NCBI GenBank assembly: GCA_008632985.1
Contig: QPGO01000023.1
Coordinates: 465,266-491,236 of the forward strand
DNA: 25,971 nucleotides
Source of the DNA: Psammoneis japonica
Taxonomy: Eukaryota
Direction: 5' to 3'
In this document: piece by piece, positions 1-25,971 of the stretch
Layout: the number at the start of each line of letters is the position of its first letter
How positions within the stretch are numbered: position 1 is the first letter of the stretch
Made by a program: the position numbers and the translations under genes
Notes under the pieces: model-generated
The model's database searches: none
Told to the model about the DNA's origin: nothing
Seen by the model: the letters and a program-made list of their open reading frames with translations, nothing else

Positions 1-4
1 CATC

Positions 5-1324
5 CCAGATGGTTGTGCCAAACAGCACTGGCATGCTTCAGCAATGTGCTTGTTGTCTGTGTTTGCCCACAAATGCAAAGTTGTCTTTGAATGGCTGGAG
101 CACCTGGACAGGGCAAATGCAAGGTTGATGAAATTAGAGCCTGCACCAAATTTGCCACATGTCAAGAAATGCAGTCTGCAACTGTTGCAGGAGCAAGCAG
201 CAACAAGGACAAAAAATCAGAGCTGATGCTTTGGTCATGCAGTGGAGCACAGTGTCTTCTTGCAGGAGTGTTTGAAAATTCTTTTGGGGAAGAGAGTGCT
301 TTTGGGGAAGTTGTTGGTGACAGAGGAAACATGCTTTGAGGGAATCCCACAAAAAGTTGAAAGAAGTCAAAGGGTGCATCAACTGCAAGACCCAAAGGAT
401 GTTTCTGGTTCTTGCGCCAAAGTCAAGTTGCAAGGATTGGCGCAACTGTGTCAGTGCTGTTGTGGCATTGGTGCCATGTGCCATTTTTGATTAGAGCCCT
501 TTTTCCCTGTTGGCTGGGTTGCCATGTGACACATTCCTTGTGCTTGTGATGGCTGCCCAGCTCAGCTCAGACAACCTTGGGCAAACAATGAGCACAACCA
601 AGCAGCCTTGACATGCATCTGGCAACCAATCTCACAAACCCTGGCCCATCTTTGAGGGACTGAATGATTGGCAAGTTTGTCAGGTTGTTCAAACAACTGA
701 GAGTGTTGCCAACAAGGCACAGTCAGTTCAAAAACTGGGATGGATTTTTGATTGAGGAAAAGGCAGAACAAGTTGTTGCAAACAGCTGTGCCGCCCTGTC
801 TGGTGAATCTGAAAAGGGCTTTTTTCTGCTGCAACTGGATGAACTGCTGCCCAAAGCACAAGAAAATGCTGTGTGGAATGAGTTTGATCCACCTGCAAAT
901 TTCAAGGCTGGTCAGTGGGTTTGCATGGGAACACATCCAACCAAGCCGTGCTCCAAGGGCCAGAGGATGGTGCTGCACTCCTGGAGATGCTGGGGAATGT
1001 CAAACAAGAGTTTTGCTCAAGCAAATTGCAGTTGCAAACATTTTGCTGAATGAACCACCAGGCTCTCTGCAAATTCCAAGGATGTGCAAAAGGAATGAGG
1101 CTTCACTTTTCAGCCCCCATCATTTGACTGAGGATGAGCATGAAGCCATTCTTGGTGCAATGCACCAGCATGAGTCACTGGATCATTTTGAGGATTGCTT
1201 GGATGATGATGATGAAGAGCACAGCAAGCATGAAGAGCCAGAGGAAGAGAGTGACAACAAAGCAGAGGAGGACAACAGTGGTGCGTGGGTGTGGGGGTGT
1301 TGGGGGGGGGAACAACAAAGCTGA
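5..1324 (+). pseudogene. Degenerate DDE-type DNA transposase (DGCxxQY...HGKxxxDG type; superfamily uncertain, possibly Sola-like), catalytic core to acidic C-terminus
   Basis: Nt 8-31 read DGCAKQHW (expected DGCxxQYR/K). After a frameshift, nt 91-150 read MAGAPGQGKCKVDEI (expected PGHGKxxVDG). A Cys cluster HIPCACDGC lies at ~529-555 and an acidic tail at ~1190-1275. Multiple frameshifts and TGA stops. Confidence 0.65.
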
Positions 1325-4278
1325 TGAGGAGGAACAACACGATGACTGGAAAATGAACAAGCACCATGATTGTCACTTTGCATCACCTGACCACCTGATC
1401 AGATGCACCACCCATGACACAAATGTGTGCTTCCAAAGTCACAGCTCACAAGCGTTCTGCTTGCCGACCCTCCGTGCTGTTTTGCCACATTTGGAATTTC
1501 AAACTGGCACACAGCGGCCAATTGTTTTGTTTGTCAGGGATTTGCAACACATTTCACCTCATGTTTGTCATTTCCAAGACACCAGTTCAGCCACCTGACA
1601 TCACTTGCTGGCATGAAAAATGGTGGTTGGAACCAAAGATCCACTCACAGCACAAGGCATTGCAGTGGTTGTTCACTGGATGGCACAAAATCATGCAGTC
1701 ATCATTGCAGGCTGTCACATCAATTTCACCACCTGCTTCCAAGGAAAAGGTTTGCTCCAAACTGCCTCAAAACTTCATTTTGGAGTTCCTTGGTGGGAAC
1801 TTCCCCCTTCAAACAGCTGCTCAGCATGCTCTTTGCAAGCAACACCTGGCTGTTGTCAGTTTCAACTCATTTGGCAGATGTTTCAAGGTGAGATGTGTGT
1901 TCATTCATTTCCAAGTTGCCGACAAAAGACAAAACACTGGCCAGGGACAAAAACACACAAGTGTCTTTGTTTCCTCTGCAAGAGGCAGCTTTGTGGGCAG
2001 GGGCCATTCTGTGGCAACTCAATGTTTGTTGTTGACAACACCTTTTCTTCTGGCAATGAGTGAAAACCATCCTCTGGCTTCCAATCTTTCAAGTTGTTCC
2101 AAACATCTAGAAACTGTGTCTTGGAGTTTCACTTGGCAGCCCAGTCAGGGCTGTGGCAGCATTTGTGGTTGCTCTGGACAGCACAACCAACAAAATGAGC
2201 ACCCTTCAGTTGCTTCTTGGGAAGAGCATCAATCTCCTTTACACTCAACCTCTTTGACTTTGCCAACCTGGGGCATGCTGCAAATGCAATGGACTTTGCT
2301 CTTGATCTCATCATCAGTGCCTTTTTGATCTGTCTTCTGGACATTGTTGTGTTTGTGCTTGGCACATCTGATGATGTTTTAACACCTTTTTGCTTGTGAT
2401 GGCCATTCCACTTGTTGGCTCATTTGACAAACCATTCTTCAAACAACATGCAGCCCACATCTCATTCATCGAAGCAACTGGACAAGTGAGGAACAAGTCC
2501 TGATGAGTCACCAGAGCTCAAACAATTTTTTTCACATTCAACATTGCTTGAGCATTGTTGTGCATTCACTCCATCTCCATTTCTCACTGGTGGTGCTGGT
2601 CTTTGCTCAAGCAAAAAATTGTGCTCTTGCTGCTCTTGGTCTCAGCTTTGATGTGCAAAGGCCACAAAGATTGCCATCATTTTGCCATCTCCATCAATGG
2701 CTTTCAACATCTCCTTTTGGCATTCATGAAAGGCATCTCCCATCTTTTTCTCCTTCTCTCCCTTCTCCCACCTCTCCCAAACTTTCTCCTTCTTTTTTCT
2801 TTTTGGTCTCCAAGTTGTGCATCTTCTTCCTTGGTGGCTCTCTCACAATCAGCCTCCAACTCAGCCTCTGACCCATCTGCACTTGCACCTTTGCTTCCAT
2901 CATGCAATGACAGCAATGCATCCTCTTGAAAAACAAATGCCGCTGCAGCTGGGGAGCCACCTTGTGCCAATTGGCAATGTGAGACCATGTGACAACTTGA
3001 TGAGCTCCTGCTTTTTGGCATCTTCTGAGGGGTGCTTTTGTGAGTGTGACCTGACGTTGGTGACAGTTGCCACCAAAACAGAGTGTCACTTTGGAGATGA
3101 TGACTTTCACAAGGTCTTGCACCCCAATCCAGAAAAATTGGTGTTGTCATTGTCAGCCAAGAGAACCCAAAACAAATGGTTGCACCACAAAGCTGCAAAA
3201 GCATCATGCAACATTTGACAATGCATGCATGCTGTGCAATCTGTGTCCACAAGAAGTTTGGGAATGTGAGGATCCTTGTGCACACATCAATGTCCAAATC
3301 AACAACATCCTTCCTGCAGCAACACTGTGGGTGTCAGACTTCATTAACTGGCTCCACTCAGAAACTGGAGAACAACCCAACTTCTTTTCCACCTTCTTCC
3401 TCTGAGCAAGTGACTTCTGATTGGATGGAATGATGGTTGGGTGTTTCATCCGAAATCCCTCTTGATCCCAAAATGGGATGCTTTGTGCATGTGCAAACTT
3501 GGTGCGCACTCCTTTCAATGCAAAAACATCAAATTGTTTTTTTGTGTGAAGGAACTTCACTCTCCAACAAACGTCAAACATGATCTGGCCACAAGGCAGC
3601 CAACGCAGTTCTTTCAATGTCTGGGCTTGACTTGTTGGGGGCATGCATTTCCAAACCACCAATGTTGACCTCACCACAGGTGCAAAGCATCACAATGCTG
3701 AAAAATTTCCTTGGCACTCTTGTCTTCTTTTCCTTCCCTGCCAACTGCTCATCATGTGTCAACAGTGTGAAAGGTGAGAACAGAGACTTGTTGAAGCTCA
3801 GCTGCCAGACTGTGGCTGCTGCACACAAGATTCCCACATGCCAAAATGCAGCTCCCACCAAACAGAGTGAAGAAGATCTTTCCAACTTTGATCTTGATTG
3901 TCTTAAATCCACTCTGCCATGGTGGTGATGGGATGACTGCAAAAGTCAAGAGCATTGACATGAGCAAGCACCGCTGGAATCTGCGAAATCACAGAGACAA
4001 AAAAGGCAGCAGACACCTCGGCCACATGCTTGTTGACTTCTTGTTCCCAGATGAGCTGATCTCCCATCTTGGGGCCAACCTAAAAAGTTGCAATCATGGC
4101 AGTGCAATTGCGATGCAAATTGGCATTTTCTTGGGCTCGACACACTCTGCTGAATTTTCACAGGAAGATGGAACAATCCCTCCAGGCATGCAAACGAACC
4201 AGTGTTGGCAACCTGCATGTTGCCCAGCTTGCTTTGCTTTTTTGTTTCTTTTTGGCTTGAATCTTGCACACATCCAGA

Positions 4279-4324
4279 GCAAGTTTGCTCAAGTTGGCAG
4301 CCGTTTGCTCAAAGTTGGCAGCCG
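4279..4324. repeat. Short tandem duplication GTTTGCTCAA(A)GTTGGCAGCC x2 near the right end of the TE block
   Basis: Two adjacent near-identical ~21-nt units seen directly; may be a subterminal repeat. Confidence 0.6.
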
Positions 4325-4706
4325 CACACATGGCGCGAGTGCTGAAGCAGAAAGTGGCAGTCAGACGCAATGAGAGGGGCCACCACCACAAAAGGTCTTT
4401 GGCTGATTTGCCATTTCATTGCTGGCAATGCCAATGGCTGCACCGTTCATTGGGGGGGCGAGGCATGGCCCGTCGGCGTCGCGACAACATGGTCGGTTGT
4501 TGCACACCGGCACATAAAAGAGTGTGCATTCTGTCTTCTGTTGACGCAGTCCCAAGCCGGGAGTGGACGCAGTCCTAAATGCGCATGCGCGAGCAACATC
4601 AAAATTCCAGACTTTTCTGGCATTTGCAGAACGGTGAAAGACATCTCACCTTGTCTCCTTTCATGGTCAGATGTCAGTGGAATGTGCATTGCATGTAAAT
4701 TTATAA

Positions 4707-5237
4707 ATGGATGACGAGGAAGAGCTTGTGCGTCAGGTGATTAACGAGAACCCTCCCGAGGATCGAGGAGTGCGTCCCGAGTGGGGGAGTCATCAGGGAT
4801 GGCATCGAGTTGAAGACACACACCGTAACAACCATGCCGAAGGAGAGCAAGGGAAAAAATTACCCAAAGACGAAGATAGAGATGGCGGTGGTGAAGCTAG
4901 TGGTGAGGTAATCACTGACTATAACATAAATGACGACGATCCTTTGGAACCGATGATTGAAGAGAAACCAGATGGGCAAGTCAATTGGCCTGTTGGCGGA
5001 GGGGCCGTTTTTAATTCTGTTGCCATGAAACAGGTGGATGATTTGGAGGGAAGGACATCACCGGGTGCTGTAACCCATGCGTTGCGAGGTGTAAAAGTAG
5101 GGAACGGGAATGTCGCTCAAGAAAAGGCGACAATCATGCGAAAACCTCTGACAATTGGGTTTGCAGCGGTAGTCTTCTTAGTTTACATTACACTTCAACG
5201 GCGGCGCACGATGAAAAGAACGAAAGATATGTTATGA
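4707..5237 (+). CDS. Hypothetical 176-aa acidic protein with one C-terminal transmembrane helix
   Basis: ATG-to-TGA ORF with normal TA/CG content. Hydrophobic LTIGFAAVVFLVYITL followed by basic QRRRTMKR. No family recognised; could be the 3' part of a longer gene. Confidence 0.55.
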   Translation: MDDEEELVRQVINENPPEDRGVRPEWGSHQGWHRVEDTHRNNHAEGEQGKKLPKDEDRDGGGEASGEVITDYNINDDDPLEPMIEEKPDGQVNWPVGGGAVFNSVAMKQVDDLEGRTSPGAVTHALRGVKVGNGNVAQEKATIMRKPLTIGFAAVVFLVYITLQRRRTMKRTKDML

Positions 5238-5568
5238 CAGCGAGCTTGTGAGACTGATTCGATATTCATTTATCACTTTCCGCCAAAGTAATTCGCCCAA
5301 TTAATTGAGAAAAATGAAGCATTCAAGCATGGTAATTGTCATAGCCATTTCTTTGTCTGGACTCGCTGGCTGAATAACTAGCCTCGGTATAGCTGTCAGC
5401 GTATTCTGAATCTATCTGTGGGTGTGGTCATTGCCAAATGGCTTTCCATAATCTGCGGCACGCCATATTTGAACGTACTCAAATCTCACTGGAGGAGCTC
5501 GAGATTCGTTTGGTCATGCTAGTACGTTGGTTTCGAAATACTGGTGCGAGCAGATATCGGCACAATGA

Positions 5569-6504
5569 TTAAGACTGCTTCATTCGCCTCATAGCAGCAT
5601 CCGCTCTTTCACATCGCAACCGATCAATGTTCCTTTCATCTTTTCGTGTTTCTGCCAAAGGCTTCCGCTGTTGTACTAGCATCACGTTGTTGCTGCTACG
5701 ACTATCGTCGCCTTCATCGTTGCCGTATCCTCCGACTGGACCACCTCTGAGTTGTCCATCAAGTTCCTTCGCCGTCATTTCTCCTGCCATCATTTTGCCG
5801 CCATCATTGAATACTGAGTAGGCAGATGAAACACCACCCATCTCCGTGTGTTCTGACGCCCATTTATCCCGCGAACCGAGCGAAAACATGCCAACAATGA
5901 GGATCAGGATAAAGACCGGGGTTGTAAAGACAGGTAAAAATGACGTAGCATGCACTGGTCTTGATGCATGTTCCTCGCTCAATAAGTCATTGCTCGCAAC
6001 TGTAATGACATCAACGTAGATTGCGATGGCAAGCGCCCCTGCTGAAACGGCCAGATACGCGGTCTTTCTTCGCTTGCCGCTCTCCTCGGCGCTGCGAACC
6101 ATTGGCCAAGAGCTTTTCCACGACCACCACACAGCCACAGCTACAGGTGCTTCTGCCCACGAAAGAATTAGACAGTGGGTTCCAAAGTTGATGGCCTCTC
6201 GCTCCACCTCTCGACTCCATGCAAGATGCAGAAGATTGACTTGACACTGGTTATGGGACACTACCTACTCTCTACTCGATGCCCTTTCTGCGAATGAAAA
6301 CAAAGATTTCTGTGAGATTGCAACAAAGGCGCTTGTGAGATTACTTCGGAACAAACAGCACGTTGACGCATCTACTATGAAACTTACAGATGCCTTATAT
6401 ACTGCGGTAAACGCGTTCTCCTTCTTCTGAGAAGACGACGTGCCATGAGCCCTGTTGGCACTGTCATCGGATGGTGCTGCTGTTGATGATGTGTTGGATG
6501 TCAT
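5569..6504 (-). CDS. SAYSvFN-domain membrane protein (SAYSD1-like), probably with one intron
   Basis: Exact SAYSVFN motif after a hydrophobic segment, followed by G.MTAKELDGQLRGG. ORFs 6265-6504 and 5569-6261 share a frame and are separated by one TAG (6265-6267). A GTAAGT donor at 6387 (phase 0) and in-frame acceptors at 6265 or 6247 would remove it. Exon structure is inferred. Confidence 0.8.
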
Positions 6505-6529
6505 AATAGTGCTTTTTATCGCGTACCGG

Positions 6530-6763
6530 TACCAGTAAAAAACCGAATTGAGTCCTTATTTTTGCCATATGTTGAATGGCCATTTTTGCCCATCATTGGC
6601 CTAAAACTGACCATTTCTTCGCATTTCCTAGCTTTTCATCATCTCTTAACGAGTTCTTTGATGATAGTCGGTTGTGAAATGGGCTTGGGATTAGCTTAAT
6701 CTAGCTGCAAAAGTTGCACCTTTTTCGCGTAATGACTCAATTCGGCCCCCCTGTACATTTCTA
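6530..6763 (+). mobile_element. MITE-like element, copy 1 (end A at 6530, end B' at 6716-6763)
   Basis: End A TACCAGTAAAAAACCGAATTGAGTCCTTAT and end B TACAGGGGGGCCGAATTGAGTCATTACG share the core CCGAATTGAGTC.TTA in inverted orientation. Both ends and internal sequence recur in reverse downstream. Confidence 0.7.
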
Positions 6764-7083
6764 CGTGTCAAGTACCAGAAGAAATTCAACATATCTCCAA
6801 ATCAGCAAGCAGCACGGAGCAGTGAGGATATATGATGTACGTGTCTTGATAAAAAAATTACATGAGAATTGTTGAATCTCGTTTCCGCTTCAAAAAATAC
6901 AAACGACCATGTTCGACGGCAACGGGCAGCCGGAGAAAACTGAAACACCCAAATCCAAACACATGGTCAGAAGCAGCAGCAATTGAAGATTATCACAGCA
7001 ACAAAAACAGTTTGATTACTTGGTTTTTTCATCATTTTATCGATCGATTCAACATATGGGTCGGATAAGGACTCAGTTCAGTC

Positions 7084-7113
7084 ATAAGGACTCAATTCGG
7101 TTTTTTACTGGTA
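7084..7113 (-). repeat. Perfect 30-bp inverted copy of 6530-6559 (end A')
   Basis: ATAAGGACTCAATTCGGTTTTTTACTGGTA is the exact reverse complement of 6530-6559. It could close a ~580-bp TA-flanked element 6532-7111. Confidence 0.9.
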
Positions 7114-7225
7114 GGGCCTAGAAATGTACAGGGGGGCCGAATTGAGTCATTACGCGAAAAAGGTGCGCCTTTTCAAAGATGTCGTTCAGAGATGATGATA
7201 AGCCACTCTCTACTAACTGCCAGTA

Positions 7226-8815
7226 CAGTCTGCTCGCTCTAACATATACTTTTTAACATATACCCTCTCTATAACGTATACTAAAAATCCGGCCTGACCC
7301 CTCGGACGAAGGTCAGACTTCCCTGTTAACAGACAGACCGACAGACCGACAGACCATTTCGCGAATCCGTGATACGACTAGTTTGAGGCGATGAAACCAT
7401 TAAGACTACACTTACAACAACTGTAAACACCCTTGTTGACCATTATTTAACTCTAAGAAGTGGTCCTGGGCTTCTTTGTACCTAACAGGACCAAAGAATT
7501 GATGAAGGCAGTCATGAGTTTTTTCAAAAATTACAGTGGTGGCCGCGCGAACATGGCCAAAGCACATGGCGAAAGCCCTCTGCCAATCAGTGGAACGCCT
7601 CGTATGTAGAAAATATACTGACACCTACACGATCGCTTTTTTTTCGGTCGCTTTGCTTGTGCACACGAAATCTCAACAAAAATGTTTGCAATTCTGACAA
7701 GATTCAAGGTTGAAATCGATGCTTCTTTGCATTTTCTAAGGAGCTGTCATCTCACTTTTTCGAGTTTTCGGTTTAAACAAAACGCAAAACGTTCACAAAG
7801 AAGCAACAAAAAAGCAACAATTTACTCAACGATTTGGGGTGTTCGCACCTCAAGCAAAACAACATTTTCCACAAGTGTCACCAAAAAATTCCTCTGACGA
7901 GTCTCTTCCTTGTGCACACGATTTCACAATGGGAACACGTCGGATGAATGCGCACAGATGCGACATGGAGAGCTGAGCGGAAGTGCTGAGGAGCCATCAT
8001 GGCAAAATGCCGATTTTCCCTGAGTGTTTGCATCGAATCCATGGCAGAGTGCAGGGTTCGTGTGGTGCGTTTTACTGTCGAGAAAAGAGCACAAGGTGAA
8101 AATTATTTTTGGTGCACGCGCAGCACATGGGAACTGAGCAAAATGCAGTGTGTGGCCATGGCGGCTTTCCGAGTCGACACTGCATCCCTCCTGTTGATCC
8201 CGAGGAACATTTGCGTTCGCACATTGCCACAGATCATAAACATTGTAAAGCTGTGCATGCCGAAAACTGTCCCTTGGACTGTTTTTTCGGCTCTCGTTTG
8301 CCACATTTTGCAGTCGTTCAGGTGCCATCAAAGTTTGTCGCGTTTACAAGGAGAAGATTGGCGAGAATGGAAAAAATGCTTTTTCATCACACCACAATGT
8401 CACACAGGCAAGATTCCCACACACAAACGATGCAGCAGCATCCTGCTGCGTGTCTTTTCTGTTGCCTCGGCACCATTGCCTCTCTCGTGTTGTTTCGTGT
8501 TGCTCTGCATGAACATGCATGCTCATCCTCGTGCGTCATGCAACATCACAGACTGAAACAAAGTGTGGCCAAATTTTTAAAGTGCTGAGTCTGCCTGTGG
8601 TCAAGGCTTTCTACGCGCGTTTCGCCATGTGAAGCGTCGTGAGTCGTGAGGGAGAAGCGCAAGATTTTAAACTGCGCAAATCTTGGCACTGACTCCACTT
8701 GCGTGGCAAACACACGCACTTTTGCACCAGGATGGAATGACATGTGCCCTCTCTACAACATGCACTAAAAAACCGCATGTGCCCCCAGTGCACACATGTT
8801 AACGCGAGCAGACTG
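7226..8815. mobile_element. ~1.6-kb non-autonomous TIR DNA transposon, Tc1/mariner/pogo-like, with TA target-site duplication
   Basis: TA|CAGTCTGCTCGC..TAACAT at 7224 and ATGTTA..GCGAGCAGACTG|TA ending 8817. Subterminal 34-bp direct repeat (7257-7290 / 8741-8774). No recognisable transposase ORF. Confidence 0.8.
7329..7355 (+). repeat. ACAG/ACCG microsatellite inside the TIR element
   Basis: acagacagaccgacagaccgacagacc seen directly. Confidence 0.7.
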
Positions 8816-8858
8816 TAGTTAAAAAAATGGCCATTCAAGACAGACTCAATTCGGTTTT

Positions 8859-11800
8859 CATTGACCACTCAGTGGTTGGTGATTGCAGACTTTTTCGTGT
8901 CGGTCCGGCAGTCGGGCAGTCGGGCAGTCGGGGGGTCGGGCAGTCGGGGGGTCAGGCAGTCGGGTTGTCCGTCTGAATTTGAAAGTGCGCCCCTCGGATT
9001 TTGGAACGGGATGGGTTGTTCAGTGCAGATGAATTCTTCGGATTCGTAGAATGATCATTGAGGACATGAGAGGTCGTGGGGACATCCTAAAAAATCGATA
9101 AATTCCCTGCGATGGGCACGTGGCACGGTTTTTCAGGAGAGCTCGAAAGTGCTGTAAAATTGGGATTGCCGGCGTGGCATGTTCAAAAATGCACTCAGTT
9201 GCACACAAAGACAATTAATCATGAATTCTGCACGAAACAGTCACATTTGGGAAAACATGTCGAACAATGAGTGAGTTTGTGCGATGCGCCATTGTGGCGA
9301 TAAATTGGAAAAAAAAGAGTGTCCGTGCACCTCGCTGCAGCCCCAAAAATGGCATGAGACATCAAATGTGACGGTCATCCGCGTCACCGGTGCGGTGGCC
9401 ACGCCACTCAGCCACCACAACACTGGCCCCGGTGGCAGGGCCCTGTGCACGTAAAGACAATGCAGCATGCAACGGCACACACCCACCCACAAAAGCGAAA
9501 GACAAGTGGTCAATGCTCCCCGCAGGCCTGGTTCACTGCCGGCAGCACGTGCGCCTGAGAAGTTCACGTGCAACATCACTTGTCACCTGCCGGCAGCTGC
9601 TCTCTGCTCTCCACTCTAGCTGCCAGCAGAGAGAGCAGCTGCTGCTGCTCTCCAGAGAGCCAGCAGATTTGAGAGAGTGGCTGGCTGGAGGAGTTGTGTG
9701 GTGTGAGTGACAGACGGTGTGGTGGGGTGAAACGGCGTCATGCTGGCAGAGGGAGCTGGAGGGTTCGCAAGGATGGTGCAGCAAGTTGTGTGTGCAGTTT
9801 GGAGGAGCAGTGCAGGAGTTGGTCAGCAAGTGCTGTGGTCATGGCAAGGCGAAGCTTTGTGGGCCCCATTGTGCAGATCACAGAGCAGGAGGGGTGGCAC
9901 AGGTGGCATGCTGGTGGGTGATGCCGAAGTGGGTGGAGGTGGCGCTTGGCAGACCACGTGGTTGGAGGTGGGATCGAGTTGTTGTTTGAAGTGGGAGTGA
10001 CAAAGGGTGTGGGGGGACAAGGTCTTGAGAAGGAAGGTCTTGACCAAGGTGCAAAAATTGTCTGCTGGGTGTGGCCCAAAGAGCAGGGTTGCTAGAGGGC
10101 ATGGCAGCTTCATGGTTCTTGAGCTGCAAAAGGAGTGGGGGCTGGTTGGGTGATGAGAAAAGGGATGGTGATGACAGTGACAGAGTGGCACCCAACTCCA
10201 CCTGATGATGTGGGGGTGTGGGATTGGAGGAGCAGTGCGTGAGGTGGGAGGGGGGCTCACATTGGGTGGCGAGGTGTTGGGTGGCATGTTGCAAAGGGGA
10301 GAACCACAAGGTGTGATGGGCACAGGGTTGTTGGGGTCAAAGCTGCAGCAGACATTGGACACAAGCAGCAGGTGCAAGATGGGTGAGATGGCACAGGTGC
10401 AGCAGAGGGAACTCTTGGTTTTGGTGCCTTGAAAGCAGGATGACAGGTGGTCAAGGTTGGTGTGCAGGGTTGCAGCTTTTTGTGCTGGGGAAGGTTTGGG
10501 CAAAGGCCATGCTGCTGCTGACAGTCAACCAAAAAGGAAGTGATGGCCTGGGCATGTGGTGATCTCAAGAGAGGATGCCGGGTTGTCAGCTGGATTTTGG
10601 GAGGGTGTTTCTTGGCAAAGAGCAGTGGCACTGGCTGGTGGGAGATTGAGGATGGGAGAGGAACCGGGGGTGGATGTGAGAATGGCGGTGGAGGGCAGGC
10701 AAAGCACCCTTCTTGGCAACATTTGCCCCCCAGCATCAGGAAGTGCCATCACACTGGCAGCCATGGCAGGAAGTGCAGCTCCACTCAGAAAGGGCATGTC
10801 GAGTCTTCCGCTGGGGCTCCATGCTTTTCTCTTTGTCGATGGTGTTCCAAAAGTTGAAGACAGGCTTCCATCAGCCCCTTGTTGGCATCTCTGTGCTGTG
10901 TGCAGAAACTCTAACCTCTGGTTTGCTGAGTTCTCTTCCAGAGCCGGAGGTTGTTGGCAGTGTGGACAGGGTGCTGAGTCATCTGTGCTCCCCTGCATCC
11001 CCTCCACAGTTTCCAAACACACTTCTGCCATGCTCCCGCCTGCTCACCTGTTCTGTCCTTTTGACTCCAACATTCATGATGATGCTTCCCATGCTTCCTG
11101 CACCCACTGTCACCAGTGCCGTTCTTCCTGATGCTGGCGCTGATGAGTTTGAGCCATTGGCAGCTCAGTCCTCTGTTGTGTTTGTTGATCACACCACCAT
11201 TGAAGCAGTTGTCCACAAGGACAACTGCACTTTCCCAAACAGCGCCATTTGTGCCCAACCAAAGCTCAGTGTGCAAGTGCTGCAAAGTGTGAAGCACTTT
11301 GCCTTTCTGGTGCTGGCTTTTGAGTGCAGTTTGATCTTGGCAACCCAACTCTGCACCCTTCAAGTGTCATGTGTCATGTGCTCTTCTAAAGAATCCACAA
11401 GAGCACCTTGATCCTGTGCCAGACATTCTTGGCATTTGTTGCAGATGGTGTGGTGGCGCTGCAAGTTCTGCCTCAGCTTGGCAGCACTGAGCTTTGTCAT
11501 GCTTCTCCCAAAGTTCCCACCAAGATTGCCACATGTGTGTGATCTGATCTGAGTTGCCCAAACCAGAAGAGGCTGGTTTTCTTTGCGGCACTTTTCTGGC
11601 AGGCTGGACTCACAAAGATGAGACTCTTGAAAGGTGTTCCACAGGGTCAAACAGCAGCCATTGAAAACTTGGCACCAGCCAACGTCCAACTGCTGGGCTC
11701 TCCACAGAGGTCAGTGCACGGGACTGAGATCCAATTCACAGACCATCTCACCATGAGCACTTCACCACACTCTGCTGTGCCACATGGCCCCTGCATGCTC

Positions 11801-14800
11801 AAGTCACCACCACACCATGCACCCTCTTGCTTTTTCCCAGAACTGTGTGCTGATTTCCTCTGCGGCATTTTCAGCTTTTTTTTTTTACATGCACAATTTT
11901 TCTCACATGATTCACAACAGCACACCCTCTCCCCAATGCCAAAAAGCAAGAGTGAGCACTGTTGTCATTCACGCACATTTGTGTGCTGTTGCCAGTCAAC
12001 AACACCAGCCACATGGCAGTGAATGACTTCACCCCATTGGCCGATGAGGTCGACCCCGATCCCTCACATTTGTCTTTGATGACAATGTTGATTTTGATGG
12101 CATGAAATGTTTTGCCAATGGCTTTGGCATGGAGTTGTTTGGGCCTGAGCTCAAAGCACAACTGTGCGTGCCTGTCAAAAAGCAGTTTGTGGAGCAAAAG
12201 AGCTGGGCACCTTCTCCTGAATTCCTTGCACTTTGCTTCCTTTGCCACAAGCTGAAGCTGCACCACATTCCACATGTTGTGTGAAGTCATCCACATCAAC
12301 AACATTGTGAGGAAACAAATTGGTCATCCAGACACGTGGCCCCACATCGCCACACGTGGTTGGTCAATGAAGTGATCCCATTGACTGAAGGGCAAATTTG
12401 TTCTTTGATGCAGAAAGTCAAAGGATGCTCTGGAGTGCTCAGCCTCTGCAACACATGGTTAGATGAAAAAAGATCAGCAGCATTGTCCTCACCTCCACCA
12501 CACAGTCAGCCAAGGCCATGACTGAGTTTGCACACCCGATCATTGCTGGTGATGACCTCAAGGATCCACCAACAGGCAAGGCTTGTTTCCATTTTTTGAA
12601 GTGCACTGGTCTCCTGTCCTTGATGGATGACCAAGCATGACCTTCATGGCTCTTGCTTTGTTGCTGAAACAGTCATGCATCATGTTGTGCACAAGAAAAC
12701 TGAAACAAGTCAAAGGCTCTCACAGGTTTTTTGGAAGATGACTGCCCAGAAGGAGTGGCGCACATTTGTCAACAGCTTTCTTGTGATTTGTGACTTGAGT
12801 GATGTTGTGTCACAGGCAGATGCTGTCAAAGTTTGCATCAGAGACAAATGACATGACATCAAGGACCAAGTGTCAAAGGACAGTGATGTGACAGCCCATT
12901 GCAAGGTGCACCAGACAAAAATCAATTCAATGCTGGAGCAAGAATTTGGGAAGCATTGTCCAAAGAAGCAGCCTTGCACTTGTCCCAGGTGCAGCAAGCA
13001 GCCAACAATGCTTCTTTGCAGAGTGCATGACCAAAGGGCAGATCATTTGGAAGATGATCACAAACAACAAGAGCACACATCAAAGACCACCATGAAATTA
13101 GAAGGCAGCAGAAAGATGGTGCCTGCCAATGACTGTGAGAGCACATTTGTTTTCCTGTGCTGTCCTGTGTCCCCTTGACTCACAATTTTTTTGCTTCAGC
13201 CAATCTTCTGTTTGACAATGTGCAAGAGCCTTCTTTGACTGTCCCTCACAAGACAGCCAAGACCTCATCTTGTTCCAACCTGGCACCTCCCAGGGCATCT
13301 GGCAATGTGTCCTTGGCAGGAGAGGCAAACTGCTGCACCCTCACCCTGGACATTCCCACTTTGACAGAAAAGGTCATCCCAGCCAAGCTGTCTTTGTCCT
13401 TGTTGAATGGCGCCAGTTCATTCCAGCCCTGACATTTCTGGGAAGCCCCCTGTTGTTGGTGCCTTGCCTCAAGACCCCAATGACATGTCTTGGTTGGACA
13501 AGTTGATGCTCAGCCAATGCTGAGTGAAGTTGGTGATGCAGTCAGAAGACAATGGCCATTTGAGAGAACTGAATGATGTGTGCACAAGAAGGTGGCCAGG
13601 TGCACACTGGAAAAAGATGACCACAATGACTGACTCCCTGGGTGAAGTCAACAAGGGTGAGGGACCAAGTGAACAGAGTGCACGTTTCATGAGAGCAAGT
13701 GATGAGTTGTGACAAAGGCCATGAGGAAACAAGAGATGTTTGAGTCACAATCCTCACCTCTCTCATGAACGATGTTTTGGATTTGTGCCAGATGGTGGAG
13801 GACACAAAGAGAAACATGTGTGGCAGGGAATTTTGCTGCAATGAGCTCTCATCAGGTCTGCTTGGTGATTGGCTTGCAATGTGCAAGACTCGTGAAATGA
13901 TGAAGAGGTTGTGCAACAGCAAAGTGAGGAACTGTTGCACAATGAAGCACACAAACACATGTCAGCCACCACACTGGTGTTTTCATTGCATGGAGCTGGG
14001 CTTGAAAAGGAAGCAGACATTGCCAGGCATGGATGGAACCCATGCAGAACCAAAGAACACTGGCAGATTGTTGGCGGCCAGGCGGCCTGGAGACAAGGCA
14101 AGTTGTGTCATTGCTTCCATGAGGAGCACGGGAAGGACAGCAAGTTCTTCATCAAGGACAAGTGTGTTGCAAGTTCAAAGGGAAACAAATTAAGTTTGGT
14201 TCTTCATTGATCTGACATCATGAGATTGAAAGAGACATCATCAGTCAATTTGCCAATGCATGGCATGGACAAAAGTGGGTGTGTGCTGGCCCACTTGTGA
14301 AGCACACAAAGTTGGAGACATGTGGTCATTCTGGACTCACAGTGGACAAAAATGTGGTGTCACTTGTGTTGCGGGACAACTGGCATCTTGCTTTGATCAT
14401 GGTCTCATCAAAGCAGAGCCTTTGTTGACACTGACCTGCACTGAAATGAATTTTTTCATGTCAACTCCATGAGTGACAAATGGGTGGATCGTGCAGTGGA
14501 AGGATGCAAGTTCAGCAAGTTGATTTAAAACAGAGAGGGCCAGGATTGAAAGTGCGCTGCAGTTTGTGGATGAGGTCAGAGGCATTGCGGATGCACCCAA
14601 GGACATGGCAGATTTCTCAGATGGGGAGCAGCATGCTGGCACATGTCTTTGTCATGCTCTGTTTGAGTCAGTGGCAAGGTGTGGCAGGAGCTGTCCACAG
14701 CACATGGAAAGGAAAACTTTTGCAGGTTGAATTGTTGTGTGTGCTGCATTTTGACAACTTTGACATTGGCCCGTGCAGAACAAATTTCAATGTGTGAGAT

Positions 14801-16050
14801 GGATGGCAGGCAGCAATCGTTGTGTTTGAATTGAAGATTTCATTGCCAAAATGTCAGCGCAGCGGTTGAAAAATGAGAATCATTGGTGAGAGTGTTGAGA
14901 TGTCAGCATTTAAAAATGCTTTGAATTGAGACAACAGCAGGCTGCAAAGGGATGCGCAACACCCTTTGCAAGACACAAGAAAGCCAACAGATCACAACCT
15001 GCAAGGCCATGCCAAAGACATTGCAGACAAGGAAAGAGGAAGGGAACATCTGCTTGTGATCTAAGTCCAAGGGTGGCAGTGGTGGCAGAGTGGATGGGAA
15101 CAAGTGGAGGGTGCCACACACTCAAGAGAAAAGTGGAAGAGGTGGCAAAAGGAAAGAGCTGTTCCCAAAATCAAGGTTCCTGACTGGGGCAGACATGTCA
15201 AGCATGAAAGGTGTCACGGCCAACATGGAAGAACATGGCCAGTGGCAAATTCAGCAAGTGACGCTGGGCCGGGACATGGGAAGACTGGGCAAAGAAGTGT
15301 GTTCCAAATGCAGTCAATTCAAAAAGAAACCCCATCTCACAGTCAACAATGAAGAGTGCAACAAGTGGCAAGTGCTGCACAAAACTCTGCAGAATGAAAT
15401 TGAGCAGTGTGCTGCCAACACATCTGCCATCCTGTTGACAGAAAAGAGCCCCCAAGCACCGGTGCACACAAACCTGACAAAACGGCAGGAATCATGGGGG
15501 GGGGGAGGGGGCAAAGGATCAGAGTGATTCAACAAGCAATGTGATGATGCAAAGAAAGATGGAGCAAGTGATGCAAGGGTGCAGTTTGACACAGAGCACA
15601 GCAGCAACAACAAGAAGGAGAAAAGTGATGAGAAGGGGGCAAGAGTGTAAGTGCCAAGAAAAAACTGGTGCAGAAGAAGCCAAAAAAAGCAATGCTTGAG
15701 CTGTCCAGCAGCAACAACAAGGGCAACATGGAAAACAAAAAAGGACAAGACCACGAAGAAGAGGAAAGCTCCTCAAATGATGACGATGGGGAAGACAAGA
15801 ACAAAGCTGCAACCCAGCACAGGAACAGCGCCTCTCAGCTGCAATGCATCCACTTGTGGACTGTTGACTGGTGGCAAATTGGCAAATCACTGACATTCAT
15901 TTCTGACATGCACTCCATCATTGACATTAAATGTGCACAAAGTGAAATGAAACTCTCTGCAAATGAAATGATTTTGGCTCAAACATTTTGCAGGGGTGGA
16001 GGGTGAGAATCCTCACAGGGAAGATGAGTGGTTGTTTCACAGTGATTCAA
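8859..16050. mobile_element. Large hypermutated repeat-derived block, unclassified (may be several nested elements)
   Basis: Near-total TpA loss, with CpG loss from ~9800 onward. Protein-like but broken + strand frames at ~12050-15830. Boundaries approximate. Confidence 0.65.
8907..8964 (+). repeat. 8-bp tandem repeat GGCAGTCG / GGGGGTCG, ~7 units
   Basis: Seen directly; preceded by the palindrome ACCACT-C-AGTGGT (8864-8876). Confidence 0.85.
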
Positions 16051-16761
16051 TTTTTCTCACAAGGAGGGGTGGGAATTCTCGTGGCATAAAAAAGGTTGTC
16101 TGTCACACAGTTAGAACTGCTTCACCATGTGCGCAACCAGCTGTCTGTCACAGTTTACTTTTTTAAACAATGCAGTGGTTAAAAGATTGCCACAAGAAAG
16201 GCAGACTTGATCACCACAATGCGCACTCTTATGAGCAATGTAGATGGTCATGGCAAGGGCACCATTCCAGATGTTGGCGAGCTTTGTCCAGCTTTTGATC
16301 ACTGCCGCATCCTTCACGTCGACGCCCTTCTTGGTCCTTAACTTTTTCGCTTTGCCACCCATCCTCATTCGCTGTATGTTTCAGGGGAATGTAACCTAGC
16401 GCTGTGGGAAAGATTGCCTCCATGTGCCCATGCCAGTCAGTCAAAGACATCTCTACAAAATCCCCGGACTCACCGAGAACGATAAGTTGATGTTTAAGAA
16501 GTACAAGGATTTGACTGCAAACCAAGCTCAGTATATCGTACATTCAATGAGCGTATCAACTCTCGTATTTCCACCTAAAGATCGTCCCAGTAATCACACA
16601 GCACTTTTTATGGTATAGGTCGGTTGTGCATTAGAGACGTAGAGCACTGTAGAATTGACGAGCAGTGTCTAAAGTATTCATCTATCAAAATTGTGCGGTA
16701 CGATCTTGAGAGGTTTGTTGCCATAGTTCGACGTGCCAATTTGGGACTGAGACCAGTCATT

Positions 16762-19749
16762 CTATGGCGGATTATTGACCCCGGCACGGAAGGCAAACCA
16801 AGACACTTCAAATCCTCCTTGAGGAAATGCTACTCGAAGCTTGTAGGAGCCTGCATTAAGCCAGACATTGGCAAAAATGGTTTGCCAGCCTCCGTTTGTG
16901 TGTGGAACAGACATCCACAAGACGGAGTTGCCATTGGTTTGGACATTGATTTGACCCGAGTATGTGGGAGAGGTCACACGGGCCGCAAAAGTATACTGAC
17001 CGTTGAACGCAACATTTATGTCAAATTCAACGAAGTCTCCATTGGAAAGAGATGATATCATTTGCCCACCGCCGGCATCTGTCGAAGCTTTGATCTCCAC
17101 TCCCTGTTGACTACAGTGCTGTTCTGCTACTAAGTCGCCAGGCACAGAGAAAGTACTGCAGCCCCCTGTTGGTGGGATATTGGTAGGGGTTGTTGTCGGT
17201 GAGTAAGTCGGCGGTGCTGTTGTTGGCGCAGTCGTTGGCGCTTTTGTCGGTGTCGAAGATGGCGAAGATGTAGGGTTCCTACTGGGAGACTTAGACGGGA
17301 CCTTGGTTGGTGGAACATTTGTTGTCACAACAGAGGAAGGTGTCATCGAAGCACTGCTTTGTGTAGGAGACTGGCTTGTTGGACCGGATGTCGATGGTGC
17401 AAAGGTGGGAGATGAAGTTACGACGGACCCGCTTGATGGAGACGGCGTTGGTGGAGAAGAAGCGGTGATCGGTGGCGGAAGTGGGTTGTTGGTCCCACTT
17501 CCGAAGGACATATAGTTGAGCTTGAAACCACCCTGAGGGAAGGCTACACGAAGACGGTGAACACCTGCATCTAGGTAAACATTGGCATGTATGGTCCGCC
17601 AGGCTCCTTGGGTGTGAGGGACCGACAGCCACAGTTTCGAGATGTTATCGACTTGCAAGTTGATCTGGCCAGAATACACCGGTGAGAATACACGAGCCGA
17701 AAATGTGTACTGGTTGCTTGATGAAACATCAATGTTGTATTCAGAATAGTCGGCATTGTCCAGTTGGAAGATGTTATGTCCGCCCCCTACGTCGGATGCA
17801 GACTCCAGTTCGACGCCTTGATGATCACAGTACTGCTCGGCTTGGATGTAGCCAGGCACAGTGAAAGCAGAAGCAGTAGTGCAGTCTACCCCCGCACCTA
17901 CCGGTGATGCAGAGGGGGTGGCGGTATATTCCGTCGGGGTCCTCGAAGGGGGTGTAGTTGGTTGAACCGGGGCCTTAGATGGGGCCAATGTGACAACTTG
18001 ACTTTTCGTAGGACTCGAAGTTGCTTGGATGGGCGAAGCCGTCGGAGGGGGCGTTGATATAATCGGTGCTTTCGAAGGCGCTGTAGTAGGAATGCTTGTT
18101 GGCGAGGAATCGGGCTCGGCTGTGAAGGATACCCAATTGACATTGAAGCCACCACCAGGGAAAGAAAGCTCGAGGTTGTGGCCGCCAGAGGTGAGGTAGA
18201 AGGATGATGACAAAGTCTGCCAGGATTGCCAACCGCCAGTGTCGGGAATAGAAAAAGACGCAAGCACGTTCTCGTCGACTTTCACATCCATCAGACCGGT
18301 CGACCAGTCGGAGGCGATACGGGCTTCAAAGATGTATTGACCGCTATTGGCGACATTGATGCGGTATTTTGTATAATCTCCAGTGTCGAGGTACCCAACG
18401 TTCTGGCCTCCTCCTGTATCAGACGTTGATTCCAGCTGTACACCTTGGTGTTCGCAATAGTCTTCGGCCTGAATGAGCCCAGGGATGACAAAGCCTGCTG
18501 ACTCGCTGCAAGTAATGGAGGGCTTGATGGCCTGGTAAAAGCCGTTATGCCATTCAATACTCTCATGACCATTCTTGATATTGATCTGAGCGAAGCTTAT
18601 CATTTCATCGTACAAATGTGTTGGGGGTGTTCCACCATTGTTGATGTAGCTCTTGACTTGATTGTAGGTATCGTTCGGTGGAATAGTCCACAGGCACCTA
18701 TCATGGCTCATCTTCTTGAAGCTCCAAGGGTAGTACCCCTGCAAAGTCTGTTTGGCCCAGTCGGTGATTGCTTGAAGATTCGACTCGTCTGTCTCGCCAT
18801 ATTCACCAATGAAGAGAGGAATGTTGAGGTTGTTCGTAATTTGCTCGCGCCCATACGTACCAGATGCTGGGCCGTAGTGATGGATCTGGTAGACGAGCTT
18901 GTCGTCCCACTGACTTGTGATGCCGGTACTTGACTGGACCTGCGAATCCAACCAATCGATCTTGGTTAGGTCCGAGCCCCACCACGAGCCCTCAGCGACG
19001 ATGATGTGGTTGTTGTCAACCTCTCGAATGGCGTCGCGCATGACAAGATAAGAGGGTAGGAGCTCGTACTCACGTCCATCTTGGGGAACCGGCTCGTTGA
19101 TCAGGTCGTATCCCCATATCACCGGCTCGTTGGCATACCTGGTAGCAATATGCTTCCAAATTGAGGCCGCCAGAGCAATGTTGTCCTGGCCGTCCCAAAA
19201 CTTGACAGTACCTCTGGGTTGGCTGGCATTCGAATCGACATTGTCACTGTGATCACCAGGGTTCTGATACCCCGGTGCAGCATGCATGTCGAGAAGTATG
19301 TGCATGCCATGAGTCCTACACCAGCCGATGAGGCGATCGAAGAATTCGAATCCATCGTCGATGATCTGGGCAGTGTCCTGATCGTAGAATAGCTTATAGC
19401 TGAATGGAACACGCACCGAGTTGAAGCCAAGGCTCTTGAGATCATAAATGACCGTCTCGTCCACGTAGTTCAGCCTCCATTGGTATTCAAATTCGGCGGC
19501 CTTGTCTGAGCCACCCAAAGCATCTGCCAGCTCATTGAAGAACTGTGTGTGCGTGCGGTAATTGAAGTCGCCCATCATTAGGTAACCCTCCCAAAGCAGC
19601 CAGTTTCCCAAATTGATGCCGCTGAAGAAGTGTTCCTGTCCGTTCTCGTCGAGAATCTTGGTCCCTGATGTGCTGACAAAGGCGGCACCAACGTTGGCCG
19701 CCGAACCAACCAACAGCAGCAACGGCAAGCAGAGAAGTAGCGTTGTCAT
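16762..19749 (-). CDS. Secreted glycoside hydrolase family 5 (endoglucanase/beta-glucanase-like) with three CBM6 modules separated by Pro/Thr/Ser-rich linkers
   Basis: 995-aa uninterrupted ORF with signal peptide MTTLLLCLPLLLLVGSAA. GH5 motifs GINLGNW, GFNSVRVPF, LDMHAAPG, acid/base YDLINEP and nucleophile FIGEYG. Three PGxIQAExY..QGV...D.GGG...W repeats at ~18490-18120, ~17865-17500 and ~17150-16770. Confidence 0.92.
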   Translation of the reverse strand: MTTLLLCLPLLLLVGSAANVGAAFVSTSGTKILDENGQEHFFSGINLGNWLLWEGYLMMGDFNYRTHTQFFNELADALGGSDKAAEFEYQWRLNYVDETVIYDLKSLGFNSVRVPFSYKLFYDQDTAQIIDDGFEFFDRLIGWCRTHGMHILLDMHAAPGYQNPGDHSDNVDSNASQPRGTVKFWDGQDNIALAASIWKHIATRYANEPVIWGYDLINEPVPQDGREYELLPSYLVMRDAIREVDNNHIIVAEGSWWGSDLTKIDWLDSQVQSSTGITSQWDDKLVYQIHHYGPASGTYGREQITNNLNIPLFIGEYGETDESNLQAITDWAKQTLQGYYPWSFKKMSHDRCLWTIPPNDTYNQVKSYINNGGTPPTHLYDEMISFAQINIKNGHESIEWHNGFYQAIKPSITCSESAGFVIPGLIQAEDYCEHQGVQLESTSDTGGGQNVGYLDTGDYTKYRINVANSGQYIFEARIASDWSTGLMDVKVDENVLASFSIPDTGGWQSWQTLSSSFYLTSGGHNLELSFPGGGFNVNWVSFTAEPDSSPTSIPTTAPSKAPIISTPPPTASPIQATSSPTKSQVVTLAPSKAPVQPTTPPSRTPTEYTATPSASPVGAGVDCTTASAFTVPGYIQAEQYCDHQGVELESASDVGGGHNIFQLDNADYSEYNIDVSSSNQYTFSARVFSPVYSGQINLQVDNISKLWLSVPHTQGAWRTIHANVYLDAGVHRLRVAFPQGGFKLNYMSFGSGTNNPLPPPITASSPPTPSPSSGSVVTSSPTFAPSTSGPTSQSPTQSSASMTPSSVVTTNVPPTKVPSKSPSRNPTSSPSSTPTKAPTTAPTTAPPTYSPTTTPTNIPPTGGCSTFSVPGDLVAEQHCSQQGVEIKASTDAGGGQMISSLSNGDFVEFDINVAFNGQYTFAARVTSPTYSGQINVQTNGNSVLWMSVPHTNGGWQTIFANVWLNAGSYKLRVAFPQGGFEVSWFAFRAGVNNPP

Positions 19750-20157
19750 GGCGAACGTTTCTAGCTAATGACAACGCCAGAAGTATTCCAGTTGGATCCA
19801 AGCTCTTGCAACCTCTGTGCTACGGAACTGGGGTGTTTAAGCATAAAAGTGACGAGAACATAACACATAACAGCGGTCATTCCAGCCAACTCTGCCCATC
19901 CGCATCGTCATCGGCTTCCCGCCATTTTTTGATTTTTTATCCGGGTTCTTTTCATTGAAATCAGCATTGCTAGCGTCTGATCGTCGCTCGTCGACCTTAC
20001 GCGCGGGTCGTCCATCACGCGAGCGATGACACGCGAGAAAACCGCATCCAACATTCCATAAAACATCACTGACAATGAGCGATGAGCGGTGATTGACCCA
20101 ACATCTCCGAGTCTAGACTGGCTGATATCACTGACAGCAACAGGGACTGCTTCTACT

Positions 20158-22002
20158 ATGAAAATAAGAAATATAGATACGATCAATCTGAGAAAAGTCA
20201 CAGCATCCTGGTATAAGTCGCGAAGAACATCCCTGATGATTGAGTTATTTCTCACAACAACATGCTTCTTTAGCAGCTGTCGAAACTTTTACGTGGGCGC
20301 CTTTGTTCCAGAAATAAATCAGAAAGTGCGTCTGCCACGAGATGCTCGATACATAGCAACAACACCGCCTGAAAGAATACAACAACGTCAGAATAGTCTT
20401 CAGCTACGTGGTACTCAAGAGGCTATTTCAGATCTCGCAGAGGTGGACGTTTTGTATGGATACCGCACACAACTGGTGTATGATCCCAAACTGGAAAGAT
20501 ATGTTCCCATTTCACAGGATCATGTGTCACTTCCCAACAATATTAATGGAGAGGGTGCAGCAGACGAAAATTACGATGCTTCTTCGTCACATTTTGCTCA
20601 TCGAATAACGAGTCACTTCGCAAAGACTCCACCAGGCAGACTCGCTCGTAGAGTCAAGTCTCGAATCATGCCAACGCTCAAGGCATCCTTTCTGCCCGAA
20701 GGCGTCTCTCCATCGTACTACACGTTTGTTCGATGGAGAATTTTGCAGCGATTTGTAAACGCAAACGTTCACGTCTTTGGAACACAAAGTCTGCTCTTGG
20801 GGTTGGGATTAAAGAGCCGGTCGTTGGGCTTGAGTGCCGCGTTGAACTGGGTTCTAAAGGATGCACTGGGTAAGGTGACACGAATGGCGACGGCTTCCAA
20901 AATGGGACGCAAGTTTGATTCGGATGCCAAGAGATGGCGGTTCCGAAGTTCCCTCATGTTTGCGTTGGGCAACTTTTTGGAGATTGTCACGTACATTTTT
21001 CCACAGTTGTTTCTACTATGGGCCACTGTTGCCAATTGCTGCAAGCAAGTTTCCATGTTGACAAGTTCTTCTACTAGAACAGCCTTGTACAATTCCTTTC
21101 GCGATGGTACTAGAGAAAACATTGGTGATATTATCGCCAAGGGCGAGGCTCAAATCGCCGTGGTGGATCTCTTGGGGATTGCCAGTGGCGTTTCCTTGTC
21201 TCGAGCCGTGGGAACGTCTGTCCGATCCGTCCTGGCGGTGTACTTTTGTCTCCAAGTGATTGAAATCTTTTGCATGTACCATGAAATTCGGGCCGTGCAA
21301 TTCCGAGTCATGAATTTTGAACGACTCCAAAAGGTTGTCAATGTCTTTGTCAACCAGTATTTTGGAGACTACGAGATCGACTCCTGTATTCTACAAACTC
21401 CAAAGGAAATGGCTCAGGACGAAAAGATCTTTTTACCACCACGTCACCTGGAACGTCGAGCTATTGCGTTTGGATCGCTAAGCCGAGCCAAGCTCGCACC
21501 AGATGAATTGCAAGACTTGCTAAAAATATTCAAGAATGAAAAGTACATGATTGTAGTGGGCGCCGACGTGAAGAACCACCCCCGTCGACGAGCATCCAAA
21601 GCAGAGGAGAATTGCCACATCGTCTTGCACAAGGATGCTGGTAACAGTGACATTGTCAAGACGGTGTTGGCCTTGTCGCTGCTGCGTAAGAAGCTGAGCA
21701 AAATGAAGAATCCTCCGACTCGATCTCGAGACTGCATGGATATGATTGCCGAAACAAAGAAGGAGGCAGATCTGTTGTTTCCCGTGCTTCTCAATGCAAT
21801 GGCGAGACACGGATGGGCACCGCCGTCGAGATTTATGTTTGGACGAGTCACAATGAGAGCCGATTGGCCTTTGTCGAAAAGAAGCGACGAAAAGAGTAAA
21901 GCCAAAGAGAGTGATCCCACGAAAACGGAACCCACAAAAACAGAAACGAAAAAAGCAGAAAAGGATACCGACAAAAGGATGGAACAGCAGGATGTACCTT
22001 GA
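20158..22002 (+). CDS. RUS1/DUF647 (root UVB sensitive-like) family protein, possibly plastid-targeted
   Basis: Motifs FLPEGVSPSYYTFVRWR, AALNWVLKDALGK, FDSDAKRWRF, ENIGDIIAKGEAQ and VQFRVMNFERL. First in-frame ATG at 20158, alternative at 20236; the ORF track opens at GTG 20089. Confidence 0.88.
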   Translation: MKIRNIDTINLRKVTASWYKSRRTSLMIELFLTTTCFFSSCRNFYVGAFVPEINQKVRLPRDARYIATTPPERIQQRQNSLQLRGTQEAISDLAEVDVLYGYRTQLVYDPKLERYVPISQDHVSLPNNINGEGAADENYDASSSHFAHRITSHFAKTPPGRLARRVKSRIMPTLKASFLPEGVSPSYYTFVRWRILQRFVNANVHVFGTQSLLLGLGLKSRSLGLSAALNWVLKDALGKVTRMATASKMGRKFDSDAKRWRFRSSLMFALGNFLEIVTYIFPQLFLLWATVANCCKQVSMLTSSSTRTALYNSFRDGTRENIGDIIAKGEAQIAVVDLLGIASGVSLSRAVGTSVRSVLAVYFCLQVIEIFCMYHEIRAVQFRVMNFERLQKVVNVFVNQYFGDYEIDSCILQTPKEMAQDEKIFLPPRHLERRAIAFGSLSRAKLAPDELQDLLKIFKNEKYMIVVGADVKNHPRRRASKAEENCHIVLHKDAGNSDIVKTVLALSLLRKKLSKMKNPPTRSRDCMDMIAETKKEADLLFPVLLNAMARHGWAPPSRFMFGRVTMRADWPLSKRSDEKSKAKESDPTKTEPTKTETKKAEKDTDKRMEQQDVP

Positions 22003-22059
22003 TAGATACGCTACGTGACAATTTCATTCAACCACTGAAGCGGTTCAAAAGGTTTATCA

Positions 22060-23049
22060 TTATCGAATGCTAAAATAATGATGAAGCATATCCTGTGTTG
22101 TCCCCTCGCTCGTGTGCGAAGTATTCAAGCATAGCTGAAACACATGCTTGGATGCTTGAACTGCCAATTCGGTAACACTCGCAAGGACACCAAACGCAAC
22201 CGACCCGACATGGTGCTTGTGGATCCCACAGACCCCTTGTTGCGGATCCACAGCCATGCTTACTAGACACGAAGCGCATGCCTCCTCTTCTAGCGTCGCA
22301 TCTAAAAGCAATACAGTTTGTGGGCACTTGAGTACATGCACCGTGACAATGATTGGACACTGTTCTACACCTGGCGGTGGCAAAGCGTTGACCATATCCC
22401 CGTCTACCGCCAAATCATATGTTGCAGAGGATGGCTTTGTGCCATCTGTCTTTGTTTTGGAAGAAATAGGCGTAATGGCGGGTAGTCGAGTTTGTCGCAG
22501 GGCCGCACGCATCACCATGGCGCACACATCAGCGACATTTCCCTCACAAGCAAGAATCAACAGGTCAATGCTCAGCCTCCACACGTATTGATTTGGAACG
22601 ACACATAATCCACTTTTATCTACAGCATGTGGTAGCCAGAGACGCCTTATTAACGACTGAAGTTCCATATCAGCCTGTCTTTGTCGCCGACGAGTCGATG
22701 ACGCTGCTTGACTGGGAGGAATAGCTCGATCCACGTGAAGTTCCAGCACACCCTCGTTGGGAGCGTTGGGGGCAGGATGGACCAAGTCAGCCTTGACTGA
22801 ACACAACACATGAGTATTTCCTCCCGGTAACAAGATCCGAGCCGATCCATGTGAGAGAGCTAACGGTCCTTCTCCTGAGGAATCCAACGAGGAGTGCGTG
22901 CTCAGGGTGTAGCATCTGTAGTCGATACAAGCACGTCCATCTAAACGAGAGTCTTCACGACATCCCTCCATCACATAACGTCTTTCTGATGAGGATATGG
23001 TATTCTCGGGATTATACCTCGTTGGTGTCGCTGTATTTGTAGCAGCCAT
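22060..23049 (-). CDS. RRP42: Exosome complex RNase PH-like subunit, RRP42/EXOSC7-like
   Basis: 329-aa ORF with RLDGRxxxDYR, SHGSARI, VLCSVKA, WRLSIDLLILACEGNVAD, ALRQTRLP and LLDATLEEE. RRP42 is preferred over RRP43/RRP45 on N-terminal pattern and length. Confidence 0.8.
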   Translation of the reverse strand: MAATNTATPTRYNPENTISSSERRYVMEGCREDSRLDGRACIDYRCYTLSTHSSLDSSGEGPLALSHGSARILLPGGNTHVLCSVKADLVHPAPNAPNEGVLELHVDRAIPPSQAASSTRRRQRQADMELQSLIRRLWLPHAVDKSGLCVVPNQYVWRLSIDLLILACEGNVADVCAMVMRAALRQTRLPAITPISSKTKTDGTKPSSATYDLAVDGDMVNALPPPGVEQCPIIVTVHVLKCPQTVLLLDATLEEEACASCLVSMAVDPQQGVCGIHKHHVGSVAFGVLASVTELAVQASKHVFQLCLNTSHTSEGTTQDMLHHYFSIR

Positions 23050-23199
23050 GGCTTAAAATATAAATAATGCTATGGCGGTACCTATGTTCAATGTTCATTC
23101 CAGCCGCCGCCGTCCGCCATAGCCTTCGCCATTTTTATTTTGCCGTGCCCCCGTTTTGCACGGAATAGGACAGACGGACAGTCGGCTCCATTCACTGCC

Positions 23200-23345
23200 A
23201 CACTATCTCTGCTCTCTCTGCTGGCTAGAGTAGGGCTAGAGAGCAGCTGCCAGCTAGCAGCCACTCTCTCCACTGCTGGAGAGTGCAGTAGAGAGAGAGA
23301 GAGAGCAGCAGCAGCAGCTGCAGCAGCAGAGCTCCAAGAGCTGAG
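23200..23345. repeat. Low-complexity CTAG/AGAG/CAG tract at the edge of the TE block
   Basis: (AG)n and (CAG)n runs; 23209-23251 resembles revcomp of 9592-9638. Confidence 0.6.
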
Positions 23346-23879
23346 TGCTGCACAGTCTTGTGGAACATTGAACCAGGAACGGCCCTGACACGTCACCGTT
23401 TAGACCAGAATGGTCAAATTTTCACTGACCACTTTTCCAGCATTCTCTGCAGGAATCAGTGCCAAGGAGCAGACTCCCAGCCAGCAGTTCTGGAAAATTG
23501 GGCCAGCGCTGTTTCTCTTTTTGTTCATTCTTGCTGCCACAGTTGTCAATCAATCATGCCAGGAGGAGGAAGAAGTGTGCAGCACAGCAGCTCTGCTCGA
23601 AATGGCGGGCGTGTGCACCCACCGATCAGTGCAACGCTGATGACTCTGTGCCGATCATCAGGGGTGACTTGGATGAGCCCCCTCCCCCAGACCTTGTCAA
23701 AAGACGCAATGAAACCACAAAGATGGCCACTGGTGACAAGTGCAGATGAAACTGTTGCCAACAATTTGTGCGAATGCAAAGTTTTGGAAAGAAAATGACC
23801 CTGATTGTCATGCACTCTTGGTGTGCAATCAGCTTCAGCAGGAGATCTGGTTGACAAGACAAAGCTCTTTTTTGGCTCA

Positions 23880-24800
23880 TGCTGATGAGACAAGTTTTCA
23901 CTGCACCTTTTGGCATCGAACAAGCTCAAAAGGAGGATGGAAAGCTCAACTCATTCCAGGACTTGCGGAAATGCAAAGATGCCATCATCATGTGGGGTGC
24001 ACCAAGATGGCATCTGCTTGCTTGCCTCAGAGCTTCCATGAAATGTTTGACACTTTCCTTGAAGAAAAAAGGTGAAGTTGATGACAGCTCAGCTGATCCC
24101 ATCCCAGTGTCACTGCACACAAGTCAGTGCTTGGGTGGGGGCCTCGGAGTCCAACAAGAACTCATTTGCGTGGTTTTGGACCATTGTGCAATGGAATTTT
24201 GTGGCAAGGTTGACATCTGTGGATCCACCACAAATTCAAAATTTCAAGCAAAGCCCAAAGAGCTTGGCTGGAAAGTGTGATGAAGCCAAGGCAGACAAGG
24301 CCAGAGAAATGCTTTCCAAGAAAAATGTGTTTGCCAGCTCAACAATTGGACCATGTGCTTCTGGACTGGCAAGGGAACATGATGTGTGATTCACGGGGAT
24401 GAACTCAAGGATGACAATGCTCTGTTCTTGGACAAAGGTGCAAAAGAGGGGAGACGACTGCTGTTGCAAAATGATGCAAGCAACTTGTTGGAGTTTTGGA
24501 GTTGCACATGGATGAAGCAATGAACCATGTGGACCCCAGCAAGGTGAGTTTGCATGGCACTTGCAAGGGCTCACCCCCCCCCCCCCCCACCACCACTGCC
24601 ATTGGGAGTGCAGTTGATTGCAGCTGGCATTTTGGTGGTGTTGGTGGTGACCAATGCTTGGGTGGATGTTGGCTGGTTTGGATCCAAGATTCAAGTGACT
24701 CATCATTCGGCATTCTCCCACCCTTCTCATTGAGCACTTGTGGATTCATTGGCAAACAAAAAGGTGAAACTTGGAATGCCAAAAACATTTGGCAAGAACA
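23880..24800 (+). pseudogene. Crypton-like tyrosine recombinase, degenerate
   Basis: Ordered motifs across frameshifts: ADPIPVSLH; FAWFWTIVQWNFVAR (first catalytic Arg at 24207); KADKA...KNVFA; HGTCKG at 24553 (HxxR with R>C); GDQCLG at 24646 (expected GDQYxG); FGILPP. Recognised from stramenopile Crypton-type recombinases. Confidence 0.75.
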
Positions 24801-25009
24801 AGAACATGACAGATGAGCACAAGACCTTCACTCCTGTTTCACTGTGCTTTGCGTGCACGATCTGTCATGCTGAATCCCTCTCCACTTCCCAGCCAAGCAA
24901 ACAACTTTCAGTGCACACACCCCATGAAACACTCAGACATTTCATTGCTCCTGTTTTGGCTCCCAGAAGACTCAGATGAAAAAGTTGCAGATGAAGAGTG
25001 ATGCTGCAG

Positions 25010-25050
25010 NNNNNNNNNNNNNNNNNNNNNNNNNNNNNNNNNNNNNNNNN
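25010..25050. other. Assembly gap (41 N)
   Basis: Run of N; true adjacency of the flanking elements is unverified. Confidence 1.
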
Positions 25051-25971
25051 TCTTGGAGGTGCTGTCACTTGTGCCATTTGTCTTCCATGGCATGTGTTCT
25101 TGCAAACTCAAATTTTCTTCCTGAAGAATTACAAACAGTTCAACAGAAGGTGATGTGGGCCATGTTTGCAAAATGCGGGTGCAACAGAAATGCAAAGTGC
25201 CCCAATTGCGTTTGGTCCCCACAGTCTCTGGGAGGTGGAGGCTTGGCTGTCAGACCACCAGATGCAGAGCAAGGAGCATCTCAGTTGCAACAGCTGGTGA
25301 AACATTCATGTGGAGTGGAAAATTTGCAATTGGGAGTTGATCAACCACACAAACCACTGCACACAGCAGTTGCTTGGATTCAGTTGAACCTGGGAGTGGG
25401 AGAGAGCTTCTTGTGGGAACTGGGCACGGTGCTTCCCCACTTGGAATCCTGTTGGCTCAGCTTGGTTTGATCTTTTTCACACAGGATCCCAGGCAAAGTG
25501 CACTTGACTCACAACTGTGTTCTTCCTCTTCAATGAGACAATGACCAGCACATCATGGACACAGTCCTTCAGCCCCAGATTTTCTCTCACTGAGAAATTT
25601 GTTGGATCAATGGCTGTCAACAACACCCACAAGTGCTGTCAGCTTCAGATGCTGCACTGTCAGATGGCCTTGCCCTGGACACAATGAAAGTGACAGGATG
25701 TCCTCTTGCCTCAGCAGCATCCTCAGCACATTGAACAACACAAACCAGGATCCAGGGCTCGGTCAGTGTGGTGGAAACTGTGTGCACTGCTGTCATCCAA
25801 CTGCTCATGTTGATTGAAAGACCCCCCCCATGGAATTGGTTGGCTCCCCCTTCCAAGACATGGATGCAAGCATCAGTGCATGTTTCTCCATCAGAAGAAC
25901 ACTTGCGCATCAGGTCACCTGAAGGTTTTGACAGTTCCTGTGCCACATCAGAAGAATCCTTTCCTGGTGAA
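25051..25971 (+). pseudogene. Non-LTR retrotransposon ORF relic, region downstream of the RT core (diatom Ambal-like assignment tentative)
   Basis: One frame reads AKCGCNRN, PQSLGGGG, EQGASQLQQLVKH, AWIQLNLGVG, LPHLESCW, PLQ*DNDQHIMD and INGCQQHPQV, matching the remembered pattern KCGYNRN / GP..LGG.G / LPHLE..W / PLQRxNDxYIMD / IN.CR.YLQV. Confidence 0.75.

What the first reader, a model, noticed from the sequence alone, without database searches (positions are those of the whole stretch)
1..25971. Candidate repeat-directed A>G hypermutation system: TpA erased from transposons, the reverse of fungal RIP
Seen: blocks 1-4695, ~7900-16050 and ~23400-25971 are almost free of TA (2 in nt 1-600, none in ~495-2107, versus 6 in the single genic line 20161-20220) and rich in TG/CA. 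AA, AT and TT stay abundant and the genes are untouched. Established: CpG>TpG/CpA follows 5mC deamination, and diatom TEs carry DNMT5-type CG methylation; fungal RIP (CpA>TpA) creates TA rather than removing it. Inference: TA>TG/CA is an A>G transition at the A of TpA on either strand, confined to repeats, implying a host genome-defence mutator. Candidates are a TadA/ADAT-like DNA adenine deaminase, deamination of a modified adenine, or error-prone repair recruited to silenced chromatin. I know of no described pathway matching this but cannot check the literature.
Basis: partly seen in the sequence, partly recalled or inferred. Interest (0 to 1): 0.93.

Follow-up and report, generated by a model that had tools for sequence, protein, structure and literature searches.

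The report
TpA-erasing hypermutation domains in a diatom
About 60% of this diatom DNA window lies in sharply bounded silent-looking domains where nearly every TA and most CG have been turned into TG or CA, matching a defence-like mutation process first reported in 2026 in an unrelated alga.

Summary
In 13,562 nt of blocks (1-4500, 9560-16050, 23401-25971) there are 23 TA where genic density predicts 559, and 123 CG where it predicts 708. TG and CA are at 1.8 times expectation. Contigs rebuilt from public reads reproduce the blocks at single-copy depth.

A mutational origin is supported:
- Pyrimidine-purine steps are conserved in total.
- A TA-normal and a TA-poor copy of one element differ only at TA and CG over 28 nt.
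- A two-process simulation reproduces all 16 dinucleotide frequencies.

New here is a flank hierarchy. TA survival is RTAY < RTAR, YTAY < YTAR, which fits a strand-specific T-A-pyrimidine target. An intermediate zone (7500-9559) has lost TA but not CG, so the two decays are separate.

A 2026 preprint shows TpA>TpG/CpA hypermutation of integrated viral DNA in Bigelowiella natans. My searches found no report for diatoms.

The blocks carry no recognisable transposon or viral protein, and nearby short repeats with terminal inverted repeats (MITE-like) are unaffected. The enzyme is unknown; an adenine deaminase is my leading guess.

The parts
1..4515 (.). Depleted block 1. It is TA-free except for 8 sites, and CG-poor up to about 4100. 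It runs off the left end of the window.
   Evidence: TA frequency 0.0018, CG 0.0082, TG+CA 0.224. Logan contigs at depth 63-71 match it with 0-2 differences.
3584..4711 (+). Three + strand open frames (3584-3925, 3795-4370, 4346-4711) that keep purine-N-pyrimidine codon periodicity at genic level. They lead into ORF 4707-5237 and may be old or current coding sequence lying inside the TA-free zone.
   Evidence: in-frame RNY excess 0.10-0.13 (genes 0.06-0.14). No homologue found for 3795-4370.
4707..5237 (+). ORF of 176 aa with no family, starting about 10 nt after the last TA-poor stretch. TA and CG are normal.
5569..6261 (-). Gene with a SAYSvFN domain. TA and CG are normal.
   Evidence: PF10260, E 2.3e-6, 27.8 bits, cut-off 25.
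6530..7173 (.). MITE-like elements: 30-nt perfect inverted ends at 6530-6559/7084-7113 and 55-nt inverted arms at 6709-6763/7119-7173. They are repeated elsewhere but NOT TA-depleted.
   Evidence: repeats; summed depth 342-922 in bins 6004-7337; TA obs/exp 0.62-0.89.
7254..7305 (+). TA-normal copy of a short repeat. It serves as the reference of the polarising pair.
   Evidence: (D3).
7500..9559 (.). Intermediate zone. TA is partly lost (29 sites; survival 0.11-0.66 by context) while CG is untouched (111 sites). It holds high-copy repeats and an 8-nt tandem array at 8894-8981.
8738..8788 (+). TA-poor copy of the same short repeat. Over the first 28 nt it differs from 7254-7281 only at 6 TA (to TG or CA) and 1 CG (to CA). 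The pair is 34 of 34 identical in purine/pyrimidine coding.
9560..16086 (.). Depleted block 2 (13 TA sites).
   Evidence: Logan contigs at depth 60-70 cover 9506-16086 with 0-2 differences each.
16762..19749 (-). Intronless 995-aa gene: GH5 cellulase domain plus three CBM6 modules and one CBM35 module. TA and CG are normal.
20089..22002 (+). Root-UVB-sensitive (DUF647) family gene. It places the window in a diatom.
   Evidence: best hits 44-63% identical; the named ones are diatoms.
22060..23049 (-). RNase PH-type exosome subunit gene. TA and CG are normal.
23290..25971 (.). Depleted block 3 (2 TA sites). It contains the only N run (25010-25050) and runs off the right end of the window.
   Evidence: It was not covered, which laid 1-20000 only.

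Best explanation
The window is nuclear DNA of a diatom. Gene islands alternate with sharply bounded domains of old, mostly non-coding, partly repeated DNA. Two separate transition processes have run in these domains.

Process 1 is fast and specific to TpA. It changes A:T to G:C at TA, giving TG when the top-strand A is hit and CA when the bottom-strand A is hit. Each strand is hit independently, and the rate depends on the base 3' of the A (T > C > G > A). RTAY sites therefore vanish first and YTAR sites last.

Process 2 is the slower, ordinary loss of CG to TG/CA expected from deamination of 5-methylcytosine in methylated silent DNA.

Process 1 is the same kind of event as the TpA>TpG/CpA hypermutation measured in Bigelowiella natans, here run to saturation.

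Shown: the signature, its confinement, its flank hierarchy, and its independence from CG loss.

Inferred: that it is a host process aimed at silenced or foreign DNA. Also inferred is the chemistry, which I think is most likely (about 0.35-0.4) deamination of adenine to inosine by a TadA/ADAT2-like polynucleotide deaminase acting on marked chromatin.
For: 1. Size of the effect: 23 TA against 559 expected and 123 CG against 708 expected in 13,562 nt. TG+CA gained 977 against 1,121 TA+CG lost.

2. Transitions conserve purine/pyrimidine class. Total YpR steps are 0.228-0.238 in the blocks and 0.242-0.247 in genic DNA, and G+C is unchanged.

3. Polarising pair 7254-7305 / 8738-8788. Over the first 28 nt all 7 differences are TA>TG/CA (6) or CG>CA (1). 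The pair gives the best purine/pyrimidine-coded self-match in the window, 34 of 34.

4. Among the 40 of 666 difference rows that displayed, the window has CA where paralogous contigs have TA at 4 places (4010, 8559, 8677, 8696) and never the reverse. Two adjacent CA<>TG swaps occur (633/634, 8192/8193), as expected if copies resolved one ancestral TA or CG independently.

5. Flank hierarchy:
- Of 23 surviving TA in the blocks, 19 are YTAR, against 67 of 418 in genic DNA (Fisher P = 2.6e-11).
- Survival by 0, 1 or 2 TAY targets is 0.21 / 0.014 / 0 in the blocks (P = 3e-14) and 0.66 / 0.38 / 0.11 in the intermediate zone (P = 0.02).
- The square of the one-target value (0.36-0.42) gives 0.13-0.18, close to the observed 0.11.

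6. Products fit the hierarchy. In the TA-only intermediate zone the product classes rise as predicted: RTGY+RCAY +30 per kb, YTGY+RCAR +13, RTGR+YCAY +5, YTGR+YCAR -12.

7. Simulation. Applying only the two processes to the window's ordinary DNA moves it to the block profile. RMSE falls from 0.0205 to 0.0042 and r rises from 0.86 to 0.99. A context-free version does worse (0.0060) and misses the AT decrease and GC increase.

8. Not an assembly quirk. Logan contigs at depth 59-71, the same depth as the genes, cover 61-6555 and 9506-20000 with 0-2 differences each.

9. Precedent. A mutation-accumulation experiment in B. natans found 230 of 231 mutations in two integrated viral regions to be A>G/T>C, all at TpA, plus 124 TpA-poor, CpA+TpG-rich clusters.

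10. TadA recognises U(-1) A(0) C(+1) G(+2) (passages of PMC10586758).
Against: - No large polarised sample exists. The direct evidence is one short pair and 4 displayed paralogue sites.
- One of those 4 sites (8696, CTAC>CCAC) breaks the flank rule. So do one changed YTAR and one unchanged YTAY site in the pair.
- The flank fits rest on only 23 and 29 surviving sites, and they use genic DNA as a stand-in for the unknown ancestor.
- In the intermediate zone the fitted doses for 3' G (0.76) and 3' C (0.61) do not separate.
- The blocks show no transposon or viral protein (0 of 159 frames), and their codon periodicity is at the null level. 'Foreign DNA' is therefore unproven.
- MITE-like repeats next door are untouched.
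- The runs laid are one sample of one study and may be the assembly's own source. Their library type is not on record.
- The B. natans text I read does not mention CpG loss (0 occurrences). The pairing of the two decays is therefore new and unexplained.
- Nothing here identifies an enzyme.
Confidence: 0.72

Rival explanations
1. Same hypermutation, different chemistry. The thymine of TpA is modified, for example oxidised to 5-hydroxymethyluracil by a TET/JBP-type dioxygenase recruited to silent repeats, and is then misread or misrepaired. This gives T>C in the context (A>G>C>T)-T-A.
For: At a palindromic TA, T>C and A>G cannot be told apart, so every signature result fits equally well. In dinoflagellates 5hmU preferentially replaces T in TA and TC, marks and silences transposable elements, and overlaps 5mC on repeats (Discussion passages of PMC11572971).
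Against: TC is not depleted here: GA/TC is 0.061 in the blocks against 0.069 in genic DNA, a shift the TA model itself predicts. That 5hmU causes mass T>C change is my assumption and comes from no paper I read.
Confidence: 0.13
2. Error-prone patch repair. Lesions in methylated DNA, such as T:G mismatches from 5mC deamination, recruit mismatch repair and a polymerase-eta-like enzyme that inserts G opposite T at WA motifs, as in the A:T phase of antibody somatic hypermutation (recalled; no paper read here).
For: It would link CG methylation with A:T mutation in the same domains. It could also give TA loss without CG loss if the initiating lesion is repaired correctly, as in the zone 7500-9559.
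Against: WA includes AA. AA is not depleted but raised (obs/exp 1.22 against 1.06), while TA falls to 0.026, a selectivity far beyond what I recall for polymerase eta. Changes are almost purely transitions to TG/CA, and the mass balance is 87%.
Confidence: 0.06
3. Intrinsic composition. The elements were born, or are maintained by selection, free of TA and CG, for instance to escape a nuclease or a sensor that recognises these steps.
For: None of the blocks has a TA-rich relative of long length in hand. Selection-maintained TA deserts have been noted in a phage by this scan (unrelated genome).
Against: - The blocks have no recognisable coding capacity, so there is nothing obvious to select on over 13.5 kb.
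- They are unrelated to each other in sequence yet share one composition.
- A TA-normal relative of one piece exists.
- The graded intermediate zone and the match of substrates to products fit a rate process.
Confidence: 0.05
4. Sequencing or assembly artefact. Heavily modified bases in silent DNA are systematically miscalled (5mC as T, a modified A as G).
For: The library type of the runs is not on record and they may be the assembly's own data. Agreement with them is therefore not independent.
Against: - Contigs built from exact 31-letter words at even depth 59-71, with records up to 315 kb, reproduce the blocks with 0-2 differences.
- The assembly has a sized 41-N gap.
- I read both as signs of accurate short reads, which do not miscall modified bases (inference).
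- Conversion of 96-100% at consensus level with a clean two-strand kinetic hierarchy is not what I recall of modification-induced miscalls.
Confidence: 0.03

Closest known systems
TpA-directed hypermutation of integrated viral DNA in the chlorarachniophyte Bigelowiella natans (Mettrop et al., bioRxiv 10.64898/2026.01.13.699255; abstract, Results and Discussion read)
   Same: - TA>TG/CA only, on both strands.
- Confined to bounded regions of silent or non-host DNA, with ordinary genes spared.
- Long-term footprint of TpA loss with CpA+TpG gain. [quoted passage not shown]
- Many affected sequences lack any annotation.
   Different: - Different lineage (diatom, stramenopile, against rhizarian).
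- Far deeper depletion. Their NCLDV region is at Rho 0.45; here 1.6-1.7 kb runs hold no TA at all.
- Targets here show no viral or transposon protein.
- CG is co-depleted in the old blocks, whereas CpG is not mentioned in their main text.
- A 3'-neighbour hierarchy is seen here.
- Here there is only a footprint, not a measured rate.
Fungal repeat-induced point mutation (RIP; RID/DNMT4-type enzymes)
   Same: A mutational process that is confined to particular DNA, works by transitions at one dinucleotide, and destroys coding capacity. Diatoms carry DNMT4 enzymes grouped with RID, of unknown function (passages of PMC9998398).
   Different: - Opposite direction. RIP makes TpA from CpA; here TpA is destroyed and CpA/TpG made.
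- RIP needs duplicated sequence. Here now-unique stretches inside the domains are equally depleted, while short repeats outside are untouched.
CpG decay by 5-methylcytosine deamination in methylated transposable elements (diatom DNMT5a-dependent methylation, PMC9998398)
   Same: CG>TG/CA in silent repeated DNA explains the CG half of the pattern in the old blocks (survival 0.10-0.28).
   Different: It cannot remove TA. The zone 7500-9559 has lost TA with CG intact (111 CG, 53.9 per kb against 52.2 per kb in genic DNA).
TadA/ADAT2-type tRNA adenosine deaminases and their DNA-editing derivatives
   Same: They need U/T at -1 of the edited A, and bacterial TadA prefers C at +1 (PMC10586758 passages). 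The product inosine reads as G. ADAT2 was proposed for B. natans.
   Different: The natural substrate is a tRNA loop, not chromosomal DNA. The preference here is T > C > G > A at +1 rather than C. No such gene could be looked for, because no genome is held.
5-hydroxymethyluracil marking of repeats in dinoflagellates (PMC11572971)
   Same: A thymine modification with a TA/TC preference that marks and silences transposable elements and overlaps 5mC.
   Different: It is an epigenetic mark, not shown to erase TA. TC is not affected here, and it is not known from diatoms in anything I read.

Membership tests
B. natans-type TpA hypermutation | [quoted passage not shown] | tested here: met
   TA obs/exp 0.026, TG 1.78, CA 1.83 over 13.5 kb. 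In one search, 26 of the 27 500-nt windows lying wholly inside the three blocks have TA <= 0.08; the exception, 4001-4500 (TG 1.49), has TA 0.03.
B. natans-type TpA hypermutation | Changes are A>G/T>C and fall on TpA only | tested here: met
   Indirect evidence:
- YpR total conserved.
- 6 of 7 differences in the pair are TA>TG/CA.
- AA and TT are not depleted.
- The simulation reproduces the profile.
- No de novo mutations were observed.
B. natans-type TpA hypermutation | Mutation rate raised about 1000-fold in the region, measured in mutation-accumulation lines | not testable with these tools
   Only assembled contigs of one sample were available.
B. natans-type TpA hypermutation | Targets are integrated viral or other foreign sequences | tested here: inconclusive
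   0 of 159 frames reach a Pfam cut-off. Atlas and homologue searches were blank. Parts of the blocks have many diverged paralogues: 1491 contigs laid, 919 of them under 95% alike.
Fungal RIP | C>T at CpA, so TpA rises and CpA/TpG fall | tested here: not met
   TpA falls to 0.026 and CpA/TpG rise to 1.8.
Fungal RIP | Acts on duplicated sequence as such | tested here: not met
   MITE-like repeats at 6530-7173 keep TA obs/exp 0.62-0.89. Bins of the blocks at about single-copy summed depth (2669-4669, 10006-11339, 13341-14674) are fully depleted.
5mC-deamination CpG decay | CG depleted with TG/CA excess in silent DNA | tested here: met
   CG survival 0.10-0.28 in the blocks. Of 4 differences inside the blocks between the window and single-copy contigs, 3 are CG<>CA (3286, 11121, 13650).
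5mC-deamination CpG decay | The DNA is cytosine-methylated | not testable with these tools
   No methylome data available.
ADAR-type RNA hyper-editing copied back into DNA | A>G on the transcribed strand, 5' neighbour U or A tolerated (recalled) | tested here: not met
   Both strands are hit alike: YTAY against RTAR survivors are 8 against 9 and 3 against 1. AA is not depleted.
Polymerase-eta WA-motif mutagenesis | Hotspots at both TA and AA (recalled) | tested here: not met
   AA obs/exp is 1.22 in the blocks against 1.06 in genic DNA.
TadA/ADAT-like adenine deamination | T/U required at -1 of the target A | tested here: met
   Only TA is lost. This is a resemblance of signature, not membership.
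TadA/ADAT-like adenine deamination | C preferred at +1 (bacterial TadA, PMC10586758) | tested here: inconclusive
   Fitted dose by +1 base: T 1.23, G 0.76, C 0.61, A 0 in the intermediate zone; T at the bound, C 2.9, G 1.1, A 0.55 in the blocks (29 and 23 sites).
TadA/ADAT-like adenine deamination | A suitable deaminase gene is present and acts on nuclear DNA | not testable with these tools
   No genome held for this window.

The most novel reading that the evidence does not exclude
A programmed, chromatin-targeted DNA adenine deaminase system with a T-A-pyrimidine preference is shared across the SAR supergroup (diatoms as well as chlorarachniophytes). In diatoms it runs to completion, permanently erasing every TpA from silenced domains. 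It would be a mutational genome defence that mirrors fungal RIP, independent of cytosine methylation and far faster than CpG decay.
Probability: 0.3. Interest if true: 0.85.

Novelty: new member of a known kind. Interest (0 to 1): 0.63.

Why it matters
TpA-specific hypermutation of silent DNA was first reported in 2026, in a single rhizarian alga, and its enzyme is unknown. Finding its saturated footprint in a diatom would have four consequences:

1. The process is probably widespread among ecologically dominant algae.
2. It can remove essentially all TpA from more than half of a genomic region. This matters for repeat annotation, for dating transposable elements, for base-composition models and for transgene stability in diatom biotechnology.
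3. The flank hierarchy seen here (RTAY fastest, YTAR slowest, both strands alike) is a concrete specificity fingerprint. Candidate deaminases or thymine-modifying enzymes can be tested against it.
4. Partly depleted zones such as 7500-9559 are natural places to measure the live rate.

Tried and rejected
- Whole genome: none is held for this window, so no genome-wide scan, family consensus or deaminase search was possible.
- Earlier notes of this scan: nothing on this genome, its look-alikes or this signature. One search returned only unrelated TA-site items.
- Pfam on all 159 stop-free frames of 60 aa or more in the blocks (150, 9): only sub-threshold chance hits.
- Protein Atlas on 7990-8553(+): best score 0.78, no family.
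- Homologue search with 3795-4370(+): 43 candidates, none at E <= 0.01, near lengths only.
- Ordinary and purine/pyrimidine-coded self-comparison: the three blocks are not related to each other. The only hidden match is the 7254/8738 pair.
- Codon-periodicity test: the blocks are at the null level except 3584-4711.
- Related diatoms: 15 metagenome loci around the RUS gene (about 100 kb, gene-dense). The lowest 500-nt TA obs/exp is 0.32 and there are no TA-free windows. This says nothing about repeats, which rarely assemble in metagenomes.
- RNA: no RNA holder listed among the runs.
- Run X3: nothing laid. Run X2: covers mainly the genic parts.
- Literature searches for a diatom or stramenopile report of TpA loss or repeat hypermutation: only the B. 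natans preprint. PMC9258296 was checked and is irrelevant.
Whether B. natans shows the same 3'-neighbour order is unknown to me.

Full report
OBSERVATION. A 500-nt sliding table shows TA obs/exp of 0.00-0.08 across 1-4500, 9501-16000 and 23501-25971, against 0.35-0.89 in the gene-bearing parts. The longest stretches without any TA are 1729 nt (23401-25130) and 1616 nt (492-2108). Summed over 13,562 nt of blocks there are 23 TA where genic density predicts 559 (Poisson P = 1.7e-202). TG and CA stand at obs/exp 1.78 and 1.83.

Two things need adding. CG is almost erased too: 123 sites against 708 expected, obs/exp 0.155. There TA obs/exp is 0.15-0.28 but CG is normal at 0.85-1.06.

SETTING. The genes between the blocks are a SAYSvFN-domain protein (5569-6261, minus), a 995-aa GH5 cellulase with CBM6/CBM35 modules (16762-19749, minus), a root-UVB-sensitive family protein (20089-22002, plus) and an RNase PH-type protein (22060-23049, minus). 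The RUS protein's best relatives are 44-63% identical, and those that carry names are diatoms. No whole genome is held. The depleted zones end within tens to a few hundred bases of the genes. TA resumes at 4515/4576/4696, just before the ORF starting at 4707. It resumes at 16087, and it stops after 23289, next to the gene start at 23049.

ARTEFACT? One search found three runs of a single sample and study, kept as Logan contigs with library type not on record. Laid on 1-20000 at 80% likeness or more, eight long contigs of run X1 with word depth 58.9-70.8 cover 61-6555 and 9506-20000 with 0-2 differences each. That is the same depth as over the genes. The TA- and CG-free sequence is thus reproduced by an exact-word assembly at single-copy depth. 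The runs may be the assembly's own source, so this is not independent of the chemistry used. Even depth, records up to 315 kb and the sized 41-N gap point to accurate short reads, which do not miscall modified bases (inference). I put an artefact at about 3%. Block 3 was outside the stretch laid.

ARE THE BLOCKS REPEATS OR TRANSPOSONS? Partly repeats. That they are transposons is not shown. laid 1491 contigs of X1: 302 at 99% or more, 270 at 95-99%, 433 at 90-95% and 486 under 90%. Summed depth is raised over 1-2001 (543-651), 6004-10005 (256-9589), 12007-13340 (403-512) and 14675-15341 (299). It is near single-copy level over 2669-6003, 10006-11339 and 13341-14674. Summed depth is not a copy number, but diverged relatives of parts of the blocks clearly exist elsewhere in the run.

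Several results go the other way:
- The three blocks are unrelated to each other.
- None of 159 stop-free frames of 60 aa or more reaches a Pfam cut-off.
- An Atlas look-up and a homologue search were blank.
- Purine-N-pyrimidine codon periodicity, which transitions cannot erase, is at the null level (mean contrast 0.046-0.067 against null 0.052; GH5 gene 0.167).

The exception is a run of plus-strand frames at 3584-4711 that keeps genic-level periodicity and leads into ORF 4707-5237. Part of a gene or pseudogene may therefore lie inside the TA-free zone. Importantly, MITE-like elements at 6530-7173 have 30-nt perfect and 55-nt near-perfect inverted ends and lie in bins of raised depth, yet they keep normal TA (obs/exp 0.62-0.89). 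Repetition as such is therefore not the trigger. Position in a domain seems to be.

MUTATION RATHER THAN NATIVE COMPOSITION. Five lines of evidence:

1. Transitions keep purine/pyrimidine class. The total of pyrimidine-purine steps is 0.228-0.238 in the blocks and 0.242-0.247 in genic DNA, and G+C is unchanged. TG+CA gained 977 sites against 1,121 TA+CG lost relative to genic density.

2. A short repeat occurs once in TA-normal DNA (7254-7305) and once in the TA-poor zone (8738-8788). Over the first 28 nt the only differences are six TA>TG/CA and one CG>CA. In purine/pyrimidine coding the pair is 34 of 34 identical, the best such match in the window.

3. Among the 40 of 666 difference rows displayed, the window has CA where the paralogous contigs have TA at 4010, 8559, 8677 and 8696, and never TA where they have CA or TG. 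Eight rows show window TG/CA against CG in the others, and four show the reverse. Two adjacent CA<>TG swaps occur (633/634, 8192/8193), the mark of copies that resolved one ancestral TA or CG in different ways.

4. Between the window and the single-copy contigs, 3 of the 4 differences inside the blocks are CG<>CA. This points to CpG change that is still polymorphic.

5. A forward simulation applied only TA>TG/CA and CG>TG/CA to the window's own ordinary DNA until 3% of TA and 15% of CG were left. It brings all 16 dinucleotide frequencies to the block profile (RMSE 0.0205 to 0.0042, r 0.862 to 0.990). The same holds when starting from related diatom loci (0.0216 to 0.0049). I set the relative rates used in it (T4, C2, G1, A0.4) from the fits.

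A FLANK HIERARCHY. The surviving TAs are not random. Of 23 in the blocks, 19 are YTAR, against 67 of 418 in genic DNA (Fisher P = 2.6e-11).

Survival relative to genic density:

| Context | Blocks | Intermediate zone |
|---|---|---|
| RTAY | 0.000 | 0.11 |
| RTAR | 0.006 | 0.36 |
| YTAY | 0.024 | 0.42 |
| YTAR | 0.21 | 0.66 |

This is what independent hits on each strand at 5'-TAY-3' would give, with two, one, one and no preferred targets. The one-target survival squared (0.13-0.18) is close to the two-target value (0.11). The trend over 0/1/2 targets has P = 3e-14 in the blocks and 0.02 in the intermediate zone.

A per-base fit orders the base 3' of the A as T > C > G > A in the blocks. In the intermediate zone C (0.61) and G (0.76) do not separate (only 23 and 29 sites). 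The two strands are hit alike: YTAY against RTAR survivors are 8 against 9 and 3 against 1.

Products agree. In the intermediate zone, where only TA has been lost, RTGY+RCAY rises by 30 per kb, YTGY+RCAR by 13, RTGR+YCAY by 5, and YTGR+YCAR falls by 12. The context-dependent simulation, unlike a flat one (RMSE 0.0060), also reproduces the side effects: AT down, GC up, AA/TT up. There are exceptions. One of the four paralogue sites (8696) and two sites in the pair do not follow the rule.

TWO PROCESSES. The intermediate zone has 111 CG (53.9 per kb against 52.2 in genic DNA) but has lost most TA. At block edges TA loss also reaches further than CG loss: in 4001-4500 TA is 0.03 and CG 0.51. CG survival in the blocks shows only weak context dependence (0.10-0.28). 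I read this as a fast TpA process plus slow, ordinary CpG decay in methylated DNA. The intermediate zone would be young and the blocks old (inference). DNMT5a-dependent methylation of diatom transposable elements is documented (abstract and passages of PMC9998398).

WHAT IS KNOWN. Five full-text searches found one relevant paper, the preprint by Mettrop et al. (10.64898/2026.01.13.699255). I read its abstract, Results and Discussion. Its findings:
- In a mutation-accumulation experiment with Bigelowiella natans, 231 of 302 nuclear point mutations fell in two integrated viral regions (an NCLDV and a virophage).
- 230 of those 231 were A>G/T>C, all on TpA, at about 6e-7 per site per generation.
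- Only some lines showed the effect.
- The genome also holds 124 clusters that are TpA-poor and CpA+TpG-rich.
- An ADAT2 homologue was proposed as the agent.

Its main text has no occurrence of diatom, stramenopile, CpG, trinucleotide or context. For diatoms I found no report.

MECHANISM. Sequence alone cannot tell A>G from T>C at a palindromic step.

- I favour adenine deamination to inosine by a TadA/ADAT2-like enzyme (about 0.35-0.4). The absolute need for T before the A matches the U33-A34 of the natural tRNA substrate, and bacterial TadA also reads the +1 base (passages of PMC10586758).
- A thymine-directed route (5hmU or similar) is a serious rival. In dinoflagellates 5hmU prefers TA and TC and marks silenced transposable elements (passage of PMC11572971).
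- Polymerase-eta-type repair and ADAR-type editing fit poorly, because AA is not depleted and both strands are hit alike.
- How the domains are chosen is unknown. Sharp edges next to genes and the sparing of euchromatic MITE-like repeats suggest a chromatin mark rather than sequence homology (inference).

VERDICT. The feature is real and strong. It is best filed as a new member, in diatoms and run to saturation, of the TpA hypermutation just described in B. natans. It has two additions that need genome-wide confirmation: a two-strand T-A-pyrimidine hierarchy, and co-occurring but separable CpG decay.

The main limits are these. The evidence comes from one 26-kb window and one sample. The sites supporting the hierarchy are few. 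Genic DNA stands in for the ancestor. No rate was measured. Nothing is known of the enzyme.

Noticed in passing
window 16762-19749 (-): An intronless 995-aa gene combines a GH5 cellulase domain with three CBM6 modules and a CBM35 module. This architecture is typical of bacterial secreted glycanases, so it may be a horizontally acquired gene in a diatom.
   Followed up: no
window 6530-7173: Nested MITE-like elements: 30-nt perfect inverted ends (6530-6559 / 7084-7113) and 55-nt arms that are 96% complementary (6709-6763 / 7119-7173). Pieces of the same family recur at 8823-8858 inside the TA-poor zone.
   Followed up: partly
window 8894-8981: A tandem array of an 8-nt unit (about 11 units, CG-containing). 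It lies in the bin with by far the highest summed contig depth (9589), so it is probably a very abundant microsatellite or the core of a high-copy element.
   Followed up: no
window 9500-11000 and 15000-16000: Strong strand asymmetries inside block 2. GC skew is +0.34 to +0.40 over 9501-11000 (TG 59-68 against CA 41-42 per 500 nt). AT skew is +0.39 over 15001-16000 (AA 71-81 per 500 nt). Their origin was not examined.
   Followed up: no
window 3584-5237 (+): Successive open frames alternating between two phases keep codon-like purine/pyrimidine periodicity across the TA boundary. This may be a multi-exon gene or pseudogene whose upstream part has been swept by the TA-erasing process.
   Followed up: partly
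window 135 and 492: The only two TA sites in the first 600 nt sit in the same 8-mer context (AT-TA-GAGCC). This may be chance, or a protected or recently copied motif.
   Followed up: no

Follow-up and report, generated by a model that had tools for sequence, protein, structure and literature searches.

To our knowledge, TpA-directed hypermutation of nuclear DNA has one prior report, a 2026 preprint on a rhizarian alga. This preprint describes TpA to TpG/CpA hypermutation of NCLDV and virophage DNA integrated in Bigelowiella natans, reports 231 de novo mutations, measures de novo TpA to TpG/CpA changes in mutation-accumulation lines and proposes a defence by DNA adenine deamination; its main text presents no flanking-base analysis (Mettrop et al., bioRxiv 10.64898/2026.01.13.699255). 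Several other editors of adenine have been described. Amphioxus ADAT2 is reported to deaminate A and C in DNA, with TCG preferred for C, GAA preferred for A and hairpin loops favoured, and the TadA domains of ABEs are described as accepting a broad adenine context (PMC10354150). At the RNA level, fungal ADAT-based mRNA editing is reported to favour UAG/UAA (PMC11156358) and 5'UAG is given as a hot spot of ADAR2 (PMC10661471).

Here we analyze a 25,971-nt stretch of DNA (hereafter, the window). We consider it probable, at about 75%, that silent, partly repeated nuclear DNA of this diatom-like stramenopile undergoes a TpA-directed A:T to G:C hypermutation that prefers TAY, has come near saturation on both strands, and is accompanied by a slower loss of CpG.

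Blocks of DNA depleted in TA and CG

Using a 200-nt composition map, we drew block edges at ~4400, 7630, 16080 and 23400, and found that the depleted DNA forms discrete regions, separated by genes whose TA content is normal. Hypermutated block 1 (1..4400), in which TA and CG are nearly absent and TG and CA are doubled, contains 0-3 TAs per 500 nt (TA observed/expected (o/e) 0-0.08; CG o/e 0.04-0.51). TA and CG are also nearly absent from hypermutated block 2 (9601..16080), while hypermutated block 3 (23401..25971), which lies beyond the range covered by an earlier note on this DNA, has an N run at 25010-25050 and reaches the window end. A fourth block (7631..9600) lost TA only (TA o/e 0.18, CG o/e 0.89). 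As undepleted (genic) comparison DNA we used 10.2 kb of the same window, 4501-7500 plus 16201-23400. The first part (4501..7500; TA o/e 0.44-0.89, CG o/e 0.83-1.09) holds an ORF with a SAYSvFN domain (Pfam; 5569-6264, minus strand) together with a foldback region that is multi-copy and rich in TA, and the second (16201..23400) holds three genes: GH5 with CBM6/CBM35 (16762-19764, minus), RUS/UVB_sens (20086-22002, plus) and RRP42 (22060-23052, minus). As DNA free of TA loses the TAA and TAG stop codons, it acquires many long spurious ORFs that can mislead gene callers.

Contig depth at 1-2000 was 540-650, against ~60-70 for single-copy DNA, indicating that block 1 is partly repeated. Block 2 ranged from single copy (74-112) up to a depth of 512, and repetition in the window peaks in the TA-loss-only block, with depths up to 9589 at 8672-9338. 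Within the first comparison region, depth was 342-922 at 6004-7337, and a multi-copy, TA-rich element at ~6530-7340 is unmutated, so being repeated is not in itself a sufficient trigger. A Pfam search of 104 ORFs of at least 80 aa gave no credible hit to TE or viral protein domains in the blocks and no reverse-transcriptase domain; therefore, it is contig depth that carries the label of repeat or foreign DNA. Searches with Rfam and for tRNAs gave no hits, and a Pfam search found no deaminase gene in the window.

Across the three hypermutated blocks, TA o/e was 0.03, CG o/e 0.14 and TG/CA o/e 1.80, and the size of the TG/CA excess equals that expected from full conversion of TA and CG. We observed no depletion of AA, AT or GA. 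The A>G and T>C transitions, as read from composition and from comparisons between copies rather than from de novo mutations, are confined to TpA and yield TpG and CpA, with the products near balance between strands (766 NTGY, 822 RCAN). TCG was the most depleted NCG context (survival 0.10, versus 0.23 for GCG). As the block at 7631-9600 lost TA and kept CG, the losses of TA and CG are not tightly coupled.

This uncoupling bears on the possibility that thymine, not adenine, is the base altered. Modified thymines such as 5-hydroxymethyl- and 5-formyl-uracil mispair with G, and dinoflagellate DNA is rich in 5hmU. If the T of 5'-R-T-A-3' were oxidised by a TET/JBP-type enzyme, or modified in another way, T>C changes would thus follow, which in sequence data are the A>G changes of the other strand; furthermore, the T of TpA and the C of CpG each form the 5' half of a palindromic Y-R step, and the same regions have lost both. 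However, given the loss of TA without CG at 7631-9600, and given that the authors of the sole experimental precedent, in B. natans, read it as adenine deamination (itself putative), we regard thymine chemistry as unlikely. A second candidate is Pol eta-type error-prone repair synthesis (WA to WG), recruited to silent chromatin, as Pol eta makes A>G errors following a 5' T or A. Such errors would fall on AA as well as TA, but AA was not depleted (o/e 1.24 in depleted versus 1.07 in genic DNA), AG was not enriched (1.04 versus 0.96), and near-total TA loss with a sharp dependence on the +1 base is unlike the WA pattern. As AA is undepleted, the process is not WA mutagenesis, and a Pol eta-type source is very improbable.

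Flanking bases of surviving and converted TA sites

Twenty-two TAs survive in the three hypermutated blocks (7 TTAA, 4 TTAG, 4 CTAA, 3 CTAG, 3 TTAC and 1 GTAA), where block 3 was counted within 23501-25971 and a TTAG at 23401, on the block edge, was left out. Eighteen of these are YTAR (positions 135, 492, 2108, 2380, 3345, 3904, 4081, 9617, 10093, 10912, 11387, 12460, 13099, 14191, 14526, 14911, 15062 and 15928), the other four being TTAC at 2240, 11886 and 25130 and GTAA at 15648. A pyrimidine precedes TA in 21/22 survivors and a purine follows it in 19/22. By block, YTAR accounts for 7 of 8 survivors in block 1 and 11 of 13 in block 2, and the TTAC at 25130 is the single survivor in block 3. 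The earlier note had reported about 24 residual TAs, some 19 of them YTAR, in the strongly depleted stretches between 120 and 16000; our recount gives 21 and 18, and all 15 positions that it named are YTAR.

We counted all 16 NTAN tetramers in depleted and undepleted DNA. YTAR makes up 65 of the 416 TAs (15.6%) in the undepleted 10.2 kb, a share against which 18/22 has a binomial p of 1.2e-11 (Fisher OR 24). Within depleted DNA, YTAR-type flanks account for 24.3% of all Y-R steps (excess p 2.3e-8), and a first-order Markov expectation for YTAR is 32.5% (excess p 2.7e-6). The excess thus persists under every composition correction, confirming that it is real and far past chance (expected 15.6-32.5%, p 1e-11 to 3e-6). 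Since nearly all survivors carry a Y at -1 and most an R at +1, both strands must be targets.

The same survivors are predicted if what matters is instead a purine at -2 from the mutated A (R-T-A), and the earlier note had held that TAY and R-T-A could not be separated in this DNA. This was overly cautious, as the two rules predict opposite products. Flanking bases are invariant in purine/pyrimidine space, so the product class can be read for each context: TAY predicts that YTAY becomes YTGY and RTAR becomes RCAR, while R-T-A predicts YCAY and RTGR. We observed that y-YR-y steps are biased to TG and r-YR-r steps to CA in the three hypermutated blocks (pooled OR 1.71, p 1.7e-7), compared to an OR of 1.08 (p 0.62) in genic DNA. 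Per block, the OR of yTGy:yCAy versus rTGr:rCAr was 2.32, 1.56 and 1.35, and it was 1.43 in the TA-loss-only block. When imposed on the genic DNA of the window in simulation, a TAY rule left 12-14 YTAR among 14-17 TAs with an OR of 1.72-1.89, an R-T-A rule left 12-19 among 14-21 with an OR of 0.57-0.66, and a flat rule gave an OR of 0.98.

Likelihoods computed under three ancestral baselines (genic DNA, a genic subset, or uniform) favoured the TAY model over a flat TA model by 32-38 lnL and, in the saturated blocks, over the R-T-A model by 31-36 lnL; in the TA-loss-only block the R-T-A model was 3.7-4.8 lnL worse than TAY. A free four-rate model gained less than 1 lnL. The ratio of the two rates (a/b) was 3.05-4.9, and as the ancestral sequences are not seen, this ratio and the survival rates depend on those assumed baselines. 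The TAY preference is therefore kinetic, about 3-5 fold, and not absolute.

The TA-loss-only block adds 23 survivors to the 22 of the saturated blocks. These comprise 0 RTAY, 6 YTAY, 8 RTAR and 9 YTAR, and when the block was taken as 7501-9500, survival relative to the genic expectation was 0.12 for RTAY, 0.40 for YTAY plus RTAR and 0.71 for YTAR (chi2 p 0.017). These data support a survival that drops as more strands offer TAY. Together, the lack of AA depletion, the YTAR excess and this graded survival in a partly mutated block support a TAY preference over generic WA mutagenesis, as the earlier note had inferred.

A pair of copies within the window allowed individual changes to be read. An unmutated, TA-rich 34-nt segment (7254..7287, plus strand) and its mutated copy (8738..8771, plus strand) are identical in purine/pyrimidine space, and theirs is the only forward match longer than those presumed to arise by chance (24-26 nt exact; 29 nt with one mismatch). 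The mutated copy shows five TA to TG/CA changes and one CG to CA change, with CTAA and CTAC kept. In 5/5 of the TA differences the changed A lies, on its own strand, in TAT or TAC, and the single change that discriminates between the rules, ATAA to ACAA, agrees with TAY and contradicts R-T-A. This matches what the earlier note had said of the pair (as 7257/8741), including the kept CTAA; it did not mention that one TAY site, CTAT in the unmutated copy and now CTAC, was spared at 8754. Among paralogues, transitions occur at 515 places and transversions at 284. In the 40 of 812 paralogue differences that were listed, four are informative TA versus CA differences, of which three (4010, 8559 and 8677, each RCAR in this window and RTAR in the paralogue) agree with TAY and one (8696; YTAY versus YCAY) agrees with R-T-A. 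Given the product counts, likelihoods and simulations, we consider the R-T-A rule hardly tenable. These analyses show the TpA signature, its context, its action on two strands and its independence from CpG loss.

A proposed process for TA loss

We propose that the A of 5'-T-A-3' would be converted to G on each DNA strand, about 3-5 times faster when a pyrimidine follows the A (T-A-Y) than when a purine does, with little or no effect of the base preceding the T. RTAY, a good site on two strands, would be lost first; YTAY would become YTGY and RTAR would become RCAR; and YTAR, as the only context without a good strand, would survive longest. Loss of CpG (CG to TG/CA) would be a separate, slower and later process in the same regions.

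Two further alternatives were weighed. RNA-level A-to-I editing of retroelement transcripts by an ADAR- or ADAT-like enzyme could be fixed by reverse transcription; the blocks are partly repeated, and ADAR-type editors are said in the Discussion of the B. natans preprint to favour a 5' U. Action on one strand, however, would leave TAR after any base, yet 21/22 survivors have Y at -1, the product classes are near-equal, known editors are reported to prefer UAG, with the opposite +1 base (PMC11156358, PMC10661471), and the 104 ORFs searched with Pfam contain no reverse-transcriptase domain. As both strands are needed, products are symmetric and TAR is spared rather than preferred, we reject this candidate as highly implausible. 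That no mutation occurred, the DNA being foreign or selected to avoid TA and CG, or its bases being modified and misread, has the slimmest of chances: ancestors are not seen directly and the sequencing run that contains the window may be the assembly's own sample and hence not independent, but one signature recurs in unrelated blocks that differ in copy number, the window holds an unmutated/mutated 34-nt pair, transitions dominate paralogue differences, the TG/CA excess matches full TA and CG conversion, avoidance would not give a flank-dependent product asymmetry, and contigs of ~60-70x depth agree with the window (0-2 differences per 0.5-4.7 kb).

For a TAY-preferring hypermutation of DNA, the agent would be a DNA adenine deaminase (A to hypoxanthine, read as G) with a pocket reading T at -1 and Y at +1, and by analogy with the proposal for B. 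natans it may act in defence against repeats or foreign DNA. A TadA/ADAT2-like candidate would carry the deaminase motif HxE...PCxxC. The flanking rule, which applies to both strands and depends on a Y following the A but not on the base preceding the T, is a quantitative fingerprint that argues against Pol eta, ADAR-like enzymes and known ADAT-derived editors, may aid identification of the enzyme, and could serve as a read-out in heterologous assays of candidate deaminases. A second, saturated case in a stramenopile suggests that SAR algae widely share the process and that it can reshape large parts of a genome. More tentatively, diatoms and chlorarachniophytes may share a programmed, chromatin-targeted DNA adenine-deamination defence ("A-RIP") whose enzyme reads 5'-T-A-Y-3' on both strands, and the same or a sister deaminase might in addition drive T-C-G to T-T-G and so collapse all silenced CG and TA steps into TG/CA. 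Should this doubtful extension be true, TAY would be a handle on the enzyme, possibly a natural adenine editor competent on double-stranded DNA.

Comparison with known systems

RIP in ascomycete fungi resembles the process described here in its region-wide transition hypermutation of both strands, repeated DNA, dinucleotide context and sharp compositional blocks. It acts by C to T change, chiefly at CpA, and so creates TpA, whereas here TpA is destroyed by A:T to G:C change; with TpA almost absent and CpA enriched, fungal RIP is ruled out, and simple repeat sensing is hard to square with the multi-copy element that is unmutated in the window. Decay of methylated transposons by 5-methylcytosine deamination explains the CG to TG/CA part of the signature but is unable to remove TpA, which at 7631-9600 was lost without CG.

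The substrate loop of bacterial TadA is U-A-C-G, and TadA, ADAT2-ADAT3 and their DNA-editing forms resemble the proposed process in deaminating A after a 5' T or U, within a defined -1/+1 context. The reported TCG preference of amphioxus ADAT2 for C also parallels the depletion of TCG here; the ADAT-derived editors known from amphioxus and from fungal mRNA editing are described without the +1 Y preference that we observe. ADAR hyper-editing of repeat-derived dsRNA similarly gives A>G with a 5' U preference, but acts on RNA with its reported 5'UAG hot spot, whereas survivors here include TAG and both DNA strands are symmetric.

The closest precedent is B. natans. Going by the preprint, the cases differ in that B. 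natans is a rhizarian with recognisable viruses, a Rho of 0.45 (NCLDV region) and directly measured new mutations, while the DNA of this diatom-like stramenopile is saturated and partly repeated, lacks recognisable viral domains, lost CpG together with TpA and is read from existing sequence. Both have A:T to G:C changes confined to TpA that yield TpG and CpA on two strands, in localised blocks, many of them unannotated, with TpA depleted and CpA plus TpG enriched; with this window, a stramenopile provides a second case.

Composition of the depleted blocks and context of the surviving TAs

The three depleted blocks of the window (1-4400, 9601-16080 and 23401-25971) contained 0-3 TAs per 500-nt step, compared with 9-37 in the genic parts. 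Over the same steps, observed/expected ratios in these blocks were 0-0.08 for TA, mostly 0.03-0.3 for CG and ~1.5-2.6 for each of TG and CA. We then tabulated strand-symmetrised ratios for the depleted blocks, the TA-only block at 7631-9600 and undepleted genic DNA (4501-7500 and 16201-23400), which were, respectively, 0.03, 0.18 and 0.62 for TA; 0.14, 0.89 and 0.89 for CG; 1.80, 1.52 and 1.22 for TG (equal to CA); and 1.24, 1.35 and 1.07 for AA. These are the values expected for full conversion of TA and CG to TG/CA by transitions. As the block at 7631-9600 has lost TA yet kept CG, the two losses are separable, with TA loss being the earlier or faster one. This block is the most highly repeated element of the window (depth to 9589), and the adjoining 9601-16080 has lost both dinucleotides, which suggests that TA hypermutation came early and CpG decay later. 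As a secondary hint, CpG survival in the depleted blocks relative to genic expectation varied with the 5' base (TCG 0.10, ACG 0.145, CCG 0.18, GCG 0.23; chi2 p = 0.001), and conversion of TACG to TGCG may be the source of part of the GCG excess. The third hypermutated block also contains a 41-N assembly gap at 25010-25050.

Twenty-two TAs remain in the depleted blocks (TTAA 7, TTAG 4, CTAA 4, CTAG 3, TTAC 3, GTAA 1), with a pyrimidine before TA at 21 and a purine after it at 19. Eighteen of the 22 are YTAR, the context that presents TAY (an A followed by a pyrimidine) on neither strand, compared with 65 of 416 TAs in genic control DNA (binomial p = 1.2e-11). The earlier note had described the surviving TAs as mostly YTAR, and all 15 of the positions it listed have this context. 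It had also proposed that the pattern would be refuted if no excess remained after correction for composition; the excess persists both against the proportion of Y-R steps in depleted DNA that have Y..R flanks (24.3%; p = 2.3e-8) and against a Markov expectation of 32.5% for depleted DNA (p = 2.7e-6), confirming the YTAR observation.

Survival was graded, being lowest where both strands present TAY and highest where neither does, which indicates that the preference is kinetic. With the TA-only block drawn as 7501-9500, survival relative to genic expectation was 0.71 for YTAR, 0.40 for YTAY plus RTAR and 0.12 for RTAY, which offers TAY on both strands (chi2 p = 0.017); redrawn as 7631-9600, the block retains 9, 14 and 0 TAs in these classes. 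The corresponding counts in the saturated (depleted) blocks were 18 of ~85 expected, 4 of ~285 and 0 of ~172, so that YTAR itself was thinned about five-fold there if the ancestors resembled genic DNA. Survivors still in TAY on one strand were TAC in 13 cases and TAT in 4 (p = 0.051 against 250:233 in genic DNA), or 14 and 4 when site 2240 of the first block is included, and this hints that TAT mutated faster than TAC. These TAY-context survivors include 2240, 11886, 25130, 8345 and 8754, along with opposite-strand TGTA sites. TACA makes up 9 of the 14 TAC survivors compared with 76 of 250 in genic DNA, an excess consistent with TATA losing one TA and leaving TAC as a poorer target. Although T occupies position -2 in 20 of 36 pooled survivor flanks, the signal at -2 and +2 is too weak to claim.

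Products of TA loss under the TAY and RTA rules

The earlier note had held the TAY rule to be inseparable in this DNA from an RTA rule, in which a purine two bases before the A is favoured, but the products of TA loss separate the two. Because all changes are transitions, each flank has kept its ancestral class, purine or pyrimidine. The TAY rule predicts conversion of YTAY to YTGY and of RTAR to RCAR, whereas the RTA rule predicts YCAY and RTGR; CpG decay contributes alike to the two sides of the comparison. In depleted DNA, yTGy and yCAy stood at 395:306 and rTGr and rCAr at 374:495, giving an odds ratio of 1.71 (p = 1.7e-7) in the direction of TAY. The odds ratios of the individual depleted blocks were 2.32, 1.56 and 1.35, that of the TA-only block was 1.43 in the same direction, and that of genic DNA was 1.08 (p = 0.62).

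We fitted a likelihood model with per-strand rates for favoured (a) and unfavoured (b) contexts and a CpG rate, using three ancestral baselines. The TAY model outperformed a flat TA model by 32-38 lnL; it was also better than the RTA model, by 31-36 lnL for the saturated blocks and by 3.7-4.8 lnL for the TA-only one. Four free flank-specific rates added <1 lnL, indicating that the base before the T carries little weight. For the saturated blocks a/b came to 3.05-4.9, and for the TA-only block to ~3 or more. When the fitted rules were simulated on the window's own genic DNA, the TAY rule left 14-17 TAs, 12-14 of them YTAR, with an odds ratio of 1.72-1.89, close to observation. The RTA rule gave 0.57-0.66, and the flat rule gave 0.98 without a YTAR excess. 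Together, these data resolve the choice between the TAY and RTA rules in favour of TAY.

Repeated copies, neighbouring genes and targeting

Self-comparison of the window (exact/gapless, blastn, and in purine/pyrimidine space) did not reveal any repeat among the depleted blocks; the only matches standing out were a 34-nt pair and the foldback repeats at 6530-7173. The pair, TA-rich 7254-7287 and 8738-8771, is identical in purine/pyrimidine space and differs by five changes of TA to TG/CA and one of CG to CA. As had been claimed previously, the five changed As all lie in TAT or TAC, each read on its own strand, and CTAA is kept; one TAY site that the claim left out, CTAC at 8754, is kept as well. 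The only discriminating change, ATAA to ACAA, fits TAY.

We also compared the contigs of the single sequencing run found to contain the window, possibly the source sample, with positions 1-20000 at a similarity of at least 80%. The window's own sequence was present with 0-2 differences per 0.5-4.7 kb piece at a depth of ~59-71. In total, 1491 contigs aligned, 302 at ≥99%, 270 at 95-99%, 433 at 90-95% and 486 below 90%, with depth rising to 540-650 at 1-2000, 9589 at 8672-9338, 3377 at 9339-10005 and 512 at 12007-12673. Paralogues differed mainly by transitions (A>G at 139 places, C>T at 129, G>A at 121, T>C at 126), each transversion being seen at 29-46. Given these depths and the predominance of transitions, the blocks are partly repeated families that differ by transitions. 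Among 40 of the 812 difference rows, four clean TA-versus-CA differences were found, all informative for the two rules: 4010, 8559 and 8677, which are RTAR in other copies and RCAR in the window, fit TAY, and 8696, YTAY in other copies and YCAY in the window, goes against it. A second run gave no coverage of the depleted blocks, which does not count as evidence that they are silent. A 33-mer from the high-copy element, used unchanged in a metagenome scan, matched 0 loci. The segment of highest depth also holds a tandem array at 8902-8964 (7.8 copies of the 8-nt unit GTCGGGCA), just past which positions 8988 and 8990 are T in 28-29 paralogous contigs and C in the window.

The window is eukaryotic nuclear DNA with ordinary genes between the odd blocks. 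Pfam matches identified four of them. On the minus strand are a SAYSvFN-domain ORF (5569-6264), a GH5 cellulase of 1000 aa carrying three CBM6 stretches together with a match to CBM35 (16762-19764) and the RRP42 exosome subunit (22060-23052); the plus strand encodes a RUS/UVB_sens protein (20086-22002). In a protein database search with RRP42, relatives whose listed name gives the organism were diatoms in every case, and the top matches, listed without an organism name, reached 61-62% identity at most. On this basis, we take the source to be a diatom-like stramenopile. The GH5 ORF is uninterrupted with a bacterial-looking architecture, and horizontal transfer may be its origin; even so, TA is present there at normal levels, so the hypermutation does not treat it as foreign.

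Beside the genes, 6530-7173 carries nested inverted repeats (6530-6559 with 7084-7113; 6709-6763 with 7119-7173, 96% complementary). This TA-rich, multi-copy region (depth 342-922) escaped hypermutation and resembles a young element of the foldback or MITE type. As the multi-copy foldback region adjoining the genes (6530-7340) is TA-rich and unmutated, repetition alone is insufficient as a trigger; some parts of the blocks, moreover, have the depth of single-copy DNA. Since CpG decay hits the same regions, a plausible candidate for the targeting mark is a signal linked to chromatin or methylation.

A Pfam search of 104 ORFs of at least 80 aa from the depleted and TA-only blocks yielded no credible family, including no recognisable TE or viral domain, with the best E-value (0.013) missing every cut-off. 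Scans for Rfam families, tRNAs and tandem repeats contributed nothing further to the hypermutation finding. As the loss of TAA and TAG leaves TGA as the only stop, every frame of the three depleted blocks is crowded with long, overlapping ORFs (up to 309 aa, at 1399-2325). Their translations abound in Cys, His, Gln and Trp. The ORFs appear to be a side effect of TA loss, and such spurious reading frames in TA-free blocks are a trap for gene callers.

Candidate agent and relation to known systems

From the sequence pattern, we infer that the agent of hypermutation is a deaminase. The simplest agent would be an enzyme that deaminates nucleic acids and recognises the bases at -1 and +1 of its target, converting A to hypoxanthine, which would then be read as G. 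An identical base-pair change could instead start from the thymine of R-T-A, for which the sequence data would be alike. The survivors' need for both flanks and the balance of plus- and minus-strand products (NTGY 766, RCAN 822) favour an action on DNA, or in any case on both strands, over the editing of a single transcript that was later reverse-transcribed. Mutagenesis of the Pol eta type at WA is excluded by the normal AA content (observed/expected 1.24 in depleted and 1.07 in genic DNA). Undepleted AA, YTAR survivors and TAY-type products together support the T-A-Y interpretation, which had previously been preferred over generic WA mutagenesis.

The anticodon loop that is the substrate of bacterial TadA, U-A-C-G, matches the TAY rule, and early ABEs have been claimed to prefer YAC/TAC. 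On DNA, amphioxus ADAT2 is described as preferring A in GAA and C in TCG and as favouring hairpin loops, and the TadA domains of ABEs as having a broad adenine context (PMC10354150). UAG and UAA are described as favoured in fungal ADAT-based mRNA editing (PMC11156358), and 5'UAG as the hot spot of ADAR2 (PMC10661471). The TAY rule is unlike these described contexts, both those of the eukaryotic editors compared and that of the ABE TadA domains. One likeness to amphioxus ADAT2 is that its preferred TCG (PMC10354150) is the most depleted NCG context here, and a single 5'-T-reading deaminase that might act on both A and C is a lead.

Full-text literature searches returned no diatom report of TpA hypermutation, and only a preprint on Bigelowiella natans matched. 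In mutation-accumulation lines of B. natans with integrated NCLDV and virophage, Mettrop et al. report that the GC-biased single-nucleotide mutations in both elements all fell on TpA, with A>G or T>C accounting for 210 of the 211 mutations of the NCLDV region and 20 of 20 in the virophage region (bioRxiv 10.64898/2026.01.13.699255). As the agent they propose a DNA adenine deaminase similar to ADAT2, and the main text of the preprint is without a flanking-base analysis (bioRxiv 10.64898/2026.01.13.699255). The window is thus a second case of TpA hypermutation, after B. natans. Compared with that case, it comes from another supergroup lineage, has been driven to saturation and adds a flanking rule, TAY, that provides a testable fingerprint of this very recently described type of hypermutation.

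What the first reader, a model, noticed from the sequence alone, without database searches (positions are those of the whole stretch)
7254..8815. Internal before/after pair: one repeat copy retains TA, the other shows TA>TG/CA at nearly every site
Seen: 7257-7290 CATATACCCTCTCTATAACGTATACTAAAAATCC versus 8741-8774 CATGTGCCCTCTCTACAACATGCACTAAAAAACC. Of 7 differences, 5 are TA>TG or TA>CA, 1 is CG>CA and 1 is a transversion. The TIRs agree: left TAACATATAC versus right (revcomp) TAACATGTGT. Inference: the two ends of one element started near-identical and only the end facing the large TE block was mutated, which gives both the direction and the positional dependence of the process.
Basis: seen in the sequence. 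Interest (0 to 1): 0.82.

Follow-up and report, generated by a model that had tools for sequence, protein, structure and literature searches.

The report
Transposon straddling TpA-erasing mutation domain
A small DNA transposon in a diatom-like genome lies across the edge of a chromosome region where almost every TA dinucleotide has been rewritten to TG or CA, so its two ends appear to keep the before and after states of a mutation process that I could not find described anywhere.

Summary
The two 34-nt stretches match at 27 of 34 positions, and 5 of the 7 differences are TA versus TG/CA.

They are subterminal direct repeats of a 1,590-bp non-autonomous element at 7226-8815. It has TA target duplications and the terminal inverted repeat CAGTCTGCTCGC. 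The family is multicopy in a public run.

The asymmetry goes beyond the ends:
- 7226-7616 has 28 TA, 11 of them in R-TA-Y context.
- 7617-8815 has 15 TA and no R-TA-Y (16 expected, P=9e-8). CpG there is normal.
- The R-TA-Y-free state continues through unrelated DNA into a 6-kb core with almost no TA or CG.
- Two more such cores lie in the window. Each has a halo, and one halo covers an intact conserved gene.

Susceptibility runs RTAY >> RTAR/YTAY >> YTAR.

At 7 visible sites in the right part, other copies carry TA where the window has TG/CA. The reverse is seen once, in the left part. This supports the TA>TG/CA direction.

An assembly artefact is not excluded. No paper on such a process was found.

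The parts
7224..7225 (.). Left TA target-site duplication
   Evidence: TA directly outside both termini. One other copy in run X1 also aligns from 7225 (record 3).
7226..7249 (+). Left terminal inverted repeat: CAGTCTGCTCGC, 2 nt, then TAACATATAC (TA state)
   Evidence: (I5).
7256..7291 (+). Left copy of the 36-nt subterminal direct repeat, TA state (7 TA in the 34-nt core)
   Evidence: (D3).
7226..7616 (+). Left part of the element with ordinary to high TA content: 28 TA, 11 of them R-TA-Y; CpG normal
   Evidence: Laid depth about 1000 at 7228-7539 in run X1, the most abundant module of the family.
7617..8815 (+). Right part of the element, TA-depleted: 15 TA and 0 R-TA-Y (16.2 expected, P=9e-8); CpG 60 against 64 expected
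   Evidence: At 7872, 8533, 8559, 8565, 8570, 8677 and 8696 other copies carry TA.
8740..8775 (+). Right copy of the 36-nt subterminal direct repeat, TG/CA state
   Evidence: (D3).
8792..8815 (-). Right terminal inverted repeat; its reverse complement reads CAGTCTGCTCGC, 2 nt, then TAACATGTGT (TG state)
8816..8817 (.). Right TA target-site duplication
8816..9650 (.). Rest of the TA-only halo outside the element: 10 TA, 0 R-TA-Y (11.3 expected), CpG normal. Includes a very abundant repeat at about 8858-9532.
   Evidence: Laid depth about 5,600-15,000 and loose ends at 8855/8858 and 9532/9533.
9650..15950 (.). Core block B: TA observed/expected 0.03, CG 0.16, CA and TG about 1.8, all other dinucleotides ordinary
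6530..7225 (.). Nest of short inverted-repeat elements (GACTCAATTCGG motif) into which the element inserted. TA content is normal. A further piece of the same family lies at 8818-8858.

Best explanation
The element at 7226-8815 is a non-autonomous, Tc1/mariner-like DNA transposon. It sits across the edge of a chromosomal domain in which TpA has been converted in place to TpG or CpA by transitions. Its left 390 bp lie outside the domain and keep TA. Its right 1,200 bp lie inside, including the right terminal repeat and the right copy of the 36-nt subterminal repeat, and have lost every R-TA-Y site. The two repeat copies are therefore most likely a true before/after pair.

The process acts on DNA in place, on either strand. 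It has a 4-nt specificity: RTAY is by far the most susceptible, RTAR/YTAY are intermediate, and YTAR is resistant. The base pair next to the purine flank changes (R-T-A to R-C-A, which is T-A-Y to T-G-Y on the other strand). The process is separable from CpG loss. CpG is depleted only in the cores, while TA loss reaches 0.3-2 kb further, including into a conserved gene.

The chemical step is inferred, not shown. I commit to an enzyme-driven base conversion targeted to repeat-rich, probably heterochromatic, domains. My first choice is deamination of adenine in 5'-TAY-3' on DNA (A to hypoxanthine, read as G), at about 0.35. My second is oxidation of thymine in 5'-RTA-3' to a 5-hydroxymethyl/5-formyl-uracil-type base that pairs with G, at about 0.25. 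CpG loss in the cores would be ordinary decay of methylated cytosine.
For: Composition:
- Three cores (1-4250, 9650-15950, 23350-25971; 13,173 bp) hold 22 TA and 111 CG. Densities in the ordinary parts of the window are 40.8 and 53.7 per kb. CA and TG are at about 1.8 observed/expected and the other 12 dinucleotides at 0.8-1.35.
- R-TA-Y sites are absent from 1-5227, 7617-16374 and 23080-25971. Elsewhere they run at about 13.6 per kb.
- Inside the element, the left part has 28 TA including 11 RTAY. The right part has 15 TA and 0 RTAY, P=9e-8, with CpG 60 against 64 expected.
- The RTAY-free state runs on through the element's right boundary into unrelated DNA at 8816-9650: 0 against 11.3 expected. 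The boundary therefore ignores the element's limits.

Specificity:
- The TA that survive in the cores are YTAR 18, single half-site 4, RTAY 0.
- In 7631-9650 they are YTAR 10, single 14, RTAY 0.
- The ordinary parts have 57, 207 and 134.
- Halo 4300-5227 has RTAY 0 against 12.6 expected, while single half-sites are 17 against 20.3.

Product:
- RCAR+YTGY rises from 38.4 per kb to 58.9 in the halo and 66.2 in the cores. RTGR+YCAY rises only from 38.2 to 42.6 and 51.3.
- 5 of 6 single half-site cases with a visible TA partner follow this rule.

Fit of the pair to the rule:
- In the terminal repeat plus the 36-mer, 6 of 6 RTAY are changed and the one RTAR became CA as predicted.
- The one YTAY and both YTAR are kept (my reading of the letters).

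Direction:
- Among the 40 visible rows, the window has TG/CA where other copies have TA at 10 sites. These are 7872, 8533, 8559, 8565, 8570, 8677, 8696, 9117, 9230 and 9421, and all lie in the depleted zone.
- The reverse occurs at 1 site (7414), in the left part.
- CpG differences inside the element are balanced, 4 against 3.

Same family:
- Joints 7444>8703 and 7559>8632 in run X1 show short derivatives that join the left and right ends.
Against: - The letters of other copies at the two 36-mers and at the termini were not seen. Only 40 of 321 difference rows were printed, all with 75% support or more, and none lies in 7226-7413 or 8716-8948. At the right-end sites, therefore, no TA variant reaches 75% of the laid depth. 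The TG/CA right end could be common in the family.
- By depth arithmetic, one diverged paralogous contig (record 4, depth 34.4) probably shares the window's letters at 8533, 8565 and 8570. Some changes may therefore have been inherited from an already mutated source copy rather than made in place.
- At 7414 the window has TA, but 82% of the laid depth (15 contigs) has TG.
- The window's own locus is not clearly represented in run X1. Many rows show 100% other letters, and the run holds 0.45 of the sampled words. The window's letters in the depleted zone are thus not independently confirmed.
- The cores have no recognisable transposon protein.
- No enzyme was identified, and no genome is held for this window.
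- A test in the conserved gene inside a halo was not informative: 2 of 29 window-specific residue changes fit RTAY>RTGY.
- All of this rests on one 26-kb window.
Confidence: 0.68

Rival explanations
1. Family trait. The master copy of this transposon family already had a TG/CA-type right end and a TA-poor interior. The two 36-nt repeats diverged long ago, and the window copy simply inherited the asymmetry. On this reading its place next to the block is a coincidence.
For: No visible row shows a dominant TA variant at 8716-8815. A paralogous contig probably shares the window's TG/CA letters at 8533, 8565 and 8570 (depth arithmetic). A contig joins 8760 back to 7284 (table 5c), so a right-end-like version of the repeat sits before left-type interior sequence in at least one other copy.
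Against: At 7 visible sites in 7872-8696, other copies carry TA where the window has TG/CA; at 4 of these (8559, 8677, 8696 and the single laid contig at 8533) every laid contig does. The RTAY-free state does not stop at the element's end. It continues through 8816-9650 and into the core. The same halo is seen at three other core edges, one over a single-copy conserved gene. The class pattern of changed and kept TA at the ends matches the zone-wide rule.
Confidence: 0.12
2. Assembly or base-calling artefact. The depleted zones carry dense base modifications, and a long-read consensus miscalled modified TA and CG as TG or CA. Short-read polishing then failed in the repeats.
For: The window's own locus is not clearly present in run X1. 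Many rows have 100% other letters and the run holds 0.45 of the sampled words. A share of that size would be expected if words that overlap miscalled sites were missing. A graph-based consensus of strand-specific miscalls at a symmetric site would yield TG or CA and never TA or CG. This last point is my reasoning, not a call.
Against: Rows with 100% other letters also include transversions (7706, 7711, 7712) and sites where the window has CG and the others TG/CA (8428, 8531). Those contigs are therefore paralogues, not the true own locus. Single half-sites, where only one strand has the context, are lost almost completely in the cores (4 left, about 288 expected densities) and give one preferred product. 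One-strand miscalls should leave about half of them. Both states occur in run X1 itself at 9117, 9230 and 9421 (11-22% of laid depth has the window's letter) and probably at 8533, 8565 and 8570. The genes in the window have long intact frames.
Confidence: 0.1
3. Reverse direction. The TG/CA version is ancestral, and the left end was hit by a RIP-like C-to-T process (CpA/TpG to TpA) that made it TA-rich.
For: The left terminal 100 bp is unusually TA-rich: 14 TA per 100 bp. TA observed/expected is 0.95 in 7226-7630 against 0.60 in ordinary sequence. At 7414 most other copies have TG. RIP-related DNMT4 enzymes of unknown function exist in diatoms (PMC9998398, passages read).
Against: This cannot explain kilobases with 0-3 TA, or the total loss of RTAY in halos over unrelated DNA and a gene. 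No visible row shows a dominant G or C at the left-end TA sites, although depth there is about 500-1000. The neighbouring short elements at 6530-7225 have ordinary TA and CA/TG values. Ten of the eleven visible TA-type rows point the other way.
Confidence: 0.04

Closest known systems
Repeat-induced point mutation (RIP) of ascomycete fungi
   Same: In-place transition mutation of repeat-rich DNA. It creates sharply bounded domains with a skewed dinucleotide composition and leaks into flanking single-copy DNA and genes.
   Different: RIP turns C:G into T:A, mainly CpA to TpA, and so enriches TA. Here TA is erased, A:T to G:C. The host is a diatom-like stramenopile. Abundant short repeats next door (6530-7225) and the most abundant part of the element itself are untouched, so copy number alone is not the trigger.
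Decay of methylated CpG in transposons (5-methylcytosine deamination)
   Same: The cores show CpG observed/expected of 0.10-0.17 with excess TG/CA, as expected for long-methylated repeats. CpG methylation of diatom transposons by DNMT5 is documented (PMC9998398, abstract and passages).
   Different: Inside the element and the other three halos except 15950-16374, CpG is normal (60 against 64 expected in the element's right part) while RTAY is gone. The TA process is separate and reaches further.
Deaminase editing of retroelements (APOBEC C-to-U on cDNA; ADAR A-to-I on double-stranded RNA, fixed after reverse transcription)
   Same: Clustered transitions in mobile elements. ADAR gives A-to-G.
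   Different: Those act on replication intermediates and mark whole copies, usually on one strand. Here TG and CA products are mixed locally. A cut-and-paste element is only partly affected, and flanking unique DNA is affected too. ADAR's neighbour preference as I recall it (not from a call) does not match T-A-Y.
Thymine hydroxylation marks (5-hydroxymethyluracil, base J) of dinoflagellates and kinetoplastids
   Same: A modified thymine enriched on repeats. Its oxidised form, 5-formyluracil, pairs with G and gives T-to-C (PMC11071213, passages read; PMC6100112, listing only).
   Different: No such mark is known to me in diatoms (recall). No sequence motif was found in the dinoflagellate study. 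No evolutionary erasure of TA has been linked to it.
Tc1/mariner-type miniature or non-autonomous elements (Stowaway-like)
   Same: TA target duplication, termini that begin CAGT, short terminal inverted repeats, subterminal repeats, many copies and short deletion derivatives.
   Different: No transposase reading frame is present. The 36-nt subterminal repeat is direct rather than inverted at the two ends.

Membership tests
Tc1/mariner superfamily (non-autonomous member) | TA target-site duplication | tested here: met
   TA at 7224-7225 and 8816-8817, directly outside the termini.
Tc1/mariner superfamily (non-autonomous member) | Terminal inverted repeats | tested here: met
   12-nt perfect arms; 22-nt arms at 91% including the TA.
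Tc1/mariner superfamily (non-autonomous member) | DD(E/D) transposase gene | tested here: not met
   No Pfam family at E<=1 for any of the 12 stop-to-stop frames of 70 aa or more that overlap 7226-8815. The element is non-autonomous. Superfamily assignment rests on the ends only.
Tc1/mariner superfamily (non-autonomous member) | Dispersed multicopy family | tested here: met
   1,114 contig pieces of run X1 laid on 6500-9600 at 80% likeness or more. Pieces on the element have different flanks, and deletion joints occur at 7444>8703 and 7559>8632.
RIP (fungal repeat-induced point mutation) | C:G to T:A transitions that raise TpA and lower CpA/TpG | tested here: not met
   The opposite is seen: TA observed/expected 0.01-0.22 and CA/TG 1.4-1.9 in the affected DNA. 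Other copies have TA where the window has TG/CA.
RIP (fungal repeat-induced point mutation) | Triggered by sequence duplication above a length threshold | tested here: inconclusive
   Abundant short repeats (6530-7225) and the most abundant part of the element are unaffected, while a single-copy gene in a halo is affected. The copy number of the cores beyond 9600 was not measured.
RIP (fungal repeat-induced point mutation) | RID/DIM-2-type cytosine methyltransferase machinery in a sexual cycle | not testable with these tools
   No genome is held for this window.
Methylated-CpG decay | CpG depletion with TpG/CpA excess | tested here: not met
   Within the element's right part CpG is 60 against 64.4 expected. 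The feature is met only in the cores.
RNA-level ADAR-type hyperediting fixed by reverse transcription | A-to-G clusters on one strand of a retroelement copy | tested here: not met
   TG and CA counts are similar in nearly every 250-bp bin of the affected DNA. The element has terminal inverted repeats and a TA duplication, and only part of it is affected.

The most novel reading that the evidence does not exclude
Diatoms, or at least this one, have an undescribed DNA-level hypermutation system that works like a reverse RIP. In repeat-rich domains and 0.3-2 kb of their flanks, it converts TpA to TpG/CpA (A:T to G:C) with R-TA-Y specificity. The chemistry would be either a DNA adenine deaminase or an oxidised-thymine mark. 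It erases stop and Tyr codons as well as the TA/TTAA target sites of cut-and-paste transposons, and it bleeds into neighbouring genes.
Probability: 0.55. Interest if true: 0.92.

Novelty: categorically new. Interest (0 to 1): 0.82.

Why it matters
All known in-place or editing-type mutators of mobile DNA (RIP, APOBEC, methyl-CpG decay) remove C:G pairs. A process that removes TpA and creates G:C pairs would need different chemistry: adenine deamination on DNA, or a mutagenic thymine modification. It would also be a new kind of genome defence or epigenetic footprint in a major group of algae.

This element is a rare natural control. One insertion, of one age, has half its length inside the domain and half outside. 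That gives the direction, the sequence specificity (RTAY) and the sharpness of the boundary without an outgroup.

There are practical consequences. Such domains defeat homology-based repeat annotation, since no protein domain is left. They create long false reading frames, because only TGA stops remain. They may also speed up the evolution of adjacent genes. A natural DNA enzyme with T-A-Y specificity would interest base-editing research.

Tried and rejected
1. Whole genome: none is held, so no census of the family was possible.
2. Metagenome scan with the terminal motif: one locus, L001, with no resemblance beyond the pattern.
3. Protein-level search for other copies through the open frame over the right end (8614-8868, minus strand): no candidate.
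4. Purine/pyrimidine-collapsed self-comparison of the window, to find mutated relatives of the element or shared repeats between the cores: only 3 trivial matches of 45 nt or more.
5. Comparison of the host element's piece at 8818-8858 with its in-window relatives as a second before/after pair: too short, and interrupted by indels and by the 8858-9532 repeat.
6. Coding origin of the cores:
   - Pfam on 125 frames: only chance-level hits.
   - Library-wide phmmer with the longest frame (309 aa): 2 hits, both tandem-repeat proteins whose scores add up over 9 stretches. I judge these spurious.
   - Rfam: 0 matches. tRNA: 0.
7. Halo gene 4707-5237 as a direction test: 10 homologues were aligned, but only 2 of 29 window-specific residue changes fit RTAY>RTGY. 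Not informative.
8. Runs X2 and X3 gave 11 and 0 laid pieces, with none on the element's ends. No conclusion is drawn from that.
9. My first guess, RIP-like CA/TG>TA, was dropped.
10. A model of two independent half-sites was dropped for RTAY, because halo 4300-5227 has lost all RTAY while single half-sites are intact.
11. Earlier findings of the scan: nothing on this genome, sequence or topic.
12. Literature: nine searches found no paper on TA>TG/CA hypermutation, or on TA-free repeat domains in diatoms or elsewhere. I read listings only, except for PMC9998398 and PMC11071213, where I read passages.
Full report
**What is there**

The finding lies in a 1,590-bp element at 7226-8815.
- Its termini are a 12-nt perfect inverted repeat, CAGTCTGCTCGC. 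This occurs only twice in the window, where 0.14 matches are expected. With the flanking TA, the arms are 22 nt at 91%.
- TA stands directly outside both ends.
- None of its reading frames matches a protein family.
- Run X1 of 'organism A' holds 0.45 of its sampled words. It gave 1,114 contig pieces on 6500-9600 at 80% likeness or more. These include pieces with other flanks and the deletion joints 7444>8703 and 7559>8632, which link the left and right ends.

It is therefore a non-autonomous, multicopy, Tc1/mariner-like transposon. It inserted into a nest of short inverted-repeat elements.

The host is a eukaryote with long intron-free genes:
- GH5+CBM6 at 16762-19764
- a UVB-sensitivity family protein at 20086-22002
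- RNase PH at 22060-23052

Their best relatives are diatom proteins, at 63% identity at most.

**The observation**

The two quoted 34-mers are correct. They agree at 27 of 34 positions. Five differences are TA versus TG/CA, one is CG versus CA and one is a transversion. None of 300 shuffles of the terminal 120 nt reached 27/34. The pair is a direct repeat, 30 and 40 nt inside the respective ends. Five of the seven TA in the left copy are changed. Alone, this bias has P of about 0.0008-0.04.

**The surroundings**

A dinucleotide profile changed the picture.
- Three cores (1-4250, 9650-15950, 23350-25971; 13.2 kb in all) have TA observed/expected of 0.01-0.03 and CG of 0.10-0.17.
- CA and TG in the cores are about 1.8, and the other twelve dinucleotides are ordinary.
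- TG and CA are mixed in nearly every 250-bp bin, so there are no long one-strand tracts.
- The cores have no recognisable protein or RNA. I therefore cannot call them transposons.
- Only the repeat at 8858-9532, next to core B, was shown to be very abundant.

**Sequence specificity**

I sorted TA sites by their flanks.
- TA with a purine before and a pyrimidine after (RTAY) is absent from 1-5227, 7617-16374 and 23080-25971. Elsewhere it occurs at about 13.6 per kb.
- The cores keep 18 YTAR, 4 single half-sites (RTAR or YTAY) and 0 RTAY. The densities predict about 70, 288 and 178.
- Around each core there is a halo where RTAY is gone. CpG is normal in three of the four halos (4300-5227, 7617-9650, 23080-23350) and reduced in the fourth, 15950-16374, where it is 10 against 22.8 expected (P=0.002).
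- In halo 4300-5227, single half-sites are intact (17 against 20.3) while RTAY is 0 against 12.6. RTAY is therefore the primary target, not merely two independent half-sites.
- That halo covers an intact conserved 176-aa gene. Ten homologues of 48-57% identity align over its full length.
- The product is biased. RCAR+YTGY rises from 38.4 per kb to 58.9 in the halo and 66.2 in the cores. RTGR+YCAY rises only from 38.2 to 42.6 and 51.3. So the T of R-T-A becomes C, which is the A of T-A-Y becoming G on the other strand.

**The element against this background**

The edge of the halo of core B runs through the element.
- 7226-7616 has 28 TA including 11 RTAY.
- 7617-8815 has 15 TA and no RTAY (16.2 expected, P=9e-8). 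CpG there is 60 against 64.4.
- The RTAY-free state continues beyond the right end through unrelated DNA (8816-9650: 0 against 11.3 expected). The boundary therefore ignores the element's limits.
- The letters at the ends fit the rule. In the terminal repeat plus the 36-mer, all 6 RTAY of the left version are TG or CA in the right version, and the one RTAR is CA as predicted. The one YTAY and both YTAR are unchanged (my reading).

**Other copies**

One search printed 40 of 321 positions where laid contigs differ from the window. All 40 have at least 75% support. One search gave their contexts.

| Comparison | Sites | Where |
|---|---|---|
| Window TG/CA, others TA | 10 (7872, 8533, 8559, 8565, 8570, 8677, 8696, 9117, 9230, 9421) | all in the depleted zone |
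| Window TA, others TG/CA | 1 (7414) | left part |
| Window TG/CA, others CG (inside element) | 4 | – |
| Window CG, others TG/CA (inside element) | 3 | – |
| Window TG, another copy CA | 1 (8192-8193) | fits a TA or CG ancestor resolved in two ways |

This supports the TA>TG/CA direction for this copy. It also shows that CpG change in the element is not elevated.

**Limits**

- No printed row lies in 7226-7413 or 8716-8948. I did not see what other copies carry at the two 36-mers or at the termini.
- All I can say is that no alternative letter there reaches about 75% of the laid depth.
- One contig joins 8760 back to 7284 (table 5c). A right-end-like version of the repeat therefore occurs before left-type interior sequence elsewhere. 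I cannot interpret this further.
- Depth arithmetic suggests that a 10%-diverged paralogue shares the window's letters at 8533, 8565 and 8570. Some changes may therefore predate this insertion.

**Rivals**

- *Base-calling or assembly artefact at modified bases (0.10).* It is not excluded, because the own locus is not clearly seen in X1. Against it, rows with 100% other letters include transversions and CG-in-window sites, so those contigs are paralogues. One-strand contexts are erased almost completely and give one preferred product. Both states occur within X1 itself.
- *Family trait (0.12).* It cannot explain why the state continues outside the element, or why the same halo recurs at the other core edges.
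- *RIP-like reverse direction (0.04).* It cannot produce TA-free kilobases.

**Mechanism**

Shown:
- the composition of the cores and halos
- the loss of TA by context class
- the product bias
- step-like edges
- TA in other copies at ten sites

Inferred:
- The changes arose in place, on DNA.
- They follow a chromatin-like domain rather than sequence homology. The evidence is that the element's most abundant module and the neighbouring abundant short elements are untouched.
- They are enzyme-driven.

My first choice for the chemistry is adenine deamination in T-A-Y (about 0.35). The second is oxidation of thymine in R-T-A to a 5-formyluracil-type base that pairs with G (about 0.25). That chemistry, and the enrichment of 5-hydroxymethyluracil on repeats, are described for a dinoflagellate (PMC11071213, passages). 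CpG loss in the cores is most simply ordinary methyl-cytosine decay. Diatom transposons are CpG-methylated, and diatoms also have RIP-related DNMT4 enzymes of unknown function (PMC9998398, abstract and passages).

**Known or new**

It works like RIP: in-place transitions, bounded domains and leakage into flanks. It fails RIP's defining feature because the direction is opposite. Nine full-text searches found no description of TA>TG/CA hypermutation or of TA-free repeat domains. I read listings only, apart from the two papers named above. Supplements were not consulted.

**Verdict**

The finding is of high interest, pending confirmation of the letters by reads and a census of the family.

Noticed in passing
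window 1-4250, 9650-15950, 23350-25971: Three cores with almost no TA (22 in 13.2 kb) and few CG (111). CA and TG are about 1.8 observed/expected, and the other dinucleotides are normal. Only TGA stops remain, which gives many long false reading frames on both strands. No protein or RNA family was found.
   Followed up: partly
window 4300-5227 (gene 4707-5237, + strand): A halo free of R-TA-Y (0 against 12.6 expected) covers an intact 176-aa gene. The gene has 10 full-length homologues at 48-57% identity and an acidic N-terminal region, and it ends in a hydrophobic stretch followed by a conserved basic tail. Single half-site TA and CpG are normal there. R-TA-Y sites return abruptly at 5228.
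   Followed up: partly
window 8858-9532: A very abundant dispersed repeat. Laid depth is about 5,600-15,000 against about 20-60 for single contigs. Variable flanks begin at 8855/8858 and 9532/9533. An 11-nt inverted repeat, CATTGACCACT, lies at 8860 and 9516. The window copy differs from the family majority mostly at CG (others) versus TG/CA (window) and TA (others) versus TG/CA (window).
   Followed up: partly
window 6530-7203 and 8818-8858: A nest of short inverted-repeat elements that share the motif GACTCAATTCGG. It has 30-nt perfect arms at 6530-6559 / 7084-7113 and 55-nt arms at 6709-6763 / 7119-7173. The family is abundant in run X1, and in X2 it occurs with other flanks. TA content is normal even though it lies 0.4 kb from the depleted zone.
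   Followed up: no
window 8902-8964 and 7330-7356: Short 8-nt tandem arrays: GTCGGGCA x 7.8 just right of the element, and GACAGACC x 3 inside its left part. A 13-nt inverted match links 7292-7304 and 8945-8957. Any relationship between them is unclear.
   Followed up: no
window 25008-25052: A 45-nt stretch that is a perfect palindrome in purine/pyrimidine terms (91% at nucleotide level), inside core C.
   Followed up: no
cores, CG survivors: The CG that survive in the cores are relatively enriched in R-CG-Y context: 37 of 111, against 101 of 502 in ordinary sequence. This is the opposite of the flank preference of the TA process, and suggests two different processes.
   Followed up: no
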